Assembly: GCA_050872785.1 (NCBI GenBank) | Contig: JBNMHO010000002.1 | Span: 72,165 to 136,164 of the forward strand | Reading direction: 5' to 3' | From: Clostridia bacterium | GTDB lineage: Bacteria > Bacillota > Clostridia > Christensenellales > UBA1242 | Length of the DNA stretch: 64,000 nucleotides | Shown here: piece after piece, positions 1 through 64,000 of the stretch | Layout: each line of letters begins with the position of its first letter | Numbering within the stretch: the stretch's first letter is position 1 | Notes under the pieces: generated by a model | What the model was told of the DNA's origin: nothing | Databases searched by the model: none | The model's input: the letters and a program-made list of their open reading frames with translations, nothing else | Made by a program: the position numbers and the translations under genes

Positions 1-726
1 AAATTGATTGACATGAGCGACCTTGCTTTTGTGGATATGGCGGGAACAGATGTCAGCCACAAGCACTACAACATTATTGACGGCATTGAACTTATGAAGA
101 AATATAAGAATAAATGCACAATATTTCCATGCCACCTAACAAGTCAAGCATATGACTATTCCGTTGGAAGAATAAACATTCCAAAAGAACTAACTATTGT
201 TGACTCCAACGACAAAGTGCCATTTGACTTTTGGACACTTCACAAAGACCCAGCACCTGTTGTGCAAATTGATTTTGACAAGTCAAGAAAAATGTTTGGT
301 CGTGTGGAAGGACAGATTGTTGACTTAGTTTTGTCTTCCACCGCTCACAAAGGCTCGGCATACAACACTCCAACATATTATTTTGATGTTTGCCCACGTG
401 GGTCATCACTTATCATAGGCAGAGTGTGCTACAGCGTCATTCCAAACGACATAAAAGGTCATGCGGGCAATGTGTATATGACGTTTGACAGAGATTACAA
501 TTTTAAATCGCTTGAATATGAATGTTGCCAACTCATAAAAAAAGTGGCACAATATCACGAAGCGACAAGACTTTATTTGACATGCGACCCAAGTGACTTC
601 GGCACAAGGACTGTGTTTGAAACTTTGGGCGTAAAACTGCAAGAAATAACAACTTCCACATATTATGACGACAAGGGTGAAAGACATGTGTCTGAAAACT
701 GCATTTGGCAATGGGAGTTTGAATAA
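1..726 (+). CDS. hypothetical protein, probably 5'-truncated by the window edge
   Basis: The frame is open from nt 1. The TTG at nt 4 is only the first possible start. The ORF ends 10 nt before typA. The C-terminal half (GRVCYSVIPNDIKGHAGNVYMTF...RLYLTCDPSDFGTRTVFETLGVKL) has a GNAT-like feel, but I see no diagnostic motif. Confidence 0.55.
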   Translation, partial: KLIDMSDLAFVDMAGTDVSHKHYNIIDGIELMKKYKNKCTIFPCHLTSQAYDYSVGRINIPKELTIVDSNDKVPFDFWTLHKDPAPVVQIDFDKSRKMFGRVEGQIVDLVLSSTAHKGSAYNTPTYYFDVCPRGSSLIIGRVCYSVIPNDIKGHAGNVYMTFDRDYNFKSLEYECCQLIKKVAQYHEATRLYLTCDPSDFGTRTVFETLGVKLQEITTSTYYDDKGERHVSENCIWQWEFE

Positions 727-735
727 GGAGAGATT

Positions 736-2565
736 ATGGAAAACACGAAAGTAAGAAATATAGCAATTATTGCACACGTTGACCACGGCAAAACAAGTTT
801 GGTCAATGAACTTTTAAAGCAAGGTGGTGCTTTTAGGCAAAATCAAGAAGTTGAAGACAGAATTATGGACTCCAACGCTCTTGAACGTGAACGTGGAATT
901 ACAATTTTGAGCAAAAATGCTTCATTTATGTATAAAGATGTGAAAGTTAACGTTGTGGACACCCCTGGACACGCTGACTTTGGCGGCGAAGTGGAAAGGG
1001 TGCTTAAAATGGTTGACGGTGCGTTGCTTGTTGTTGACGCATATGAAGGTCCAATGCCACAGACAAGATTTGTGCTTGAAAAGGCTTTGGAACTTAATTT
1101 AAAGATTATTATTGTCATAAACAAAATTGACAGAAAAGACAGCAGGCTTGACGAAGTGCCAGATGAAGTTTTGGAACTCCTTTTGGACCTTAACGCAAAC
1201 GATGAACAACTGGATAGCCCTATTGTTTATGCTTCTGCTCGTTTTGGAACTGCGACACTTGATAAAAACGTTCCTGGCAAGGATATGACACCACTTTTTG
1301 AAACAATTATCAATCACATTCCATGCCCAAGTGGCGATGAAAATTCGCCATTTGCAATGCTTGTAAGTTCAACTGAACAAAACGACTTTTTGGGCAAACT
1401 TGCAGTGGGGAAAATTGAAGCGGGGACACTTCACATCAATGACAGCCTTGTTGTCACAAACTTCCACGATAAAGAGAGAAATATTCCATTTAAGGTTCAA
1501 AGCATGTTTGAATTTGTGGGGCTTAAACGTCTTCCTGTTCAAGAGGCAAAAGTTGGGGATATTGTGTGTATCGCTGGGGCGGATAACATTACAGTTGGTG
1601 ACACTTTGAGCGACAAAGAAAACGTTAGGACGCTTGATTTTGTTAAAATCAGCGAGCCAAGCGTTGAAATGAGTTTTATGGTCAACAACAGCCCATTTGC
1701 TGGAAAAGAAGGCAAATATTGCACCTCAAGACAACTTAGAGATAGACTTATGAAGGAAGCAGTGAAAGACTTAAGCCTTCGAGTGTTTGACACGGACAGC
1801 GCAGATACATTCCGTGTGCTTGGACGTGGCGAAATGCACCTTTCAATTCTTATGGAAAATTTAAGACGTGACGGGTATGAATTCCAAGTAAGTATGCCAA
1901 AAGTTTTGTATAAAGAAATTGACGGCAAGAAATGTGAACCAATCGAAAGACTTGTTATTGACCTCCCAGACGACAAAACGGGTAACGTTATAAGCGTTCT
2001 TGGGGCAAGAAAAGGCGAACTTTTGGGCATGCACAGTCACAATGGCAGAACAAGACTTGAATATCTTATCCCAGCACGTGGACTTTTTGGATATAAGAGC
2101 CAATTTTTAACAGACACCAATGGCGAAGGCATTATGAGTAGTGTGTTTTATGACTATGAAGAATTTAAAGGCAACCTTTCAAGAAGAAATTATGGTATGC
2201 TTGTGGCTTATGAAACGGGCGAAGCAGTGCAATATGGGCTTTTCTATTCTCAACAACATGGAAAACTCTTTATAACACCTGGTGAAAAAGTCTATGGTGG
2301 CATGATTGTTGGAACGAACCCTCGTCTTGACGACATTGTTGTTAATGTTTGCAAAACAAAGCACTTAACAAACACACGTTCCAGTGCAAGCGATGACGCA
2401 TTGCGACTTGAACCAGTGCAAAAGCCAAGTTTGGAACAATATCTTGATATGCTTGACGAGGATGAACTTTTGGAAATTACTCCAAAAAGTATCCGCATGA
2501 GAAAGAAAACTCTTGACCACACAATTCGTGGCAGAGAAGATTTCAAAAAGAAAAATTCAAAATAA
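736..2565 (+). CDS. typA: translational GTPase TypA/BipA
   Basis: 609 aa. GTPase motifs are AHVDHGKT (G1), DTPGHADFGGEVER (G3) and NKIDR (G4), with TypA-type collinearity over the full length. A GGAGAG RBS lies just upstream of the ATG. Confidence 0.95.
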   Translation: MENTKVRNIAIIAHVDHGKTSLVNELLKQGGAFRQNQEVEDRIMDSNALERERGITILSKNASFMYKDVKVNVVDTPGHADFGGEVERVLKMVDGALLVVDAYEGPMPQTRFVLEKALELNLKIIIVINKIDRKDSRLDEVPDEVLELLLDLNANDEQLDSPIVYASARFGTATLDKNVPGKDMTPLFETIINHIPCPSGDENSPFAMLVSSTEQNDFLGKLAVGKIEAGTLHINDSLVVTNFHDKERNIPFKVQSMFEFVGLKRLPVQEAKVGDIVCIAGADNITVGDTLSDKENVRTLDFVKISEPSVEMSFMVNNSPFAGKEGKYCTSRQLRDRLMKEAVKDLSLRVFDTDSADTFRVLGRGEMHLSILMENLRRDGYEFQVSMPKVLYKEIDGKKCEPIERLVIDLPDDKTGNVISVLGARKGELLGMHSHNGRTRLEYLIPARGLFGYKSQFLTDTNGEGIMSSVFYDYEEFKGNLSRRNYGMLVAYETGEAVQYGLFYSQQHGKLFITPGEKVYGGMIVGTNPRLDDIVVNVCKTKHLTNTRSSASDDALRLEPVQKPSLEQYLDMLDEDELLEITPKSIRMRKKTLDHTIRGREDFKKKNSK

Positions 2566-2571
2566 ATTTTT

Positions 2572-2613
2572 ATCCACTTTGGACTGTAACTTGTCTGGAG
2601 TGGATTTTTTATT
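2572..2613 (+). terminator. intrinsic terminator after typA
   Basis: ATCCACTTTGGAC / GTCTGGAGTGGAT forms a 13-bp stem including G-U pairs, with an 8-nt loop, followed by TTTTTT. Confidence 0.7.
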
Positions 2614-2655
2614 TAAAAACACCTCTTTAGTGCATATTTTTGTGAAAATTGACCA

Positions 2656-2684
2656 TTGAAAAACATAATATACTGTGATATACT
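2656..2684 (+). promoter_or_regulatory. sigma-A type promoter candidate for the 2725-4085 gene pair
   Basis: TTGAAA (2656-2661), a 17-nt spacer, then the extended -10 TGaTATACT (2676-2684). Confidence 0.45.
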
Positions 2685-2724
2685 TTCCTTGAAATTAAAA
2701 GATTAACAAAAAAGGAGAGGGAAA

Positions 2725-3159
2725 ATGAGAATAACTTCTGATCAAAAAAATGAAATTTATGAAAAAGAGGCAAGAAAGAGAGAGGCAATAGTTAAACAAG
2801 CAAAAAACTGCAAATCTTTCTTTAATGGACTTATTGCTGGCTCTGTTTTAACAACTCCTGCTTTCTTGTATGCTTCAAAAATGGTGGAAAATAAAGCTGA
2901 TTGCCTTTTTTGTGCTGGGGCTATGGCTCTTATGGGACTTATTGGTGTTAGCGGAAGGCTTTATTCTGTTAAAAAGGCAGAAAAGGGAACAAAAGGTGTT
3001 GCCGAACTTTTGAAAGATTGGAAAGAAGACAAATACGAAGAATCTTCTGTCTGGGCAAACGTGTATAAATATCGTGACTATGAAGGAACTTATGTTGTGG
3101 GTGAACACGACCGCTTTGACCCATATGCCCATGTGGAAGAGCAAGAACAAACAAGATAG
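2725..3159 (+). CDS. hypothetical small membrane protein (two predicted TM helices)
   Basis: Strong RBS AAGGAGAGGG upstream of the ATG. Hydrophobic segments are LIAGSVLTTPAFLYA and LFCAGAMALMGLIGVSG. I recognise no family. Confidence 0.6.
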   Translation: MRITSDQKNEIYEKEARKREAIVKQAKNCKSFFNGLIAGSVLTTPAFLYASKMVENKADCLFCAGAMALMGLIGVSGRLYSVKKAEKGTKGVAELLKDWKEDKYEESSVWANVYKYRDYEGTYVVGEHDRFDPYAHVEEQEQTR

Positions 3160-3167
3160 GAGAAAAG

Positions 3168-4085
3168 ATGTTTAGAGATTACAAAGCAAAGTCGGGGCGA
3201 ACTTTTATGCTCAGTTCAAATCAATATGACTTTTTGGAAAAGGAAGGTCAGTTGGATGAACTTAAAGACTCTTTCTTTGCACAAGAAACTGTAGGTCGGC
3301 TTAAAAATGTTAAAAGAAGATTTAAGGCATTTATTTTTTATGCTGCGGCTGCGGCTGCTTCGCTGGGGATAAGTCTGGGTCAAGGAATTTCTGCAGACAT
3401 TGCAACAAAGGGCAGAACAAAGATATTTTTTGATAGCATAAAGACAGAAGAAAACACAAACGAGAACTTGGATAATGAATTTAGAAGCACACTTAAGAAG
3501 TTGAAATTTCTTGGAGTAAGGGAAAAGGATATTGAGCCAATGTTGCTTACGCTCCCAACTCAAGAACAGAGAATTTCTTACCTCAATAATTTGGTGGATA
3601 ATGCAAAGACTGTTTCTAGGGTTACACTTATTTCCTATGTCGCACTTTATGCAATGGCTGTGAGATGTTTAAAAAAATACAATCAAAGATTGAGAGAACT
3701 TAATGAAATAAAGTATGACTGGGCAATGGAAGATATACCAAATTCGATGCAAAAAGAGCATTTTGGATTTGGCAAGAATGATATTATGGAATATGGGAAA
3801 GTCAACTGGTGCGAAGACAACGGAATTAACCCTATGCATCAAAAATTTAATGTGGATTTTCAAATCATTGATGAGCAGATAAGGCCCATTGCTGTTAATA
3901 TTTTAAGTGACCATTTGGGAATTGAAATTGGAACGGAAGAAGATTATCATATTTTTTGTGAAGTGTATAATAAAGAAATTCAAAATATCATTGAGATGGT
4001 GACAAATCTTATTGTAAAACAACAACTTGAAGGTGATGGTGGTCCAATTACTATTAAGATTCAGAAAGATGAATTGGTAAAATAA
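3168..4085 (+). CDS. hypothetical membrane protein
   Basis: RBS AGGAGAA lies upstream of the ATG, 9 nt after the previous stop codon, so the two genes look co-transcribed. TM-like segments are AFIFYAAAAAASLGISLG and VTLISYVALYAMAV. I recognise no family. Confidence 0.6.
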   Translation: MFRDYKAKSGRTFMLSSNQYDFLEKEGQLDELKDSFFAQETVGRLKNVKRRFKAFIFYAAAAAASLGISLGQGISADIATKGRTKIFFDSIKTEENTNENLDNEFRSTLKKLKFLGVREKDIEPMLLTLPTQEQRISYLNNLVDNAKTVSRVTLISYVALYAMAVRCLKKYNQRLRELNEIKYDWAMEDIPNSMQKEHFGFGKNDIMEYGKVNWCEDNGINPMHQKFNVDFQIIDEQIRPIAVNILSDHLGIEIGTEEDYHIFCEVYNKEIQNIIEMVTNLIVKQQLEGDGGPITIKIQKDELVK

Positions 4086-4094
4086 AATATAAAA

Positions 4095-4130
4095 ATGACG
4101 AGTAAATTTGATTTGCTTGTCATTTTTGTT
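4095..4130 (+). terminator. intrinsic terminator
   Basis: ATGACGAG (4095-4102) pairs with CTTGTCAT (4116-4123, one G-U pair), followed by a T-run. Confidence 0.6.
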
Positions 4131-4157
4131 TGTTACATGGGCAAAATGTGATATAAT
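4130..4157 (+). promoter_or_regulatory. sigma-A type promoter candidate for eno
   Basis: TTGTTA (4130-4135), a 16-nt spacer, then the extended -10 TGaTATAAT (4149-4157). Confidence 0.4.
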
Positions 4158-4261
4158 ATTGTCGTTTTAAAAGTCCGCAAGAGGTGGTGAATTATCTATA
4201 AAAGTTGTCGCAAAATTGTGTTTTAAATATGCTTTTCTGTGAAATTTTTTAAAAAAGATAA

Positions 4262-5599
<1,338 letters not shown>

Positions 5600-5663
5600 T
5601 TGCTGAAATATGTATTATAAGCGGAAGATAGTAATTATCTTGGCTGAAAGAAATAAAACATAA

Positions 5664-5702
5664 AGACATTATCTGTATTGTAAAAGATAATGTCTCTTTT
5701 TA
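5664..5702 (+). terminator. intrinsic terminator after eno
   Basis: AGACATTATC (5664-5673) pairs with GATAATGTCT (5686-5695), followed by CTTTTTT. Confidence 0.8.
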
Positions 5703-6189
5703 TGCTGTAATTCTGTAAAAGTGGCTTGAAAACTGGTATGTAGCAAATATATTTTTGACATAAAAGCGACCATATGGTATTTGTTGATTTTTAGTTATAA
5801 TGCTGAGTTTGATAAGTCCGATTATTCGGTCGAAAAGCATATGTATAGATGAAACAATGTCTGCTTGTAGAGTGAAAAGTAATATGAAAATGTGCCGAAT
5901 GAACGGTCGAAAAGTGTTATTATTGCGTTTTTGTTAAATATGGATGAGAATGACTTAAAATATGTAAAGAATGAAATGAAAAGACTATAAATGCGGGGAA
6001 ACGATATAAATCTTATCATTGTGGTTCTTATATTAAAATTATACTTTTTATTTCTTCTTTATTTGTTTTAATTATTTATGATATTTTTAGGATAGTTAAA
6101 TTGTTTTCAAATTGATGTTAAATTAAACCTTTTATAATAATTTTTTGATGTCTTCTTTGTGATAAAATGTTGATAAAAAACAAAAAAAG

Positions 6190-6222
6190 TTATCCACAAA
6201 AATGAGGGGAAATTGTGGATAA
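6190..6222. promoter_or_regulatory. inverted pair of perfect DnaA-box consensus 9-mers
   Basis: TTATCCACA (6190-6198) and TGTGGATAA (6214-6222) are separated by 15 nt. They sit inside a 1.1-kb AT-rich non-coding region. Confidence 0.5.
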
Positions 6223-6341
6223 ATTTATGGGTAAAATCAAGAGAGAAAACCGGTGTAAAATATAGATAAAAAAAGTGCAAAAAACAGCAAAAAAAATATG
6301 GAAAAAATAAGTAAATTTTGGCGAAAATATGCGTATTTTGT

Positions 6342-6370
6342 TTGGTGATTTTTTGCATATATGATATAAT
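6342..6370 (+). promoter_or_regulatory. sigma-A type promoter candidate for the giant gene
   Basis: TTGGTG (6342-6347), a 17-nt spacer, then the extended -10 TGaTATAAT (6362-6370). It would give a leader of about 360 nt. Confidence 0.4.
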
Positions 6371-6736
6371 ACAATCGTTAGGAAATATCAGCATTTAGGC
6401 AATTATTATTTGACAAAAATACTAACAAAATTTCAAGTATTTTAACTTAATTTATTTCTTCAATTTTATCTTGAAATTCTCTTGCGTGAAGTGCTAAAAA
6501 ATATATTCAAAAATCTTATCTTTCTTGTGGCAAAAATCTATTCTCAAACGTTTGTGTTTCTGTTGATTTTTTCTTTATTGTTAGATTTTTGAAAATTGCA
6601 TGCAAATGGGCGATTATTTATGTTTTTTTGTTTTAAAAACTTATATTTTGCTTTGAGTTTGCCTACTTGCACTTTTGTGAGATAAAAAAAGAATATAAGA
6701 AATTTAATGAGTTAGAATACTAAGGAGGAAAGTTGA

Positions 6737-7365
6737 ATGGATAACTTTACGCCAAAGGGAAATGGACAAAATAATGTTCCTCAAAATGGGAATGTGAGAA
6801 ATGGGGCGCCTCAAAATGGTGACTCTCAGAATTTTGCACGCCCAAGTGTTCCTCAAGGGGGAGTGAATGGTAATATCCCTAGACAAGGAATGGGGATGAA
6901 TAATGTTTCTTCAAATGGAGTGCGACCTTCAAGCATGAATGGGCAAAATTCTTCCATGCAAAACGCTGTTAGGCAAAGTCCAAATGGGGTGACGCAAAAT
7001 AGACCTACTCCAAATGGAAATTTTGCAAATGGACAAAGAGTGAATGTTCCAAATGCTAATGGGCAAAATGTTACTCCTCAAAATTTTTCTCGCCCAAATG
7101 CTCATATGCAAAATGCAAATAGAACTTATCCAAATACACAAAACCAAAATGTGTCACGTGGACAGAATATAAATGGTGGGAATTTTGGTTCTCCTAATTT
7201 GAATACACAAAATCAAAACATGCCTCATGGACAAAATGCAAATGTTAATGGACAGACAAATGGACAAGGTTTAAATGGACAAAATTCAAATGTTCAAAAT
7301 ATAAATCCTGCTGGTGGAAGTGGCGGTGGAAATTCTGGAAATGGAAAAATTGCTGGTGGGGCTGG
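6737..7365 (+). other. N/Q/G/P-rich low-complexity N-terminal region (predicted cytoplasmic)
   Basis: About 205 aa are built from NGQN / PQN / NxQN-type degenerate repeats. The region ends in KKKFSKKFK immediately before the TM helix, which fits the positive-inside rule. Confidence 0.8.
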
Positions 7366-10300
7366 GAAGAAAAAGTTTTCCAAAAAGTTCAAAGGAATTC
7401 TTGTTGGTGTTATCTCGGCAATTATTATTGCAATTTCGGCGACTGTTGGAATTTTTGTTGCACCACATGGCGAGGGACAAAAGTGTAGAATAACTTTTGA
7501 AGATATGGGACCTTATGGTGCAAGAGATGCTGTTGAACTTAATGTTGGTGACAGATATGAAGCGCCAACGCTTGATGATATTTTGAGTGATGACGGGCAA
7601 GAAAATGTTTTGGTTAAGTTTAAGGGGTGGCTGAAATCTGACGGAACACCTTATGTTGCTGGAAATGTTAATGAAGATATTGTGTTGCATCCAGATTATG
7701 AATTGGGCGATGTGAAAGTAACCTTTGTGACGATAGATAGTTACAATGACACAAACTCTTACATATTCTTGGGTGAGATATTTACAAAATATTATGCAGA
7801 AAAAATTTCATTCGCTTCTTATCTTAACCTTTATCAAAGTTTAAAACTTTCTGACGGGGTTAGAGGAAATACTTACGCTGCGGAAACTGACTACATGAAA
7901 GAGTATGTGCTGGAAAGTGGTGTGAGCGGCGAAGCAAATTATTCGGCTAAAAATTATTCTGAATTTGCTGGAAAATTTTTGAATGTTAAAAATTTCTCTA
8001 TGGCTGGAAGTGATAACCTTTATTCGATAGAAGATGTTATCGACACGCCAAGCGGAAATAGAGTTGTTGTAGTAAATTTTGACGGAAAAGATGTTGAAAT
8101 AAAATATAATTCCAACTTGAAAAGTATTGAAAAACAATATACAAGTGGTGGAATTGCTGGTGAAACTTTTGAAAATGAAGAGACGGATAGAGTTTATAAG
8201 TTTGGGCAAGAAAATTATGTCCTTCCTTCTTATGCGGCTTTGAGGTCTGTTGACAGTTCAAAAGGTTTTGTGCTGAATAACCCACGTTATCACAGACTTG
8301 TGGGCTGGTCTTTCATTGCTCCAAAAATTATGACTGAAAGTGGTGAAATTGACAATCCTGACTTTGGAAAAGAGGGAACCTATTATAAGTTTAATGCTTC
8401 GGAACGTTTGAAACTTACAAGAGAGTTTTTGAAAGACGAAAATAGGCTTGAACTTTATGCTGTTTGGGACGAAGATGTAACTTCGCTTAATGTTTATTCC
8501 AACCCAAACCTCGCAAGCGTTGCAAGTATTTCAATGAATGCAACCCAAGGCAAGAGTGTTGGCGATTGGCTAGGTGACATTGTGTCAAGTCTTCAAAAGA
8601 GAGGAAGTGTGCTTGTCGGGTTTAATACAAGCCCAAGATATGACGGCAAAATTTTGAACCTTAACACATTCCTTGAAGGGGGATTAACAAGTCACGACAA
8701 CCCAGAAGAAACTAACCCATATTTGAGCGGCGTTGAAGTCAATCTTTATGCAGTTTATAGAAGGGTTGTTGAAAATACATATATAAAATTAAACGACCTT
8801 GACTTGAAAGTTTCTGGCGTGAATATTACGAAAGATAGTTTGAATATCAACTACAATTTGCAACAATCTGTGGGCGAAAGTTATGTTTACGACGCAAGCG
8901 GGGTTGAGGTGAGTTTTGACGAAGCGGAAAGAATGTTTGTTGTGAAAAACTTGATTGAAGGAACGACTTTCGACTTGCCAAACCTCTCAAGAAGCAACTA
9001 TTTGTTTGAAGGCTATAGAACAAAAAATAGACTTTATGCAATGGCTGAAACGTCAAGCAGTGTTCAAGTGAAAGTTCTTTTGGATGACATTCTATCTGAC
9101 GGGACTTTTGTCATAAACTCCAACTGGCGTGGCGTTGAAACAAGTTTTGCATTTGATTTGCAAAATGGACAAAAAGAAATCGTAACCGCGGTTTATGGAA
9201 CAAAACTTGTTGTGGATATAACAACTCAATCTGATGTGACTTCTGTTGTTGTTAGAAAATTTGTTGGGCTTGAACCAATTTTGACTTTTGAATTTGAAAA
9301 AGAAGGGTATAACTTCCTCGGGATGTCCAAAAATGCTGCTGGCGGGGAATATTTGGATGAAGTGCTTGGCGAATTTGTTTTGAATGACGAGTTCTTGAAT
9401 GTTCTTACAAGTGTTGACGGAATTAGGACTATTTTCGCTTGTTGGGAAATTAAGACTGTAACTGCAACATTCGTGTTGTCTGGCGGAACATTTGACAATG
9501 GCAGCGAAAGCGTGACTGGACGATATACACTCTCCACAACTTATGGTGGAAGTGTTGAACTTCCTAGCAAAGATTTAAGCAAATTTGTGCGGGAAGGATA
9601 TAATTTTGACGGCTGGTTCGATAATTCAAATTTAAGTGGCGAGGCTGTATGCGGATATGATGCGACTGACATTGTGCTTAAAAAAGATATAACTCTGTTT
9701 GCAAAATGGGTGGAAATTAAGTTTGCGACAATCTTTAGTGATTATAACAAAACAAAAAATGTGAAAATTGAAACGGATAGAAATGGCAACTTTGTTTTTG
9801 CGGGCAGTGAACTTGACGGCATGACATTTGTGGCAATAACTCAAACCCCAACTGGTGGAGAGAATATTGTCAAAGTGGGTGAAGTTGCGAGTGTTTCTTT
9901 GGGTGAAGAGTTTTACTGCGTTTGGAGAAAGGTTGTTTATCAAAATGGCGGAACTGCTGAAAACGGAGCAACGGGCGATGAAATTTCTGGCGGATATGTG
10001 ACTTATGGAGTTCCAATATCTCCAATTTCAAACGAATATACTTGCTCAAAATATTTCTACTTTGCTGGTTGGCAAATTGTAAATAAAAATGGAAGCATTG
10101 CAAGCGATTTTGTTCAACCTTCAACTGTGCTTGACGAAAGTTCAACGGGATATTCCATTTCAGACAGTTTGACGGCTGGCGGGGAAGCGAAGATTGTCCT
10201 TGTTGCAAACTGGCAAAGAAAAGATGTCAGAATTGAAATATATAGTGACGAAAATATGAGAGTTCTTGTTAAGTCAATAAAAGTTGATGTTAACAAGTTT

Positions 10301-13300
10301 GACAGCGTAACACTTTTGAGTGACGCAGCGGGCGATTTGGCTCTTTCAACTATAAACGGACGAGATATTGATTTTGTCAAAGACGATTTGCAAAATTCAA
10401 CTGCTTACTACTCAAACGGAAGTGAACTTAAAATTACAATTCCAAAAGATAGTCTTATCTATGAAGTGAACAATGTGTTTGTTTACAAACTTTGTGCAGT
10501 GACCAAGAAATATGCAACATTCTTTGAAGAAGAAAATGGAAGAAGTGTTAGAATTTCTGTCGGGACAGATTTTGAAGACGGAACAGACAGAACGGGCTAT
10601 GCAGAAAACGCTGGGCCAGCGGACAAAATTGCAAAAGAAGACGGAAGTTATGTTTATGATACAATTATCTCAAATGGCGTAAGAGGCAAGTTTGTGCTGA
10701 CAAGCGGCGAAGACGCTCCATTTGAATTTTCAAAAGAACATTACAACTTTGATAAATGGCAAAAAAGTGACGGCGTAAACTATGCTGTGGGCGAAAGCGT
10801 TAAGATATTGAGTGATGTGACATTTGTGGCTCAGTGGGTCAAAAAAGTTTATTCGCTTAACATAAAAGACACTGTTGGTGGAAACTATGCAGGGCAAGAC
10901 GGAGTGAAAACTGTTAAGTTTGTTTATGGGCAAACTATTGACTTAAGTGACGTGTTGTATGATTTGAATACTCGTTTTGATGATGAGGCTTCAAGAAATG
11001 TCAAATTGGCAAAAAATATCCTTTATAACGGTGTGAATTTTGCTCTTTCAGACAAACTTCTTATGGAATATAGCGAGTTTGGACTTGAGGGAATTTTGCT
11101 TGAGGGTGAACTTGATGACGGCGTTGTTGAAATGACCATTACATGGGAAGAAATGACATATCAAATTGTCGTTGACCTAAACGGCGGAAGTTGGAATGAA
11201 GATGTTGAACTTTCTGAAAATGCAACTTTGCAAAATGGAAAAATTGTTTACACAGTGACATTCGCTCAAGCGGAAAACTTGAAAATTTTGTATGAGGGAA
11301 TAGAAAAACAAGGCTACACATTCTCGTCTTTCTTAAACGGAAGAAATGGCAATGTAACAAAGACTTCTGACGGATATTTCTATGCTGCGACAAGTGAATA
11401 TAATGTGTTTGACGGCGACAACATTTTGGCAACTTATGATGAAAGTTTTTCTGTTGTGTTTGACTTAAGCGGAGCAGACGAATTGGCGGAAGTTGCGACA
11501 ATCACTCAAAATGTAAACTTTGTGACTGTTGGAACAGAAAGTGACGGAGACTGGATTGAAATTACTTTGCCAGCGGCGGGTGACAGAGGTGAAGGATTTG
11601 AATTTGCTGGCTGGTGGAAAAATAACAATGCAACTGACGCAACAAATAATCTTTCAATAATTCAAAATTCCTTTGGCGAAGGGAATACACTCAAAATTAC
11701 AAGAGAAGATTTAAACTCCTACAATCTACTTGGCAAAAATGAAGTTGTGCTTTATGCTGTTTGGAAAGCAAAAGTTACATTTGTGGCGGGAAGGAAATTT
11801 GCTGACGGCTTTATAACTGGGGCAACTAACGCTCAAGGTGAAGCTGCTTTGATAGACATTGATTACAATTCAAACGGTCAAACAATTTCTGTAAAGGGTT
11901 TTGAAGATTGGGTTGTATGTGGCGAAATTGATGCAAATACTCTTGGAAAATATAAATTTGAACACGCAAACGGATTTGGCTTTGTGTTCGGCGGCTGGAA
12001 TGAAAACGGAAAGAGGGTTTTCTCACTTGATGTTTCCGCTCCAACAATACTTGTTGCTGAATGGGCAAGTGCAAAAATTACAATCACTCTTAGAGATCAA
12101 GACGGCAAGTCTTTTGCCCAGTCGGGGTTGACAACTGAAGAAGTTGTTATTGAAAGAGATTTTTCGACAGGCGATTTCTTAGACTTAAATAACATATACA
12201 GAACTTTTGTTGCTGCGGGCAAAACCACAACACCATATCTCTTTGGTCACAATTTTGTTGGCTGGGTTGAGGGAAGTGTCGGCATGACAAACTGGACAAG
12301 TGCAACAAGCAAAACTATCTACACTTCAAGCAATCTTCTTGCAATGCCACTTCAAGATAGCGTTTATTGTGCTGTGTTTGAAAAGGCAGATGTTGAAATT
12401 GTGGCAGATATGAACACAGAAGACGAAAGAGGGGATAGACCATTTGTTAATGATATTATTGAAACTTTCTACGGAAAATTTGGCGAACTTTACACTGTTG
12501 ATGTAAGTGACAAAAATCAATATTCTGCTCACCCATATTTTGAAATAATTTCTTGGAAAGCAAATAAAAATGGTAGCACTTTTGAAACGACATTTATGCT
12601 TGACGCAAGTGTTGTGGAATATGACGCTCAACTTAACAAATATGTGGCAAACATTGTAGCAACTTGGACAAGAAAAACAAGCACCATTGTTATAAATGTG
12701 AATGGTGGAACCATTGCAAGTGGCTACTTCAATAGTGACAGCGGCTTTGCAAATAATCTTATAAAAGTTGAATATACAACAAGACAAATTATCATTACTC
12801 AATATGTTTCAAATGACAGTTTCTTGACACTTCCAACTGCGGAAAATATTTCAAGAGAGATGTTTGTTTTGAATGGATATAATGTTGACAATGGAAAAGA
12901 CGTTTTGACCCTTGCTGGCGGAAACAAAGTTTGGAACACAGAAAGTGGCAGAATTGTTATAACTGCAAACTGGCTTGCTGTTGCAAATGTCAATGTTTAT
13001 GAAAATGCTGGGAATGAAGTTGAAAAACAAATTTCTTTCCAAGTTGTTCTTGGTGAAGGAAATGGAATTCAATTTGACGAACTTGGAAATGAAGTGTTAA
13101 TTTATAGAGCGGGTAGCGTTGAAAAACGAGTATCTTTCGCAATATTTGCAAAAACAAGTTATGAAATTTTGGGCTTCTCACTTTATAGGTCGAGTGGTGT
13201 AAATTATCAATTTGACACACTTTATTCTTTGAACAACGTTTCCACGCTTAGCATTTACACTGTTTGGGTTGGAAAAGAATATTCAATTTCAATTTATGCC

Positions 13301-16300
13301 AATGACCCAGAACTTTCCCCTGCGGAAAATAGTTCAAATGTGACTGTCCTTTCAGAAGGGTTTAGATATGGCGAAAATGTTGACATGTCAAAATTCTTCT
13401 TGAAGGCAAGCAGCACTGGCGGCTGGGTGTTTGAAAGTTTTGAAATTGAGGGCTTGGTCTTTGACGGACAAACCACAACCTTTAACCCAGAAGTACAAGA
13501 TATTGGATATAAGACAAACTACGATTTCACAACGAACTGGAAAGGGAAAGAAATTAAAGTTACATACAACTTCGGCAATGCAACCTTTACAGACACAGAC
13601 GGTCAAAGCGGAAGCGAAATTGTAAAAACTTACACCTACTCAAAGCGTTTTGGCGAAAATGGAACTATGGTCAAAACACTGACGCCTAGCGAAAGCACAA
13701 CAACCTGCGTAAGATTTGAAGACGAAGGGGCAGAACACCCACTTTATGCTTTCTCAAGTTTTGTTTCTCTTGATGAAAACGTGGAAGTTGTGAATGGCGA
13801 GTTCGAACTTCCAGCAAAAGATATAACGCTTGTTGCAAAATGGCAAAGTAGAGAAATTAAACTTGTTGTTGAACCAACAGGTGCTGCTATTGGCGAAGAT
13901 AAAGACGCAAAATTTGATTCGCTTGAAAATACTTCGGGATTTAAAGTGTCAAAAGGCATAAGAGCGGGCAAGGACGTTTTGCTTGTTGAAGAGCTTTTGA
14001 TTGGCGACAAAGTTGACCTTGCAACCCTTCCAAAAGCAGTGTGCAGCGGCGAACAATATGCTTATGTCTTCCTTAGAAATTATGCAGGCGAAGGCGTTTG
14101 CGAAGAAGGAAATAGAAGTTATATTGAAAACACAGTGTTTGAAGTGTCAAAGAATAGCAGTGTTAATTTTGACATTATTTGGAACGCAGAAAGTGAAGCA
14201 TTTGAATTGTGGTTTACACTTCTTTGGTCGCCAACTGATGTAACAGTGACTTATGTGCAATCATTGCCAGTTGTAAACGCTCCAACTATCACAGACGCAA
14301 GCGGGGACGAAGTGCTTGACGAAACATCAAACACCGTTTATGGCTACAATAACAGAGCAACGGGATATATAACAGACGCTGCAAAATATCAAACACTTGA
14401 AGTTAACAAACTTGGTGAAATTGGACACACAGAAAGAAACTCTGAAACGGGTGAAAGTGAATTTGTGTTAGGCTTCTCACTTCTTGAAGGTTACAATCTC
14501 TTTGGCTGGAAGCAAATTGGCTGGACAACTGAAAGAGATCACTCAAAAGTTGACGGAAATTACACAAAACTTAATAATAAAAACAGTTATTTCTTCTCGC
14601 CAACTGGCGACCAAAATGGGACAACAAACTTGCTTGCTTTTGAAAAGAAAACAAGTGCAGTGAAACTTTATCCAATTTGGGAACAAGAAGATTATGTTTT
14701 GAGTTTGAAAGACCAAACAAGCAAGAACTTTGACGGACAAAAAGATTTTGTTGTGAAATATGACAGTGTCTTTAGTGTGCAAAAACTTTTGGAAGACGGC
14801 GGCATAACTCTTGTTACAACTGCTTTTGACACCACAGAAAAGGTTTTCAAAAACTTTGCAAATTGGGTGTATAACGACAAGACTTTTGCAAGTGAAACAA
14901 GCCTTGTTTTCTCCAAAGATTTTGGTGGGTTTATAAATTCTGACGACTTAAGCGACACAAATAGAACTGTTACCCTTAACATGGGTTGGGAAGAGGTGCA
15001 ATACAGGCTTAAACTCAACTTGTATTTTGGTGATTATTCCGACAAGGCAAATGTATATTTCTATCGTGACGCAGACGGGTCTTGTTATATCTTGACTGAC
15101 AATGTTGTAAAATTCTCTGAACTTAAAACTGACGGAATTCTGCTAAGCAATCTTAAATCACTTCTTCTTGACGAAACAAAACTTTCAAAGACTGTTGGTG
15201 ATAATGTTTACTCGTTTGCTGGCTGGGCTTTGACAACAAGAGAAGACGGAAATATCCTAGAACCAACAAAAATGCTTTCTCTTGCAGGTGAAAAGCTTGT
15301 AATAAATGAAGATACTTTTGGCATAGGAAGCGAAGCAAACTTGGAAGAAGAATTGCTTGCATATTTAAACCCAGAAACAGCAACCATTGAACTGACTGCA
15401 ATGTGGAATTGCTACAAACTTGTTATAAATGCAAACGAAGGAACATTGACTGACACAACTTCCTCAAAACTTTGGGACGGCGAAAGTGACGGACAAGGAA
15501 ACGCTTGGACTGCGGACGCTGACGGCAATATTTGTCTTTGGACATATTATGGCGCAAACATTGTTTTGAATGAAAAAATTCTTTCTTGGTTTGCAAGGGA
15601 AAACTATTCTGCAGAAACAAAGACATTTATACATTTTGTCCCACAGTTAGACGCAGACGGAAATGTTGTGCGTGACGAGTTTGATGAAATTGTGTATGAC
15701 ACAGAAAGACTTAGTGTAAAAGATTCGACATGCGACTTTGTTGTTGTGACAAATGACAATTTGTTTGTTGAATGGATTGGAAATCAAGTTGAAATCGTTG
15801 TAAGTCCAAACTCAAAAACAAATGATGTTGAAGGAAATTTTGACAGTGCTTCTTATGCTCAATTTGAAGCAGCATACAGAGAACTGTTTAGCGAAGTTGA
15901 CAGCCTTCTTGACGCAAGCAGATCTCACAAAGTGGAAACAACTGCCGAAACAATAAATGGTGTCAGCGTTACAATTCTTAGACTTGCTGCAAATTATGGC
16001 GACCAAATTGACTGCTTCAACTTGCTTCTAGCCTCGTCCAATGGCGGAAATACTTTCTATGGCTGGACTGACGGATATCTAAATTATTCAACTGTTCCTT
16101 TTGTGGCAAAGGATAATGACAGCAACAGACTTTATGGACTTTGGAGTGCTGTTGCAATGTTCGAACTCAATGGCGGAAGATATGGACAATCGTCTTCTGC
16201 AAAAGAAGTCATTGACCCAGTTGCTCCAGAGGGAAGTGACGGGAAAATTAACCTTCCAAAGAAAATGCTAATAAATGAAGGCGGCAGCCCTTATGACGCT

Positions 16301-19300
16301 GGCCCAAGAAAAGTTGGATATGAATTTGTCGGCTGGTCGGACAACGCTGGCGGATATAAGACTTACTCTGAATATGTTGCAAAATGGAAAAATTTGTATA
16401 TTGAAGAATATATAAAATCTTTAACTACGCAAACAGAGGAAGAAAAGAATACAATAAAAAATCAACTTGTAAAAGAAGTTGTTAGAGATCACGAAGTTTA
16501 TGTTGAAAGATTTAAGACTCTTATGGGCGAAGAATATGTGACAAATCTTCTTGCAACATCGTTCAAAGTCTATGACGAAAATAAAGAATATACTCTAACT
16601 GGCGATGTAACTTTCTATGCTTTGTGGCGACAAGTTAAAGTGACTGTCACATTCTTCAAGAGCATTGACGACTACAAAAACGGTGCCGGGAACGGAACTG
16701 ACAGTATGGCAACTTATGACATTTGGTATGGCGAAACTTGGACGCTTCCAACAAAATATGACACAAGTGATTATGCAACAAAGATTTTTGGCTGGACACA
16801 TTCAACAGACGGCAAGCAAGACGCCTTTGCTGGCTGGAATGTTTACAACGCTACAAGCGAAATGAAACTATCTTCTGGCGAAACTGTAGAACTCACTTCC
16901 GACAAATTCTTCGCAAACTTAATGGACGGCGATAGTGTTAGGAAAAATGTTCACCTTGTGACAATTTGGGAAAGTGTTTCTGTAACAGTCAAGATTAAAC
17001 TTGGACCTAGCAGCGAAGATTATGCTTACTATGGCGAGAGTGCTGGGCAAGATTATGGCTATCTTGAAACACTTGTTGAGGGCGATAGCAAATATCTTAT
17101 TATCTCAAACCCATTCAGCTCTTTCTATTATCCAAACTTGGATAGAATTGTTCGCTTTGGCAAGGTTGCAAAGGGATATGTTGAACCTTATGGCTATGCA
17201 AGTTCAAAAGCTATTGTCAGCAACACAAAGAACATTCGTGCAACAACTCTCCACATTGCAAAAACTGGCGAAAGCAGATACATTGGCGAAGTGAGAGAAG
17301 TAAATGGCAACTATGTTTATGAACTTGAAGTTGTGTGGGCGGAAGCAGAATGTTTTATTGATAACTACTTCAATGTAAACACAAATATAGGTCACAAATT
17401 TTATGAAAGTTTGCAAGATGCTTTGGAAGATGTTGCCGACAAAGACAACGACACTTTTGAAACACGACAAGCAAACATTATGCTTCTTGACAAAGTTAGT
17501 TTAGAGGGCGACACAACAAAATATCACTACATTAAAAACACTGTTAACATTGGGTTAAGAAAAGTTGTTGTAGATATTTATAACAAATCAGCAAAAAATA
17601 TTGTCCTAAGACGACAAACAACTGGGGTTGCAGTTATTGTTGGCGAAAACGGCTTGTTTGCAATAAGAAACACAACTGACAACTTGTCCTTTAACATTGA
17701 AGGCGAAGGCAAGAGCGGTGATGTGTTTGTTAAAGTGGAAAGTGGTGCTTTTGAAATAACAGGCAGAATTGAAGTAACAAATTTCAACAACACTTTGTCA
17801 AGCAAAGGCTCTCTTGTTTGGGCAGTTGGCGGAAGTGTTACACTTGACGGCGTTAGTTTCAGCGGCAACATGCTTTCTGGAACAAATAGCAGTTTGTTTG
17901 GCGGCGTAATTTGTGCGGAAAGCGGCTGCAGTGTTTCAATTTCTAATGGCGAATTTAAAAACAATAGTGTAGTGGGAACTTTCTCTGACGAGAACTTGTC
18001 AACTTATGGCGGAGCGGTGGCTGTTCTTTCAAAATCTACACTTACAATTAACTCTGTAAAATTCTTGCAAAATATTTCAAGAGTTGGAAATAAAGGACGA
18101 AGTTTTGGCGGGGCAATTTATGCAAGCGGAAGTGAAGTTTCATATTACTCTTGCTATGTCACGGATACAGATGATAATGGCAATCCAAAACAAGGCAAAA
18201 ATGATATTTCCTTTAGAGAAAACAGTGCAATGTTTGGTGGAGCGATTGCAGTTGTTGGCGGACTTGACGGAACTACACTTGTTAAGAGCACATTACAACT
18301 TTCTGGACTTATTGACGAGGCAGCAGGCAAGACTTGGACTGTCATGATGTATCACAACTTTACTGACGGTGAAGGTGAAAGTGGGAATGATATTTATGCA
18401 GTTGACGCAAATGTAGATGTGACGGCAATGGCTTCACTTTGCGAAGAAGCAAAAGGCAATGGCGCTGGCATATTTGCGGGAAGCAACACAGATGCAACTA
18501 TTAAGACATCTATATTTAGCACAACTTATGCTCAAAATGGCTCGGCTATTTATTTCCGTGGCAACAGTTTGACTGTAAGTGACTCTGTGTTCAGTCAAAA
18601 TGTGGCAACATCGGGCAATGTTGTTGACGGTGACGGCGGTGCAATTTATGTTGAAGGGGCAATAGCTCAAACAGCAGTAGTCGTTTTGACTGGCAATGTA
18701 ATAAGTTATACTTGGGCAAAACGTGGCGGTGCAATTTATGTTGGCGAAAATGTTAATTTCTCACTTTCTGGCAAAGAGGGTGAACTTTCGTCAATCGAAA
18801 AAACTTATGCCGAACTGGGTGGGGCGATTTACTATGGAAGCACATATGAGGCAGAATCGCAAATAAATTACGTTTCGTTTAAGACTTCAATCTATCTTGA
18901 AGACGCAGACGGACAAAAGATTTATCCAAAGAACGGTGGCGGGATTTATGTCGCAGACGGCAATCTTGTTGTTGCAAATTCTTCGTTTACATTCTGCAGA
19001 GCGGACAACGGCGGTGCTGTGTATATTAAAAAGGGAAAAATCACTTTTAAAAATACAAACACCTTTGAAAAACTGAATGACGTGAGCAGTGGGGTTATTG
19101 AAGAAAACCCAAATCTTGAGGGAAGCGAAGAAAATGCTCTTGCAGCAAGATATGTTGGAAATAACGCAAGTTTTGGTGGTGGACTTTACATTGAAGAAGA
19201 AGGCGAGTTTGACTTCCAATCTGGCGGACTGGGATATAACACTGCAACTGCAACAGCCAGTGCAATTTACAACTATGGCAAGGTGCGACTTGGCGATGTT

Positions 19301-22300
19301 ACATTGGAAGAAAACAATTCTACAACATATATCGCAATTCTAAACCAAGGCTCAGTTGAAATTTATGGCAATGCTTTCATTGCAGACGGACAAAGAATTT
19401 TCCTTGGCACATATCTAAGCGAAACAGTCAAAATTGTTGACGGCAAGAAAGAAACTGTGACCGAAAGAAAATTCCATGAAATTACAATTTCAAAAGAAAA
19501 TTGGCTGAATAAAAAAGCAGATAGTGAAGAAGTAAATCATGTTGAAATTGACTTCGTTACAAAAAATGCTGTTATGAACAAACCTGTTGTGCAGTTTGCT
19601 TCAGTTATGGAAAACGGCGAAGAAAACAAGTCAAAACTTTACAACGCTTACAAGCAATATTTGCAAGACGGCAATGAAGAAATATTCACTTTGACACAAA
19701 GTGCTTCATTTGTCCTAAGATGTGATGACGAAAAGTTTGCTCTTGTTTTGGCACTTCACAGTTATGACATTCTCTTTATGGACTTGTCAAAAGACAGTGA
19801 CGGCAAAGTTATTGCAAGCAAAACAATTAAATGTGGCGACCCACTAAGCGATGAAACTTTGGCAAGCATAAACAGCATTAAACCAACCAATCTTCGTTAT
19901 GGCTACACATTTGTTGGCTGGGCTTATTACAATGAGTATCCAGTTGCAAGCGAAACATACTCTGACTTTGAGGGCTTGGGCGTAAGATATTCATTTAAAG
20001 ACGATGAAAAGAGTGTTGATGTTTACTCTCAAATTCTCTCTGGCGAAGGGAAGTTTAACTATATAGAAAACTTGAAAAATGTTAGAAGTGAAGCGGGAAA
20101 TGAATTTAAGTTCCCAGCACACAACTTCTATCTATATGCAGTTTGGAAGCCAAATGAATATGATGTTGAATTTGTTTATGAACCTCTAGGTCACATAAAT
20201 ACAACAATTAACAATCAAGAATTCTCATCAAACCTTGGCATGATGAATGTTCTTAAGAAGAAAGTTGGCTATGGCTTGTCTTTCAATTTGCCACTTGCAA
20301 GCGAAGTGAACAAAACATTGTTTGTGACTTATGACGATGTGACAAATGTTGAAAGAGATGCCTCAAATGTTCCACAAAGAGTTACTCTTTCAAGCGGAGA
20401 AAGTGTTACAAACTTTGAACTAGAAACTTCGGGACTGTATGCTGGAAGTTACTTCTATACAAAGCAAATTGCCTTTGGCGAAAGTGTCTTTGAACTTAAA
20501 TTCTATGTTGGCGAAAATGAGGACAGAGCATGGTCTGTGTTTATGAATGATACAGACTTGTCAAGCCCAAAAGTCACGCTTAGAAATTCACTTAACATAG
20601 ACGGCGAAGAACAAAAAGTTGACCCAAATGTTTATCCAGAAAAAGTGACATTTGAAAAAGACGGAAACAATGTTAGTTATGAAACATCTGTTGACGAAGA
20701 CGGAAGATATTTCTTTGTTGACGCCGAAAGCGGCAGAAAATATGTTTCAAGACAACTTATAAGACTTGACGGCTATGAATTCTCTAACTACAAAATCAAC
20801 GGCAACTTGGGATATGGCGCTGGCGACTTGTTTAGAATGGACGAAAGCAACCCAGACTTCAGCGACCTTGGCAGAAAAATAACTGTTACTGTTATGTTCA
20901 AAAGGCTTACAGTAAAGCTTATCCTAAACAACAATGATTCGCAAGAGGGCAGTGTGACGGCAGAAAAAGATGTGTATCCAGGCACAGAAATTTTGCTTCC
21001 AACGATGTATGACTTTGGCGAATTTGAAAACATTGGCAGAAGGGAAAATTACTCGCTTGTTGGCTTCTCAAAAAATAAAAACTATGCAGCGGACGGGCAA
21101 GGTGTTTTGTATGCTCCTGGGGATAGATATGTTGTTACAGAAAGTTCAACGGGCGTGCATGAACTTTATGCAATTTGGGAAGAGGCTGAATGTTTTGTCC
21201 AACCTACAAACAGCACAAAAGAAACTGAAAAGTGGTTCTATTCTTCACTTTCAAAAGCATTTGAAGATGTTTCATCAAATGTTTATGGCACAACTTACTC
21301 GCAATTTAACATTGTTATCCTAAAACAAAATGTTGAAGTGAAAAGCGAACTTGTAGTTCTTGCGGATGTAATTTTGAGTGCAAAAGCAGGTGAAGTTACT
21401 CTTAAACTTTCTGACGACTTTGCAGAAGGCAAGGCTATGTTTGTTGTTGGCGGAACAAGTGTCAGCGGTGACTATACAAAAGCAAAACTTACAATAGACG
21501 GCAAGAGCGGAACAAATCTTGTTATTTCGCAAGGAACAGTTAAAAATAGAAGTGAAAGTTTGATTGTTGTAAATCCAAATTCGGTGCTTAATATCTTAGG
21601 CTATACTCGCTTTGAAAACGCAACTGTCACAAGCGAAAATCGTGGCGGCATGATTACAGTGTTTGGACAAATGGGGGACGAAGGTGCTCTTTATGGTGTT
21701 GTAAATATTTCTGGAACTGGTGTTGTGTTCTCTGGAAACAGCAGCACAAACGGTGGTGCAATTTATGTTGGAAGTTATGGCATATTAAACGCTGAAGCAG
21801 ACGACAAAGACGGAATTTCTTTTGGCAAGACAAAAGATGAATATAAAGAAAACACCGCAAGTGGAAATGGCGGAGCAATTTTCGCCCAAGAAAACGCACA
21901 GATAACACTTAAAAATGTGTGGTTTAAGGAAAATGCTGCTTCTGTTGGCGGAGCTGTTTATATAAGTGCTGACTGCAAGTCAAATATTTCCGATTGCACA
22001 TTTAGCGGAAATATTGCAACGGGTTCTTCACTTGGCGGCGGTGCAATTTATTCGCAAGCAGACCTCAAACTCTCTGCAACAACCTTTATGGAGTTTGATT
22101 CAAACAACTCTCTTGGAAATGGCGGTGCTGTGTTCGCTTCGGGTGTGCTTACTTTTGTTGGCAATCCAACATTTACAAAGAACACGGCAAAAACAAGCGG
22201 CGGTGCAATTTTCGCACCACAAGGGCTTGTGTTTGACGGCGGATATTTTGAAAACAACGTTGCAAGTGAAGGCTTTGGCGGGGCTGTTTATGTAAAAAAC

Positions 22301-25300
22301 ATTTTGCAAAAAACAACAAGAAATGAAACTTTGACTGTTACATTTAAATCTAACAAAGCAACTTATGCTGGGGCGATTGCAATCATTGATTTGCAACAAA
22401 ATACATCACTCGACAACTTGTATTTTGACTCTAACGAATATGTAAACGAAGGCGGAGCAATTTATGTAGAAAACGCTGCTCCAAACTTTATGCTCACCCT
22501 TGGAAAAACTGTTAATATATCTGGGTCAAAAGCGTTGGGTGGAAATGCACAATATCAACGTGGCGGGGCTGCGTATGTGAAAAACGGGAACTTGCTATTT
22601 GAAGGCACGGCAGACGGAAATGCTGCAGTAAGTGGCGGAGCGTTCTATCTTGAAGGTTTGTCAAGGCTTGTCCTAAATGGTGCAAGGGTTCAAAACTCAT
22701 CTGCAGAAAGTGACGGCGGTGCAATTTATGTTGGCGGGTCAAGCTATATCCAATTTACTGGCGACAACACAGTTCTATCTTCAAACTTGGCTCTTCGTGG
22801 TGGGGCAATGTTTGTTAACTCCTCAAATGTAAATACAGTTATCAAAAATGTTACATTTGACGCAAATTCACTTTCTGAAACTTCAATGTTTGGCGAAGTG
22901 CTGTATATTTCTGGCAATTCGCAAGTGACAATGCAAGGAAACATTGGACTTGTTGTGGCTTCAACAGATAGTCATCAAGTTTATGTTGGAAAGAATGGAA
23001 CACTTACACTTATAAATGCAAAATTTGTAAACAGCGAAAATGTGGAAATTTCGTCAAAGACAACTATTGAATCGGAAATTCGAGGCACTTCTGTTTCGCA
23101 CGGAAAAATTGTTATGGACGAAAAGTCTTATATAACAGACATCTATTTCAGCCCAATTTCTAAGGATAAACTAAGTGCAAATATTCAAATATTGACTGTT
23201 TCTGGCAATATGTCAAGCACAATGGAAAATAGGGAAAGAATTGTTATTCACCTTTATGATGTGGCAACGGACGCAAAAATCGAAAATCTTCATATGGTGA
23301 AGTTTGACAGTTCAGACCTTGCGAGATTTGCAGAAGAATATTTTGAACTTGACGAAGAAACAAAGAAATTTGTTCTTGCTGGAAGCGGCAGTTATCTTGA
23401 CATCATAAAAATGGCGGAAGATATTACAATCGACCCAAACGGCGGCGAGATAACCTACAATGGCACAACTTACACAGAGCCATTTAAAATTCAACTTGAC
23501 GATTCAGACGACAACACCCTTAAGTTCCTTGACAATTTGTCGGGCTTTAGGGCGGGATACAAGTTGCAAAACTATTTTGACGGTTATGTTGACGGTGAGG
23601 CAACTGGCAGCAGAAGAATGAATGCTCAAACTATTAAACCTTACAAACAAGTTACATTGAAAGCAGTTTGGGAACAAAGGTCTTACGCTTACAAGTCATA
23701 TTATCAAAATGAGAAATCGGAATACATTGAAGTCGGTGGCGGGAATATCATGTTTACAGACAGGATTTATCTCACCGCACCAGCAAGACAATATCTCACT
23801 TGCATAGGCTGGAAAGTTTTCTATGTTGACGCTACAACTTCAAACTTTGTTCCTCTTATTGATAAAGTTATGGGGCTTAAAGATTCATTCTCACTAAACA
23901 GAATGGGCGAAACTGTTGAAGAAACAAAGTCGAAACTTAAACTTGTTGAAGAAAACGGCGGAACAGTTTGCTTTGTGGCTCAATATGAAGAAACAATGGT
24001 CGAAATAATTTTTGACGGCAACGGCGGAACAAGCAAGAGTGGCGAAACAATGGTCAAAATGTCCATTCCACAAAGCAGAGAATATTTGACTTATGCTTCA
24101 CTTCTTGACACATTCAGCAAGGCTGATTATGCAGTCAATGGCATTTTCACGGGTGACAATAACATTTATCACGAAAATGTTGACACAATGTATGACTTTT
24201 CTAACCCTTCAATCTGCATAAAAGACCTAACAAAGTTGACTCTTCATTGCAACTGGCAAAAGGTGGAAGCAGTTATTATCAAAAATAATGTTTCCGCTGG
24301 CGAAATAAATAGAATCAACTATGAAACAGTTGGCGAAGCAATCAAAAACCTTCTTGACGGCGACACACTTGAAATTGTTTCTAGCAGAATTGAACTTAAA
24401 TCGGCACTTGTCTTTAACAAAGCAATTTCCATAACAGTGACAGCAAGCAAACCTGTGACATTGACAAGAGCAACAAGTCTTTCAAGTTATATGATAAGAG
24501 TTGAAAACGGTCAAGTTACATTTGATAGCAACAACTCTACAATAACTCTTGACGGCAATAATGACGGAAGCACTGACGGGGCAATTTATGTGGCAAGTGG
24601 TGCAACTCTTGTTGCGGGTGATGTGCTTGTGGTGGCAAATCAAAATGTAACAAACAACGGTGCAGCGATTGCAAACAACGGCAGACTTATTCTTGTTGGA
24701 GCAAAAATTTTAAACAGCTCTACAAAGGGAAATGGCGGTGCAATTTGGAACAACGGCAGCTTGCTTGTGACTGATGTGACAATAGAAAATTGCAGTGCAA
24801 CAAACGGTGGCGCAATTTGGACAAGTGGCACAGCAGAAATTGCTGGCGGAACATTTGACCAAAACAGTGCAACAATGGGCGCAAGTGTTTATGTTGGCAA
24901 CAAAGTTGACGGAACGGGCGAAGGAATTGTTGTTCATTCTGCAACTTTCCAAAATGGCAACATGGCAACTTATGCAAGCAAAACTCTTGACGAAGTTAAA
25001 ACATATGGCGGTGCAATTTATGTGGCAGAAGGCGTGCAAAGAGTTGTTGTTGGCGTAAGCACTCAAATTATTGGCAACAAAGCAACCTATGGCGGCGGGA
25101 TATATTATGTCGGCGACAAAGTGGCTCCAGCAGTTAGCAACATTAGTTTTGAAGCGGGCTGTGTGTTAAGTGAAAACAGTGCAGTTTATGGCGGTGCAAT
25201 TTGCTTTGGCCCAGTGGAAGATAACTTTAACAATCATGTTGTAAGAATTATCTCTGCAGACATAAGGTCAAACACAGCGACCTATGGCGGTGGCATTGCA

Positions 25301-28300
25301 GTGCTTAAGGGAACGCTTGAAATTTATGGTGGAAATGTTGGCAAAAATATTTGCTCAGAACTTGGACAAAATATTTATGTTTCACTTGGTGGCAAACTTT
25401 CAGTTTATGGCGGAACAATAGGCTCTACTGACACAAGTGGGTCGGAAATTGTTATTGAAGGGAATTCACTTGAAGACCTTAGTGGCAAAATGGAACTTGC
25501 TGGTGGCGGTGACATTTATGACACAGTAAGACTCAAGGGCGGAGCGAAAATTAATGTTAAATCTGACATAACTTCAAGCAAAGTTATATCTGTTGCCATT
25601 GAAAATTATCCAGCGGGAACGGACGAAGTTATTATTGCAACATTTGACGATAATCTTGATTCTGACGCAACAAAATTTGAAGTTGAAAGCAGTCAAAGGG
25701 ACAACTATAGAACAAGAACAAGCGGACAAGATGTTGTTATAACTCGTGCAATGTTCTCACTTATCATTGACCCAGACGGCGGAGTGCTTTCAAGTGACAT
25801 AGCGGGCATTAGACAATATGGCACAAGATATGTTGCAGATGTTATGTTTGGAACAAACTTGTCCTCTCTTCTTGCAAACACCAAGGCAGCAAGGGACAGA
25901 CGAGAATTTGCATATTGGGGTATTGTGAATGGCGAAACTGTAACACAACTTGCTCTTGACACAACAATGCCATATGGCGACTTGCAAATTAAGGCAGTTT
26001 ACACTCAAATATTGTTCGTTTTGACACTTGACTTCAATGACATGGGCGGACTTAGCAAAACAAAAGCAGAATTTAATGTTCAAAATTTGCAAAATGAAAA
26101 CTTCCGAAACTTCAAAATTGATAACGGAAGTGTTAGTGTTGAAGTGTTTGTGACGGGCGAAGGTTCAAACGCAAAACAAACATTGGCAGCCCTAGCTAGC
26201 AGACTTAGCAGATTTGGCTACATGCTTTCTGGCTTTGATTTGACCGCTGGAAATTCTTTCGGAATAAATCTTGACGCAAGCAATTTTGAAATGTCCGCAG
26301 AAGACACAACTGTTTATGCAATATGGACTGCAAATAGTTATGAAGTTACATTCCATAGCAACCCTTATGAGGGCGAAGAAGAAACAAAGACAATTTCTGT
26401 CAATTATGATGAAAACTTTACTCTTCTTGGCATTGATGACATTGCTCTTGACGGCTATATTCTATCTGGCTGGGCAATTTCTCGTGACGGAAATGGCAAA
26501 ACATACAAACTTGGCGAAAACCTTTTGATGAACAAGGATATGACACAGTCACTCAACTTCTATGCTATCTGGAGTGCAAAACAATATACAGTTGTATATG
26601 AAAGTGAACTTACTGAAGCAACGGGAAATGTTGAAGACACAGTTATGACCTATGGGGAAGAGGGCGAACTTTCATCAAGCAAATTCACAGCCCTTGGATA
26701 CACTCAGATTGGGTGGAAGACGGCTGACGGCACTGAATATTTGTTTGCAAACAGTTTGACTGTTAAGAATTTGACAACAGAAGATAAAGTTTCAGTTTAT
26801 GCAGTGTGGCAAGGCAATGAATACATAGTTGCATTGCATGTTGCAAATGACGAAACCTCAAGAACAAAAGAAATTAAAGCAACTTATGGCGACAGCACAA
26901 AAAATCTTCCAGACATAAGTGAAATTGTTGACACGTATTCAAGACTAACAATGTATTTTGTTGGTTGGACAACTGTTCCAAATGGAAAGACGGAAGATGT
27001 GGAATATTCAAATTGTCAAGTTATCTATAACTTCACAACTGAAGATAGAATTGAACTTTACCCAGTGTTCGTGAAATATTCATTGAACATACTTTCAAAC
27101 AATGGCGAAGATAAAGTTTTGGCATTTGAACCAGATAATCAAGGCGTGATTACAGTTAGCAAGCAAGACTTAATTTCATTCGCACTTGTGGGGCATGAAA
27201 TTGGCTTCTTAAGCAGAACAAAAGAAGTTTCACTGGGTGCAAGCAATATTAACTTTGACGAACAAGGATATATCACAATTTCAACAAGCGTGTTTACAAA
27301 ACCAGTCTTTGAATTGTTTGTTGCGTGGAAGTCACTTCCATATGTCTTGCAATTTGAAGTTGAAGGCGGAAATGGAGAATATCCAACAAGCACAATTTAC
27401 GTTTCTCCAACTGGAACAAACACATATGCTGAGGGTGCAACATCTTGCGTTTTGCCACAAGATATGGAAACTCCTGAAATTTTGCATGGCTGGTCAATGT
27501 TGCCAGATGCAAGTGTTGTAAACTTTGAACTTGGCGCTTCACTTGCTCTAACTCAAGACTTTGTTGCAGAATTTGCAAAATATCAAGACATTTCTCTTGG
27601 AATTTTGAAACTCTATGGCGTTAGAGAAACAGAGTATAGTATTGTCTATAATCTTAACACCACAAGAACGATTATCGGGGCAAGCGCAACAGATATTGTC
27701 GGCGAAAATCAAAATGAAACAGCAAAATTTGAAATTGGAACAGAGAGCAATATTCTCTTTGCAGACATCAACGGAAATGTTTGGGAAATTGCAGATACTA
27801 GGGACGAAAACGACCAGTATTTTGCATACTTTGCAGGCTGGGCATATTCACCAAGTGCAACCACTCCAGACATCAGACAGTCTTACGAAAATCCAAACGA
27901 AGCAACAACAAAATTTGCGGGAACTGTCACACTTTATGCAGTGTGGGAAGAATATTCAAACCCATTTATCTTCACTTATCTAGACTCCAAGATAGTTGGA
28001 CTTAGTGAAGAAGGGCAAACTCTTGAAAATGCAAATATCATTCTTCCAGAACACAAACTTTACAAAGTGGGAACATCAGTCGTTGTTGGCGAAACAATAA
28101 CTGGAATTTCAGGCCTTTTGACCGCTGGACAAATTCAATCTTTGAACTTCAAGTTTGTAACAGACGGCTTTGAAATCGAGCCATTTGCTTTTGAAAACAC
28201 AAATAATCTTTTGGGACTTAACAACTTAAAGCAAAATCAAGTGTTTGGCTTTGGTGCTTTTGTAAATGAAACATTGAAAGATATAACATTTGAAGAAAGT

Positions 28301-31300
28301 GATAACATAGCAATGTTTGTAGCAAGCGACGGGAATATTTATTCAACTGACGGAACAAGTGCAAGTTTGTTTGCAGTCTTAATTTCAAACATGGGCGGGG
28401 AGGCAAATTATGCAGTTGCTCAAAGTGCAAATTACAACGGAACAAACTACAACATAAATTCCGTTCTTCCATTTGCATTTGCAAAAACAACTTTTGAAAC
28501 AATCTCCATTCCTCAAACAATTTCTTCATTAAAGGAAGGCTCACTATCTTATATAGAAAATCTTTCTTCCATTATTGTTCCATTTGTTGGCGGCGGCAGT
28601 GCCGAAGACGGAGCGGCGAGAGCGTCAAGTTTGAAATATCTGTTTGTAGATAGATACGGCGAAGTAGTTATTCCAGCGGGACTTGTTCAAGTTAACATTC
28701 AAAATGACAAACTCGACAATTTTGGTGATTATGCATTTGAAGGCTTTGCAAAACTTGAAAGAATTTTCTTTGGAGCAAACATTAAAACATTTGGGGCATA
28801 TGCGTTTAGTGATTGTGCAAATTTGATTGAACTCGGAACAAGTGGCTTGTTTGACATTTCAAACATAACAAACATTGGCTCATACGCTTTCCAAAATTGT
28901 GTAAATATTCCAAAGAGTATTGACCTAAGCAATGTTCAAACATTTGGCGAAAGAGTGTTTGACGGCTCAGGACTTCAGAGTGTTGTTCTTTCTGGCACAA
29001 CAGAAAACTTTGGCGAAAATAAAACATTTGAGGAATTGACAACACTTGTTGAAGCAAGACTTTATTCCATTGCAGCGTTTGAAGCAGTTGTAAACGGCAC
29101 GGGCATTACTGCAAGTGACATTGAAGAAGATAGAAAAGGTGTTGTTTACACAAATATCAATTTCTATCAAAGAATTGTTAAAACTGCAGAGTGGCAAAAA
29201 TATCTTAGATATAATATTGTTGTTGACAATTTGATTGATGTTTTAAGCAGCACAAACGAACTCATAAGCTATCATTCAAGCCTTGAAGACGCAGTGGCAA
29301 ACGCTCAAAATGGAAACAAAATTGTTGTTAAGAGTGACATAAATCTTAAATCGACAATTACAATCGACAAGCAAATCTCAATTTATGCTGGATATGAAAA
29401 ACTTGACAGCGAAGACAGAGGCGGAATTACATTCACAAGAAAATCTGACGAAACTGCATTTATTGTTGAAAGCAATGGTAACGTTACATTCGGCGGCAAC
29501 TTCGTTGAGGGAGATGACGCAACATATGTCAATGCAGAACTTGACATCGTGGGCAGCAAACGTGAATCTGCAGACAGCCTTATAAAAGTAAACGGAGGTG
29601 TTGTTGGCTTTAATCTTGGACTTAAAATATATGATCACATTTCACAAAATGGCTCAGTTGTCTATGCAACAGGTGGCACAATTTCCGTCACTGGCAGCGA
29701 GATATATAACAACTATGCCGTGACAAGTGGCGGCGTATTCTACATTTCAAGTCAAGCAACTTTGAATATATTCAGAGCAAATATTCACGACAACGGAATG
29801 TTTGACGGCGAAGTTATGACAAAAAGCGGCGGCGTTGTGTTCGCTCAAGACGGAAGCGTTGTTAATATTTCCGACAAGGAAACTCAAATAGTAAACAACG
29901 GCGCACAAAACGGCGGGGCAATTTACATTGATTGTGAAGACGTGACAAGCACAATTTCTGCTGGACTATTCAGCGGCAACATGGCAACAATGTCAGGCGG
30001 TGTGGTGCTTTTGAATGCGGGCAAACTTGACATCACTGGCGAAGTGGAATTCTATGGCAACTCGGCAAAGAATATGGGCGGAGCAATCGCAGTTGTTGGC
30101 GGGACTCTTTGTGTTAATAAAGGTGTTAAAATTGGCTCAAGTGAAGCAAATATGGGCAACTCGGCCGCAATAGGTGGCGGTGTCGCAATAAACGGTGGCG
30201 GACTTGTGGCGGATAATGTTACAATTTCTTCAAACAATGCAACAACTGGTGGAAACGTTTACATTAGTTCTGATAAGACTTCAAGTATCACTTCTTCTGA
30301 AATTATCCTTGGTAACAATGGCGGAAGCATTGACTTTGGAACTGATGTCTTGGGCGGCGGCATATTTGTTGACGGAGCAAAAGTTAATATCAAAAATTCT
30401 TCCATAAAAGAAAACAAGGCCTTTGCTGGCGGTGCAATTTATATTACAGAAAACAACGGACTTGCAAGCGAAGTAACTTTGACTTCTGGCGAACTTCTAA
30501 ACAACGAAGCAGATATGGGCGGGGCAATATTCGTGAAGAATGGCAAGGTTGTCGCAACAAGTGTGGATATTGCAGAAAACAATGCTAAAGACGGTGCAGC
30601 AATTTATGTTTCAAATGGCGAAGTCACTTTGAAAGCTGGCAAGATTTCAAACAACACAGCAACTGAAAACGGCGGCGGACTAAGCATAAACGGCGGAACT
30701 GTAAACATAATAGAAAGCACGATTTTGTCAGACAACAGAGCAACTGAAAATGGCGGAAATATTTACTATTCTGACGGCAGCCTTGTGATAAATGTTGCAA
30801 CCATTGAAAAAGGAACTGCCAACTTTGGCGGCGGGCTGTATCTTGAAAGAAATGCTTTGGGCGTAGAAAAAGAAGCAGATGTTAAGATTTTGTCGGCAAA
30901 ATTCACAGAAAATGTTGCTAACTCTGGCGGGGCAATTTATACAAACCTCGTTTTAAGCATTGACAAAGCAGAACTTTCTGGCAACACAGCAAGCGAATTT
31001 GGCGGAGCAATTTATGTGGGTGACAGAGCAAGAGTCGTGCTTGACGAAGTGTCATCTTCTGAAAATATTAGCAATGCAGAAAATGCAGAAAAGTTTGCAA
31101 ACATTTACATTTCAAAAGATGCCTCAGAACATGCTCTTTCAATTTCAAACAACACTGTCCTTGGCGAGGCAGAGAAAAGCAACGGAGTTTATCTTCCAAA
31201 AGGCAAGATAATTGATGTTGTGGCATTAACTCTTGGCAGTGAAGGCGAAACTTCTATGAGAAAAAATAGAATAAGACTTCACTTAGAGAGAAGTCCACTT

Positions 31301-34300
31301 GACAAGTCAGAATGGCAAGATGATAAGGGAATTTATGTTGCTTTGTATGCCGATACAAAATATGCAACAACTGGCGTAAGCAAATTTGTAAGCGAGGGCG
31401 TGTGCTTTACACGAATGGGGGCAAAAATCTATGCAACTATTGCAACAGTTGTTGACGTGACAGACAGGGGAAAACCTATAAATTATGCAAGTTTGAAAGA
31501 TGCAACAGAGCAATCTACGACAGAAGGAAGAAACTATATCTTTGAAATATTCCATGACCAAAAAATTGACGGAAACAACTTTGTCCAAGTCGGAAACAAA
31601 CAAAACATAACAATCACTCGTCAAAAAGACGCAGACGCAAAAATCTATCGTGACGCAAATTACACAGGTGTTATGTTTGAGATTTTGGGTAAACTTTCTC
31701 TTAACTTTGACAAAGATAATTCTGAATTTAGTGGCAGCGTGCTTCAACCTCTTGACATCTTTGGCAGTGACGAAAGTGGCGAAAATTCACAATCAGTTGA
31801 AGCGACAAGTGCAATGTTTAGAGTTGTTAGCAGCGGAACACTCAATATTTATGAAGCAGTTACAATTCAAAATGGCAGCAACCTTTTGGGCTATGGCGGA
31901 GCGGTGTCTGTTGAAAACGAATATGCAACCTTGAACATGTATAATGGCACAATAGCAAATTGCAATGCCCTATATGGTGGTGCGATTGCGGTCATCAAAG
32001 GCAATGCAAACATTTTAGGCGGAATTCTTGAAAACAACACTTCAAATCTTGGCGGTGCAATTTATTCTGCGGGAACGATTGTTGTTGGAACAGACAGCAC
32101 AACAACACTAATGGCAAATAACATTGCTCAAGGTGTGTCGGGCTTTGGTGGTGCAATATACACCGTTGACGGCTCAATGGCAACAATAAATTCTGTAACA
32201 TTCACTTCAAATATCGCATCAAAAGGCGGTGCAATTTATGCAGAAGGAACACTAAATATTTCAAACAGCAGATTTAGTCAAAATAGGGCGTCAAAAGGTG
32301 GTGCAATTTATGACACTGGACTTATGAGCATTGTTGGCGGCAACTTCTCAGAAAACGGCAGCACGGAAGAGCAAGATTGTGAGTTTGGTGGCGCAATTTA
32401 CATCGCAAGAAGCAAGTCTGATGCAGTTGCAATAGAGGGTGTAAGCTTTAACAACAACTCAGCACACTCTGGTGGCGCAATATATGTTGAAAAAGGTGAA
32501 ATTACAATAAGAAACACAAGCGAAACATCGGGCAGCATAACGGGAAACTCTGCAACATATGGTGCTGGATTATATGTGGGAGCGGGCAATGTTACAATCA
32601 TTTCCTACAACATTTCTTCCAACGTGGCAGAGGGTGACCTTGTGTCAAACGGTGGCGGCGTGTATATTGCGGGTGGCAATGTAACAATAAGCAATTCGCA
32701 AATAACAGACAACTCGGCAATGTTTGGTGGCGGCATTTACTTTGTAAGTGGCTCGCTTAGCATATATGGCGGAGCAATTTCAAATAACCACGCTGAAGCA
32801 TCCTCTGCTTTAACTCAAACTTATGGCGGCGGCATTGCTCAACTTGGCGGCTCACTTAAACTTGCGGCATACACTGAAGAAGGTGGTGCAAGTTCAAATG
32901 TCACAATTTCTGGGAACGATGCTGACTTTGGTGCTGGGCTGTATCTTGTGGCAAGGGAAGGTGGAAGTGCAGAAATTTCTAACACAGAAATATCTGGCAA
33001 CACTGCAAGAGTAACGGCTGGCGGCTTGGCTGTTAAAGGCGTGAATACAACAATAATTAACACAAAGATTTTGAAAAACACCAGCGGGAATGATGAGAGT
33101 GGCAAGGAAAGAGTAGGACAAGATGTCTGGTTTGGTGGCGAAAGTTATCTTGTTTTTGGAAGTCAAGTAACTCTTGGCGAAAACAAAGAAAAAGATAGAC
33201 CAACAATTTATGTCGCTGGCGAAAGCATTTTCAAAAATTCTTCCACACCAACAGTTTCTGATAATAAAGCATTGATTTTCAACACTGAGTTTGACTATTC
33301 AACCCTTTATCAAGAAATTTATCTGCACCACGAGAAGAATTATCTTGGAAATTACGTTGACACATTCTTCGTGGCATTAGGCTCTGATGTAATCCAAGAC
33401 ATTATAACTTTGCATGTCGATGAAGGCGTGCCTTATGAAACAAAAGTTGTGTATGTCGGGGCAACTTATGCAGAGAAAGCACTGGCTAAATTTACAATTC
33501 CAGTTGACTCAGACTACACCCTAAAACAAGGAAGCGGTGCAAGCCAAGATTATCTAGTTTTGGCACCACAATCCTATCAAGTTGTGGACGAAGAAGGGAA
33601 TATCAGATATATTACAGAAAAATTGCAAGACGCTATTGACAAGGCAAATGCCCACAAAAATTCAAAAAATGAACAGCTTATGGTTGTTATTAACGAAAAA
33701 GAAGTGGTTATTACTGAAGCAGTTCAAATAGGCGTAACTCAAAGTTCTGAAAGCGGAAGTGTAATTGATACTGTTTACATTGCAGCAAGAAAATCTACAG
33801 TCATTTCAAGAAATGGCTACGGCGGGAATGTATTTAATATCGGCAGATATGCAGATGTCAAGATTGGCACAAACTGCATGGAAGATTTTGCTGGCGTGAT
33901 AGAAGGCTTTAAAACAGCATTTGGCGGCACTATCCCTACAATAACATTCAGCGGCGACATTAAGTCAAGTGGCAATGTTGCAGGAGTTGATGCGTTTATC
34001 AGAAACTCTGGCTCACTTACACTTGGCGAAAATGTGACACTTGAAAACAATACATTGAAAGCCACTGGCACTGGTGCAGTGAATGACGGCGGTGCAGTTG
34101 TTGTTACAAACGGCGGAACACTTAACGTTCGTGGCTCGGTCTTCATAGGAAACAGTGCTACGGGCAGTGGCGGTGCAATTTATGTTGAAAATGGCTCTAT
34201 GCTCAATTTTGAGAGCGGAACCATTAAAGGAAACACAGCATTCGTTTCTGGCGGCGGCATTTTGATTGACAATTCAACAGCTACAATTTCTGGCGGAACA

Positions 34301-37300
34301 ATAACAGACAACGCAGCAAACTATCTTGGCGGCGGTGTGGCTGTTAGAAATGGCGGAACTTTAGAAATTACTGGAGATGTCGAAATTTCATACAACAAAG
34401 CCACAAACGGCGGCGGAATTGCCCTATTTGGAAAAGGCAGTATAACAACAAGCAGTTCTGCAGACGGAAAGAAAGTGCAAATAAAAGAAAATGTTGCAAT
34501 TCTTTCTGGCGGTGGTGTGTTTGCGGCAAGCAGTCCAGAAACTGTTGACGGAAAACTGAGCATTGTCGCAGAACTTAAACTTACTGGTGTCGATATTCAA
34601 GGCAACGAAGCACAAAAATTTGGCGGCGGCATAAGTCTTACTACAACAAATCAAAATACAAACGAAAGAAATGTTACATTTGACAATATTTTGAAAGACG
34701 ATAAAGGCAATAGAATCGTTGGCATTAAAGCAACTATCGGCTTATCTGAAGATAGTGGAAGTGTAACAATTTCAGGCAACAAGGCAAAATATACTGTAAA
34801 TACTAGATTAAAAAATACTGCAGCATACACATCATATGGACTTGGTGGCGGCTTGTATGCTCTTGACGCGAAAGTAGATATTCTAAACACAACAATTTCT
34901 GCAAACGAAACAAGTTTTGAACAAAACTACACCGACACAAGCGGCAACAGTCACCATGAAGAAATTGGCGGTTATGGCGGTGGTGTTTATGCAAGTTACT
35001 CAGCAATTTCTGTCAAAGATTCGATAATTTCTGCAAATATTGCAATGAAAAACGGTGGCGGCTTCTATGTGACTGAGGGTGCAGAAGTTACATTTAGTAA
35101 TTGCGACAATGCAACTCAAATTGCACAAAACAAAGCACAATATGGCGGTGGAATTTATATCCACAACCCTGGTGGCAAAGCAAAAGTTCAAATTGCAAGC
35201 ATTATAGTGGGCGGTGTGGGAAAAGAAAATATCGCTGCAAAAGGTGACGGAATTTATGTTGATGCATCTCGTGATTTTGTAGCACTTCTTATAACCACAA
35301 CAAATGGTTCAACAACATTAAGTGACAATATCGCAATTTCAGACCATGTTTATCTTGCTCCTCACACAAATGCAGAAACAGGCAATCGTGATGACGCAAT
35401 AATTTATGTTGACAAACATTGTTCATCTGGTGCAAGCATAAAGATTGCTCTTGACGAAGACCAGAAAGACCGTGGACACATCGTTGCAAAATATGATTGT
35501 TCTGACGCAGAAAAATGGGCTGACGAAAGAATGTTTGTAACTGACGACCTTGTTTCTCCATATTGCTTCATTGCAAAAGGCGAGAACATTGTTGTCGGCA
35601 TAAAGATTGTTTTGAGGGAAAATGTAAATGACGGGGCAATAAGATTCTTTGAATCACTTGAATCAGCATTTGCCTATGTCACAAGCGGCAACTGGAACTT
35701 TGTTCTTCTTGAAGACCTAGACGAAATGCCAAGCATTGACAATTTTGCAGTGGGAGAACAAATCACTGTAAACAACGGCGTCACGGCAACCCTTTGCTCG
35801 GGGAGAATAACTGGTGACGGTCACGAATGGGAGGCAATCACAGAAGAAAAAGACGGACTAAGTAGAAAAGTTGTTAAGATGTCAAAAGAACTTACATCAA
35901 GCATTTTTAAAGTGTATGGAAGTCTTACAACAACTGGCGTAATATTTGACGGAACGGGCAGCAATGCTGGAATTGCAATTTTGGGAAGTGCTGAAGAAAG
36001 CAACGGTAGCTTTGCTCTGGGAAGCAATACTTTGGTCAAAAACTTCAATAATATTGCCGTGGAAGCAAAAGCAGGCGAAGTTAAAGTCCAAGGAGCAACC
36101 ATTGAAAACAATACTGCAACTGTTATTCAGATTTCTGAGGAAGCAATTCTCACAATGACTGACAGCACAATTACAAATAATAAAATGGCTTCAGGTGACA
36201 GCGTTGTGTCTGTAGCCTCAAACAAGGAAAACAAGATTGAAAATTGTGTCTTTACAGATAACTCAGCCACAGACGGCGGAGCGGTCTTGAATAAAGGCAG
36301 TCTTACAATCTCTGGCGGCAAATTTGCAAACAACAGTGCTACAAATGGTGGCGCAGTTGCAAACGAAAATGACGGAACTTTGACAATAACAACTTCAACA
36401 AGTGGCTCAGCAGACGAAACTGCAACATCGTCAGACGCAGCAGACATTATGTTTGAAAACAACTCTGCAAAAGATAACGGCGGTGCAATTTACTCAAACA
36501 GCGGCACAGTTAAAATCTCTGGTGTAACATTCAGCGGCAACACAACAAAAGAACTTAGCAGCAACGGCGGAACGATTGCGGTAGTTAATACAACAGTCAC
36601 AATTTCAGACACAACAATTCAAAAGTCATATACTTTGGGTTCGAATGGTCTAACAAGTGCAAAAGCAAACAACGGTGGCGGCTTGTATGCAGAAGGTTCA
36701 TCTGTTACACTAAACGGCGGAAATACATTTGAGGACAACAATGCCACAAACGGCGGTGCAATGTATCTCAAGAACAGCAGTATTACTCCAAACACCTCTG
36801 AGGGTAAGGATAACCTCATCACGGGCAACGTAGCAACAAATGGTGGCGGCTTGTATATTGTGACTAATAGCACAGAAGATAAGCCAATGAACCTAAGTGG
36901 ACTTAGTATAATTTCCAACATTGCAAACGACGGAAACGGCGGCGGTGTGTATGTTGCAAGTGGAGCAATCAAACTCACTGGCGGCAGCGTAAACGGCAAC
37001 AAGGCTAAAGCAGATGTGCGAACTACTGATAAAATGAAAGATGTGTCGACTGGCTTTGGCGGTGGTGTGTATGTCGCAAGCGGTGCAACACTTATCATTG
37101 ACGCAGATTCTAGTGAAATTATCACGGGTAACACAGCACTTTATGGCGGCGGTGTTTACACTGCTGGAACAACAACCCTTACAAAAGGTGTTATCAGAGG
37201 CAATGTTGCCACAACAGCCTCAGCCAACACTGAAGGAACAACTACTTCGTTCAAAAATAGTAAGGAAGCAAGAGGTGGAGGTGTGTTTGTTAAAGGAATA

Positions 37301-40300
37301 TTGAATGTCGTTGGCGGCTCAATTTCTGGAAATATTGCAGACTGTGGCGGCGGAGTGTATCTTGACGGCACACTTGTAATGAATGATGGAAACATTAACA
37401 GCAACCAATCATATTGGGGTGCAGGACTTTATGTAAATAGCACGACAGCAACCCTCTCTGGTGGCTTAATCAGCAACAATGTGACAGTTCATGAAGTTGA
37501 AGGAGTTGCAGTGACTGGTGGTGACGGTGGCGGCGTGTATGTTGCAGAAGGAAAGACATTTACCCTTGGAAATGATAAGAATCCATCAGAAACAAGCACA
37601 ACGTCAATTTCAAACAACCAGGCTCTAAGAGGCGGTGGAGTGTTCGTTGCGGGACAAGATTCAGAATTCACTTTGCAAAACGCAACATTGTCAGAAAACA
37701 CTGCTATCCTTGGCGGCGGCGTGTATGTTGGACATAGTATCATAAAGGAAATTATAGACGGAAAAGAAGGAACGCCAAACTACTACCCAGCAAAATTTGT
37801 GATTGATGCTGGAAAAATCTCAAGCAACACGGCAAAAATACCAGAGCAAAAAGACGAAAATAAAGACAAGATTGCTGAAATTATCAAACTTGAAAAGTAT
37901 AGTGTTCCAAAAGGTGGCGGCATTTATTGCGAGGGAACGCTTGAAATGCATAGCGCAACAATAGAGAACAACACTGCTTCGCAAGAAGTAGGTGTCGGCG
38001 GGCTTGGTGGCGGATTGTATTTCGACAATGGAGAAATTCAAGCGGGTGACGACACTCAATCTGGAATAAGTGATGAGAGATTTAGTCTTACAATTGATGG
38101 CTCCTTTGGCAAAAACTCAACATTCACTGGAAACAAAGCAGCCCATGGCGGTGCTATTGAAATTCAATCTAAACAAGGCGTTAATAACATAAAAATTTCA
38201 AACACAACCTTTGACGGAAATACTGCAAGTGTCAATGGTGGTGCTGTGGATGTTCGTGGCAGTGCAATCTTCGCTAATTGCGAGTTCTACAACAACTCAG
38301 CAACAGCCGACGGCGGTGCAATGTATGTTAGAAGGCGTGAAAATACCGAAGACAATTCAGTTGAAATAAAAGACAGCTTTTTCGGTGATGAAGGCGAAGG
38401 CAATACAGCCGCAAAAGGTGGTGCAATTTATGTTTGCGGAAAAGTTATAGACGAAAAGTCTTGTGGACCAAATGTCACACTTTTACGAGTTACAATGTGT
38501 TACAACGGAATTTCCACAGAGCCAACTCGTATAGCTGCTGAATATGGCGGAGCGATGTATATTGAGAACTCAAATGTTTCATTTGTTAAAGGAAAGGAAG
38601 AGGGGGCAAGTACAATCTCTAACGCTGCAACTACAAATGGAAAGGAGAATGAAATCTCACACAACTCAGCCACAAAAGGCGGTGCAATAGCCATGAACGG
38701 TGGAACACTTAATATTTCCGCAAGCACAGCCTTCACTGCAAACAACGCAACAAACGGCGGCGCATTGTATGTCACCTCTGGTGATGTAACTCTTGCCAGT
38801 GGAATATTCGGCGGCGAGGCTTACCAGTCTATTGATGATAAGCATGATCTAAAATCTCTTATAAATGAACATAAAGAAGCATTATCCGATAGAACTAAAA
38901 CTGAGCCATATGCACCAAAAACTGACACAAGCAACACTGCAACAGACGGCGGTGCAATTTATGTGGCGGGTGGCTCGGTTACTATTGCTGAAAATGTGCA
39001 AATTGAGGGTAACCATGCAGAAAACGGCGGCGGTGTGTATATTGCGAATGGCGAACTATATATTAAAGCCGCAAAACCAACTAAAGAAGAAAACAAAAAT
39101 ATTCCTGCTAGCAACATAACGGGCAACTACGCAACAAGCGGCGGTGGTGTGTATGTTGGTGGCGGTATCCTTTCAGTAGGCTTTGACGGTGACGGAGGCT
39201 TGAACCTTGCCTCCTCAGGATATATCTTTGGCAACATCGCAACAAACGGCGGCGCAGTGTACATCTCAGGCGGCTCGGCAAACCTAATCAACGGCAGCAT
39301 AAAAAACAACTGTGCATTTAAGTTAGGTGGTGGTGTGTATATAAATGGCAGTGATGATACTATTCTTACAATGAATAATTTTGAGATATCTGAAAACTAT
39401 GCTCAAAGTGGGGGTGGTATTTGCGTGGCTGGAGCAAAAGTTACAATTAATAATGGCGGAAAAATTAGCGAAAATTCCGCACTAGATATTGGCAACATTA
39501 TTGCTTCTGATGATTTCACAAGAGGTGTTGGCGGTGGTATTTCTATCAGCGGTGGAACTATGATACTTAACGGTTCTGCAATCAACAACAATTTTGCAGA
39601 TAACATGGGCGGCGGAATATACGCATCTAGTGGAACTATTACACAATCTGAAAAAGAAGGTGCAAACACAGATACTCTTAGAATGGGTGGCAACCATGCA
39701 ACAAATTATGGTGGCGCAATTGCAATACCAAGTGGTGGTGGCCATGTTACATTAAGTAACTTTATAATTGGTGGAATTAAGTTTGACACAAAAATAAATG
39801 ATAACATTCTTTACGCCACGAGTGGTTCAGTTAATGGCAGAAGTGTTTCTGGCTTTGATGAGAATCAGATACAGAATATTAAATCTGCTCTTAGCGAAAA
39901 CAGAGTGCAATGGGCAAACTATGCAACATTTGGCGGTGCTGTGTATGTTGCAGGTGGAACATTTAATGTAGCTGCAAAGAGCAGCGGAGATACAAGCATT
40001 GTCCAAGGCTTTGGTGCAAACACTCAAATTGAGGGTAATTTAGGTCAATTTACCGTTGGTGCAGGTAACATTGCTTCGTCTGGCGGTGCATTGTTTGTGG
40101 CTGGTGGCGATGTTATTCTAAATGGCGGCAACTTTGCTTATAACTATGCAGTAGGCAAGGTGAATGATGGAAACCAAGGCAATAAGGAGCTTAAGGACTT
40201 TGTTGACAAAAATCTATACGAAGTAAAAACCGGTGAAAAGGACGAGAAAAGCATTATTGATTATTGGGGTGGCGGTGCCATTTGCCAAGTAAAAGGAACG

Positions 40301-41929
40301 TTGATACTTAACGGTGCACAAATTCAAAACAATGAAACAAATGGTTTTGGTGGTGCAGTCCTAACATTCTCAAGCCGTAAGGTGTCGAAATTAGATGATG
40401 TTGGCACAAACTTCTCAAAATTCACAATCAAAGGTGGGACTAAAATATCCAACAACTTTGGCACGCAAAAAGTTCAAGTACTTAACAACGTTGCCTCTGG
40501 TACACTTGGTCACGTAGGTGATAGTAAATATGGAGATGGGGTAAATAGATTGGCAAGCACAGACGGCATCGTAAGCATTAACAGCATTGTTTACTTTGAG
40601 GGTGGCGAGGTTTACGGCAAGATGACCCCAGCAACCGAAGACCCAAGTAAGGAAGAACCAGATAGTGCAGCGGATAGTTTGTCATTATATCTGCTTGGCA
40701 CGGCGTTTGAGAATTCAAGCGTAACGTCATTTGCAAACAACGATGCGGATGCATTTATTGATGGCATGGAACTAGATGAAAGTGCAACAAACAGTTCAAA
40801 TGCTAATGATAGGAACAAAGAATACTTAAAAGATAAGTATAAAGAGCATTATATTTTCAAGGCGTCTAGCGGAACTTTGCCAGTGTTCAAAAACAATATT
40901 ATTATTGGAAAATATGATGATGAAAACACTTGGTGTAACACCTGTGGCAACACAAGAAAGGTTGATTGTGGCCCGCAACATCAAGCCACAGTTACAATTA
41001 CGGGAAAATGTAGTGAATGTGGCGGAACGGGAAATTATGAAGATGCTGAGGGTGAAACAAAAGATTGTCCATACTGCGACGGGACTGGCATAAGTACTTA
41101 TGAGAAGACTTGTCCACGTTGTGACGGCACAGGAGATGTTGCCTGTCCAGATTGTGCTTCAAGACAACCTTATATTCACATTGATACACACACAAACTGG
41201 GGACAACTTTGCAGTATTCAATATCTCAACAACCTTCCAGTTGACTTCTTAAAAGACTATTCAGAAAGACATTATGCCTATGGCTATTCAGACGGGCTCC
41301 TGTCTTGGGCTAATGGAAAGGCGACAGATAGTCGTAAAGTTCAACGACCAAATATTATCATAAGTTACTTTGAATTAAGAGAAAACGCAAATCTGGAAAA
41401 TAATGGCAGACGAATTACGGACAACTGCGAATATGTATCACATCAAAAAGGCATTTGGCGGGTACTCCAACTTAAAGCAAAGAAAAAACCAAATGCAGGG
41501 CTGGACAGTGAAAGTAAGGATGCGTTAGGATTAACTGGCACATTCTTTGAAGGATTTTTTGATCTTATCTCTTGGCTTGATAAAAACCCAGCAATGAGTG
41601 GCATTGCTTCCAAATTCGGCGGTGTAACAAAGCTGGCAGAAACAATAAACGCCTTTGCTTCCATAGATTATAGTGCAGGCTTGCAGGGTGCTCTGTATGG
41701 ACAATCTGATACAATTGCAAAATGGAAAGAATACTTAAGGACGGATTGGAGCGGTGATTTTGTTGATGTTGGTCCACTTATTGAAGCAATTATTCAAGGA
41801 GCTGGTGAGATAATTACAGTTGTTTATCCTCCAGCAAAGCCAGTTGTGGATGCAATAAAATATGGCTACGAGCTGTTGAAAGGCGGTGTTAACTTAATTT
41901 TGAAGCTCAAATATGTTTCACTTAAATAG
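6737..41929 (+). CDS. giant (11,730 aa) membrane-anchored, repeat-rich surface protein (adhesin-like)
   Basis: Uninterrupted 35,193-nt ORF. RBS GGAGG (6724-6728) lies 8 nt before the ATG, and an intrinsic terminator follows the stop. The translation shows Flg_new-type repeats (GYxFxGW...LYAxW), Pmp-type FxxN/GGA[IVL] beta-helix repeats, BspA-type LRRs and a C-terminal CxxCxGxG zinc finger. Confidence 0.92.
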   Translation: MDNFTPKGNGQNNVPQNGNVRNGAPQNGDSQNFARPSVPQGGVNGNIPRQGMGMNNVSSNGVRPSSMNGQNSSMQNAVRQSPNGVTQNRPTPNGNFANGQRVNVPNANGQNVTPQNFSRPNAHMQNANRTYPNTQNQNVSRGQNINGGNFGSPNLNTQNQNMPHGQNANVNGQTNGQGLNGQNSNVQNINPAGGSGGGNSGNGKIAGGAGKKKFSKKFKGILVGVISAIIIAISATVGIFVAPHGEGQKCRITFEDMGPYGARDAVELNVGDRYEAPTLDDILSDDGQENVLVKFKGWLKSDGTPYVAGNVNEDIVLHPDYELGDVKVTFVTIDSYNDTNSYIFLGEIFTKYYAEKISFASYLNLYQSLKLSDGVRGNTYAAETDYMKEYVLESGVSGEANYSAKNYSEFAGKFLNVKNFSMAGSDNLYSIEDVIDTPSGNRVVVVNFDGKDVEIKYNSNLKSIEKQYTSGGIAGETFENEETDRVYKFGQENYVLPSYAALRSVDSSKGFVLNNPRYHRLVGWSFIAPKIMTESGEIDNPDFGKEGTYYKFNASERLKLTREFLKDENRLELYAVWDEDVTSLNVYSNPNLASVASISMNATQGKSVGDWLGDIVSSLQKRGSVLVGFNTSPRYDGKILNLNTFLEGGLTSHDNPEETNPYLSGVEVNLYAVYRRVVENTYIKLNDLDLKVSGVNITKDSLNINYNLQQSVGESYVYDASGVEVSFDEAERMFVVKNLIEGTTFDLPNLSRSNYLFEGYRTKNRLYAMAETSSSVQVKVLLDDILSDGTFVINSNWRGVETSFAFDLQNGQKEIVTAVYGTKLVVDITTQSDVTSVVVRKFVGLEPILTFEFEKEGYNFLGMSKNAAGGEYLDEVLGEFVLNDEFLNVLTSVDGIRTIFACWEIKTVTATFVLSGGTFDNGSESVTGRYTLSTTYGGSVELPSKDLSKFVREGYNFDGWFDNSNLSGEAVCGYDATDIVLKKDITLFAKWVEIKFATIFSDYNKTKNVKIETDRNGNFVFAGSELDGMTFVAITQTPTGGENIVKVGEVASVSLGEEFYCVWRKVVYQNGGTAENGATGDEISGGYVTYGVPISPISNEYTCSKYFYFAGWQIVNKNGSIASDFVQPSTVLDESSTGYSISDSLTAGGEAKIVLVANWQRKDVRIEIYSDENMRVLVKSIKVDVNKFDSVTLLSDAAGDLALSTINGRDIDFVKDDLQNSTAYYSNGSELKITIPKDSLIYEVNNVFVYKLCAVTKKYATFFEEENGRSVRISVGTDFEDGTDRTGYAENAGPADKIAKEDGSYVYDTIISNGVRGKFVLTSGEDAPFEFSKEHYNFDKWQKSDGVNYAVGESVKILSDVTFVAQWVKKVYSLNIKDTVGGNYAGQDGVKTVKFVYGQTIDLSDVLYDLNTRFDDEASRNVKLAKNILYNGVNFALSDKLLMEYSEFGLEGILLEGELDDGVVEMTITWEEMTYQIVVDLNGGSWNEDVELSENATLQNGKIVYTVTFAQAENLKILYEGIEKQGYTFSSFLNGRNGNVTKTSDGYFYAATSEYNVFDGDNILATYDESFSVVFDLSGADELAEVATITQNVNFVTVGTESDGDWIEITLPAAGDRGEGFEFAGWWKNNNATDATNNLSIIQNSFGEGNTLKITREDLNSYNLLGKNEVVLYAVWKAKVTFVAGRKFADGFITGATNAQGEAALIDIDYNSNGQTISVKGFEDWVVCGEIDANTLGKYKFEHANGFGFVFGGWNENGKRVFSLDVSAPTILVAEWASAKITITLRDQDGKSFAQSGLTTEEVVIERDFSTGDFLDLNNIYRTFVAAGKTTTPYLFGHNFVGWVEGSVGMTNWTSATSKTIYTSSNLLAMPLQDSVYCAVFEKADVEIVADMNTEDERGDRPFVNDIIETFYGKFGELYTVDVSDKNQYSAHPYFEIISWKANKNGSTFETTFMLDASVVEYDAQLNKYVANIVATWTRKTSTIVINVNGGTIASGYFNSDSGFANNLIKVEYTTRQIIITQYVSNDSFLTLPTAENISREMFVLNGYNVDNGKDVLTLAGGNKVWNTESGRIVITANWLAVANVNVYENAGNEVEKQISFQVVLGEGNGIQFDELGNEVLIYRAGSVEKRVSFAIFAKTSYEILGFSLYRSSGVNYQFDTLYSLNNVSTLSIYTVWVGKEYSISIYANDPELSPAENSSNVTVLSEGFRYGENVDMSKFFLKASSTGGWVFESFEIEGLVFDGQTTTFNPEVQDIGYKTNYDFTTNWKGKEIKVTYNFGNATFTDTDGQSGSEIVKTYTYSKRFGENGTMVKTLTPSESTTTCVRFEDEGAEHPLYAFSSFVSLDENVEVVNGEFELPAKDITLVAKWQSREIKLVVEPTGAAIGEDKDAKFDSLENTSGFKVSKGIRAGKDVLLVEELLIGDKVDLATLPKAVCSGEQYAYVFLRNYAGEGVCEEGNRSYIENTVFEVSKNSSVNFDIIWNAESEAFELWFTLLWSPTDVTVTYVQSLPVVNAPTITDASGDEVLDETSNTVYGYNNRATGYITDAAKYQTLEVNKLGEIGHTERNSETGESEFVLGFSLLEGYNLFGWKQIGWTTERDHSKVDGNYTKLNNKNSYFFSPTGDQNGTTNLLAFEKKTSAVKLYPIWEQEDYVLSLKDQTSKNFDGQKDFVVKYDSVFSVQKLLEDGGITLVTTAFDTTEKVFKNFANWVYNDKTFASETSLVFSKDFGGFINSDDLSDTNRTVTLNMGWEEVQYRLKLNLYFGDYSDKANVYFYRDADGSCYILTDNVVKFSELKTDGILLSNLKSLLLDETKLSKTVGDNVYSFAGWALTTREDGNILEPTKMLSLAGEKLVINEDTFGIGSEANLEEELLAYLNPETATIELTAMWNCYKLVINANEGTLTDTTSSKLWDGESDGQGNAWTADADGNICLWTYYGANIVLNEKILSWFARENYSAETKTFIHFVPQLDADGNVVRDEFDEIVYDTERLSVKDSTCDFVVVTNDNLFVEWIGNQVEIVVSPNSKTNDVEGNFDSASYAQFEAAYRELFSEVDSLLDASRSHKVETTAETINGVSVTILRLAANYGDQIDCFNLLLASSNGGNTFYGWTDGYLNYSTVPFVAKDNDSNRLYGLWSAVAMFELNGGRYGQSSSAKEVIDPVAPEGSDGKINLPKKMLINEGGSPYDAGPRKVGYEFVGWSDNAGGYKTYSEYVAKWKNLYIEEYIKSLTTQTEEEKNTIKNQLVKEVVRDHEVYVERFKTLMGEEYVTNLLATSFKVYDENKEYTLTGDVTFYALWRQVKVTVTFFKSIDDYKNGAGNGTDSMATYDIWYGETWTLPTKYDTSDYATKIFGWTHSTDGKQDAFAGWNVYNATSEMKLSSGETVELTSDKFFANLMDGDSVRKNVHLVTIWESVSVTVKIKLGPSSEDYAYYGESAGQDYGYLETLVEGDSKYLIISNPFSSFYYPNLDRIVRFGKVAKGYVEPYGYASSKAIVSNTKNIRATTLHIAKTGESRYIGEVREVNGNYVYELEVVWAEAECFIDNYFNVNTNIGHKFYESLQDALEDVADKDNDTFETRQANIMLLDKVSLEGDTTKYHYIKNTVNIGLRKVVVDIYNKSAKNIVLRRQTTGVAVIVGENGLFAIRNTTDNLSFNIEGEGKSGDVFVKVESGAFEITGRIEVTNFNNTLSSKGSLVWAVGGSVTLDGVSFSGNMLSGTNSSLFGGVICAESGCSVSISNGEFKNNSVVGTFSDENLSTYGGAVAVLSKSTLTINSVKFLQNISRVGNKGRSFGGAIYASGSEVSYYSCYVTDTDDNGNPKQGKNDISFRENSAMFGGAIAVVGGLDGTTLVKSTLQLSGLIDEAAGKTWTVMMYHNFTDGEGESGNDIYAVDANVDVTAMASLCEEAKGNGAGIFAGSNTDATIKTSIFSTTYAQNGSAIYFRGNSLTVSDSVFSQNVATSGNVVDGDGGAIYVEGAIAQTAVVVLTGNVISYTWAKRGGAIYVGENVNFSLSGKEGELSSIEKTYAELGGAIYYGSTYEAESQINYVSFKTSIYLEDADGQKIYPKNGGGIYVADGNLVVANSSFTFCRADNGGAVYIKKGKITFKNTNTFEKLNDVSSGVIEENPNLEGSEENALAARYVGNNASFGGGLYIEEEGEFDFQSGGLGYNTATATASAIYNYGKVRLGDVTLEENNSTTYIAILNQGSVEIYGNAFIADGQRIFLGTYLSETVKIVDGKKETVTERKFHEITISKENWLNKKADSEEVNHVEIDFVTKNAVMNKPVVQFASVMENGEENKSKLYNAYKQYLQDGNEEIFTLTQSASFVLRCDDEKFALVLALHSYDILFMDLSKDSDGKVIASKTIKCGDPLSDETLASINSIKPTNLRYGYTFVGWAYYNEYPVASETYSDFEGLGVRYSFKDDEKSVDVYSQILSGEGKFNYIENLKNVRSEAGNEFKFPAHNFYLYAVWKPNEYDVEFVYEPLGHINTTINNQEFSSNLGMMNVLKKKVGYGLSFNLPLASEVNKTLFVTYDDVTNVERDASNVPQRVTLSSGESVTNFELETSGLYAGSYFYTKQIAFGESVFELKFYVGENEDRAWSVFMNDTDLSSPKVTLRNSLNIDGEEQKVDPNVYPEKVTFEKDGNNVSYETSVDEDGRYFFVDAESGRKYVSRQLIRLDGYEFSNYKINGNLGYGAGDLFRMDESNPDFSDLGRKITVTVMFKRLTVKLILNNNDSQEGSVTAEKDVYPGTEILLPTMYDFGEFENIGRRENYSLVGFSKNKNYAADGQGVLYAPGDRYVVTESSTGVHELYAIWEEAECFVQPTNSTKETEKWFYSSLSKAFEDVSSNVYGTTYSQFNIVILKQNVEVKSELVVLADVILSAKAGEVTLKLSDDFAEGKAMFVVGGTSVSGDYTKAKLTIDGKSGTNLVISQGTVKNRSESLIVVNPNSVLNILGYTRFENATVTSENRGGMITVFGQMGDEGALYGVVNISGTGVVFSGNSSTNGGAIYVGSYGILNAEADDKDGISFGKTKDEYKENTASGNGGAIFAQENAQITLKNVWFKENAASVGGAVYISADCKSNISDCTFSGNIATGSSLGGGAIYSQADLKLSATTFMEFDSNNSLGNGGAVFASGVLTFVGNPTFTKNTAKTSGGAIFAPQGLVFDGGYFENNVASEGFGGAVYVKNILQKTTRNETLTVTFKSNKATYAGAIAIIDLQQNTSLDNLYFDSNEYVNEGGAIYVENAAPNFMLTLGKTVNISGSKALGGNAQYQRGGAAYVKNGNLLFEGTADGNAAVSGGAFYLEGLSRLVLNGARVQNSSAESDGGAIYVGGSSYIQFTGDNTVLSSNLALRGGAMFVNSSNVNTVIKNVTFDANSLSETSMFGEVLYISGNSQVTMQGNIGLVVASTDSHQVYVGKNGTLTLINAKFVNSENVEISSKTTIESEIRGTSVSHGKIVMDEKSYITDIYFSPISKDKLSANIQILTVSGNMSSTMENRERIVIHLYDVATDAKIENLHMVKFDSSDLARFAEEYFELDEETKKFVLAGSGSYLDIIKMAEDITIDPNGGEITYNGTTYTEPFKIQLDDSDDNTLKFLDNLSGFRAGYKLQNYFDGYVDGEATGSRRMNAQTIKPYKQVTLKAVWEQRSYAYKSYYQNEKSEYIEVGGGNIMFTDRIYLTAPARQYLTCIGWKVFYVDATTSNFVPLIDKVMGLKDSFSLNRMGETVEETKSKLKLVEENGGTVCFVAQYEETMVEIIFDGNGGTSKSGETMVKMSIPQSREYLTYASLLDTFSKADYAVNGIFTGDNNIYHENVDTMYDFSNPSICIKDLTKLTLHCNWQKVEAVIIKNNVSAGEINRINYETVGEAIKNLLDGDTLEIVSSRIELKSALVFNKAISITVTASKPVTLTRATSLSSYMIRVENGQVTFDSNNSTITLDGNNDGSTDGAIYVASGATLVAGDVLVVANQNVTNNGAAIANNGRLILVGAKILNSSTKGNGGAIWNNGSLLVTDVTIENCSATNGGAIWTSGTAEIAGGTFDQNSATMGASVYVGNKVDGTGEGIVVHSATFQNGNMATYASKTLDEVKTYGGAIYVAEGVQRVVVGVSTQIIGNKATYGGGIYYVGDKVAPAVSNISFEAGCVLSENSAVYGGAICFGPVEDNFNNHVVRIISADIRSNTATYGGGIAVLKGTLEIYGGNVGKNICSELGQNIYVSLGGKLSVYGGTIGSTDTSGSEIVIEGNSLEDLSGKMELAGGGDIYDTVRLKGGAKINVKSDITSSKVISVAIENYPAGTDEVIIATFDDNLDSDATKFEVESSQRDNYRTRTSGQDVVITRAMFSLIIDPDGGVLSSDIAGIRQYGTRYVADVMFGTNLSSLLANTKAARDRREFAYWGIVNGETVTQLALDTTMPYGDLQIKAVYTQILFVLTLDFNDMGGLSKTKAEFNVQNLQNENFRNFKIDNGSVSVEVFVTGEGSNAKQTLAALASRLSRFGYMLSGFDLTAGNSFGINLDASNFEMSAEDTTVYAIWTANSYEVTFHSNPYEGEEETKTISVNYDENFTLLGIDDIALDGYILSGWAISRDGNGKTYKLGENLLMNKDMTQSLNFYAIWSAKQYTVVYESELTEATGNVEDTVMTYGEEGELSSSKFTALGYTQIGWKTADGTEYLFANSLTVKNLTTEDKVSVYAVWQGNEYIVALHVANDETSRTKEIKATYGDSTKNLPDISEIVDTYSRLTMYFVGWTTVPNGKTEDVEYSNCQVIYNFTTEDRIELYPVFVKYSLNILSNNGEDKVLAFEPDNQGVITVSKQDLISFALVGHEIGFLSRTKEVSLGASNINFDEQGYITISTSVFTKPVFELFVAWKSLPYVLQFEVEGGNGEYPTSTIYVSPTGTNTYAEGATSCVLPQDMETPEILHGWSMLPDASVVNFELGASLALTQDFVAEFAKYQDISLGILKLYGVRETEYSIVYNLNTTRTIIGASATDIVGENQNETAKFEIGTESNILFADINGNVWEIADTRDENDQYFAYFAGWAYSPSATTPDIRQSYENPNEATTKFAGTVTLYAVWEEYSNPFIFTYLDSKIVGLSEEGQTLENANIILPEHKLYKVGTSVVVGETITGISGLLTAGQIQSLNFKFVTDGFEIEPFAFENTNNLLGLNNLKQNQVFGFGAFVNETLKDITFEESDNIAMFVASDGNIYSTDGTSASLFAVLISNMGGEANYAVAQSANYNGTNYNINSVLPFAFAKTTFETISIPQTISSLKEGSLSYIENLSSIIVPFVGGGSAEDGAARASSLKYLFVDRYGEVVIPAGLVQVNIQNDKLDNFGDYAFEGFAKLERIFFGANIKTFGAYAFSDCANLIELGTSGLFDISNITNIGSYAFQNCVNIPKSIDLSNVQTFGERVFDGSGLQSVVLSGTTENFGENKTFEELTTLVEARLYSIAAFEAVVNGTGITASDIEEDRKGVVYTNINFYQRIVKTAEWQKYLRYNIVVDNLIDVLSSTNELISYHSSLEDAVANAQNGNKIVVKSDINLKSTITIDKQISIYAGYEKLDSEDRGGITFTRKSDETAFIVESNGNVTFGGNFVEGDDATYVNAELDIVGSKRESADSLIKVNGGVVGFNLGLKIYDHISQNGSVVYATGGTISVTGSEIYNNYAVTSGGVFYISSQATLNIFRANIHDNGMFDGEVMTKSGGVVFAQDGSVVNISDKETQIVNNGAQNGGAIYIDCEDVTSTISAGLFSGNMATMSGGVVLLNAGKLDITGEVEFYGNSAKNMGGAIAVVGGTLCVNKGVKIGSSEANMGNSAAIGGGVAINGGGLVADNVTISSNNATTGGNVYISSDKTSSITSSEIILGNNGGSIDFGTDVLGGGIFVDGAKVNIKNSSIKENKAFAGGAIYITENNGLASEVTLTSGELLNNEADMGGAIFVKNGKVVATSVDIAENNAKDGAAIYVSNGEVTLKAGKISNNTATENGGGLSINGGTVNIIESTILSDNRATENGGNIYYSDGSLVINVATIEKGTANFGGGLYLERNALGVEKEADVKILSAKFTENVANSGGAIYTNLVLSIDKAELSGNTASEFGGAIYVGDRARVVLDEVSSSENISNAENAEKFANIYISKDASEHALSISNNTVLGEAEKSNGVYLPKGKIIDVVALTLGSEGETSMRKNRIRLHLERSPLDKSEWQDDKGIYVALYADTKYATTGVSKFVSEGVCFTRMGAKIYATIATVVDVTDRGKPINYASLKDATEQSTTEGRNYIFEIFHDQKIDGNNFVQVGNKQNITITRQKDADAKIYRDANYTGVMFEILGKLSLNFDKDNSEFSGSVLQPLDIFGSDESGENSQSVEATSAMFRVVSSGTLNIYEAVTIQNGSNLLGYGGAVSVENEYATLNMYNGTIANCNALYGGAIAVIKGNANILGGILENNTSNLGGAIYSAGTIVVGTDSTTTLMANNIAQGVSGFGGAIYTVDGSMATINSVTFTSNIASKGGAIYAEGTLNISNSRFSQNRASKGGAIYDTGLMSIVGGNFSENGSTEEQDCEFGGAIYIARSKSDAVAIEGVSFNNNSAHSGGAIYVEKGEITIRNTSETSGSITGNSATYGAGLYVGAGNVTIISYNISSNVAEGDLVSNGGGVYIAGGNVTISNSQITDNSAMFGGGIYFVSGSLSIYGGAISNNHAEASSALTQTYGGGIAQLGGSLKLAAYTEEGGASSNVTISGNDADFGAGLYLVAREGGSAEISNTEISGNTARVTAGGLAVKGVNTTIINTKILKNTSGNDESGKERVGQDVWFGGESYLVFGSQVTLGENKEKDRPTIYVAGESIFKNSSTPTVSDNKALIFNTEFDYSTLYQEIYLHHEKNYLGNYVDTFFVALGSDVIQDIITLHVDEGVPYETKVVYVGATYAEKALAKFTIPVDSDYTLKQGSGASQDYLVLAPQSYQVVDEEGNIRYITEKLQDAIDKANAHKNSKNEQLMVVINEKEVVITEAVQIGVTQSSESGSVIDTVYIAARKSTVISRNGYGGNVFNIGRYADVKIGTNCMEDFAGVIEGFKTAFGGTIPTITFSGDIKSSGNVAGVDAFIRNSGSLTLGENVTLENNTLKATGTGAVNDGGAVVVTNGGTLNVRGSVFIGNSATGSGGAIYVENGSMLNFESGTIKGNTAFVSGGGILIDNSTATISGGTITDNAANYLGGGVAVRNGGTLEITGDVEISYNKATNGGGIALFGKGSITTSSSADGKKVQIKENVAILSGGGVFAASSPETVDGKLSIVAELKLTGVDIQGNEAQKFGGGISLTTTNQNTNERNVTFDNILKDDKGNRIVGIKATIGLSEDSGSVTISGNKAKYTVNTRLKNTAAYTSYGLGGGLYALDAKVDILNTTISANETSFEQNYTDTSGNSHHEEIGGYGGGVYASYSAISVKDSIISANIAMKNGGGFYVTEGAEVTFSNCDNATQIAQNKAQYGGGIYIHNPGGKAKVQIASIIVGGVGKENIAAKGDGIYVDASRDFVALLITTTNGSTTLSDNIAISDHVYLAPHTNAETGNRDDAIIYVDKHCSSGASIKIALDEDQKDRGHIVAKYDCSDAEKWADERMFVTDDLVSPYCFIAKGENIVVGIKIVLRENVNDGAIRFFESLESAFAYVTSGNWNFVLLEDLDEMPSIDNFAVGEQITVNNGVTATLCSGRITGDGHEWEAITEEKDGLSRKVVKMSKELTSSIFKVYGSLTTTGVIFDGTGSNAGIAILGSAEESNGSFALGSNTLVKNFNNIAVEAKAGEVKVQGATIENNTATVIQISEEAILTMTDSTITNNKMASGDSVVSVASNKENKIENCVFTDNSATDGGAVLNKGSLTISGGKFANNSATNGGAVANENDGTLTITTSTSGSADETATSSDAADIMFENNSAKDNGGAIYSNSGTVKISGVTFSGNTTKELSSNGGTIAVVNTTVTISDTTIQKSYTLGSNGLTSAKANNGGGLYAEGSSVTLNGGNTFEDNNATNGGAMYLKNSSITPNTSEGKDNLITGNVATNGGGLYIVTNSTEDKPMNLSGLSIISNIANDGNGGGVYVASGAIKLTGGSVNGNKAKADVRTTDKMKDVSTGFGGGVYVASGATLIIDADSSEIITGNTALYGGGVYTAGTTTLTKGVIRGNVATTASANTEGTTTSFKNSKEARGGGVFVKGILNVVGGSISGNIADCGGGVYLDGTLVMNDGNINSNQSYWGAGLYVNSTTATLSGGLISNNVTVHEVEGVAVTGGDGGGVYVAEGKTFTLGNDKNPSETSTTSISNNQALRGGGVFVAGQDSEFTLQNATLSENTAILGGGVYVGHSIIKEIIDGKEGTPNYYPAKFVIDAGKISSNTAKIPEQKDENKDKIAEIIKLEKYSVPKGGGIYCEGTLEMHSATIENNTASQEVGVGGLGGGLYFDNGEIQAGDDTQSGISDERFSLTIDGSFGKNSTFTGNKAAHGGAIEIQSKQGVNNIKISNTTFDGNTASVNGGAVDVRGSAIFANCEFYNNSATADGGAMYVRRRENTEDNSVEIKDSFFGDEGEGNTAAKGGAIYVCGKVIDEKSCGPNVTLLRVTMCYNGISTEPTRIAAEYGGAMYIENSNVSFVKGKEEGASTISNAATTNGKENEISHNSATKGGAIAMNGGTLNISASTAFTANNATNGGALYVTSGDVTLASGIFGGEAYQSIDDKHDLKSLINEHKEALSDRTKTEPYAPKTDTSNTATDGGAIYVAGGSVTIAENVQIEGNHAENGGGVYIANGELYIKAAKPTKEENKNIPASNITGNYATSGGGVYVGGGILSVGFDGDGGLNLASSGYIFGNIATNGGAVYISGGSANLINGSIKNNCAFKLGGGVYINGSDDTILTMNNFEISENYAQSGGGICVAGAKVTINNGGKISENSALDIGNIIASDDFTRGVGGGISISGGTMILNGSAINNNFADNMGGGIYASSGTITQSEKEGANTDTLRMGGNHATNYGGAIAIPSGGGHVTLSNFIIGGIKFDTKINDNILYATSGSVNGRSVSGFDENQIQNIKSALSENRVQWANYATFGGAVYVAGGTFNVAAKSSGDTSIVQGFGANTQIEGNLGQFTVGAGNIASSGGALFVAGGDVILNGGNFAYNYAVGKVNDGNQGNKELKDFVDKNLYEVKTGEKDEKSIIDYWGGGAICQVKGTLILNGAQIQNNETNGFGGAVLTFSSRKVSKLDDVGTNFSKFTIKGGTKISNNFGTQKVQVLNNVASGTLGHVGDSKYGDGVNRLASTDGIVSINSIVYFEGGEVYGKMTPATEDPSKEEPDSAADSLSLYLLGTAFENSSVTSFANNDADAFIDGMELDESATNSSNANDRNKEYLKDKYKEHYIFKASSGTLPVFKNNIIIGKYDDENTWCNTCGNTRKVDCGPQHQATVTITGKCSECGGTGNYEDAEGETKDCPYCDGTGISTYEKTCPRCDGTGDVACPDCASRQPYIHIDTHTNWGQLCSIQYLNNLPVDFLKDYSERHYAYGYSDGLLSWANGKATDSRKVQRPNIIISYFELRENANLENNGRRITDNCEYVSHQKGIWRVLQLKAKKKPNAGLDSESKDALGLTGTFFEGFFDLISWLDKNPAMSGIASKFGGVTKLAETINAFASIDYSAGLQGALYGQSDTIAKWKEYLRTDWSGDFVDVGPLIEAIIQGAGEIITVVYPPAKPVVDAIKYGYELLKGGVNLILKLKYVSLK
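7397..7462 (+). other. single TM helix (signal-anchor) of the giant protein
   Basis: ILVGVISAIIIAISATVGIFVA is preceded by a Lys cluster. There is no signal-peptidase-like N-terminus. Confidence 0.8.
7470..17340 (+). repeat. long array of degenerate Listeria-Bacteroides (Flg_new) type repeats
   Basis: Recurrent units of about 70-90 aa each end in W. Examples are REGYNFDGWFDNS...LFAKW, KVGYEFVGWSD, EGFEFAGWWKNN...LYAVW and GHNFVGWVEG. Confidence 0.75.
17341..40900 (+). repeat. seven Pmp-like right-handed beta-helix modules with interleaved Flg_new runs and one LRR block
   Basis: Approximate module boundaries are 17341-19755, 21181-23412, 24260-25745, 29216-31430, 31431-33570, 33571-35590 and 35591-40900. 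Each opens with a head motif (FYESLQDALEDV, FYSSLSKAFEDV, NYETVGEAIKNL, SYHSSLEDAVANA, NYASLKDATEQS, RYITEKLQDAIDKA, RFFESLESAFAYV). Each is then filled with FxxN...GGA[IV][YF] turns. Flg_new runs lie at 19756-21180, 23413-24259 and 25750-27957. Confidence 0.75.
27958..29215 (+). other. BspA-type leucine-rich repeat block inside the giant protein
   Basis: Repeats are of the form xFxxAFxxCxxLxxIxLPxxLxxIGxxAF. Examples are FGDYAFEGFAKLERIFFGANIKTFGAYAFSDCANLIEL and IGSYAFQNCVNIPKSIDLSNVQTFGERVFDGSGLQSVVL. Confidence 0.7.
40934..41155 (+). other. DnaJ-type cysteine-rich zinc-finger segment (aa ~11400-11473)
   Basis: CNTCGNT ... CSECGGTG ... CPYCDGTG ... CPRCDGTG ... CPDC. Three are exact CxxCxGxG motifs and two are partial CxxC motifs. 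Confidence 0.75.
41156..41926 (+). other. orphan C-terminal domain (~257 aa) of the giant protein
   Basis: Non-repetitive sequence with no LPXTG. The last ~120 aa are Gly/Ala-rich and amphipathic (GLTGTFFEGFFDLISWL...GIASKFGGVTKLAETINAFASIDYSAGLQGALYG...IEAIIQGAGEIITVVYPPAKPVVDAI). I recognise no family. Confidence 0.5.
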
Positions 41930-41953
41930 CCAAAAACAACATATTGCAGCAAC

Positions 41954-41987
41954 AAAAAAAGAAACCAATTTATTTGGTTTCTTTTTT
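41954..41987. terminator. bidirectional intrinsic terminator after the giant gene
   Basis: GAAACCAA (41961-41968) pairs with TTGGTTTC (41974-41981). An A-run lies upstream and TTTTTT downstream. Confidence 0.8.
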
Positions 41988-42060
41988 GCTATATATTTGC
42001 TATATATTTGCTATATATTTGCTATATATTTGCTATATATTTGCTATATATTTGCTATAT
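41988..42060. repeat. 11-bp tandem repeat (GCTATATATTT) x6 plus a partial copy
   Basis: Six perfect head-to-tail copies span 41988-42053, and a 7-nt partial copy spans 42054-42060. The array lies between convergent genes. Confidence 0.95.
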
Positions 42061-42084
42061 TTTTTATAGGTTTTCCACAAGAGG

Positions 42085-42966
42085 TTATTCTTTGTTGATA
42101 ACAATTTTAACTTCGGTGCCGTCGATTTCAACATTTGCGTTGCTGTTTGCTAGGCAAGTGAGAAGTCCTTTGTTGTTTTCTTCAACGGAACTGTCGCCAA
42201 ACAAAAGGGCAGTGATATTTTTGTTTATCATTTCTGCAAGGTCTTGTTCGCCCAAGAATTTGTTTATAATCTTGTTGATTTCTGAAGTATCTTCGGCTTT
42301 CATGTTGTTAAGTGTTATGTCTTTGCTTTCCACAAATTCAAATTCGCTTCCAGCAATGCATTTTGTTGTGAAATTGGTTGTTACATAAAGCGTGTCTGGA
42401 ATATAGTTTCTGATAATTTTTGTAAAGATATTGCCGTTCTTTGAAATCTCTTCCTTTGTTGCTTTGAAGTTGATTTTTGCGATAACTTTGCAGTCGAACT
42501 TTCCGTCTGTTTGAAGATTGCTGAATTCCATTGAAAGAATTTCTACGTCAGCATTGTCAAGTGCAAAAGCCTTTTGATCCAAACTGTGCAAAAGGGAATT
42601 TGCCAGCCCAGCAACTTGCTTGCCGCTGAGTTTAATTGTGCCTTGAAGTGCCGACCCTTGATAATCTGTTAGTGAAAACTCTTTGCTCCCGTCCTCGTTT
42701 GTTTTATAGATTTGTCCACCTTTGCCCGAGCCAAACATGTTGTCAAGTGTTATCACGATGTCGTCATCTGTATATTTGTCTGGCACAACTTGTTCTTCGC
42801 TTGGTGGAGTTTGAATTGCCTTTATCTGCGCCCTCGCTTTCAAAATGTCAACCCCCGTTGTTGCCTTTATTCCAACATACACCGCAACCGACAGCCCAAA
42901 AACAACCACTGCGAAAATGATAAGACCCTTGAGCAGCCCCAAAAGACCACTAGATTTTTTTGCCAT
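42085..42966 (-). CDS. hypothetical membrane-anchored (N-terminal TM) protein
   Basis: 293 aa. The N-terminus MAKKSSGLLGLLKGLIIFAVVVFGLSVAVYVGI is a signal-anchor. A GGGGG RBS lies upstream of the ATG. I recognise no family. Confidence 0.65.
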   Translation of the reverse strand: MAKKSSGLLGLLKGLIIFAVVVFGLSVAVYVGIKATTGVDILKARAQIKAIQTPPSEEQVVPDKYTDDDIVITLDNMFGSGKGGQIYKTNEDGSKEFSLTDYQGSALQGTIKLSGKQVAGLANSLLHSLDQKAFALDNADVEILSMEFSNLQTDGKFDCKVIAKINFKATKEEISKNGNIFTKIIRNYIPDTLYVTTNFTTKCIAGSEFEFVESKDITLNNMKAEDTSEINKIINKFLGEQDLAEMINKNITALLFGDSSVEENNKGLLTCLANSNANVEIDGTEVKIVINKE

Positions 42967-43098
42967 AATTTACCCCCTAGTAAATATTATATTAAAAATA
43001 GTTTATCACACATACAAATCTATTTCAAAACGCTTTTCACAAAATTTCTCCAGCAAAACAAAAATTTGTTACTATGAACAAAAAAACAAGAAAGCCCC

Positions 43099-43424
43099 TC
43101 ACTTGCTCGTTAGAGCAAATATATGCAAATTTTTTCAGTAATTTTTTGTTAAATGAAATTGGCTTTCAGCCAATGATATTGACCAACGGTCAAAAATATT
43201 TCCCTTGGTCAATGATATTACTCATTTCATTCGTAATGATATGATATTTGCTTAACTGATCCTATCATTCTTTTTGAGAATATATGAACCCTCGCTTCAT
43301 TTATTTTATTACAAAATATATGAACCCTCGCTTTGCTCGGAACCATATATTCAAAAAGAATATCATTCACGAAGTGAATATCATTGCGAAGCAATTTCAC
43401 TTGCTCGTCAGAGCAAATATCATT
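43099..43424. repeat. non-coding region of short hairpins plus AATGATAT/ATATCATT octamers, bounded by 24-bp direct repeats
   Basis: TCACTTGCTCGTTAGAGCAAATAT (43099-43122) repeats as TCACTTGCTCGTCAGAGCAAATAT (43397-43420). AATGATAT occurs at 43172, 43211 and 43235. Its complement ATATCATT occurs at 43360, 43378 and 43417. The 19-nt AATATATGAACCCTCGCTT occurs twice (43279 and 43315). Confidence 0.85.
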
Positions 43425-43426
43425 GT

Positions 43427-43460
43427 GAAAAAAGACCTTCCTTTCGGAAAGTCTTTTTTC
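43427..43460 (-). terminator. intrinsic (bidirectional) terminator downstream of tRNA-Glu
   Basis: AGACCTTCC (43433-43441) pairs with GGAAAGTCT (43446-43454, one mismatch). It is flanked by A6 and T6 runs. Confidence 0.75.
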
Positions 43461-43465
43461 ACTAC

Positions 43466-43540
43466 TGGTGACCCCAACGGGATTCGAACCCATGATACCA
43501 CCGTGAAAGGGTGGTGTCTTAACCGCTTGACCATGGGGCC
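43466..43540 (-). tRNA. tRNA-Glu (anticodon UUC)
   Basis: The reverse complement is GGCCCCATGGTCAAGCGGTTAAGACACCACCCTTTCACGGTGGTATCATGGGTTCGAATCCCGTTGGGGTCACCA. It folds as a cloverleaf with anticodon loop CTTTCAC, T-loop GGTTCGAATCC and an encoded CCA. Confidence 0.95.
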
Positions 43541-43551
43541 ATTGTCTGTAT

Positions 43552-43627
43552 TGGTGGTGGCGGTAAGATTTGAACTTACGACCTTTCGGGTATGAACCGA
43601 ATGCTATAACCACTAAGCCACGCCACC
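43552..43627 (-). tRNA. tRNA-Met (anticodon CAU; elongator-like)
   Basis: The reverse complement is GGTGGCGTGGCTTAGTGGTTATAGCATTCGGTTCATACCCGAAAGGTCGTAAGTTCAAATCTTACCGCCACCACCA. The anticodon loop is TTCATAC. The anticodon stem lacks the three G-C pairs typical of initiator tRNA. A lysidine-modified tRNA-Ile2 identity cannot be excluded from sequence alone. Confidence 0.85.
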
Positions 43628-43649
43628 AAACCACTAACTAAGCCTCTTG

Positions 43650-43678
43650 ATTATAAAGCAAAATAAAAATTCTGTCAA
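43650..43678 (-). promoter_or_regulatory. consensus sigma-A promoter of the tRNA-Met/Glu operon
   Basis: On the minus strand: TTGACA (43678-43673), a 17-nt spacer, then TATAAT (43655-43650). This lies about 20 nt upstream of the tRNA-Met 5' end. Confidence 0.75.
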
Positions 43679-43809
43679 CATATTTTTTCAAAATATTTTC
43701 AAAGTTTACAAATTTTTTTTATTTTTATCAAAATTTATGATTTTTTAGCCCATTTTCTTGCCAGAAATATGTAAAATTCCATATAAATTGGCATTTTGCA
43801 CAATTCCGC

Positions 43810-43838
43810 TTGACAAATCTTTTTATTAAAACTACACT
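43810..43838 (+). promoter_or_regulatory. sigma-A promoter candidate of the Flg_new paralog 1
   Basis: TTGACA (43810-43815), a 17-nt spacer, then TACACT (43833-43838). Confidence 0.55.
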
Positions 43839-43870
43839 TTTTGTAGATAATATGATTAAAAGGTGAAGCG

Positions 43871-44890
43871 ATGAGAAGGTTTTGGGACAAGGCTAGGGTG
43901 TGGATGTTATGCATAAATTATGTTCTTGTTATGGGACTTTTGTGTGTGATTATCTTCGGTGCAACTGTTCAAAATACTTCGTCCAATGTCACCGTAACCT
44001 ATAATCGCCCAACTTACACTGCAACTTTTGACGCAAATGGCGGAAGTTGCGACACAACAAGCAAAAATGTCAAACTTGGTGACAATTATGGCTCACTTCC
44101 AACCCCAACACGCACTGGCTACAACTTTGGCGGCTGGTTTTTGGGAAGTTCTGCTGTGTCAAGCAGCACTCAATATAAAACAGTTGGCAACACAACTTTA
44201 ACTGCAAGTTGGTCTGCAAAAACATATACAATTACAAGTGGAACAAACATCACTGGCGCAAGCATTTCCGTTCCCTCAAGCGGAACTTTTGGGAGTGGCA
44301 TTTCAATCTCCTCAAGCGGCAGTGCAACAGGCTACACTTATTCATTAACAAATATTAAAATCTATTCTGGCAACTCCACCAGCGGAACTTTGCTTGCGAC
44401 AATAAATTCAACTTCCTCCTCTTGGACGATGAGCGGAACTTACTACTCGTCAATCTACGTCTATGCCACTTGGACAAGAAGTGCAATCGCAACCACCATT
44501 TCTGCAAGTTCGACTTCAGTTTCATTCACATCAAATGGATATACTACAAGTCCAATAGTTACAATTACCGCCGGCGGAGGTGGTGGCAAATGGGTCTATA
44601 GTGTTGTAAGTTGTTCAACCAGTGCCAGTTCTTTTGAAATTAAAAGAGGAGATTGTGACCCAAATACTAACTATACACTTTCTACGACTGGAGAAACTAC
44701 TGCTTCAATCACTTTTACTATAGTTGGAGGAATTGCTGTAAAAAAACATGGAACATTAGGAAATGTTGTTATTGTACCTTATCAAACAACCTATACTTAT
44801 GTAATACAAGCAAAGAGCGTTTATAATGGAACGACTGCTCAGATAACGGTTAAATTCATTGCAGACCCGGATCCCAATGATTTCCCCTGA
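43871..44890 (+). CDS. membrane-anchored surface protein with Listeria-Bacteroides (Flg_new) repeat
   Basis: 339 aa. The signal-anchor is [31 protein letters not shown]. The repeat is [10 protein letters not shown]...[15 protein letters not shown]...TLTASW. It is a paralog of 49635-50652. RBS AAAGGTGA. Confidence 0.8.
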
Positions 44891-44956
44891 TTTGTGAAGC
44901 AATAATGTTTATGCATTTGATAAAATGATAGTAATGATCTCTTATAATATTAAACT

Positions 44957-44990
44957 GACTGAGAAATCTCTCTCAGTCTTTTTGTTTTTT
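44957..44990 (+). terminator. intrinsic terminator
   Basis: GACTGAGA (44957-44964) pairs with TCTCAGTC (44971-44978), followed by TTTTTGTTTTTT. Confidence 0.8.
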
Positions 44991-45023
44991 GGATAAGATG
45001 TGGTAGAATATGGGTGGAGAGAA

Positions 45024-45740
45024 ATGGACGAAAATTTGAATTTTGAAAATCATGAGCAACTTGTAAAGGTTTTGGAAAAGAACGCAAGCCAAAAGTCCAG
45101 TCTTTTTAACAAAAAACTGATTGCAACTGAGTATAAGATTTTGGGTTGGAAGTTGCCATATCTAAGAGATTTAGCCAAACAAATTGTTAAGAACAACAAG
45201 CAAGACATTGTCTTGAGCCGCTTTGATTTTACATATTATGAAGAAATTATATTGTTCGATTTTGTTTTATCTCTTGCCAAAATGGACGAGCAAAAACGCA
45301 TAAAGATTTTGGACAAACTTATAGCAAATTTTGACAACTGGAGTGTTGTGGATAGCCTTTGCTCAAGTTTGAAATCTGTCAAAAAGAATAAAGTCCTTTA
45401 TCTTGACTGCATCAAGTCTTGCATGGAAGACAACCACGAATACAAAGTGAGAGTGGGGATAGTTCTACTTATGAATTATTATCTTGACGAGGAAAACTTG
45501 GAAGAAATTATGTCACTTGTTGCCCATGCAAACCACCCAGAACATTATTATGTCCAAATGGCACAAGCATGGTTCTTTGCCACGAGTTTTGCAAAACGTT
45601 TTGACGAAACACTGTCCTATCTTTCAAAGAACAAGAACTTACTTGCAGAAAAGACAATAAGAAAAACAATTTCAAAATGCAACGACAGTTTCCGTCTAAC
45701 CACCGAACAGAAGAAGAAAATTAAAGAAAAACTATCATAA
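45024..45740 (+). CDS. DNA alkylation repair protein (AlkD/AlkC-like HEAT-repeat family)
   Basis: The translation shows the family pattern: ...KILGWKLPYLRDLAKQI..., DNWSVVDSLCSS, YKVRVGIVLLMNYYL, YYVQMAQAWFFATSF and a C-terminal IRKTISKCNDSFRLT. The ORF track starts at GTG 45000, directly after a terminator. The ATG at 45024, with a GGAGAG RBS, is preferred. Confidence 0.7.
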   Translation: MDENLNFENHEQLVKVLEKNASQKSSLFNKKLIATEYKILGWKLPYLRDLAKQIVKNNKQDIVLSRFDFTYYEEIILFDFVLSLAKMDEQKRIKILDKLIANFDNWSVVDSLCSSLKSVKKNKVLYLDCIKSCMEDNHEYKVRVGIVLLMNYYLDEENLEEIMSLVAHANHPEHYYVQMAQAWFFATSFAKRFDETLSYLSKNKNLLAEKTIRKTISKCNDSFRLTTEQKKKIKEKLS

Positions 45741-45793
45741 AATGTTGCCACAGAACAAATAAACGAGCAAAGTTGTTGTCAATAGGTTTAAAT

Positions 45794-45824
45794 AAAAAAA
45801 GGCTGGAAATCCCAGCCTTTTTTA
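45794..45824. terminator. bidirectional intrinsic terminator between convergent genes
   Basis: The sequence reads AAAAAAA GGCTGG aaatc CCAGCC TTTTTT. Confidence 0.8.
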
Positions 45825-45832
45825 CTTTGCGA

Positions 45833-46102
45833 TTAACCTTGCAGACCTTGTGCTTGACGGAACATATCTTCCACAACAATGTCATAAATTTCCCCAATGG
45901 AAGCACCATATTCAAGCACTTTCCAAGGTTCGTTTGTGTGGAAATGAATTTTGATAAGTTCGCTGTCGCCAACTACAAGCAAGCAATCTCCAACAAAACA
46001 AGTGTTGAAGTGTTCTCTTATTTTGTCTTCGTCAAGACCTTTGCCCTCAATCAAAAGTTGAGTGTCATATCTGTAGTTAAGTTCTTCGCCTTCGTATTCC
46101 AT
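45833..46102 (-). CDS. small protein resembling the middle domain of DAK2-fusion/FakA (YloV) proteins
   Basis: 89 aa with a strong RBS (AAAGGAGAG). GDCLLVVGDSELIKIHFHTNEPWKVLEYGASIGEIYDIVVEDMFRQ recalls the GDSxxVVxDxxxVKVHVHTxxPGxVLexAxxxGxLxxIKIxNM segment of YloV/FakA. This comes from memory, not from a search. Confidence 0.45.
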   Translation of the reverse strand: MEYEGEELNYRYDTQLLIEGKGLDEDKIREHFNTCFVGDCLLVVGDSELIKIHFHTNEPWKVLEYGASIGEIYDIVVEDMFRQAQGLQG

Positions 46103-46270
46103 AATTCTCTCCTTTTTACATTTTGATTTTACTTATTTTCTTCCTATGTGTCAAACAATTTGCTTTTATTTTCAAAAAGAGGACTATCTAATTTTGGAAA
46201 TATCACAAAAAATGCTTAAAAATTGTTGAAATTCATTGCAAAATATGAAATAATTATTTTAGGAGAAAAA

Positions 46271-46978
46271 ATGCTAGAAATAAAAAACTTAAATTATTCC
46301 ATTGTCGAAGACGGGAAAAAATTGGAAATTTTAAAAAATGTCAACTTGAAAGTTAATGACAACGAACTCGTCATTATCACTGGGCAAAACGGCAGTGGCA
46401 AATCTACTCTTGCAAAAATCATGATGGGTATCCTTCCAGCAACAAGCGGTCAAATTTTACTTGACGGCATGGACATCACATCTTTATCCATAACCGACCG
46501 AGCAAAACTCGGCATCGCATATGCCTTTCAGCAACCAACAGTGTTCAAAGGTTTAACTGTAAAAGACTTAATTGACATTGCAACAGGCGGAACAAACACA
46601 GTTGCCACCGCTTGCAACTTTTTAAGCCGTGTCGGACTTTGTGCCAGGGAATATGTAAATAGAGAAGTTAATTCCAAACTTTCTGGTGGGGAACTTAAAC
46701 GAATTGAACTCGCCCTGCTTCTTGCCAGAAACTGCAAACTTAATATTTGTGACGAACCCGAGGCTGGCATTGACCTTTGGAGTTTTGATGCACTTGTGCA
46801 ACTTTTTCAAAGCGAAAAGCGAACATTTGTCGTCATAAGTCACCAAAAGAAACTTATTGAAATTGCTTCAAAAGTTATTCTTATGGAAAACGGGCAAGTC
46901 AAAAAATCTGGAAGTTACAAAGAAGTTGCACCATATTTGCAACCGGTCGTTTGTGACAAATTGGAGGGACAAGCATGA
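46271..46978 (+). CDS. sufC: SufC-like Fe-S cluster assembly ABC ATPase
   Basis: Motifs are Walker A GQNGSGKST, ABC signature LSGGELKR and Walker B LNICDEPEAGID. There is no membrane partner, and it overlaps the SufB/D-family gene downstream. ATG 46271 follows an AGGAG RBS. The ORF track start at 46223 is less likely. Confidence 0.8.
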   Translation: MLEIKNLNYSIVEDGKKLEILKNVNLKVNDNELVIITGQNGSGKSTLAKIMMGILPATSGQILLDGMDITSLSITDRAKLGIAYAFQQPTVFKGLTVKDLIDIATGGTNTVATACNFLSRVGLCAREYVNREVNSKLSGGELKRIELALLLARNCKLNICDEPEAGIDLWSFDALVQLFQSEKRTFVVISHQKKLIEIASKVILMENGQVKKSGSYKEVAPYLQPVVCDKLEGQA

Positions 46979-47904
46979 ACACTTTAACAGAACAAGAAAA
47001 AATTTTGCTTGAAAAAATCTCCGACTTGCACGACATTCCACAAGCGGGGGCATTTAATATCAGACGCAACGGCAAGTTGGTCGCACGAAATGTGGATAAT
47101 GAGATAAATATTGTTTCCAAAAAGGATAAAGACGGCATTGACATTATCGTCAAAGACGGAACAAAAAACAAAAGTGTTCATATCCCCGTCCTTCTCAGTC
47201 AAGAAGGCTTTGAAGATATGGTTTACAATGACTTTTACATCGGCGACAACTGTGACGTCCTAATTGCCGCTGGTTGCGGAATTCACAATGCAAGTTCCAA
47301 AAAATCTAGGCATAATGGCATACACAGTTTTCACATCGGCAACAACTCATATGTAAAATATGTGGAACGCCACCTCGGCATGGGCAAAAATAAAGCAAAA
47401 CGTGTCCTTGACCCAGTGACCACTGTTGACATGAAAAATGGAAGCGTGTTTGAAATGGAAACTTTGCAACTGTCTGGTGTGTCGGGGGCAAAAAGAGTGA
47501 CAAAAGCAGTGGTGGGAGAAAATTCGACTTTGCTCATAAACGAAAAAATATTGACCGAAAACTCAGCCCATGCTTCGACCAATTTTGAAGTGCAACTTGT
47601 TGGGGATAACTCAAAAGTTGATGTCGTGTCGCACGCAGTGGCAAGGAACAAGAGTAAGCAATTTTTTGTTTCAAAAGTCGTTGGCAAGGCAAAATGCTTT
47701 GGACACGTGGAATGTGACGGAATTTTGTGTGATGACGCACAAATTTCATCAACTCCAGAAATTTTGGCACAAAATAGAGATGCAAGTCTAGTCCACGAAG
47801 CAGCAATCGGCAAAATATCCCAAGACCAACAAAACAAACTTATGACCATGGGACTCACTGCCCAAGAAGCAGAAAAAGCAATTATCAACGGATTTTTGAA
47901 ATGA
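46975..47904 (+). CDS. SufB/SufD family Fe-S assembly protein
   Basis: There is a 4-nt overlap with sufC. The C-terminus LVHEAAIGKISQDQQNKLMTMGLTAQEAEKAIINGFL is typical of SufB/SufD. Confidence 0.75.
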   Translation: MNTLTEQEKILLEKISDLHDIPQAGAFNIRRNGKLVARNVDNEINIVSKKDKDGIDIIVKDGTKNKSVHIPVLLSQEGFEDMVYNDFYIGDNCDVLIAAGCGIHNASSKKSRHNGIHSFHIGNNSYVKYVERHLGMGKNKAKRVLDPVTTVDMKNGSVFEMETLQLSGVSGAKRVTKAVVGENSTLLINEKILTENSAHASTNFEVQLVGDNSKVDVVSHAVARNKSKQFFVSKVVGKAKCFGHVECDGILCDDAQISSTPEILAQNRDASLVHEAAIGKISQDQQNKLMTMGLTAQEAEKAIINGFLK

Positions 47905-47905
47905 T

Positions 47906-47936
47906 AAAAAACTCAACCATTTGGTTGAGTTTTTTG
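47906..47936. terminator. bidirectional intrinsic terminator
   Basis: The sequence reads AAAAA ACTCAACC attt GGTTGAGT TTTTT. Confidence 0.85.
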
Positions 47937-47995
47937 CTGTAAAGATATTTTCTACATTTGGCTATATAAGCGGAACTTGTAAAATATAATTTTTG

Positions 47996-49060
47996 TTATT
48001 TTGTAAGTTCTTGCTTGTAATTTATGTCAAGCATTTCGCAAGTTGGAACATAGCCTGCTGGTGCTTTTACAAGGTCTGGAAGACGGTTGACAATGCTTGC
48101 GCAGGTAAGTTCAACTGTTTGTGGCTTGTTGACAACAATAGTAGTTGTTGGTTCGCCTTCAACTGTCCATTCGTTTTGGTCAAATTCGTCTGGACCATAC
48201 ACTTTTCCAATGCATTGGGTTTCAAGCGTAATTCCTTCTTTAGTTTTTGTTGTAACAACTGCACTCATGCCTGTTGCGTCACCTTTCTTAATTGTCATGC
48301 CAAGAGTTGATGACTTAAGGTCTTTTTTATAAGTTTGTGGCACGCATTTTTGAGTTTGTGACAAAACGTGCAAGCCCAGTTTTTCGCAAAGCCAGCCATT
48401 AACTGTCCACATATATGAAGGGGAATAGTTGCCAGCATTTATAAGTTTTTGGCGTTCTTCGTCTGGAATTCTGTCCACAGAAGCAATTTTTTCGTCAAAT
48501 TCTTTAAGAGAAAGCCCCGCACCATGAACTTGTGCAAGTGCGATGCCATAATCTTCAACATTGTAGGAAGATTTGCCAACAATTCTGGTGATTTTTTGCG
48601 TTGTCCCGCAAAGGACTGAAATCAAACTTCCCCAAGAAGTGTCTTGATAGCCACTGCCTGATAGTGTGCAGTTGTGTTCTTTTGCAACTTTGTCAAGTTT
48701 CTTTGTAAGTTTTGGATTGGAATTCATTGGATAGAATGCTTCTTCGCAAGTGGAAATGGCGTTTACCCCTGCGTTTGCGCATGCAAGCATTGCTGGATAA
48801 ATATCATTCATAAGGCTCATTGTTGTGATGATAGCACAATCTGGCTTCATTTTCTTAAGCCCGCTTTCAAGGTCTTTGACGTCTTGAATAATAACGCCTC
48901 TGTCTTTTCCACCAAGAACACATGAAATGTCTTTGCCAATTCTGTCTTTTGCAATGTCATACGCACAGCAAATTGTGCCACCTTTTTCTTCCACATAGCG
49001 CATGGTGTAAACAGACATCTTTCCGCACCCAATTTGTGCAACTTTCAAATATTTTTTCAT
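47996..49060 (-). CDS. NAD(P)-binding DapB-like oxidoreductase (amine-dehydrogenase / 2,4-diaminopentanoate-dehydrogenase-like family)
   Basis: 354 aa. The N-terminal Rossmann motif is KVAQIGCGKMS. CANAGVNAISTCEEAFYP and NCTLSGSGYQD resemble the DapB-like amine dehydrogenase fold. The family call is from memory only. Confidence 0.45.
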   Translation of the reverse strand: MKKYLKVAQIGCGKMSVYTMRYVEEKGGTICCAYDIAKDRIGKDISCVLGGKDRGVIIQDVKDLESGLKKMKPDCAIITTMSLMNDIYPAMLACANAGVNAISTCEEAFYPMNSNPKLTKKLDKVAKEHNCTLSGSGYQDTSWGSLISVLCGTTQKITRIVGKSSYNVEDYGIALAQVHGAGLSLKEFDEKIASVDRIPDEERQKLINAGNYSPSYMWTVNGWLCEKLGLHVLSQTQKCVPQTYKKDLKSSTLGMTIKKGDATGMSAVVTTKTKEGITLETQCIGKVYGPDEFDQNEWTVEGEPTTTIVVNKPQTVELTCASIVNRLPDLVKAPAGYVPTCEMLDINYKQELTK

Positions 49061-49189
49061 AAATACTCCTTTTTGTTAAACCTAGAATGGAAATCTTATC
49101 TAAGTATTTCCACTTTTCTCAATCTAACACACAAATTTTACCATAATTTGGAATATATACAAAATAAATTTGAGAAAAAAGTTAAAATA

Positions 49190-49216
49190 AAAAAGCCTTC
49201 CTAGGAAGACTTTTTA
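49190..49216 (-). terminator. short intrinsic terminator downstream of tRNA-Ala
   Basis: The sequence reads AAAAA GCCTTC ctag GAAGAC TTTTT (one mismatch in the stem). Confidence 0.5.
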
Positions 49217-49219
49217 AAA

Positions 49220-49295
49220 TGGTGGAGATAAGCGGATTCGAACCGCTGACCTTTGCGATGCGAACGCAACGCTCTACCAACTGAGCCATACCCCC
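49220..49295 (-). tRNA. tRNA-Ala (anticodon CGC)
   Basis: The reverse complement is GGGGGTATGGCTCAGTTGGTAGAGCGTTGCGTTCGCATCGCAAAGGTCAGCGGTTCGAATCCGCTTATCTCCACCA. It has the G3:U70 alanine identity pair, anticodon loop TTCGCAT and an encoded CCA. Confidence 0.9.
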
Positions 49296-49309
49296 ATATT
49301 TCATGTTAT

Positions 49310-49338
49310 ATTATATCAAACATTTGTCGCATTGTCCA
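49310..49338 (-). promoter_or_regulatory. sigma-A promoter of tRNA-Ala
   Basis: On the minus strand: TGGACA (49338-49333), a 17-nt spacer, then the extended -10 TGaTATAAT (49318-49310). This lies about 15 nt upstream of the tRNA 5' end. Confidence 0.65.
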
Positions 49339-49347
49339 CAGTTTTTT

Positions 49348-49428
49348 GGGGCGACAGAGAATTTTCCCTCGGAAAATTCGGCAAAATCTTCCGATTTTGC
49401 CGCAAAACTCCGTTTTGCCTGTCGCCCC
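49348..49428. other. perfectly nested 81-nt four-way junction / triple-palindrome element
   Basis: The closing stem is GGGGCGACAG (49348-57) / CTGTCGCCCC (49419-28). It encloses three abutting perfect hairpins. They are GAATTTTCC-ctc-GGAAAATTC (49359-79), GGCAAAATC-ttcc-GATTTTGCC (49380-401) and GCAAAAC-tcc-GTTTTGC (49402-18). Only one junction nucleotide is unpaired. Confidence 0.85.
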
Positions 49429-49462
49429 CCGCATAATATTTTTCGCAACCCCAACAAATTTC

Positions 49463-49491
49463 TTGACAAAACATCTTATATAAATTACAAT
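49463..49491 (+). promoter_or_regulatory. sigma-A promoter candidate of the Flg_new paralog 2
   Basis: TTGACA (49463-49468), a 17-nt spacer, then TACAAT (49486-49491). It would give a leader of about 135 nt. Confidence 0.6.
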
Positions 49492-49634
49492 TTTACAGAA
49501 ACTATTATAAAACAAGAGATTATCTTGAGTGTGTGCCTGCCCTTGTAAGGGGAGGTGGCAACGAAGTCGACGGAAGGGTAGTCAAATAATAGCAACTACT
49601 CTATTATTTAGAGATTAAAAGGAAGAGTACAGAA

Positions 49635-50652
49635 ATGAGATTTTGGGACAAAATGAGAGTCGGCATGCTGTGTGTAAACTATACACTTGTCATGGCTCTT
49701 CTGTCCATTATCATCTTCGGTGCAACCCAACAAAGAACAATCGGAAACGTGTCTGTGACCTATTCTAGACCCTATTACACGGTCACTTTTGACCCGGCAG
49801 GGGGGGGGATCTCCCAGCCAAAAGAGCGTTAAATTAGGCGATTTATACGGCGATTTGCCCGTGCCAACACGCACGGGATATAACTTCGGCGGTTGGAAAA
49901 ATGGTTCTCTAATCGTAACTGCGTCCACACAAAATACAACAGTCGGGAACCACACTTTAACTTCCCAGTGGACGCCTCAAACGTTCACAATAACATTCAA
50001 CAAACAATCTGGTTCTGGCGGTTCGTCAACAGCAACGGCAACATATGGACAAGCACTTCCAACAATAACCATTCCCACTCGAAATGGCTATAAGTTTGAA
50101 GGCTATTTTTCGTCAACTGGCGGCTCTGGCACAAAATATTATAATGCAGACGGAACATCTGCAACAACTTGGTCACAAACATTGTCCATAACTCTCTACG
50201 CCTACTGGTCAATCCCACCAACTACCTTAACTATAAGTGGGAATGGAGTAAACACCTATTCTTGGGGTGGGTCTGCTTATTGGACTCTTAAATATAACTC
50301 ATACGGATCGGGGACATGGTATTGGGGAAATAACTATGGAGCTATCACACTAACGGCTGGGGGCGGCGGTGGAAGATGGGTTTATTCTATAATATCACTT
50401 GACTTGTATAAAGAGGATCTCACCACTGGTGAAGTATATGAACGCAAAGATAGGGATAACTCGGATTTTAAGCCAACTATTTCAAGCACAGAGCAAACTG
50501 GAGCAATTACTATTTCAATACCAGCGTTTTACATACACGGTATTTATGACAATGACGATAGAAAGGAGTCAACGTGGACATATGTTTTTCAAGCAAAAAG
50601 TGTGATAAATGGTTCTAGTATCACAGCGGACTTTGATTTGTATCCACAATAA
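49635..50652 (+). pseudogene. Flg_new surface-protein paralog interrupted by a frameshift in a G9 tract (phase-variable gene or pseudogene)
   Basis: ORF 49635-49832 (MRFWDKMRVGMLCVNYTLVMALLSIIIFGA...TFDPAGGG) and ORF 49789-50652 (...[29 protein letters not shown]...) are collinear with the 339-aa paralog at 43871. The frames meet in the G-run at 49800-49808. Deleting one G restores a protein of about 338 aa. Confidence 0.8.
49800..49808 (+). repeat. poly-G (G9) homopolymer inside a coding sequence
   Basis: The sequence reads gacccggca GGGGGGGGG atctcc. This is the only long G-run I noticed in this AT-rich window. Confidence 0.95.
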
Positions 50653-50681
50653 AAAAGCAAGACTCATTATCTTGCTTTTTC
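50651..50681. terminator. bidirectional intrinsic terminator between convergent genes
   Basis: The sequence reads AAAAA AGCAAGA ctcatta TCTTGCT TTTT. Confidence 0.75.
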
Positions 50682-50685
50682 TCTT

Positions 50686-51096
50686 TTATTTTCCTTCTTC
50701 TTTTTTGCTTTCGCTTTTTGTTTCAGCGGACTTTTCCGTTTTTGCTTTTTCTTTTTTAAGTTTTTCAATTTCCGATGGCTTCATCATTTTTTTGGAGCCA
50801 AGAATTCTGTTGACGGGAAGGGAAAAGCAAAGCCCAGCGCCGGGGGTGTTAAGTTTTGCTTTTTCGCAGATAAGTTTCATAATGGCGGGTTTTTGATATG
50901 TTTCTGCAAGGGTAAAGACAATTTCCTTTTCTGGTTGAATTTGCACGCCAAGCACAGACTCGCTGTCGTGTATGCCAGTGCCACGTCCATATATAATTGT
51001 GCCGCCTCTTGCTCCACCTTCTCTTGAGGCTTCAACAACTTTGTCTGCTTGTCCTTTTTGAACTATTGTCACAATCATTTCAAATTCTTTTAACAT
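50686..51096 (-). CDS. P-II-like signal-transduction protein with K/E-rich C-terminal tail
   Basis: The pattern is IVTIVQKGQADKVVEASREGGARGGTIIYGRGTG...PEKEIVFTL...PGAGLCFSLPV (beta-alpha-beta P-II fold). This is followed by SEIEKLKKEKAKTEKSAETKSESKKEEGK. The gene lies in an operon with a DUF1538 protein. Confidence 0.6.
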   Translation of the reverse strand: MLKEFEMIVTIVQKGQADKVVEASREGGARGGTIIYGRGTGIHDSESVLGVQIQPEKEIVFTLAETYQKPAIMKLICEKAKLNTPGAGLCFSLPVNRILGSKKMMKPSEIEKLKKEKAKTEKSAETKSESKKEEGK

Positions 51097-51169
51097 AATT
51101 TTTTCTTCCTTTTTATATAATTTATATTTTCTACTTTTCGCTTATAATCGTTGTTTTGTAAATTATTTT

Positions 51170-51517
51170 TTAGAGTGCAAATCCAAGAAATTCAAGCGTT
51201 GAATATGTTGCACTTTTAATAGGCAGTGTTAACGCTAGCCCAGTGTTCTTTTCTTCAAATTTTAACTTTTCAGATAGGGTAGAAAGTATTATTTCTTCGT
51301 CTTTCATTTTGATAATTGCAAAAAGCACTTCTTTTTCCTTTCCTTCTGTGCCAAAGTATTCTGCCATTGATGAGTCTGCAGTGCCTTTGCCAAAGGAAAC
51401 TATTTGTGCGTCAACTCTCATGCTTTGCAAAATTGCCGTAGCCTTTTCCACTTTTCCTCTTTCCACAATAACCATCAGAAATTCAATTATTGGGTCTTTT
51501 TTCTTTGTAATTGGCAT
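51170..51517 (-). CDS. P-II-like signal-transduction protein
   Basis: LMVIVERGKVEKATAILQSMRVDAQIVSFGKGTA...KEKEVLFAII...TGLALTLPI shows the same fold pattern as the downstream paralog. Confidence 0.55.
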   Translation of the reverse strand: MPITKKKDPIIEFLMVIVERGKVEKATAILQSMRVDAQIVSFGKGTADSSMAEYFGTEGKEKEVLFAIIKMKDEEIILSTLSEKLKFEEKNTGLALTLPIKSATYSTLEFLGFAL

Positions 51518-51568
51518 ATTTTTTCTCCTTTATATATTTTCTATCTTTCGCTTATAATCTATATTTTG

Positions 51569-53122
51569 TCATTTATTCCAATCAAATTCCACAACACTTG
51601 CTCTGCGTTTTTTGCTATATTCTTTTTCATAATCAAATTCAATAATGGAATATTCTCTTTCCGCAAGGGAAGATTTGAGTTTTTGAGTTTTGACAAGTTT
51701 AATTTTATAAACAAGCCCAAGTATTTGCATTGCAAGAACGGGAAAAACTGCGATAAGTGCCACTGTTCCAAACCCACCAGAGTTGCCAGATAACCCCGAA
51801 ACCATTGGAAGAATAAACGAAACTGCCATTGTTCCAGTTGCCACCCCGCCCGAGTCAAAGGCGACTGCAGTGAAAAGTTTGGTGTTTACAAATGCCAAAA
51901 TTATGCAAATGGAGTAAAGCGGAATGAGAACATAAAGCAAATTGACTGGATAAATTGCAAGAATAACTGCAAGTGCCACTGCAATAGCAACGCCTATTGA
52001 AATTACAATGACAATAACTTTTTGACGAATTGTTTTGTTTGTTATGTCTTCAACTTGCTTTTTAAGAACGTGCAATGCAGGCTCTGCCACAATTACAAGC
52101 GCCCCCAAAACAAGCCCCAGTGGAATTGCAATAAGTTTGTTGTCAAGAGTTGCAAGATATGTTCCAATTTTTGTCCCAAGTGGCAAGAAACTGCATGCAA
52201 CACCGGTCAGGAACAACGTTACCCCAAGATGTGTTAGCACAAAGCCAAAAAGCGTTCTGACAACTTTTGTTTTTGGATATTTAAACGAGAAAACCTGAAA
52301 TATGATAAACAGCACGACTATTGGCAAAATTGCAATGGCAACTTCTTTTGCACTGGCTAAAAATTCACTTAAATACATTTGCCACATATTAAGGTTTTCT
52401 GCCACAGTCGTTGTTGACGTTGTTGGAATGGTGTTTTTAAGGAAAAGACTTAAAAGCATAACAGAGAACATTGGACCAATGGAACTTAAGGCAATAAGAC
52501 CAAAACTGTCGTCTTCGTCTTGCTTGCTTCTGACGACCGAGAACCCCATGCCAAAGGCGATTAGAAAGGGAACGGAAATTGGTCCCGTTGTTACACTGCC
52601 CGAGTCAAATGCAATAGCAACAAAGTTAGGTTCACAGAACATGGCAAGAATGAAAATTACAGCGTAGGAGATTGCTATGAGATATTTGAGTTTAAGTTTT
52701 AGAACAAGTCGCAAAATTCCAATCAGCAAGAGCAGTCCCACTCCCGCTGATACAATGGCAATGAACAGCCAAACACTGTTTAAACTTGAATTTTCCACCA
52801 CTTGCTTTGCAAGCACCATAAGGTCTGGCTCTGCAAAGGTTATAAGGAAGCCAATTACAAACGAACTTAAAAGCATAAACCACATTTTGTTTTTGCGAGA
52901 TAACGTGCTTCCAACGCCACTTCCAAGTGTCATCATCGACCCGTCAGCGCCCAAAGAAAAGAGCGCAATGCCAAGAATTAGCAAAACGGCACTTATGCCA
53001 AGCATAATTTTGTCTTGAGAAGTGGAAGGAATGAAAAAAAACAGAAGCAAAAAGATAGTCGCCGTAATTGGCAAAACGGACAACATTGCTTCCTTTATTT
53101 TATTCCACAAATCTTTCGCCAT
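51569..53122 (-). CDS. DUF1538-family integral membrane protein (two fused DUF1538 halves)
   Basis: It is a polytopic membrane protein. AFDSGSVTTGPISVPFLIAFGMGF is in the first half and AFDSGGVATGTMAVSFILPMVSGL in the second. The ATG at 53122 is preferred over TTG 53140. Confidence 0.6.
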   Translation of the reverse strand: MAKDLWNKIKEAMLSVLPITATIFLLLFFFIPSTSQDKIMLGISAVLLILGIALFSLGADGSMMTLGSGVGSTLSRKNKMWFMLLSSFVIGFLITFAEPDLMVLAKQVVENSSLNSVWLFIAIVSAGVGLLLLIGILRLVLKLKLKYLIAISYAVIFILAMFCEPNFVAIAFDSGSVTTGPISVPFLIAFGMGFSVVRSKQDEDDSFGLIALSSIGPMFSVMLLSLFLKNTIPTTSTTTVAENLNMWQMYLSEFLASAKEVAIAILPIVVLFIIFQVFSFKYPKTKVVRTLFGFVLTHLGVTLFLTGVACSFLPLGTKIGTYLATLDNKLIAIPLGLVLGALVIVAEPALHVLKKQVEDITNKTIRQKVIVIVISIGVAIAVALAVILAIYPVNLLYVLIPLYSICIILAFVNTKLFTAVAFDSGGVATGTMAVSFILPMVSGLSGNSGGFGTVALIAVFPVLAMQILGLVYKIKLVKTQKLKSSLAEREYSIIEFDYEKEYSKKRRASVVEFDWNK

Positions 53123-53145
53123 AAGTTTTCCTACTTTCAAGGCTT

Positions 53146-53174
53146 ATGTTACATTCCTTTTGTTTTTGTGTCAA
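53146..53174 (-). promoter_or_regulatory. sigma-A promoter candidate of the DUF1538/P-II operon
   Basis: On the minus strand: TTGACA (53174-53169), a 17-nt spacer, then TAACAT (53151-53146). Confidence 0.45.
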
Positions 53175-53181
53175 CTTATTC

Positions 53182-53210
53182 TTGACAAAAAGTTAAAATA
53201 ATAATAAAAT
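53182..53210 (+). promoter_or_regulatory. sigma-A promoter candidate of leuS
   Basis: TTGACA (53182-53187), a 17-nt spacer, then TAAAAT (53205-53210). It sits back-to-back with the divergent promoter. Confidence 0.55.
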
Positions 53211-53286
53211 TCTTTAGTATTTTATATAAAAAAGCAACATTTAGGCGAAAATTTGCCTTTTGAAACTTAAAAAAGAAGGATAGAAA

Positions 53287-55686
53287 ATGGATAACGAAAA
53301 AATTGAAAAAAAATGGCAAGAAATTTGGGAGAAGGAAAAAGCGTTTGAAGGAATAGACTTTGACAAAAAGCCAAAATTTTATGGGCTGGTGGAATTTCCA
53401 TATCCATCAGGCGTTGGAATTCACATCGGACACGTGAAGGCTTATTCTTCAATGGAAGTTTTATCTCGCATGAAAAGGCTTCAAGGCTACAATGTCATGT
53501 TCCCAATCGGCTGGGACGCTTTTGGGCTTCCAACAGAAAATTATGCCATAAAGCATAACATCGCCCCACGAATTGCCACAGATGAAAATATAAAAAACAT
53601 AAAGAAACAACTTAAAGCAGTGGGCTTTTCGTTTGACTGGTCAAGGGAAATTGACACAACTGATGAAAACTATTTTAAGTGGACACAATGGATTTTCTGC
53701 AAACTTTATGAAAAAGGACTTGTGTATAAGAGCAAAGCCTTTGTAAACTATTGCCCAAGTTGTGACGTTATTTTGTCAAATGAGGAAAGCCAAGGCGGAG
53801 TTTGTGACAGATGTTCAAGCCAAGTGGTGCAAAAGGAAAAGGAAGTTTGGTTCTTAAAAATTAGGGAATATGCCGATAGGCTTCTATCAGGACTTGACAA
53901 ACTAGACTTCCCAGACAGAGTAAAAGAAGGACAAAGACATTGGATAGGCAAGTCAACTGGTGCGGAAGTGAATTTTGACTTGAAAGTAAATGATACAATT
54001 TGCGACAAACTCAAAATTTATACAACTCGTTGCGACACATTGTTTGGTGTAACATTTATGGTCGTTGCTCCAGAACACCCAATGCTTGAAAAATATAAAG
54101 AAAATATTTCAAACTGGGACGAAATTGTAAAATATGGCGAAGAAGCCAAAAAGAAAACTGAATTTGACAGAGTTCAACTAAATAAAGACAAAACTGGTGT
54201 CAAAATTGAAGGCATTGTTGCAGTAAACCCAATCAGCCACGAAGAAGTTCCAATTTTTGTGGCAGATTATGTTATGATGGGCTATGGCACAGGTGCAATT
54301 ATGGCAGTGCCAGCACACGACACAAGAGATTATGAATTTGCAAAGAAATTTGGTTGTGACATAAAACCAGTTATCGCTGGTGGCGACATTGAAAAAGAAG
54401 CCTACACAGACATCTCTGACGGCATTATGATAAATTCTTCTTTCCTAAATGGCAAAAGTGTGAAAGACGCACAAAAAGCCATGATAAATTATCTTACAGA
54501 AAACAAAATTGGCAACGCAAAGACTAATTTCCAAATGAAAGACTGGGCATTTAATCGTCAAAGATATTGGGGCGAACCATTTCCAATTATATACTGCGAC
54601 CACTGCGGAACAGTGCTTGTGCCAGAAAAAGATTTGCCAGTTACACTTCCTCATATGGACAAATTCAAACCTTCCAAAAATGGCGAATCACCACTTGCAG
54701 AAGTTGAAGATTGGGTAAATTGCACTTGTCCAAAATGTGGTGGAAAAGCAAAAAGAGAAACGGACACCATGCCACAATGGGCAGGTTCAAGTTGGTATTT
54801 CTTAAGATATATGGACCCACATAATGTGTCTTGCCTTGCAGACAGAAAGAAAATGGAATATTGGGGACCTATTGACGTGTATAACGGCGGAATGGAACAC
54901 GTAACACGCCACCTTATCTATTCAAGATTTTGGAATATGTTTTTGTATGACATTGGTGTTGTTCCTTTTGAAGAACCATACAAAAAGCGAACAACCATAG
55001 GTCTTGTTTTGGGCGAAGACGGCAACAAAATGAGCAAAAGTCTTGGCAATGTTGTTGACCCAATGGACATAATCAAAAAATATGGCGCAGATGTTTTAAG
55101 ACTTTACATCCTATTTATGTCTGACTACGAATGTTCCGCCCCTTGGTCAAATGCTAATATCAGCGGCTGCAAGAGATTTTTGGACAAAGTGGAACGAATG
55201 AATGATATTGTAGATAATTTTGACGGAATTCACGAAGAACATATAACAAAACTCAATTCCGCCATAGAAAAGGTTACATCAGATATTGAAAACTTTAAGT
55301 TCAATACAGCAATTTCTTGCCTTATGAGTCTTGCAAACGACTTTATCGCAGATGGATATTTGTCAAAGAAAGAATATAGAATATATTTGCAACTTCTGTA
55401 TCCATTTGCACCACATTCCACAGAAGAACTTAACGAAAGAATAGGCTTTGCAGAACACTTGTGCAAATCTTCTTGGCCAAAAACAATGGAAGATAATTCT
55501 GTCAAAATGGTCAAAATTGCAGTGCAAGCAAATGGCAAACTAAAAACAGTTCTCACCGTTCAAGAAAATGCAACAAGAGAAGAAGTTTTGAAACTTGTGG
55601 AAGAAGACGAAAAAACTTCCGCTATGCTCAAAATTGCAAAAAAAGTTATCTTCGTGCCAAACAAAATTGTAAACTTGGTCGTGTAA
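53287..55686 (+). CDS. leuS: leucine--tRNA ligase
   Basis: 799 aa. It has the HIGH motif (FPYPSGVGIHIGH), KMSKS (NKMSKSLGNVVDP), a CP1 editing insertion and Zn-binding CPSC/CDRC and CPKCGG clusters. Confidence 0.97.
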   Translation: MDNEKIEKKWQEIWEKEKAFEGIDFDKKPKFYGLVEFPYPSGVGIHIGHVKAYSSMEVLSRMKRLQGYNVMFPIGWDAFGLPTENYAIKHNIAPRIATDENIKNIKKQLKAVGFSFDWSREIDTTDENYFKWTQWIFCKLYEKGLVYKSKAFVNYCPSCDVILSNEESQGGVCDRCSSQVVQKEKEVWFLKIREYADRLLSGLDKLDFPDRVKEGQRHWIGKSTGAEVNFDLKVNDTICDKLKIYTTRCDTLFGVTFMVVAPEHPMLEKYKENISNWDEIVKYGEEAKKKTEFDRVQLNKDKTGVKIEGIVAVNPISHEEVPIFVADYVMMGYGTGAIMAVPAHDTRDYEFAKKFGCDIKPVIAGGDIEKEAYTDISDGIMINSSFLNGKSVKDAQKAMINYLTENKIGNAKTNFQMKDWAFNRQRYWGEPFPIIYCDHCGTVLVPEKDLPVTLPHMDKFKPSKNGESPLAEVEDWVNCTCPKCGGKAKRETDTMPQWAGSSWYFLRYMDPHNVSCLADRKKMEYWGPIDVYNGGMEHVTRHLIYSRFWNMFLYDIGVVPFEEPYKKRTTIGLVLGEDGNKMSKSLGNVVDPMDIIKKYGADVLRLYILFMSDYECSAPWSNANISGCKRFLDKVERMNDIVDNFDGIHEEHITKLNSAIEKVTSDIENFKFNTAISCLMSLANDFIADGYLSKKEYRIYLQLLYPFAPHSTEELNERIGFAEHLCKSSWPKTMEDNSVKMVKIAVQANGKLKTVLTVQENATREEVLKLVEEDEKTSAMLKIAKKVIFVPNKIVNLVV

Positions 55687-55687
55687 A

Positions 55688-56908
55688 ATGAAGTATGAAG
55701 TTTTATCCCCAGCGGGGAACATGGAAAAATTAAAAACAGCGGTCTTGTATGGAGCCAATGCTGTGTATTTTGCTGGCAAAAGTTTTGGACTTAGAGCCTT
55801 TGCTGGCAACTTTTCTAGGGAAGAAATTTTGGAAGCAGTAAAATTCTGCCACGAGAAAAATGTAAAAGCGTATGTAACTGTAAATATTGTTGCCCATAAT
55901 AAAGATTTTGACGAACTTCCAGAATATCTTGTCTTTTTGCAAAATGCAGGTGTTGACGCAGTTATTGTGTCGGACATTGGCATTGCAAAGCTTGTAAGAG
56001 AAGTCGCTCCAAAACTTGACCTTCACATAAGCACACAAGCCAATGTAACAAACAAGTTTTCTGCCAAAGTTTATGCAGATATGGGGGCAAGCAGAATTGT
56101 CCTGGCAAGAGAACTTACTCTCACTGAAATAAAAGAAATAAAAGATTATCTTCCAGAAAATGTAGAACTGGAAGCCTTTGTGCATGGGGCAATGTGCATA
56201 AGTTATTCGGGCAGATGTCTTCTCAGCAACTATCTATCTGGCAGAGCAAGCAACAGTGGAGAATGTATCCAAGCATGCAGGTGGAATTTTGAAATAAGAG
56301 AAAGAACTCGTGGCGGGGAGTTTATGCCCATTGAAGAAGATGAACGAGGCACATATATCCTAAACAGCAAAGACCTAAATATGATTGAACACTTAGATGA
56401 CTTAGCAAACGCTGGTGTCACAAGTTTTAAAATAGAAGGCAGAATGAAATCGCAATATTATGTTGCAACAGTCACAAATGCCTATAGACGTGCAGTAGAT
56501 ATCTTGGAAAAGGGCGGGAAATATCATTGCCCAGAAGCCCTACTTGACGAGCTTGAAAAAACAAGCCACAGAAAATATACAACGGGCTTTAACTACAAAG
56601 ACAAACGAAAAGAAGAAAGCGAATATATCTTGTCCAGCCAACCAGTGCAAACAGACGAATTTGTGGCAATAGTCACCAAATCATCAGTTGACGGGGTGGC
56701 GGAAATTGAAATGCGAAACAGATTTTGCACAACAGACGAACTGAATATCTTGTCCTTCGGCAACAACTTTGACAAAAAACTTGAAATCTTAAAACTTACA
56801 GACGAAAGGGGAAATGAATTATCAGACGCCAAACTTGTCCAACAAAAACTCCTTATCACCACCCCCTTCCCACTTTCCGAAGGCGAAATAATCCGCAGAA
56901 GAAAATAG
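55688..56908 (+). CDS. peptidase U32 family protein
   Basis: MKYEVLSPAGNMEKLKTAVLYGANAVYFAG and EAFVHGAMCISYSGRCLLSNYLSGRASNSGECIQACRW form the U32 signature region. The start is 1 nt after the leuS stop. Confidence 0.9.
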   Translation: MKYEVLSPAGNMEKLKTAVLYGANAVYFAGKSFGLRAFAGNFSREEILEAVKFCHEKNVKAYVTVNIVAHNKDFDELPEYLVFLQNAGVDAVIVSDIGIAKLVREVAPKLDLHISTQANVTNKFSAKVYADMGASRIVLARELTLTEIKEIKDYLPENVELEAFVHGAMCISYSGRCLLSNYLSGRASNSGECIQACRWNFEIRERTRGGEFMPIEEDERGTYILNSKDLNMIEHLDDLANAGVTSFKIEGRMKSQYYVATVTNAYRRAVDILEKGGKYHCPEALLDELEKTSHRKYTTGFNYKDKRKEESEYILSSQPVQTDEFVAIVTKSSVDGVAEIEMRNRFCTTDELNILSFGNNFDKKLEILKLTDERGNELSDAKLVQQKLLITTPFPLSEGEIIRRRK

Positions 56909-56913
56909 GATAT

Positions 56914-56945
56914 AAAAAAAGAAGCGAATTGTTCGCTTCTTTTTG
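56914..56945. terminator. bidirectional intrinsic terminator
   Basis: The sequence reads AAAAAAA GAAGCGAA ttg TTCGCTTC TTTTT. Confidence 0.85.
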
Positions 56946-56954
56946 CTTTTGATT

Positions 56955-57338
56955 TTACAATCTTAGATTTGTAATAAATGATGCTGATTCTGCGTCTGGG
57001 TTTTTTACGCCGATGTAGTCTGTGATGGAGTTCATAACGTCAGGGAAGAATGTAAATATTACAATCACTGCACACACAACAAGGAAAACAAGTTTTGCAA
57101 TGTTGCCTTTGTCCCAAACTGCACTAAGCCCAACAAGAATCATAAGGGAAATTGGCGCATAAATTCCAACATATTTTATGATAAGATACACCGTTCCTTC
57201 CGTTGGCAAGAACCCGCCTGGCACATAGTGATTGACAATAAGCAAAGCATATCGCAAAATCATTATAACTGCCACCAGTTGTCCAAGTCCATTTAACAAA
57301 TCTCTAAATGAATTGTTTTCGTCACTCATTCTTTTCAC
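56955..57338 (-). CDS. hypothetical small membrane protein (3 predicted TM helices)
   Basis: 127 aa. Hydrophobic segments are LGQLVAVIMILRYALLIV, YAPISLMILVGLSAVW and LVFLVVCAVIVIFTFF. RBS AGAGGTGAAAAGA. Confidence 0.6.
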   Translation of the reverse strand: MKRMSDENNSFRDLLNGLGQLVAVIMILRYALLIVNHYVPGGFLPTEGTVYLIIKYVGIYAPISLMILVGLSAVWDKGNIAKLVFLVVCAVIVIFTFFPDVMNSITDYIGVKNPDAESASFITNLRL

Positions 57339-57670
57339 CTCTCTTTTATTATAAATATAATATCAGATATTTGCAATCTTTGTCAATTTTTTATTCAAAA
57401 AAATTATAAAAAACGCAATTTTTGTTCAAATTGCTCAATTTTTGTGGACAGAAAGTCGATTTTGGAGTATATTTTTGTTGTAAAAGGTTGTTTTGTTGCA
57501 ATTATTTCAGCAATATGTTGAGTGTAAGTTTATTCAAAATAGTAAAAGCAATAATAAAACAACCCCAAAAAACAACTGAAGAAGGTAACCAAAGATAAAT
57601 AACTAAGGATAAACAACTAAAAAAGAATAACAAAAAAATGAAATAAAAAAACAATGCAAGGAGAGAAGAA

Positions 57671-58057
57671 ATGGATAATTGTATTTTTTGCAAAATAATT
57701 GCGGGTGAAGCCCCATGCTACAAGGTTTATGAAGACGAAGATGTGCTTGCGTTTTTGGACATTGAGCAAAAAGATTATGGTCACACAATCGTTGTGCCAA
57801 AGGTGCATTTTACAAACTCGCTTGACTGCAGAGAAGATGTTTATACAAAGGTTGCTGTAGTTGCAAAGCGTCTTGCAAAACATTATGTAGAGCATTGTGA
57901 CTTTGGCGGGGCAGTTATATTCAATCTTAACAACAAAGAAGCACTGCAGTCTGTTTTTCACTTACATTTCCATGTTGTTCCAAAGGGCGAAAAGACGGGC
58001 AACTCTAACCCAAAAACGCCACTTGACGAGCAGGCAAAAAGACTGTTTTTGAAATAA
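57671..58057 (+). CDS. HIT (histidine triad) family protein
   Basis: CIFCKIIAGEAPCYKVYEDEDVLAFLDI and the HLHFHVVP triad. RBS AAGGAGAG. Confidence 0.9.
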   Translation: MDNCIFCKIIAGEAPCYKVYEDEDVLAFLDIEQKDYGHTIVVPKVHFTNSLDCREDVYTKVAVVAKRLAKHYVEHCDFGGAVIFNLNNKEALQSVFHLHFHVVPKGEKTGNSNPKTPLDEQAKRLFLK

Positions 58058-58129
58058 AGGCACAATCGACAAAAAAAGTATAAAACGAGCAAAATTAGAT
58101 AATTTGAAGCAAAAAAACAGAAATAATTT

Positions 58130-58165
58130 GAGGACTTTTAATTGCAAAAGCCCTCTATTTTTTTC
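58130..58165 (+). terminator. intrinsic terminator after the HIT gene
   Basis: GAGGACTTTT (58130-39) pairs with AAAAGCCCTC (58146-55, one mismatch), followed by TATTTTTTT. Confidence 0.65.
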
Positions 58166-58326
58166 TACAATATTTTTTGTAAAATTGATAAAAATGCCGA
58201 CTTGGATGTGTTGAAAAACAGTAAAAAATTAAATTAAATTTTGACTAATTTTGATAATAAATTGGTCAAAAATGTGCCAAAAATTGATAAAATCTGTAAA
58301 AAATGAAGCAAAAAGAGGTTAAAAAA

Positions 58327-60657
58327 ATGAAAAAAAGAGCAGTCAAGGAAAAAAATGAATTTAAAATAACGAAAGAAAGCAGCCTAGTTTTTATAGCAAA
58401 AATTGTTGGATATTTTGGACTTTTTTATCTGTTTTCAAAGGCAAAAGTTATGGGAAAACTTAGCCCTTGTTTTTATGGAATTTTTCTTGGGTTGTGCTTT
58501 GTTGGTGAAAGTCCTTTTTGTCTTGTGCCAAGTTTTTTCTTTGCAAATGCAATATCAAAAGGCGGGGCAAGTGGACTTATGTTTTCCATAATTTGCAGCG
58601 TTGTGGGAAGTGTTGTTTCTTATCTTTTCAAAAGAAAATGTAAACGTGTTCCAAACTATCTCGCAACTATTTTATCTTGCGTTTTGGGAGTGTGTTACAT
58701 ATATCTTAATGCCTCAACATGGGGCGATGTGTATTATTGTTTGACAGATGTTATGCTTAACACATTATTTATGTTTTGTGTGCTAAATTTTATAAAAATT
58801 ATTTCCGCAAGGAAACTTAATCTTAACTTAAATGTTGATGAAATTGTGTGTGGGGCGCTTGTTCTGGCGATGATTTTCTGTGCGCTTCAAAATGTGAATA
58901 GTTACAGTTTTGACATTGTGAAATTTGTGGGCTTTACACTGATTTTGTTTGCCACAAGCATTGCTCCAAGTTCGTTTGCGGTGGTGATGTCGGTGGTTAT
59001 GGGACTAGGGTGTTTTCTTGCTGCGGGACAACTGGAATACACAACACTCTTTTGCATAACGGCAGTGTTTTGTTATGTGTTCAAAAAGCAAAACAAAGTG
59101 TTCAGTGTAATAGCACTTTTGTGTGTTGATGTGTCGCTCGGACTTTTCTTGAATTTGTTTGGCGAATACAACATTTGGAGCATTGTTTCAAGTGTTGCTG
59201 CAGGCATTGTTTTCCTTGCGGTGCCAAGCGGAATTACATCAAAGTGGAGTGCAAAAATGTTTGTTAAAAAAGAAGAAAATACGCTTAAAAATATGCTCAA
59301 TCAGAACAAACTTCAAACAAGCAAAAAACTACTTTGGACGGCGGAAGTATTTTATGAAATGGATAAGAGTTTTAGAAATATGGTCAAAGGCTCGCTTGAT
59401 AGCAAAAGCGCAAAGGAAATGATTGCAAACGAACTCATAAGAAGCAACTGCGACAGTTGTCCGCAACGGTCAAGATGTTTAAAAGGTTTTTCAGGCGAAC
59501 ATAAAAAGGTTTTTGACTCGCTTACAAACTCGGGCTTTGAAAAGGGTAAGGTAGGGCTTATTGACTTTCCAAGTTTTCTTACCAATCGTTGCAGTAAACT
59601 TAACCAAATTGTGACGGGTCTTAACAGCCTTCTTGAAGACTATAGGTCATATGCAAAACTCAATCAAGATTTGGACAGCAGCAAACTTCTTATTGCAGAA
59701 CAATTAAAAGGCATTTCAAATGTTCTTACAAATTTGTCAAAAGAGTCAAAAGAAACAGTCTGTATGGATACAAAGTTTGAAAAACAAATTATGGAAACTT
59801 TGACCTATAACGACATTGTGCCAAGTGAGGTTGTGTGTTTTGAAAAAGATGAAAAAACAACAGTCGTGTCGATGATTTTGCGTGCGGTGGATTTTGACAA
59901 CGAAAAAATTGCAAAAATTTTAAGTTCTATTTTCCCAAGCAAAATGGTGCTTGACGAAGTGCTTCCAAGTGAGGAAAGTTTGCTTACATATGTTTCCTAC
60001 AAAACAGCCCCAACATATGACATGGCAGTGGGCATTGCAAGTGCAATAAAGGGCGGGAATATGACAAGTGGAGACACTCATTCCTTAACAAAACTTGGTG
60101 GCGAAAAATTTATGCTTGCAATTTGTGACGGCATGGGGTCGGGCGAAAAAGCTCATAGAAAAAGTGAAACTTCTATTAACATAATTGAAAACTTTTATAA
60201 AGCGGGCTATGATGACCAAACAATTTTGTCAAGTGTAAACAACCTTTTGAACCTTGACGGGGATAATGTCTTTTCGGCACTTGACGTGAGCGTTGTTGAC
60301 CTTAAAAACGGTGAAGCAGATTTTATAAAACAAGGGGCAACAGTTGGGTTTATAAAAGGAACAGAAGGTGTGAGCAAAATTGAAAGCAACAGCCTTCCAC
60401 TTGGAGTGCTTGACGAAGTGACCCCTCGTGTGACAAAAACTGTCTTAAGCCCCGAAGATTATGTTGTTATGTTAAGTGACGGAGTGGTGGACAGTTTGGG
60501 GGAAGAAGGTGTGATAGAATTTTTGCAAAACACAAATGCAAAGGGCGCACAAGAAATGGCAGACAACCTTTTAACCTGTGCCAAAAAAGCCCAAAAGAAC
60601 TATCCCCAAGACGATATGACCGTCCTTGTAGGAAAATTGTTTTACTCCTATGCCTAA
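58327..60657 (+). CDS. spoIIE: stage II sporulation protein E (PP2C-type phosphatase)
   Basis: The N-terminal ~320 aa are polytopic membrane. The C-terminal PP2C domain shows FMLAICDGMGSGEKAHRKS, ALDVSVVDLKNGEADFIKQGA, VVMLSDGVVD and DDMTVLVGK. Alternative upstream ATG at 58303. The ATG at 58327 has an AGAGG RBS. Confidence 0.85.
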   Translation: MKKRAVKEKNEFKITKESSLVFIAKIVGYFGLFYLFSKAKVMGKLSPCFYGIFLGLCFVGESPFCLVPSFFFANAISKGGASGLMFSIICSVVGSVVSYLFKRKCKRVPNYLATILSCVLGVCYIYLNASTWGDVYYCLTDVMLNTLFMFCVLNFIKIISARKLNLNLNVDEIVCGALVLAMIFCALQNVNSYSFDIVKFVGFTLILFATSIAPSSFAVVMSVVMGLGCFLAAGQLEYTTLFCITAVFCYVFKKQNKVFSVIALLCVDVSLGLFLNLFGEYNIWSIVSSVAAGIVFLAVPSGITSKWSAKMFVKKEENTLKNMLNQNKLQTSKKLLWTAEVFYEMDKSFRNMVKGSLDSKSAKEMIANELIRSNCDSCPQRSRCLKGFSGEHKKVFDSLTNSGFEKGKVGLIDFPSFLTNRCSKLNQIVTGLNSLLEDYRSYAKLNQDLDSSKLLIAEQLKGISNVLTNLSKESKETVCMDTKFEKQIMETLTYNDIVPSEVVCFEKDEKTTVVSMILRAVDFDNEKIAKILSSIFPSKMVLDEVLPSEESLLTYVSYKTAPTYDMAVGIASAIKGGNMTSGDTHSLTKLGGEKFMLAICDGMGSGEKAHRKSETSINIIENFYKAGYDDQTILSSVNNLLNLDGDNVFSALDVSVVDLKNGEADFIKQGATVGFIKGTEGVSKIESNSLPLGVLDEVTPRVTKTVLSPEDYVVMLSDGVVDSLGEEGVIEFLQNTNAKGAQEMADNLLTCAKKAQKNYPQDDMTVLVGKLFYSYA

Positions 60658-60866
60658 TTATATCTCTCCTATGGGAGAATTAAATACTAGAAATAGTCTT
60701 ACACAACAAGTAAGAAAAAAAAGATATATTTTTCTGTTCTCGTAAAATAATTAGAGAAAAATTTTTAAACAAGCTGAGGAAAGTAAGCACTTTTTGCAAT
60801 GTAATTATGAACTAGAGAAACACTCATTTTAAATAATGGCTTTCTAGGCTTTTTAAACTAAAAAAG

Positions 60867-61037
60867 AGAAAAGATATTCTTTCTTTTTGATACCCCAACA
60901 CATGAGGATAGGAAAAGATATACTTGTTTTTTGACATTTCCTATATATGGGGATAAAAGAAAACATATACTCTTTTTTCTTTGATACTCTCTACACATAG
61001 GAACAAGAGAAAACATATACTCTTTTTTTCTTTGATA
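60867..61037. repeat. four tandem degenerate repeats (period 44-50 bp)
   Basis: The cores are AGAAAAGATATTCTTTCTTTTTGATA (60867), GGAAAAGATATACTTGTTTTTTGACA (60911), AGAAAACATATACTCTTTTTTCTTTGATA (60958) and AGAAAACATATACTCTTTTTTTCTTTGATA (61008). Confidence 0.85.
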
Positions 61038-61097
61038 TCCCCTCGCCCGACTGGGCGAGGGGATATCTCTCTTATAGCCTCCCCTAAGGAGGGGAGG
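61034..61097. other. two GC-rich perfect hairpins/palindromes in an AT-rich spacer
   Basis: GATATCCCCTCGCCC-gact-GGGCGAGGGGATATC (61034-61067) has a 15-bp stem. CCTCCCCT-aagg-AGGGGAGG (61078-61097) follows. Neither is followed by a clean T-run. They may nonetheless terminate spoIIE. Confidence 0.8.
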
Positions 61098-61231
61098 TTT
61101 GGAGGGGTGAACTTGTTTTCTTCCTAAGAATTGTTTTTTGAAAAAAGTCTGTTTTTTCTTTAAGAAATATATTTTTTATATGAAATTGCATATAAAAACA
61201 ATAAATTTCTAAAAATTTTTGCATATAACTA

Positions 61232-61260
61232 TTGAATTTATTTAATTTTTGAGTTATACT
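61232..61260 (+). promoter_or_regulatory. sigma-A promoter candidate placed for a leaderless tilS mRNA
   Basis: TTGAAT (61232-37), a 17-nt spacer, then TATACT (61255-60). The tilS ATG starts at 61268, about +1, and no SD sequence precedes it. Confidence 0.4.
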
Positions 61261-61267
61261 TGCAATC

Positions 61268-62614
61268 ATGGAAAAAGAAGTTTACGAAGTTATCAAAAAA
61301 ACAAAAATGTTTCATGCGGGAGATGTTGTGGGGGTTGCCGTTTCGGGCGGCGCAGACTCCATGGCTCTTTTGCACTTCTTGTTTGAAAACAAGGACAATT
61401 TGGATATTAGCGTTGTGGCAATCACAGTTGACCATATGCTCCGTGGCGAAAAGTCTATGGGTGATGCGTTGTTTGTGAGGACTTGGTGCAAAGAACATGG
61501 AATTCCTTGCCTTGTTTTTACTGTTGATGCGGGAAGAATTGCAAGCGAAAGAAGTGTTGGAATTGAAGACGGTGCAAGGCAAGCAAGATATGAAGTGTTT
61601 GAAAGACTTTTGAAGGAAAACAAAGTTGACAAAATTGCTCTTGCACATCACAAAGGCGACCAAGCGGAAACAATTCTTATGCACATTTTGCGTGGAGCTG
61701 GGCTAAGTGGTGCTGGCGGAATGGACTATATTAGAAATAATTATGTCAGACCTTTCCTTGATGTGTCAAAAGACGATATTGTGCGTTACTGCGGGTCAAA
61801 TTTTGTTGAATATGTGGAAGATGAAACAAACAGCGACATAACATACAACAGAAACTATCTTAGGAATGTTGTCATTCCAGAACTTAAAAAACGTTGGGAA
61901 GGGGCAGAAAACAACATTGTTCAATTTGGCAAAAGTTGCAGAGAAGACAATGAATATATTTTAAGTCACACAAGCCATGACGGAATTATCATTATGGGCG
62001 ACATAGCAAAAGTTCCGCTTATCTACTTCCATTATGCCAAAAGTGTTTCTTCAAGAATAATCTTTGACGCACTTTCAAAAATAAATGTTACAAAGGATAT
62101 TGAAAGAAAACATATCGACATGATTTTTGACCTAGCAGAAAGCGAAAATGGCAAAAAAATTAACCTTCCAAACGGACTTGTTGCACAAAGAGAATACGAC
62201 TATATCACTCTTTATAAAACCCAAAAGAAAATTATTTCAGAAGTGTTCCCAATAAAAACTGGCAAAACTGACTTTGCGGGAATTTATGAAATTTCTGTAA
62301 AACGCACAAATAAACTTGAACCAAGAGAAAATGCTCTTATGATTGACGCCAAAAAAGTGCCAGAAAATGCAGTTTGGCGTGTTAGAAAAGCAGGGGATAG
62401 TTTTACAAAATTTGGCGGCGGGACAAAAACTCTCAAGAATTATCTTATCGACAAGAAAATTCCTCTTCGAGTAAGGGAAACATTGCCTGTCCTTGCAAGC
62501 GGAAATGAAATTTTGTGTATCTTGGGCGTTGAGATTAGTGACAAAGTTAAACTTGACGAAGAAACAAAATTTGCTTATGTCATTTCTAACAAGGCAATTC
62601 AAAACAAAAAGTAA
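61268..62614 (+). CDS. tilS: tRNA(Ile)-lysidine synthase
   Basis: PP-loop VGVAVSGGADSMALLHFL, HHKGDQAETILMHILRG and the C-terminal TilS domain (KKIPLRVRETLPVLASGNEILCILG). Confidence 0.9.
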   Translation: MEKEVYEVIKKTKMFHAGDVVGVAVSGGADSMALLHFLFENKDNLDISVVAITVDHMLRGEKSMGDALFVRTWCKEHGIPCLVFTVDAGRIASERSVGIEDGARQARYEVFERLLKENKVDKIALAHHKGDQAETILMHILRGAGLSGAGGMDYIRNNYVRPFLDVSKDDIVRYCGSNFVEYVEDETNSDITYNRNYLRNVVIPELKKRWEGAENNIVQFGKSCREDNEYILSHTSHDGIIIMGDIAKVPLIYFHYAKSVSSRIIFDALSKINVTKDIERKHIDMIFDLAESENGKKINLPNGLVAQREYDYITLYKTQKKIISEVFPIKTGKTDFAGIYEISVKRTNKLEPRENALMIDAKKVPENAVWRVRKAGDSFTKFGGGTKTLKNYLIDKKIPLRVRETLPVLASGNEILCILGVEISDKVKLDEETKFAYVISNKAIQNKK

Positions 62615-62746
62615 AATCTTTAAAAAAAGTTATCAACAAGAACAAAATTTTATAATATTCACGCTTATGCATAAAGCAAAACAGAAAATAGACGAAAATT
62701 GAATAAAAGTTTGAATTTTTACTCAATTTGGTGAATAAATACACAG

Positions 62747-62776
62747 TTATGCACAAAAGTTATCCACTTATCCACA
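62747..62776 (+). promoter_or_regulatory. cluster of three same-orientation DnaA boxes
   Basis: TTATGCACA (62747), TTATCCACT (62760) and TTATCCACA (62768, perfect consensus). Further one-mismatch boxes are TTATCAACA (62630) and GGTGGATAA (62846, minus strand). An exact Spo0A-box 7-mer TTCGACA lies at 62822-62828. Confidence 0.55.
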
Positions 62777-62848
62777 ATTTGACAACGCAAACATTGTTAC
62801 AAGCGACATTTTATACATTGTTTCGACATTAAATTGCATGGGCTTGGT

Positions 62849-62877
62849 GGATAATTTTTTTTATCATTTGCATACTA
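62849..62877 (+). promoter_or_regulatory. forespore sigma-G-like promoter candidate
   Basis: GGATA (62849-53), a 17-nt spacer, then CATACTA (62871-77). The sigma-G consensus is GHATR-N17/18-CATxHTA. It lies immediately upstream of a GerA-family gene. Confidence 0.3.
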
Positions 62878-62882
62878 CATTT

Positions 62883-64000
62883 ATGGATACTTTGACCGCT
62901 GCCGAAAGGGCAGAAAAATTTAAAAACTTAAATTGTCAAAATGAAGATGTTATTATAAAGACAATAACTGTTGGTGGCAAAAATATGTCACTTGTTTTTG
63001 TTGACGAAATTGCAAACCAGCAAGAAATAAATAAGAGCATTGTCGAGCCACTGTCACTTTATAAAGGTAAAAAGTTTTCGCTTGAGGACTTGCAAAATTC
63101 GGTGGTCTTTCTTTGCAATGGAGAAATTTTGCCAGAAACTGACGCACTTGAAAAACTGCTTAGGGGTTTTGCAATTTTGTTTGTTGACGGGGAAGAAGAA
63201 ACTCTTTGTTTTAACACAGTCTTTTATGAAGGGCGAAGTGTAGAAGAACCACCAACTTCCACCGTTATAAGTGGACCTCGTGAGGGCTTTACGGAAGTTT
63301 TGCGAACCAATGTTGCTTTGATTAGAAAAAGATGTCCGTCAAAAAATTTGAAGATTGAAGAACTTGTTTTGGGAAGCAGGACAAAAACAAGAGTAAATCT
63401 AATCTATTTCAGCGACATTGCAAAAAATGAAGTTGTAAAGGAAATTAAGGATAAATTAAATTCCGTTGAAATTGATGGGGTGATTGATAGTTATTATGTA
63501 ACAAAACTTTTGGAAAATAGACCAAATTCCATTTTTAATCAAGTGGGGAATTGCGAAAAGCCAGACGTCGCGTGTGCAAAACTTCTTGAGGGGAGAGTTG
63601 TTATTCTTGTTGACGGCACGCCAGTTGCACTTACTGTGCCATATCTATTTTTTGAGGACTTTCAAAGTAGCAATGACTACTATTCTGACGCTCATCGTGC
63701 AACTGCTCTTAGGATTATTCGTGTTATGGGAATTTTTATTTCAATTTTTCTCCCCGGCATGTATATTGCACTTCAACTTTATCACTACAAAGTGTTGCCG
63801 ATAAAGTTTCTTGTAACTATTGTCAACACTACTCAAAATTTGCCACTCAATCCGTTTTTGGAAATATTCTTTATCATAGTCCTGTTTGACATTTTGTTTG
63901 AGGCAAGTGTTCGCATGCCGAAGTATCTGGGCATGGCAATTTCCATTGTTGGTGCATTGATTTTGGGTGACACGGCAGTCAAGGCAGGACTTGTAAGCCC
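62883..64000 (+). CDS. spore germination protein, GerA/GerKA family (A subunit), 3'-truncated by window edge
   Basis: The frame is open from 62739 to the window end. VISGPREGFTEVLRTNVALIRKR, EKPDVACAKLLEGRVVILVDGTPVALTVPYLFFEDFQSSNDYY and the following TM region are typical of GerAA-like proteins. The start is uncertain (ATG 62883 or ATG 62838), and there is no SD sequence. Confidence 0.85.
   Translation, partial: MDTLTAAERAEKFKNLNCQNEDVIIKTITVGGKNMSLVFVDEIANQQEINKSIVEPLSLYKGKKFSLEDLQNSVVFLCNGEILPETDALEKLLRGFAILFVDGEEETLCFNTVFYEGRSVEEPPTSTVISGPREGFTEVLRTNVALIRKRCPSKNLKIEELVLGSRTKTRVNLIYFSDIAKNEVVKEIKDKLNSVEIDGVIDSYYVTKLLENRPNSIFNQVGNCEKPDVACAKLLEGRVVILVDGTPVALTVPYLFFEDFQSSNDYYSDAHRATALRIIRVMGIFISIFLPGMYIALQLYHYKVLPIKFLVTIVNTTQNLPLNPFLEIFFIIVLFDILFEASVRMPKYLGMAISIVGALILGDTAVKAGLVS

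Follow-up and report, generated by a model that had tools for sequence, protein, structure and literature searches.

The window analysed here, a stretch of 64,000 nucleotides from a Clostridia contig, contains on its plus strand an ATG-started open reading frame of 11,730 codons plus a stop, whose product would have a mass of 1.26 MDa and a pI of 4.6. The features of the locus are listed below in order, with the amino acid positions (aa) in the product and the basis of each assignment in brackets; boundaries of module 1 are given to within 50 aa on either side.

6342-6370, plus strand: candidate promoter, TTGGTG, 17-nt spacer and TGaTATAAT as an extended -10 (inferred by reading the sequence)
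6724-6728, plus strand: Shine-Dalgarno sequence GGAGG, 8 nt 5' of the ATG (the same in the related contig L004)
6737-41929, plus strand: the giant open reading frame
6737-7381, plus strand: aa 1-215, basic low-complexity tail rich in N, Q and G, predicted to be cytoplasmic (composition)
7400-7465, plus strand: aa ~222-243, predicted single transmembrane helix of signal-anchor type, following KKKFSKKFK (Kyte-Doolittle 19-mer maximum 2.64)
7466-17353, plus strand: aa 244-3539, membrane-proximal region and stalk, ~23-27 divergent all-beta units of ~100 aa (unit motifs, Pfam)
17354-19486, plus strand: aa ~3540-4250, Pmp-repeat module 1 (self-similarity, Chlam_PMP/POMP_repeat)
19487-21187, plus strand: aa ~4251-4817, spacer 2, Pfam-negative units of the GYTFVGW...LYAVW type (self-similarity, motifs)
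21188-23176, plus strand: aa ~4818-5480, Pmp-repeat module 2 (self-similarity, Chlam_PMP/POMP_repeat, motif peptides)
23177-24262, plus strand: aa ~5481-5842, spacer 3 (self-similarity, motifs)
24263-25726, plus strand: aa ~5843-6330, Pmp-repeat module 3 (Pfam, self-similarity, POMP_repeat)
25727-27961, plus strand: aa ~6331-7075, spacer 4, consecutive ~80-aa units that are more regular (self-similarity, motifs, Pfam; weak TIGR02543 match)
27962-29206, plus strand: aa ~7076-7490, leucine-rich repeat (LRR) region, with the LRR_5 match (BspA type, PF13306) at aa 7318-7432, nt 28688-29032 (Pfam)
29207-31216, plus strand: aa ~7491-8160, Pmp-repeat module 4 (Pfam, self-similarity)
31409-33226, plus strand: aa ~8225-8830, Pmp-repeat module 5 (Pfam, self-similarity, POMP_repeat)
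33434-35416, plus strand: aa ~8900-9560, Pmp-repeat module 6 (Pfam, self-similarity, POMP_repeat)
35594-40621, plus strand: aa ~9620-11295, Pmp-repeat module 7 (Pfam, self-similarity)
40919-41161, plus strand: aa 11395-11475, Cys cluster resembling a DnaJ-type zinc finger (Cys motifs, weak Pfam match, PDB)
41162-41926, plus strand: aa 11476-11730, lineage-restricted C-terminal domain (alignment of relatives, AlphaFold)
41955-41987, plus strand: terminator-like hairpin of 14 A/T-rich base pairs with a T-run, 25 nt downstream of the frame and between convergent genes

This frame is a real coding gene. Its translation contains no internal stop, an in-frame TGA (6734-6736) abuts the start codon upstream, and at the base composition of the window 11,730 stop-free codons are expected by chance with a probability of about 10^-378. 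The first-pass annotation of this DNA had argued that an uninterrupted frame of 35,193 nt cannot be accidental and that it is bracketed by a GGAGG ribosome-binding site and a clean intrinsic terminator. The frame and the ribosome-binding site are confirmed, and the hairpin and T-run are present, though only 3 of the 14 pairs are G-C. The candidate promoter lies within a block of ~300 nt (about 6300-6600) with 97-100% identity to L004, and it was missed by a consensus scan because its -35 element fits the consensus at three of six positions only. An Rfam search of the 1.1-kb leader gave no match.

Related sequences preserve the same frame. L004, an independent metagenome contig, has the same start codon and ribosome-binding site and is open over aa 1-4303 at 96-97% amino acid identity, with a dN/dS of 0.11 (the neighbouring BipA and enolase genes have 0.012-0.028). 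The other end of the gene is found in Christensenella sp. UBA7862 (L002) as a colinear open frame covering aa 8064-11730, that is the last 3,667 aa, at 84.6% identity and a dN/dS of 0.25, with every indel in frame. A third independent assembly carries a colinear fragment of 3,619 aa that is 44% identical, and L010 is a fourth, syntenic relative. Over the comparisons with relatives dN/dS ranges from 0.07 to 0.38, and all indels are in frame. We read these sequences as open, colinear orthologues under purifying selection in three independent assemblies.

The N-terminal 215 residues consist of N (24%), G (16%) and Q (11%) to a large extent and have a pI of 12, as opposed to 4.6 for the ectodomain. 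Compared with L004 this tail evolves almost neutrally (dN/dS 0.83) and differs by a 30-aa in-frame indel. It is followed by the only strong hydrophobic segment of the protein, ~22 residues at aa ~222-243 with a K-rich N-terminal flank, for which the positive-inside rule predicts an N-in topology. The motif LP.T[GAN] is absent from the entire protein and there is no hydrophobic segment near the C-terminus. Pfam and NCBIfam searches of the full length at E<=0.01 found no SLH, CWB2, LysM, SH3b or GW module, divergent copies of which may hide in the unassigned regions. The N/Q-rich tail, the one transmembrane anchor and the lack of an LPXTG motif or obvious wall-binding module are thus as the first-pass annotation had described them. 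A wall-less, Mollicutes-like host was considered as the reason for the missing wall anchor and rejected, given that SpoIIE is encoded in the window and that the nearest relative belongs to the Christensenellales.

The ~3,300 aa that follow the membrane helix had been described as degenerate Listeria-Bacteroides (Flg_new) repeats. The all-beta units of ~100 aa are there, and they end in LxAxW, frequently combined with GxxFxGW, but few of them are recognisable as Flg_new. Two regions of the protein score above the Flg_new cut-off of 27 (PF09479/TIGR02543), namely aa 910-990 in the stalk (nt 9464-9706; 42.9-46.6 bits) and aa 6535-6603 in spacer 4 (nt 26339-26545; 30.9 bits); three further matches, at aa ~1609-1638, 1826-1868 and 3188-3212, are weak. 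Among motif-defined units, 4 of 31 matched Flg_new at E<=0.1 and 3 of 21 at E<=1. An iterative local HMM built from Flg_new seeds converged at 6 short matches, and hhalign found no alignment between a profile of the remaining units and the Flg_new-like ones (probability 0.5%). One Pfam-negative stalk unit, modelled by AlphaFold2 with 20 paralogues, was predicted to be all-beta at low confidence (pLDDT 63), and a PDB fold search with this model gave no match (best E 0.66). All that the Pfam-negative units share with the Flg_new-like ones is the GxxFxGW/LxAxW signature and the strand pattern. Most stalk units are therefore not demonstrably Flg_new, and the description of the ~3,300 aa as Flg_new repeats is overstated. 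Further Flg_new runs had been proposed between the Pmp modules; spacer 4 has the one unit above cut-off, and spacer 2 is Pfam-negative. When the stalk and the C-terminus were searched against the PDB by sequence and by profile, the DnaJ finger and the LRR were the only matches. Word-seeded searches with aa 200-1000 and with the C-terminal 351 aa found no homologue, but the database used apparently leaves out proteins of great length (all 105 matches of a search with module 4 were of 1,173 aa or less), and an exhaustive search did recover relatives.

The self-similarity map of the protein shows seven blocks of mutual similarity, and when the sequence was scanned as 12 pieces of ~1,000 aa, seven of them matched Chlam_PMP or POMP_repeat (best 3.8e-15 and 3.2e-17). 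Chlam_PMP (PF02415) was above cut-off in six pieces and slightly short of it in the seventh (19.5 vs 20.6 bits), while POMP_repeat reached up to 61 bits. The tetrapeptide GGA[ILV] occurs 52 times in the protein (2.2 expected) and the combination FxxN-x(3-9)-GG[AG][ILVM] 22 times (0.2 expected). The motif peptides quoted in the first pass were both located in module 2, FSGNSSTNGGAIYV at aa 4998 and FKENAASVGGAVYI at aa 5063. Each module opens with a similar cap-like segment, x-Y/F-x-S-L-x-D/E-A, and the modules are separated by spacers. Homologues of module 4 are Chlam_PMP and Beta_helix proteins from many phyla, 22-39% identical. Module 7 is the longest and fastest-evolving, with a dN/dS of up to 0.38 against UBA7862, and an exposed surface at the distal end would be expected to evolve faster. 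The claim of seven beta-helix modules thus stands as regards the seven Pmp-repeat modules, which by their family membership are predicted to adopt a parallel-beta-helix-like fold. The BspA-type LRR block claimed alongside them is equally present, since LRR_5 matches at E 4e-22 (78.9 bits, cut-off 27.7); the region also has weak PDB sequence matches to 4fs7 and to TpLRR (6mlx).

Towards the C-terminus the chain carries five CxxC motifs, three of them exact CxxCxGxG, and one lone Cys. All 11 Cys are kept in UBA7862 and in P0001, whose C-terminal region is 38% identical. The best PDB and NCBIfam matches of this cluster are DnaJ zinc fingers (PDB 2ctt, E 0.002), and used alone as a query it retrieves 12 proteins, of which 9 of the 10 scanned match DnaJ_CXXCXGXG at E<=0.001, four of them above cut-off. 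The cluster itself scores 18.7 bits against this family (PF00684), below the cut-off of 32.7. What had been called a Cys-rich zinc finger is accordingly a conserved DnaJ-like Cys cluster with a score short of the Pfam cut-off. The domain beyond it had been termed an orphan, which is effectively what an exhaustive search of 1.84 billion representative proteins shows, as it was found in three clusters only. It is colinear in four relatives at 83%, 70% (L010), 38% and 35% identity, with a dN/dS of 0.14-0.20. Its last ~140 aa are predicted to form amphipathic helices and it ends in a conserved KYV(S/R/K) motif; it contains no transmembrane segment or sorting signal. AlphaFold2 modelled the C-terminal 435 aa from 4 sequences at a pLDDT of 39, with the Cys cluster alone reaching 62-80. 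PHROGs searches of the N-proximal and C-terminal regions gave Cys-motif noise only, and against Pfam, PDB, NCBIfam and PHROGs the C-terminal domain had no match to a known function beyond the DnaJ likeness of the Cys cluster.

We read the host as a sporulating Firmicute because SpoIIE is encoded within the window; the analysis also returned a Gut-1 RNA match. In all, the locus is probably a functional gene of sporulating gut Clostridia (Christensenellales) that encodes a 1.26-MDa surface fibre. The hydrophobic helix at aa 222-243 would act as an uncleaved signal-anchor, such that the basic N/Q-rich tail of 215 aa is kept in the cytoplasm while the Sec machinery threads the acidic remainder of 11,490 aa outward. 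The small all-beta units, ~3,300 aa in all and a few of them recognisable as Flg_new, would then form a membrane-proximal stalk through and past the wall. The distal two-thirds would present the seven Pmp-type modules, presumably beta-helical, with further spacer units and the one BspA-type LRR block, and the far end the DnaJ-type Cys cluster with its 11 conserved Cys and the lineage-restricted, predicted helical domain. The fibre may serve in adhesion or aggregation, binding host, particle or partner-cell surfaces, because Pmp repeats, BspA LRRs and Listeria-Bacteroides repeats do so elsewhere.

The anchor might conceivably be cleaved by signal peptidase, or the protein be proteolysed into smaller pieces. 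On a rival reading the product would be a polyprotein, cut after export into separate wall-associated or secreted proteins, with no 1-MDa fibre at all. The spacers between modules and the cap-like segment at the start of each would suit such processing, which has been proposed for other giant proteins. We nevertheless consider it unlikely, as no piece contains a peptidase domain or a recognisable cleavage motif and the order of all modules is colinear at 44% identity, which fits a single functional chain without proving one. The supposed tip domain, which matches nothing of known function, may have a role other than binding. A more specific proposal, to which we give a slim chance, is that the Cys-cluster/helical domain is a new distal docking module on an N-tethered fibre of about a quarter of a micrometre, mediating contact with partner cells (as in methanogen aggregation) or with host glycans, while the N/Q tail clusters or regulates fibres inside the cell. 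This proposal names hydrogen-consuming methanogens as the partners in interspecies aggregation of Christensenellales, and it calls the N/Q-rich cytoplasmic tail prion-like.

The layout of the protein, a long repeat filament with a small and narrowly distributed terminal domain, also resembles that of polymorphic toxins, and the amphipathic helices predicted at the end would suit a contact-dependent effector in which the fibre delivers the C-terminal Cys-rich/helical domain to neighbouring cells. We regard this as quite improbable. The C-terminal domain is conserved and unswapped over the four relatives and under constraint (identities and dN/dS above), downstream of the gene lie a terminator and a convergent gene, with no co-oriented immunity gene, an arrangement that is the same in UBA7862 and L010, and searches with Pfam, NCBIfam and PHROGs gave no match to a toxin, peptidase or pre-toxin domain.

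An assembly artefact, or a decaying relic still open by accident, is the least tenable reading and is largely refuted: the window and every relative come from metagenomes, none of the relatives' sequences compared supplies a second copy of the middle third (aa 4304-8063) and L010 changes frame near its 3' end, yet the open frame is far beyond accident, repeat collapse is unlikely because the only tandem DNA repeat within the frame is a 15-nt x2.9 tract of the N/Q tail and blastn of its DNA against itself gave no non-self match at E<=1e-5, and the same colinear frame, reproduced for aa 1-4303 and aa 8064-11730, recurs in three independent assemblies with constrained dN/dS and in-frame indels only. 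The frame change of L010 was examined as a possible frameshift and rejected, since it falls on a run of Ns that marks a scaffold gap.

To our knowledge, few bacterial proteins exceed 10,000 residues, and hardly any of those from gut anaerobes has been studied. Here one gene takes up 35 kb of a small genome. Purifying selection has maintained it in unbroken form in species that diverge by as much as 56% in protein sequence, and the gene therefore likely matters for life in the gut. The adhesive surface fibre that we favour would offer a tractable case for how over 11,000 residues that follow one N-terminal anchor are exported and folded by a Gram-positive cell, which ligands Pmp-type modules have in bacteria other than Chlamydia, and whether fibres of this kind account for the patterns of co-aggregation and co-occurrence reported for Christensenellales.

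Several known systems share parts of this architecture. Chlamydial Pmps act as adhesins, and their passenger domain is beta-helical. As type V autotransporters they have in common with the giant protein the GGA(I/L/V) and FxxN repeats and the Chlam_PMP and TIGR01376 matches, but the latter comes from a Firmicute, bears seven modules per chain and is about ten times as long as a Pmp. Searches of all pieces, with the last 730 aa taken at E<=10, returned no autotransporter beta-barrel (PF03797), and in place of the cleavable N-terminal Sec signal of a Pmp its only hydrophobic segment follows the 215-aa tail, so that by position there is no N-terminal signal. With BspA-type proteins (Tannerella BspA, Treponema LrrA/TpLRR) it shares the LRR_5 block and the weak matches to 6mlx and 4fs7; these are dedicated LRR proteins, whereas here the block sits mid-chain and makes up about 1-4% of the length. 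The Cys cluster has the three exact motifs and two further CxxC in common with the DnaJ CXXCXGXG domain, and DnaJ fingers as best matches, but DnaJ has four CxxC instead of five, and the cluster is predicted to be extracellular and lacks a J-domain or chaperone context.

Ebh of S. aureus, Embp of S. epidermidis, Giant1-5 of Apilactobacillus kunkeei and the 7,651-aa adhesin of Mobiluncus mulieris are likewise megadalton, repeat-built, elongated Gram-positive surface proteins implicated in adhesion or aggregation. Their repeats are alpha-helical rods (Ebh, Embp, Giant1-3) or Ig-like (Mobiluncus), in contrast to the all-beta units and Pmp modules described here. Ebh is anchored by a C-terminal transmembrane segment, and other Gram-positive giants by LPXTG. 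The A. kunkeei giants, which combine an N-terminal beta-solenoid domain with a long rod, carry an SH3b-like C-terminal domain for anchoring (PMC12863079), where the present protein has its N-terminal transmembrane helix. PMC10619420 and PMC9302970 also deal with giant Gram-positive surface proteins. A further parallel is with the predicted proteins of 10,000-30,000 aa from gut Clostridia in which West-Roberts et al. 2023 (10.1101/2023.11.21.568195) noted LRRs together with repeats of the Listeria-Bacteroides and ShdA-like adhesin types, and which they took to be binding proteins. Clostridial and mammalian-gut origin, a length above 10,000 aa, Listeria-Bacteroides, LRR and autotransporter-adhesin-like repeats and the binding interpretation are all shared, with the proviso that this class is descriptive rather than a homology family and that membership is by size, taxon, gut origin and domains. 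The first-pass view that such a protein is essentially uncharacterised holds experimentally, although the class had already been noted in that survey of giant genes. The survey gives no per-protein anatomy and does not describe the seven Pmp modules, the N/Q tail with the single anchor at the N-terminus, or the Cys-rich/helical C-terminus. On present evidence the giant protein is a well-documented new example of this recognised adhesin-like class rather than a new principle.

The window carries a single giant open reading frame, which the first-pass annotation had described as uninterrupted and bracketed by a GGAGG ribosome-binding site and an intrinsic terminator. All three were recovered, together with a candidate promoter read from the sequence:

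6342-6370: candidate promoter TTGGTG-17-TGaTATAAT
6724-6728: GGAGG, 8 nt 5' of the giant ORF's ATG
6737-41929, plus strand: giant ORF, ATG start, 11,730 codons
41955-41987: 14-bp A/T-rich hairpin with a T-run, 25 nt 3' of the stop, between convergent genes

The translation contains zero internal stops. Because stops make up 7.15% of random codons at the base composition of the window, a frame this long would stay open by accident with a probability of about 10^-378. The ATG is the earliest start available since an in-frame TGA (6734-6736) directly abuts it, and the G+C content of the gene (38-43%) is near that of its flanks. Inside the ORF, Tandem Repeats Finder reported one tract only (15-nt x2.9, in the N-terminal low-complexity region), a blastn self-comparison gave no off-diagonal match at E<=1e-5, and protein-level repeats have a median identity of 28% and a maximum of 39% over at least 100 aa. 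This near absence of DNA-level repeats and the divergence of the protein repeats make repeat-driven collapse or chimerism unlikely. The candidate promoter would imply a 5' UTR of ~365 nt and lies in a block (~6300-6600) of the 1.1-kb leader that is 97-100% identical to L004, a locus from a relative, against 80-90% for neighbouring intergenic DNA. The block has no Rfam match and could serve the 35-kb transcript as a regulatory or processivity element. Immediately 3' of the terminator, between the convergent genes, 41985-42064 holds an 11-nt tandem repeat, TTTGCTATATA (x7.3, 98% matches); a run of 61 N (11139-11199) occupies the equivalent place in L002, a second related locus.

L004, obtained by a scan of metagenome contigs (ERZ808245 NODE-232), is colinear with window 1..19736 and shares the RBS and start codon of the giant ORF. 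Its frame is open over all 4,303 codons of the locus at 96-97% aa identity, with a single indel, a 30-aa in-frame deletion in the N/Q-rich tail. Against L004 the overall dN/dS is 0.107 (ectodomain 0.07-0.12, tail 0.83), compared with 0.012 for BipA and 0.028 for enolase, flanking genes at similar dS. L002 (Christensenella sp. UBA7862, DLSM01000012.1), found by scanning GTDB species representatives, is open from its first base to the stop. It aligns colinearly to aa 8064-11730 (84.6% identical), and 23/23 indels are in frame. Here dN/dS is 0.25 overall, 0.09 at aa 8064-8563, 0.38 at aa 10064-11063 and 0.14-0.20 in the C-terminal domain. Toward the 3' end of L002 identity drops steadily from 96.5% to ~75-80% as dS climbs from 0.20 to 0.65, a gradient that may reflect recombination or proximal and distal parts with different histories. 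With the last 441 aa as query, an exhaustive HMMER search retrieved P0001, a 3,619-aa fragment filling an 11-kb contig (44% identical, colinear with aa ~8140-11730), and two short C-terminal fragments, P0002 and P0003. The contig of P0002, L010, has the downstream synteny of the window; an apparent frameshift in it was discarded, the frame change falling on a scaffold gap. In all, these open, colinear copies indicate that the gene is kept intact where visible in at least four related species, aa 4304-8063 being without a second copy among the sequences examined.

The translation was divided as follows:

aa 1-215: N/Q-rich tail (N 24%, G 16%, Q 11%, pI 12), ending KKKFSKKFK
aa ~222-243: TM helix, Kyte-Doolittle 2.64, the sole strongly hydrophobic segment
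aa ~3600-4250, 4900-5400, 5900-6300, 7600-8150, 8400-8800, 9000-9500, 9800-11300: seven mutually similar Pmp blocks (boundaries approximate, +/-50 aa)
aa 7318-7432: BspA-type LRR_5 within the spacers, E 4e-22
aa 11395-11475: Cys cluster, 11 Cys, five CxxC, three being CxxCxGxG

The tail and single TM helix are as first annotated. A second hydrophobic peak, at aa 5948-5967, falls within a Pmp module and resembles beta-strands. The positive-inside rule would put the tail in the cytoplasm and the rest of the chain, which is acidic (pI 4.6), outside.

The stalk (aa 244-3539) had been read throughout as degenerate Flg_new repeats, which holds for a small part of it. Trp recurs as GxxFxGW followed 22-60 residues on by LxAxW, with a modal period of ~100 aa. 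Pfam placed Flg_new above cut-off at aa 910-990 only, and weakly at aa ~1609-1638, 1826-1868 and 3188-3212. At E<=0.1, 4/31 motif-defined units matched Flg_new and 1/31 Flg_new_2; of the naturally delimited units, 3/21 matched at E<=1. When profiles of non-matching and Flg_new-like units were compared, hhalign gave a probability of 0.5%, the alignment being confined to the last 8 columns. AlphaFold2 modelled the Pfam-negative unit aa 1978-2079 (alignment of 20 paralogues) as all-beta (pLDDT 63; best PDB match E 0.66), and a PDB sequence search with the stalk gave no match. This indicates that the stalk consists of small beta-rich units in series, of which a few are Flg_new; the others are possibly very degenerate relatives.

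The seven Pmp modules and the LRR block proposed initially stand as sequence families. Chlam_PMP and POMP_repeat matches fall in the seven blocks (best E 3.8e-15 and 3.2e-17), GGA[ILV] was counted 52 times where 2.2 +/- 1.5 were expected, and paired FxxN...GG[AG][ILVM] 22 times where 0.2 were. Block 4 has its homologues (22-39% identical) among the Chlam_PMP/Beta_helix proteins of many phyla, some of which also carry Flg_new or SLH domains. In the word-seeded protein database all 105 block-4 matches were <=1,173 aa, though 3,619-aa relatives exist in another library. This database seemingly omits very long proteins, so its lack of matches to N- and C-terminal queries says little, and it appears to bias 'no homologue' outcomes for giant genes. 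Spacers hold further W-motif units, including a second above-cut-off Flg_new (aa 6535-6603), and the LRR region weakly matches 4fs7 and TpLRR in the PDB.

The claimed zinc finger is DnaJ-like in its CxxCxGxG motifs but scores 18.7 bits with DnaJ_CXXCXGXG, below the cut-off of 32.7. In both the PDB and NCBIfam it matches DnaJ zinc fingers best, 9/10 scanned proteins of the 12 retrieved by the Cys segment alone match DnaJ_CXXCXGXG (4 above cut-off), and the C-terminal region of P0001 (38% identical) keeps 11/11 Cys. The last ~255 aa are effectively an orphan domain, with no family match in Pfam, NCBIfam or PHROGs and three clusters only among 1.84 billion representatives, each time C-terminal. 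A model too poor to rely on (pLDDT 39) predicts helices over the final ~140 residues, and the protein ends in a conserved KYV(S/R/K) motif. As first noted, the whole giant has no LPXTG and no recognisable wall-binding module: LPXTG, a C-terminal hydrophobic segment, an autotransporter barrel, SLH, CWB2, LysM and SH3b all went undetected.

The giant gene is flanked by housekeeping genes (BipA, enolase, SufBD, LeuRS, TilS), and SpoIIE in the window indicates that the host is a walled, spore-forming Firmicute; its nearest named relative is Christensenellales per NCBI. Other features of the window are:

3168-4085, plus strand: 305-aa ORF, conserved in L004 (86% identity, dN/dS 0.17)
42085-42966, minus strand: 293-aa ORF with an N-terminal TM anchor, convergent to the giant gene also in L002 and L010
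43355-43425, minus strand: Gut-1 RNA (RF01706), 62 bits against a gathering score of 50, 1.4 kb downstream of the giant gene, adjoining tRNA-Glu and tRNA-Met
43871-44890 and 49789-50652, plus strand: two small paralogues, each with Flg_new repeats

Neither the 305-aa nor the 293-aa ORF has a Pfam or NCBIfam match. To our knowledge the Gut-1 motif is reported from gut metagenomes only. The paralogues have a common C-terminal half (TAGGGGG[KR]WVYS...), the first has a hydrophobic N-terminal segment, and both may belong, as small surface proteins, to the repeat family found in parts of the giant.

The evidence is most simply read as a giant adhesin-like surface fibre that an N-terminal signal-anchor would tether. 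Small beta domains would form its proximal stalk, followed by distal Pmp-type solenoid modules and the LRR block, with a conserved Cys-rich/helical domain at the distal end. The sequence families, their conservation and the pattern of selection are observed; Sec export, this topology and geometry, the solenoid fold and a binding function are inferred from the positive-inside rule and the roles of Pmp, BspA-LRR and Listeria-Bacteroides repeats elsewhere. That the most distal solenoid evolves faster and the terminal domain is under tighter constraint fits an exposed shaft with a functionally constrained tip. The giant may instead be a processed polyprotein, but we found neither a peptidase nor a cleavage motif. 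A polymorphic toxin is disfavoured because the C-terminus is conserved and colinear among relatives and the downstream gene is convergent, behind the terminator. An artefact or relic is largely excluded by the ORF statistics, the lack of collapsible DNA repeats and the independent open copies under selection in relatives.

As a probable surface fibre, the giant is a real, conserved example of a recognised class and introduces no new principle. A survey of giant genes reported 10,000-30,000-aa proteins in mammalian-gut Clostridia, with Listeria-Bacteroides repeats, LRRs and autotransporter-adhesin-like domains, and read them as binding proteins (10.1101/2023.11.21.568195). Among Gram-positive giants, Ebh/Embp, A. 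kunkeei Giant1-5 and the Mobiluncus adhesin have its scale and presumed role but differ in repeat type and anchoring. Pmp autotransporters have its repeats, but their barrel and outer membrane are absent here, as apparently is their cleavable signal, and we rejected that assignment. What distinguishes the giant is that a long N/Q-rich tail precedes the anchor, that its Pmp modules number seven and that its Cys-cluster/helical terminus is lineage-restricted.

What the first reader, a model, noticed from the sequence alone, without database searches (positions are those of the whole stretch)
40934..41926. DnaJ-type CxxCxGxG zinc finger plus orphan domain at the extreme C-terminus of an exported protein
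After about 11,400 aa of extracytoplasmic repeats the sequence changes abruptly. It reads W-CNTCGNT-...-CSECGGTG-...-CPYCDGTG-...-CPRCDGTG-...-CPDC. That is three exact and two partial copies of the DnaJ cysteine-rich-domain motif. DnaJ is normally a cytoplasmic Zn-binding chaperone element.

It is followed by about 257 aa with no repeats and no wall-sorting signal. The tail of this region is Gly/Ala-rich and amphipathic (GIASKFGGVTKLAETINAFASIDYSAGLQGALYG..., IEAIIQGAGEIITVVYPP).

Possible readings:
- a distal tip or effector domain, as in polymorphic-toxin logic where the variable business end is C-terminal;
- a membrane-active or partner-binding tip;
- a secretion or folding cap.

No co-directional immunity-like ORF follows. 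The next gene is convergent.
Basis: partly seen in the sequence, partly recalled or inferred. Interest (0 to 1): 0.7.

Follow-up and report, generated by a model that had tools for sequence, protein, structure and literature searches.

The report
Zinc-finger ladder on giant surface protein
The far end of a 1.26-megadalton surface protein of a gut Christensenellales bacterium carries a conserved DnaJ-type cysteine cluster with sites for three metal ions plus an orphan 257-residue domain; it is a fixed end-piece of this one protein, not a swappable toxin.

Summary
The 11,730-aa ORF (6737-41929, +) has one N-terminal membrane anchor. At aa 11400-11473 it carries 11 Cys and 1 His, all invariant in five Christensenellales species that are only 35% identical at the other positions.

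The cluster is DnaJ-cysteine-rich-domain type: the best solved-structure match is E. coli DnaJ, E 1.2e-4, though it scores below Pfam's cut-off. It has six half-sites, not four, spaced 7-9-15-11-7. It aligns end to end (hhalign 98.6%) with uncharacterised six-CxxC modules spaced 7-13-16-13-7, most of them on proteins with a signal peptide or membrane anchor. I infer a three-metal hairpin "ladder".

The 257-aa tail splits into a roughly 105-aa mixed part and a roughly 150-aa helical part. It has no Pfam, NCBIfam, PHROG or PDB relative and only three relatives among 1.84 billion protein representatives. AlphaFold failed on it (pLDDT 33-41).

The toxin reading is refuted:
- the cassette always sits on the same scaffold;
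- it diverges at the scaffold's rate;
- it is under purifying selection (dN/dS 0.13-0.24);
- no immunity ORF follows.

Most likely it is the distal tip of a giant adhesin-like fibre. What it binds is unknown.


The parts
6737..41929 (+). Giant ORF of 11,730 aa (1.26 MDa): Flg_new repeats, Chlam_PMP beta-helix blocks, one BspA-type LRR block, then the C-terminal cassette
6737..7396 (+). N-terminal region, aa 1-220, predicted cytoplasmic. It is low-complexity (N 24%, G 17%, Q 11%) and ends in KKKFSKKFK
   Evidence: positive-inside rule (inference)
7397..7462 (+). The only transmembrane-like segment, aa 221-242 (ILVGVISAIIIAISATVGIFVA). It acts as a signal anchor, which places aa 243-11730 outside the cell
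40673..40933 (+). Conserved segment before the finger, aa 11313-11399 (DSLSLYLLG ... HY.F ... NN[IV][IV]IGKY). It follows the last beta-helix block and is probably part of the terminal module
40934..41155 (+). Cys-rich module, aa 11400-11473, with six half-sites: CNTC, C(x3)H, CSEC-GGTG, CPYC-DGTG, CPRC-DGTG, CPDC. That gives 12 invariant ligands, enough for three predicted metal sites
41156..41476 (+). Orphan middle domain, aa 11474-11580. Invariant blocks are QPYI.I, IQYLNNLP.DF..DY..RHY, RK.QRPN.II.Y.E.R and NC.Y..H..G.WR. Its secondary structure is probably mixed alpha/beta
41477..41926 (+). Orphan helical tail, aa 11581-11730. Two low-confidence models agree on five to six helices. Conserved motifs are SDTI..WK, GD.[VI]D[VI]GP and a terminal KYV. 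No segment is hydrophobic enough to span a membrane
41955..41987 (+). Terminator-like hairpin shared by the two convergent genes; its sequence is conserved in the relatives
42085..42966 (-). Convergent 293-aa gene with an N-terminal membrane anchor and no family match. It is syntenic in every relative for which the downstream sequence is held, at 58-96% identity. It is listed as context only; no link to the cassette was shown

Best explanation
Window bases 40673-41926 (aa 11313-11730) encode a lineage-specific, vertically inherited end-piece of a giant surface fibre found in a small group of gut Christensenellales. The fibre is anchored by its N-terminus.

**Shown**
- The protein has a single N-terminal signal anchor and a body made of known surface repeats. 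The C-terminus is therefore the end farthest from the anchor.
- The Cys-rich module is conserved ligand by ligand and is of DnaJ cysteine-rich-domain type.
- It has six half-sites with near-palindromic spacing. It is homologous to uncharacterised six-CxxC modules found mostly on predicted exported proteins.
- The 257-aa tail is an orphan, under purifying selection, and always fused to this scaffold.

**Inferred**
- The six half-sites pair in nested fashion (1+6, 2+5, 3+4). This extends the DnaJ arrangement of 1+4 and 2+3 by one rung.
- Three metal ions (probably Zn) are bound, the middle site being Cys3His.
- The result is a rigid hairpin 'ladder' whose entry and exit lie side by side. It would stick out as a finger at the junction between the last beta-helix and the terminal domains.
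- In the anoxic gut the thiols can stay reduced outside the cell, so metal binding there is feasible.
- The middle and helical domains then form the functional tip, which binds a partner: another cell, a host or dietary surface, or copies of itself. The ladder provides compact, protease-resistant stabilisation or part of the binding surface.

The ligand is unknown.
For: **Topology and body**
- One transmembrane segment at aa 221-242, with a Lys-rich N-side.
- Flg_new, Chlam_PMP and LRR_5 along the body.

**Finger**
- Pfam DnaJ_CXXCXGXG is the top hit, E 0.0021.
- The profile against the PDB gives 1exk (E. coli DnaJ cysteine-rich domain) at E 1.2e-4, then 2ctt, 7zhs and anti-TRAP.
- 12 of 12 ligand columns are invariant against 35% background identity.
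- Five unrelated proteins show six-unit spacing of 7-13-16-13-7 or 7-11-19-11-7; here it is 7-9-15-11-7.
- hhalign gives 98.6% probability, E 4.9e-16, over 82 columns end to end.
- P0011 carries a 106-aa insertion exactly between units 3 and 4, which fits a hairpin tip at that point.
- Many of these relatives start with a signal peptide or anchor.

**Cassette is fixed to the scaffold**
- P0001 is colinear with aa 8142-11729 at 44% identity.
- Of the four GTDB loci, the three held with their upstream sequence (L003, L004, L006) end ORFs of more than 3,678 aa; L005 starts inside the tail.
- Identity of scaffold / finger / middle / helical parts is 86/79/83/85%, 46.5/41/49.5/36% and 47/41/46/31% in three relatives.
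- dN/dS is 0.19 / 0.24 / 0.13 for the three parts, against 0.27 for the scaffold.
Against: - There is no structural or HMM evidence for what the tail does. Both AlphaFold runs failed (pLDDT 33 and 41).
- The Pfam score of 18.7 bits is below the gathering score of 32.7.
- Metal binding, the pairing scheme and the Cys3His site are untested. The second Cys of unit 2 is lost, so that rung could be empty.
- Outside the cell the Cys residues could form disulfides instead.
- A binding role rests only on position and conservation.
- A BspA-type LRR block in the middle of the protein is an equally plausible adhesive element.
Confidence: 0.5

Rival explanations
1. Polymorphic-toxin or effector cassette. 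The last roughly 260-330 aa would be a variable, deliverable toxin carried on a conserved filament, as in CdiA, Rhs or LXG systems.
For: - The position is C-terminal, on a huge exported repeat protein.
- The tail is an orphan sequence with many invariant polar residues (R, H, E, C) in the middle domain.
- One 845-bp metagenome contig (L002) carries only the last 190 codons, next to unrelated DNA.
Against: - There is no identity break at the junction.
- Selection is purifying, equal to or stronger than on the scaffold.
- The scaffold is the same in every relative.
- No co-directional ORF follows: a terminator, an 11-nt tandem repeat and a convergent gene come next.
- There is no toxin family hit in Pfam, NCBIfam or PHROGs.
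- It is absent from phage, plasmid and viral collections.
- L002 is 98% identical to L004, where the same sequence is fused to the giant ORF.
Confidence: 0.05
2. Redox or chaperone finger. The CxxC array would act as an extracytoplasmic thiol-disulfide oxidoreductase or holdase, like the plant DnaJ-like finger proteins LQY1, CYO1 and PSA2. It would help fold or assemble the giant fibre, or neighbouring copies, after Sec export.
For: - The domain type is the same.
- CYO1 and LQY1 have protein disulfide isomerase activity, and PSA2 sits in the thylakoid lumen (PMC4754418, PMC4806229).
- The location here is extracytoplasmic.
- The ectodomain holds 60 further Cys residues.
Against: - The module emerges last from the translocon, so it cannot assist folding of its own upstream 11,000 aa as they emerge.
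- 60 Cys in 11,399 aa is sparse (0.5%).
- This reading leaves the strongly conserved 257-aa tail unexplained.
- No activity has been tested.
Confidence: 0.15
3. Membrane-active or re-anchoring tail. The amphipathic helices of aa 11581-11730 would insert into, or lie on, a membrane. That could be the producer's own membrane, tying the fibre down at both ends, or a target cell's membrane.
For: - The last two predicted helices have hydrophobic moments of 0.45-0.54 and are Lys-rich in this species.
- Helices are predicted consistently in both models.
- A conserved convergent neighbour encodes a membrane-anchored protein that could act as a dock.
Against: - The highest 19-residue Kyte-Doolittle value in the tail is 1.15, against 2.64 for the real anchor, so there is no hydrophobic hairpin.
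- The Lys-richness is not conserved in the 40%-identity relatives.
- Synteny of the neighbour is no stronger than that of housekeeping genes nearby.
Confidence: 0.1
4. Pure structural cap. The module would only terminate and protect the open end of the last beta-helix, perhaps oligomerising fibres through a helical bundle, with no ligand of its own.
For: - It follows a Chlam_PMP beta-helix block directly.
- It evolves at exactly the scaffold's rate.
- The weak PDB matches of the final helices are to coiled-coil helical barrels, which is compositional similarity.
Against: - About 400 aa, including a 12-ligand metal module, is large for a cap.
- dN/dS of the helical part (0.13) is half that of the scaffold (0.27), which suggests extra constraint.
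Confidence: 0.2

Closest known systems
DnaJ/Hsp40 cysteine-rich (zinc-finger-like) domain, Pfam PF00684; structures 1EXK (E. coli DnaJ) and 2CTT (human DNAJA3)
   Same: - It shares the CxxCxGxG repeats, with three exact copies here.
- These are the best Pfam, NCBIfam and PDB matches.
- The inner four units have DnaJ-like spacing.
   Different: - It has six half-sites (three predicted metals) rather than four (two Zn).
- Unit 2 is C-x3-6-H.
- The score is below Pfam's gathering cut-off.
- There is no J domain, G/F region or DnaJ C-terminal domains.
- The predicted location is extracellular, on a 1.26-MDa surface protein.
Uncharacterised six-CxxC modules (P0006, P0007, P0009 = MBP7829738.1 from a Kiritimatiellae MAG, P0012, P0015)
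   Same: - The six units align end to end (hhalign 98.6%).
- The spacing is palindromic.
- Unit 1 can read CxxCxNTRxVxC (P0009).
- They lie mostly behind a signal peptide or membrane anchor.
   Different: - Those are small proteins of 129-299 aa, with the module usually at the very C-terminus and all 12 ligands Cys.
- They have no curated family of their own.
- Here the module is internal to a terminal cassette and has one His ligand.
Plant thylakoid DnaJ-like zinc-finger proteins (PSA2, LQY1, CYO1/SCO2)
   Same: - They are stand-alone CxxCxGxG fingers without a J domain, on the thylakoid membrane or, for PSA2, in the thylakoid lumen, which is not a cytoplasm-like compartment.
- LQY1 has a transmembrane domain with the finger C-terminal to it (PMC4754418, PMC4806229).
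   Different: - They have two to four repeats.
- They are small assembly factors with measured disulfide-isomerase activity.
- No specific sequence relationship to them was tested here, beyond the shared Pfam family.
Polymorphic toxin systems (CdiA-CT, Rhs-CT, LXG)
   Same: A distinct, non-repetitive C-terminal module at the end of a very long exported repeat protein.
   Different: - There is no conserved pre-toxin boundary with an identity break.
- There is no immunity gene.
- There is no cassette exchange.
- There is no toxin-family match.
Fibrillar adhesins and chlamydial Pmp-type beta-helix surface proteins
   Same: - A long stalk of repeated surface domains (Flg_new, Chlam_PMP, BspA LRR).
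- One anchored end and a distinct terminal module.
   Different: - It is anchored by an N-terminal transmembrane helix, not by LPXTG or an autotransporter barrel.
- The terminal module matches no known adhesive domain.
- Adhesion has not been tested.

Membership tests
DnaJ cysteine-rich domain (Pfam PF00684) | Repeated CxxCxGxG motifs (four in DnaJ) | tested here: met
   There are three exact CxxCxGxG copies plus CNTCGNTR, C(x3)H and CPDC.
DnaJ cysteine-rich domain (Pfam PF00684) | Score at or above Pfam's gathering threshold (32.7 bits) | tested here: not met
   The score is 18.7 bits, E 0.0021; it is the top hit but sub-threshold. The profile of five orthologs against the PDB gives 1exk at E 1.2e-4.
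DnaJ cysteine-rich domain (Pfam PF00684) | Cys ligands conserved in homologs | tested here: met
   11 Cys and 1 His are invariant in five species, with 35% identity elsewhere.
DnaJ cysteine-rich domain (Pfam PF00684) | Binds Zn(II) tetrahedrally, with distant units paired | not testable with these tools
   This needs metal analysis or a structure. The AlphaFold models were unusable.
DnaJ/Hsp40 chaperone (type I) | J domain, G/F region and C-terminal substrate-binding domains flanking the finger | tested here: not met
   The Pfam and NCBIfam matches cover the finger only, and the flanks have no DnaJ match.
Six-CxxC palindromic module (uncurated group seen here) | Six half-sites spaced about 7-13-16-13-7 | tested here: met
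   The spacing here is 7-9-15-11-7, with unit 2 as C..H. hhalign gives 98.6% probability, E 4.9e-16, over 82 columns.
Six-CxxC palindromic module (uncurated group seen here) | Nested pairing 1+6, 2+5, 3+4 giving three metal sites | not testable with these tools
   This is inferred from the palindromic spacing, the DnaJ precedent and the 106-aa insertion between units 3 and 4 in P0011. The alternative pairing 1+2, 3+6, 4+5 is not excluded.
Polymorphic toxin C-terminal cassette | Sharp drop in identity at the scaffold/cassette boundary between relatives | tested here: not met
   Scaffold against cassette identity is 86 against 79-85%, 46.5 against 36-49.5%, and 47 against 31-46%.
Polymorphic toxin C-terminal cassette | Co-directional immunity gene immediately downstream | tested here: not met
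   A terminator, an 11-nt tandem repeat and then a convergent gene follow, and the layout is the same in the relatives.
Polymorphic toxin C-terminal cassette | Same cassette on different scaffolds, or orphan cassettes | tested here: not met
   There are only three homologs among 1.84 billion representatives and four loci among 185,579 species genomes, all on the orthologous giant ORF. The short contig L002 is unresolved.
Fibrillar adhesin | Stalk of tandem surface domains plus a cell anchor | tested here: met
   Flg_new, Chlam_PMP and LRR_5 are present. There is an N-terminal transmembrane anchor and no LPXTG in the last 730 aa.
Fibrillar adhesin | Recognised adhesive domain at the distal end | tested here: inconclusive
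   The tail matches no family, so it can be neither assigned nor excluded.
Pore-forming or membrane-insertion domain | Hydrophobic helical hairpin long enough to span a bilayer | tested here: not met
   The highest 19-residue hydropathy in aa 11381-11730 is 1.15, against 2.64 for the N-terminal anchor.

The most novel reading that the evidence does not exclude
The six-CxxC, three-metal 'ladder' is an undescribed structural class of DnaJ-type finger specialised for proteins outside the cytoplasm. Here it presents a brand-new roughly 250-aa tip domain, through which a 1.26-MDa fibre lets these Christensenellales dock onto a specific partner cell or surface in the gut.
Probability: 0.2. Interest if true: 0.65.

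Novelty: new variant of a known kind. Interest (0 to 1): 0.42.

Why it matters
Christensenellales are heritable, health-associated gut bacteria, and their cell-surface biology is almost unknown. A 1.26-MDa fibre with a conserved end-piece unique to this group is a concrete candidate for how they attach to partners or surfaces.

Separately, the six-unit palindromic CxxC module recurs on predicted exported proteins of distant phyla and has no curated family. If it binds three metals outside the cell, that would extend the DnaJ finger from a cytoplasmic chaperone element to a general extracytoplasmic building block.

The practical value now is modest, because the tail's function remains unassigned.

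Tried and rejected
**Searches that found nothing**
- Word-indexed homolog search with the last 351 aa, and with the 250 aa before the finger: no hits.
- The profile search returned only two fragments.
- Two JGI metagenome scans, one viral scan, and phage and plasmid tblastn: nothing.
- Pfam, NCBIfam, PHROGs and PDB sequence and profile searches of the tail gave only chance-level hits: a designed coiled coil, CpaE and a phage tail tip protein J fragment.
- Literature searches found no description of this protein or of a six-CxxC DnaJ-type module.

**Structure prediction**
- AlphaFold2 on 365 aa gave pLDDT 33, and on the 156-aa helical part pLDDT 41, each with a three-sequence alignment.
- I did not run Foldseek, because models this poor give meaningless matches.

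**Ideas tested and dropped**
- The middle domain as a degenerate Flg_new repeat: an HMM built from this protein's own repeats gives negative scores.
- A WxG-type hairpin at 'DWSGD': the Trp is not conserved.
- The + strand ORFs after the stop codon as immunity genes: they are artefacts of the tandem repeat.
- L002 as an orphan cassette: its homologous part is 98% identical to L004, where it is fused to the giant gene. The unrelated 255 nt match nothing held here, so a chimera or a deletion cannot be told apart.

Full report
**1. What is there**

The finding lies at the end of a single ORF, 6737..41929 on the + strand. It encodes 11,730 aa, 1.26 MDa.

The protein starts with about 220 aa of N/G/Q-rich low-complexity sequence ending in KKKFSKKFK. 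The only strongly hydrophobic segment of the whole protein follows at aa 221-242, with a Kyte-Doolittle mean of 2.64. One other 19-residue window passes the 1.5 cut-off (1.84, near aa 5950); I did not treat it as a transmembrane segment. By the positive-inside rule the N-terminus is cytoplasmic and everything after aa 242 is outside the cell.

The body carries domains typical of surface proteins: Flg_new (Listeria-Bacteroides repeat), many Chlam_PMP beta-helix repeats and one BspA-type LRR block. The neighbours are housekeeping genes: TypA/BipA, enolase, SufC/SufD, LeuRS and SpoIIE. This is therefore a chromosome of a spore-forming Firmicute. The closest genome hit is Christensenella sp. UBA7862, and the others are Christensenellales or uncultured Clostridia MAGs.

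**2.

- Aa 11400-11473 hold 11 Cys in 74 residues, against 60 Cys in the preceding 11,399 (P = 2.6e-13).
- The three exact CxxCxGxG motifs are the only ones in any of the six frames of the 64-kb window.
- The cassette resembles nothing else in the protein or the window.
- No LPXTG-like motif is present in the last 730 aa.
- The gene ends at a terminator hairpin (41955-41987), and the next gene (42085-42966) is convergent.
- The short + strand ORFs after the stop codon are read through an 11-nt tandem repeat and are not genes.

**3. Relatives**

An exhaustive HMMER scan of 1.84 billion representative proteins found only three true homologs of the last 351 aa.

- **P0001** is a 3,619-aa fragment, colinear with aa 8142-11729 at 44% identity.
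- **P0002** is the part of the same gene that lies after a scaffold gap in contig L001.
- **P0003** is 98% identical at DNA level to the end of the giant ORF in L004.

A scan of one genome for each of 185,579 species found four loci (L003-L006). In the three held with their upstream sequence (L003, L004, L006), the cassette ends an ORF that runs more than 3,678 aa to the edge of the fetched DNA; L005 is a short contig that starts inside the tail. JGI metagenomes, viral contigs, phages and plasmids gave nothing. The cassette is therefore rare, restricted to a few Christensenellales, and always on the same scaffold.

**4. The Cys-rich module**

In an alignment of five species, C11400, C11403, C11411, H11415, C11425, C11428, C11444, C11447, C11459, C11462, C11470 and C11473 are all invariant. 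The other positions are only 35% identical between the distant lineages. The chance that all 12 fall in invariant columns is 5.7e-7. C11492 is not conserved.

The family assignment is DnaJ-type but weak:
- Pfam DnaJ_CXXCXGXG is the top hit at 18.7 bits, below the 32.7-bit cut-off.
- A profile of the five orthologs finds E. coli DnaJ 1exk (E 1.2e-4), DNAJA3 2ctt, DNAJA2 and anti-TRAP as the best solved structures.

The 12 weaker hits of the exhaustive search are more informative. Five of them (P0006, P0007, P0009, P0012, P0015) carry exactly six CxxC units with palindromic gaps of 7-13-16-13-7 or 7-11-19-11-7. The window protein reads CNTC-7-C(x3)H-9-CSEC-15-CPYC-11-CPRC-7-CPDC. Profile-profile alignment of the two sets is end to end, unit on unit, at 98.6% probability and E 4.9e-16. 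In the giant protein the second Cys of unit 2 is replaced (Q, P, A or E), and an invariant His follows 3-6 residues later.

In DnaJ (established structure, 1EXK) units 1+4 and 2+3 each hold one Zn, forming a hairpin. The inner four units here have DnaJ-like spacing, and the outer two sit 7 residues outside them. I therefore infer a three-rung hairpin with pairs 1+6, 2+5 (Cys3His) and 3+4. P0011 has a 106-aa domain inserted exactly between units 3 and 4, as expected for the tip of such a hairpin. The alternative pairing 1+2, 3+6, 4+5 is not excluded.

Several of these relatives begin with a signal peptide or membrane anchor (P0008, P0009, P0011, P0012, P0015). This form of the finger is thus commonly predicted to lie outside the cytoplasm. 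DnaJ-like fingers on the thylakoid membrane, and one (PSA2) in the thylakoid lumen, are already known; CYO1 and LQY1 have disulfide-isomerase activity (PMC4754418, PMC4806229). The six-unit form, however, has no curated family, and I found no paper describing it.

**5. The 257-aa tail**

The tail has two parts.

- **Aa 11474-11580** are densely conserved: QPYI.I, IQYLNNLP.DF..DY..RHY, RK.QRPN.II.Y.E.R and NC.Y..H..G.WR.
- **Aa 11581-11730** are predicted helical in both AlphaFold runs, with helices at about 11591-11616, 11618-24, 11628-40, 11657-70, 11679-96 and 11698-11726. Conserved motifs are SDTI..WK, GD.[VI]D[VI]GP and a terminal KYV.

Pfam, NCBIfam, PHROGs and PDB searches, by sequence and by profile, give nothing credible. 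The middle part is not a degenerate copy of the protein's own Flg_new repeat. No stretch is hydrophobic enough to cross a membrane; the maximum is 1.15. The last helices are amphipathic and Lys-rich in this species only.

**6. Toxin test**

| Relative | Scaffold | Finger | Middle | Helical |
|---|---|---|---|---|
| L003 | 86% | 79% | 83% | 85% |
| L004 | 46.5% | 41% | 49.5% | 36% |
| L006 | 47% | 41% | 46% | 31% |

Identity to the window protein shows no break at the junction. Against L003, dN/dS is 0.27 for the scaffold, 0.19 for the finger, 0.24 for the middle part and 0.13 for the helical part. There is no immunity-like ORF, and the layout downstream is the same in the relatives.

The whole giant gene evolves much faster than its housekeeping neighbours. 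In L001 the cassette is about 70% identical while SufD is 96%. This is usual for exposed surface proteins.

**7. Most likely function**

The only anchor is N-terminal, so the C-terminal module is the free, distal end. It is conserved, constrained and unique to this protein.

I read it as the tip module of a giant adhesin-like fibre. In this reading the metal ladder is a rigid finger or stabiliser at the junction with the last beta-helix, and the middle and helical domains form a binding or docking surface for an unknown partner. Metal binding outside the cell is plausible in an anoxic gut habitat; this is inference. My confidence is about 0.5.

The rivals are:
- a purely structural cap or oligomerisation piece (0.2);
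- a redox or holdase finger like LQY1 and CYO1 (0.15);
- a membrane-binding tail (0.1);
- a toxin (0.05).

**8. Novelty and verdict**

The finger is a new variant (six half-sites, one His, extracellular, on a megadalton fibre) of a known kind of domain. The tail is an orphan family seen in about five species. Nothing points to a new mechanism, and the function is unassigned.

Interest is moderate, 0.42.

Noticed in passing
window 41985-42064: An 11-nt tandem repeat (TTTGCTATATA, 7.3 copies) sits directly after the shared terminator hairpin between the giant gene and the convergent gene. Relatives have an array at the same spot but with different units (L004 GCTAATATTTTT, L006 a 15-nt unit in 6 copies, L003 GCTATATTTTT).
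   Followed up: partly
window 43355-43425 (-): There is a Gut-1 RNA (Rfam RF01706, 62 bits against a gathering score of 50) immediately downstream of tRNA-Met and tRNA-Glu (43466-43627, -). The 135-aa ORF 43227-43634 (-) is an artefact that overlaps these RNA genes.
   Followed up: no
L002:1-255: This is an 845-bp metagenome contig. Bases 256-845 are 98% identical to the tail of the giant gene in L004, but the first 255 bases match nothing held here. The break falls inside the middle domain (RPN|LIIGY). It could be a chimeric assembly or a deletion remnant.
   Followed up: partly
window 42085-42966 (-): The convergent 293-aa protein has an N-terminal membrane anchor and no family match. It is syntenic with the giant gene in every relative for which the downstream sequence is held (58-96% identity). 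Its function is unknown.
   Followed up: partly
window 31127-38800 (giant protein aa 8131-10700): Divergence from Christensenella sp. UBA7862 is mosaic: 94-98% identity over aa 8131-8830, but 57-85% over aa 9731-10700. This suggests recombination or uneven constraint within the scaffold.
   Followed up: no
window 41909-41926 and the ends of L001, L004, L006: The last residues are KYVSLK here and in L003, but YVKCG, KYVRCA and KYVSCAST in the other species. A near-terminal Cys is thus present in three of five species.
   Followed up: no
window 5600-6736: A 1.1-kb AT-rich spacer with few ORFs lies between enolase and the start of the giant gene. It has no Rfam match at gathering score.
   Followed up: no
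window 41156-41476 (aa 11512, 11564, 11569): The invariant residues H11512 (RHY), C11564 and H11569 (NC.Y..H) in the orphan middle domain could form a further metal or catalytic site.
   Followed up: no

Follow-up and report, generated by a model that had tools for sequence, protein, structure and literature searches.

An 81-base element at positions 49348-49428 of the window, the 64,000-nucleotide stretch of DNA that was analysed, is best explained as one copy of a small, low-copy, non-coding palindromic mobile repeat. The repeat would be of the MITE/REP type, fold into a cloverleaf and belong to a narrow Christensenella clade. We put the probability of this reading at about 0.55. It is favoured because the copies have sharp common ends and invariant inverted termini, lie at unrelated loci, show turnover of the sites they occupy and carry lineage-specific changes within a genome.

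The element reads GGGGCGACAG-A-GAATTTTCC-ctc-GGAAAATTC-GGCAAAATC-ttcc-GATTTTGCC-GCAAAAC-tcc-GTTTTGC-CTGTCGCCCC and consists of 35 perfect pairs, 10 loop bases and one junction base. Its left end clamp, GGGGCGACAG (49348-49357), pairs perfectly with the right end clamp, CTGTCGCCCC (49419-49428), and the two form a terminal inverted repeat. The 10-bp clamps never vary: they are the same in all five assembled copies, and no difference in them is listed among the metagenome variants. The single unpaired junction base (49358) is A here and C or G in other copies. Hairpin 1 (49359-49379, GAATTTTCC-ctc-GGAAAATTC) carries compensatory changes, and its loop differs between copies in both sequence and length (CTC, TGC, ATTC, CTT, AAA). 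Its polarity, with the T-tract first, is opposite to that of hairpins 2 and 3. Hairpin 2 (49380-49401, (G)GCAAAATC-ttcc-GATTTTGC(C)) has eight invariant inner pairs and a variable loop, and its closing G-C pair is missing in three of the five copies. The stem of hairpin 3 (49402-49418, GCAAAAC-tcc-GTTTTGC) is invariant, with either TCC or TTT in the loop.

Folding with ViennaRNA gave a four-way junction as the minimum-free-energy structure of the 81 bases. For the plus strand as RNA, the energy is -47.5 kcal/mol (z = -9.1). The minus strand as RNA reaches -48.9 kcal/mol (z = -8.2), and the element as DNA -32.0 kcal/mol (z = -8.75). The sequence-only reading had described a nested four-way junction with these numbers of pairs, loop bases and junction bases, and the folds of both strands proved all of them correct.

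In the window, the element lies between two divergent promoters, as had been described, and both promoters were confirmed. On the left is the promoter of the tRNA-Ala(CGC) gene (49220-49295, minus strand), which has the form TGGACA-17-TATAAT with a TG (49310-49338, minus strand). Its -35 box is 9 nt from the left end of the element, and this spacing is equal in two of the other copies (L101 and L083, see below). On the right, the promoter of a G9-interrupted Flg_new surface-protein gene, TTGACA-17-TACAAT (49463-49491, plus strand), has its -35 box 34 nt from the right end. The window copy is thus upstream of both strong promoters and within neither transcript. A promoter scan revealed no promoter-like site directed into the element; a minus-strand candidate (TATTAT at 49435-49440) was rejected as it lacks any -35 box. 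The terminator scan reported no intrinsic terminator at the element, and a GC-rich stem with an immediate U-run is not present: neither clamp is followed by a U-run, as the right one continues into CCGCATAA and the left one (minus strand) into AAAAAA. Just beyond the right end, the word ATATTTT (49436-49442, plus strand) is repeated 3-7 nt past the element at four separate loci. The word is also found in the empty site described below, and this ATATTWT word may reflect a target preference.

Some further features of this region were recorded alongside. The G-run that splits the surface gene (49800-49808) has nine G in the window and about eleven in Christensenella sp. UBA7862 (L101, positions ~1040-1051, minus strand), and a form with an additional GGG occurs in metagenome contigs. 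Its length thus varies among relatives, as expected of a contingency tract. The leader of the same gene is about 140 nt long (49498-49634) and contains a GC-rich hairpin, GCCTGCCCTTGTAAGGGGAGGTGGC; the leaders at L120 and L121 are much shorter or different. At 43355-43425 (minus strand), adjoining a tRNA-Glu/tRNA-Met pair, there is a full-length match to Gut-1 RNA (RF01706) with 62 bits.

The unit is 81-82 bp long. Within a narrow clade of Christensenella-like gut bacteria it occupies no fewer than five different loci, and each genome has 2-4 copies. One of these sites adjoins tRNA-Ala, another precedes rnhA, and a third precedes a second surface-protein paralogue; the two others come from metagenome contigs only. 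We scanned 185,579 species genomes for the clamp-pair pattern and obtained 118 loci, three of which are true copies; the rest are mostly unrelated GC-rich palindromes. Christensenella sp. UBA7862 has one copy in the orthologous position, with tRNA-Ala(CGC) on one side and the surface gene on the other (L101), and another which starts 14 nt past the stop codon of a 317-aa gene and is upstream of the rnhA promoter (L108). In a Hadza-gut Clostridia MAG, the copy L083 adjoins the promoter of tRNA-Ala(GGC) and lies 33 nt behind the stop codon of a convergent gene. A scan of metagenome contigs with a strict hairpin 2/3 core pattern gave only three contigs, all in sample ERZ808245. The three copies on these contigs have equal coverage; two are the UBA7862 loci, and the third (L121) is upstream of another MKFWDK surface-protein paralogue.

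Samples X1-X3, which carry the window genome, contain a second copy ("variant A") with a different right flank, AAAATATTTTGTTCAAAAAACTTGAC. In all three samples, the depth of variant A follows that of the window genome (9.0 vs 8.3, 12 vs 8.8-11.6, and 29.8 vs 28-31.6). By contig depth, the window genome thus has two copies, one of which is found by the covariance model in the 64-kb window. In run X7, the unit occurs at four loci. In run X8, the copy at tRNA-Ala differs in hairpin 1, a copy of the L083 type is flanked on the left by non-tRNA sequence, and one site is empty. Copies of one lineage have lineage-specific changes in common. All copy numbers given here are based on contigs and depths. 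Assemblers tend to break at hairpins, and the assembled public contigs do break inside the element.

Altogether, the comparison drew on five complete sequences plus some six partial variants from metagenomes. When the 64-kb window and 34 other loci were searched with the covariance model R1, built from the five assembled copies, neither a further nor a diverged copy was detected. Words upstream of the other surface paralogue (~43775-43805) had been regarded as related, but they gave no covariance-model match and no meaningful alignment. On the same evidence, a decayed copy of the element at 43.7-43.9 kb was rejected. Plasmid, phage and viral collections contain nothing similar. The comparison with Rfam that had been proposed yielded no matching family: in Rfam 15 there is no match at the gathering threshold, and the sole match up to E = 10 is a meaningless one of 19 bits. 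The region was found in none of the RNA-seq runs. Literature searches on the decamers and on Christensenella repeats returned only primers and unrelated reviews, and no paper on the element. The surface-protein homologues provided no further upstream regions.

Filled and empty sites could be compared between close relatives. The rnhA site is filled in UBA7862 and empty in the window genome, in which one contig at genome depth matches both L108 flanks and has 91 unrelated nt in place of the 142 nt that include the element. The same site is empty in L134, where rnhA is 85% identical. Variant A differs from the L108 copy by only two changes and one gap, yet it is located at another site. Similarly, the left flank of L121 is 96.5% identical in the window genome, but continues there into other DNA. 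For the tRNA-Ala site, a contig of run X8 follows the promoter up to 49346 and then reads ACAAATATTTTACAATT, with no element; its junction is ...TTTTT|ACAAATATTTT. Since this continuation resembles the DNA to the right of the element in filled sites, the contig is an empty site, with edges that fall within a few bases of those of the element. In more distant relatives, in which the neighbouring 354-aa protein is 80-84% identical, the site has a tRNA-Ala gene or none, and no element. We found no target-site duplication at five loci, the flanks of which have no common direct repeat. The edges of the copies, compared in both orientations, have no word in common, and the clamp is preceded on its 5' side by TTTT, GTGG or GTTA. 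The turnover of occupied sites takes place between genomes that are about 90-96% identical. Because the 2-4 copies per genome occupy different intergenic sites among such close relatives, the unit appears to be gained and lost as a discrete block.

The sequence-only reading had considered the perfect stems to be more like those of REP, cruciform or single-strand DNA sites than those of a riboswitch. This is borne out by a dispersed repeat with invariant end clamps, the presence of which varies among close relatives. A second proposal, that of a shared operator or insulator of this particular promoter pair, finds no support in these data. The unit also precedes rnhA and another surface gene, follows a convergent gene beside tRNA-Ala(GGC) and occurs at other sites, and it is absent from orthologous sites in relatives.

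The stems are conserved, and the loops drift. Once the five copies are aligned, variation is seen in 11 of the 12 unpaired columns, compared with 5 of the 70 paired ones (Fisher p = 3.5e-9). Standard pairs occupy 97.7% of the pair cells, versus 36-55% when the partners are slid by 1-3 columns. Two compensatory changes were observed in hairpin 1: C-G to T-A in L083 and metagenome variants, and A-T to G-C in run X8. The partial variant from X6 suggests a third one, in hairpin 2. With so few sequences, the shuffle control for covariation was not significant (96/500). Hence, the case for constraint rests on the contrast between loops and stems. The fold is kept in all copies, with z from -7.7 to -11.4. 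When the window is compared with L083, the tRNA is 86%, the promoter flank 81% and the element 93% identical, and the compensatory pair is the only difference in the stems of the element. A search for homologous copies and covariation had been suggested; as copies and two compensatory changes were found, the outcome gives no reason to conclude that the element lacks a conserved function. L108 has one nucleotide inserted in loop 1, which excludes a coding role. Both strands fold equally well, with no strand preference, and a single G·T wobble occurs once on each strand (plus strand, X6 variant; minus strand, L121), so that the folded form may be either strand, as RNA or as DNA.

As a mobile repeat, the unit would act as a miniature non-autonomous element of the MITE or REP-REPIN kind. 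Its ends would be defined by the invariant 10-bp inverted repeat and its interior by three related hairpins placed end to end, and a single strand of either polarity would form the cloverleaf. This folded strand, most plausibly DNA exposed at replication, would be the substrate of a trans-acting enzyme. A candidate is a hairpin-reading transposase of the HUH/Y1 type, and recognition by such an enzyme would keep the clamps and stems intact. The unit would then have come to lie at the promoter pair of the window by accident, having inserted into an intergenic site that tolerates it, where side effects on the promoters may occur. Due to the lack of a target duplication and the hairpin-rich body, a single-strand hairpin-reading style of transposition (REP/REPIN-RAYT, IS200/IS605; PMC3116915, PMC6006769) is favoured, and a cut-and-paste MITE style probably fits less well. 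Several observations speak against a mobile repeat. With 2-4 copies per genome, the number is very low for a MITE or REP family. The five loci are without target-site duplication. The tRNA-Ala-locus copies of three or four species look vertically inherited, and the element (93%) is better conserved there than the flanking promoter (81%); this greater conservation would also be explained by a function for the host. Furthermore, a promoter -35 box is never more than about 55 nt away from a copy.

The main rival is a DNA module upstream of promoters, which we regard as unlikely. Here, phased A4/T4 tracts would bend the helix, or the palindromes would be extruded under negative supercoiling between divergent promoters; the unit would tune or insulate the promoters and be kept, and occasionally copied, for helping them. 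Six A4/T4 tracts (at 49362, 49373, 49383, 49395, 49404 and 49413) are indeed phased with a mean spacing of 10.2 bp. Outside one end of each copy, at a distance of 9-54 nt, is a hexamer resembling a -35 box, and the hairpin-3 side is directed toward a promoter at five loci. L121 is near-identical to the window over the unit and some 45 nt to its right, up to and including the -35 box, but differs in the 5' UTR beyond. The conservation of the unit above that of the neighbouring promoter at the tRNA-Ala locus points the same way. Bending, however, requires neither perfect dyad symmetry nor a 10-bp clamp with its halves 61 nt apart nor compensatory changes, and the arms, at 7-9 bp, are short for a cruciform to be extruded. 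Close relatives lack the unit at their rnhA and tRNA-Ala promoters, the genes that would be served (tRNA, RNase H, surface proteins) are unrelated, and in L083 the hairpin-3 side is directed toward the 3' end of the convergent gene and not toward a promoter. More specific protein sites were rejected. A palindromic operator of a dimeric regulator would have half-sites of fixed spacing and equal polarity, whereas loop 1 has 3 nt in some copies and 4 nt in others, hairpin 1 is opposite in polarity, and the changes are compensatory rather than losses of a consensus. A CodY box in hairpin 1 is a partial resemblance only, as the arms AATTTTC / GAAAATT are 5 nt apart and not 1; the likeness of the clamps to a Spo0A box (TGTCGCC), also partial, has the wrong spacing.

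A structured RNA, as the sequence-only reading had also proposed, appears improbable to us as a general explanation. It would be a small stand-alone RNA or a very stable cap at the 3' end of an upstream transcript, serving as stabiliser or roadblock as in transcribed REP and BOX repeats. The fold is very stable (89% of the plus-strand RNA ensemble is in the minimum-free-energy structure), and the conserved stems, variable loops and two compensatory changes fit an RNA as well. Where the unit is behind a gene, 14 nt past a stop codon in L108 and 33 nt past one in L083, such a role is possible. The window copy is not explained in this way, since it is in neither transcript, with no inward promoter and no U-run after the clamps. 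The unit shows no strand preference, with one G·T per strand, and has no Rfam match even at E up to 10 and no occurrence in any RNA run. A non-mobile relic is also quite improbable. In that case, an ancestral hairpin cluster at several loci would have been lost differently among lineages, palindromes being prone to deletion, and gene conversion would have homogenised the survivors with no transposition machinery involved. The low copy number and the lack of a target-site duplication agree with a relic, and lineage-specific changes within genomes are as from concerted evolution. The right flank of the window copy is closer to L121 of UBA7862 than to the orthologous L120, which suggests recombination between copies. 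For a relic, however, all the different loci, which number at least five or six in a few genomes, would have to be ancestral, and the close likeness of variant A to the rnhA copy of another species, at another site and with the rnhA site empty, looks like movement. Chance palindromes or an assembly artefact have a negligible probability: none of 200 shuffles folds as well as the element, and its presence in independent assemblies (GenBank MAGs, ENA and several Logan runs) already refutes them.

The similarity pattern of the right flank is an observation in itself. The 45 nt to the right of the element through the -35 box (49429-49470) are closer to UBA7862 L121 than to the orthologous tRNA-Ala locus L120, which hints at possible recombination or conversion between paralogous promoter regions.

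We compared the mobile repeat with named repeat families. BOX, RUP and SPRITE of Streptococcus pneumoniae are structured intergenic Firmicutes repeats that are composed of hairpin modules and have an unknown or incidental function. BOX elements are modular (A-Bn-C), imperfect and abundant, whereas the unit has one fixed architecture with perfect stems and no sequence similarity to them. Bacterial MITEs, such as Correia/NEMIS of Neisseria (PMC2229807, PMC10969869), are, like the unit, small non-coding sequences located between genes; they end in perfect terminal inverted repeats, and their boundaries are sharp and common to the copies. They also occur at unrelated loci, often beside promoters, and their sites are filled or empty among relatives. 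Correspondingly, the unit has a perfect 10-bp terminal inverted repeat that is invariant in five of five assembled copies, and its copies are at non-homologous loci (at least five), with the rnhA and tRNA-Ala sites varying by genome between filled and empty. Unlike MITEs, it has no target-site duplication, either at the five loci or in the empty site, no known parent insertion sequence and only 2-4 copies per genome. MITEs also form one long imperfect foldback, whereas the interior of the unit is made of three abutting perfect hairpins.

REP/BIME sequences and REPINs, which are mobilised by RAYT transposases (PMC3116915, PMC3337134), are likewise palindromic and extragenic, fold as single strands and leave no target duplication. 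Their stems are constrained while the loops drift, they persist vertically at some loci, and a Y1/HUH enzyme acting in trans presumably reads them as single-stranded DNA (PMC6006769). REPINs, however, consist of two inverted REP hairpins around a spacer; they carry a GTAG-type guide, flank a RAYT gene and reach tens to hundreds of copies. The unit differs from them by its three internal hairpins and has no known RAYT. Its ends are plain decamers instead of two inverted REP units with a GTAG-type guide, and its copies are few (one in the 64-kb window, two in the window genome, three in ERZ808245). Elements derived from IS200/IS605 have a 4-5-nt target 5' of the left end and no inverted ends, whereas the edges of the unit have no common word and its ends are inverted. 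The unit fails defining features of each named family and is thus not a member of any; it is best regarded as a new palindromic repeat that folds into a cloverleaf.

The closing decamers also occur in palindromic repeats of other phyla, which have GCCCC-N3-GGGGCGACAG arms and the Acido-Lenti-1 motif (RF01687; PMC2864571). Their central part is closed by the identical GGGGCGACAG...CTGTCGCCCC pair. These repeats are GC-rich foldbacks of about 200-250 bp that also have GCCCC-N3 partner hairpins and arms with Acido-Lenti-1, all of which the Christensenella unit lacks. RF01687 has no match in the window, L083, L101, L108 or L121. The common decamer may be a coincidence or a common recognition word.

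The foldback GCCCC-N3-GGGGCGACAG...CTGTCGCCCC-N3-GGGGC accounted for 77 of 122 pattern matches in the species genomes. Its loci include L006:2660-2905, L010:1080-1320, L081:5010-5200 and L003:7740-7940 (and 74 of the 118 clamp-scan loci), and its hosts are Acidobacteriota, Planctomycetota, Bacteroidota, Chloroflexota, Nitrospirota and others. Where loci of Acidobacteriota and Planctomycetota were examined, RF01687 matches flank the foldback in inverted orientation as its outer arms. As this arrangement is seen at several loci, the Acido-Lenti-1 "RNA motif" may belong, as one arm, to a palindromic repeat of about 230 bp. In a rabbit-gut Clostridia MAG there is a perfect palindrome of more than 100 nt with the same decamers (L023:4865-4968), which is probably unrelated or an assembly foldback.

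A bolder proposal, and a long shot, is that GGGGCGACAG is the recognition word of a widespread single-strand DNA enzyme. The cloverleaf would then be the dedicated substrate of an undescribed system that reads hairpins, a minimal derivative and a mobile promoter-context module that brings phased A-tract hairpins upstream of promoters.

If the reading as a mobile repeat is true, an unusually compact, cloverleaf-folding family of very low copy number would be added to the palindromic mobile repeats, and low copy number is the regime in which palindromic repeats normally go unnoticed. It would also be a caution against the idea that the element regulates tRNA-Ala or the phase-variable surface gene beside it. 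Since it marks variable sites among close Christensenella relatives, the element could be used as a strain marker, and its invariant ends would provide a handle for finding the enzyme that moves it.
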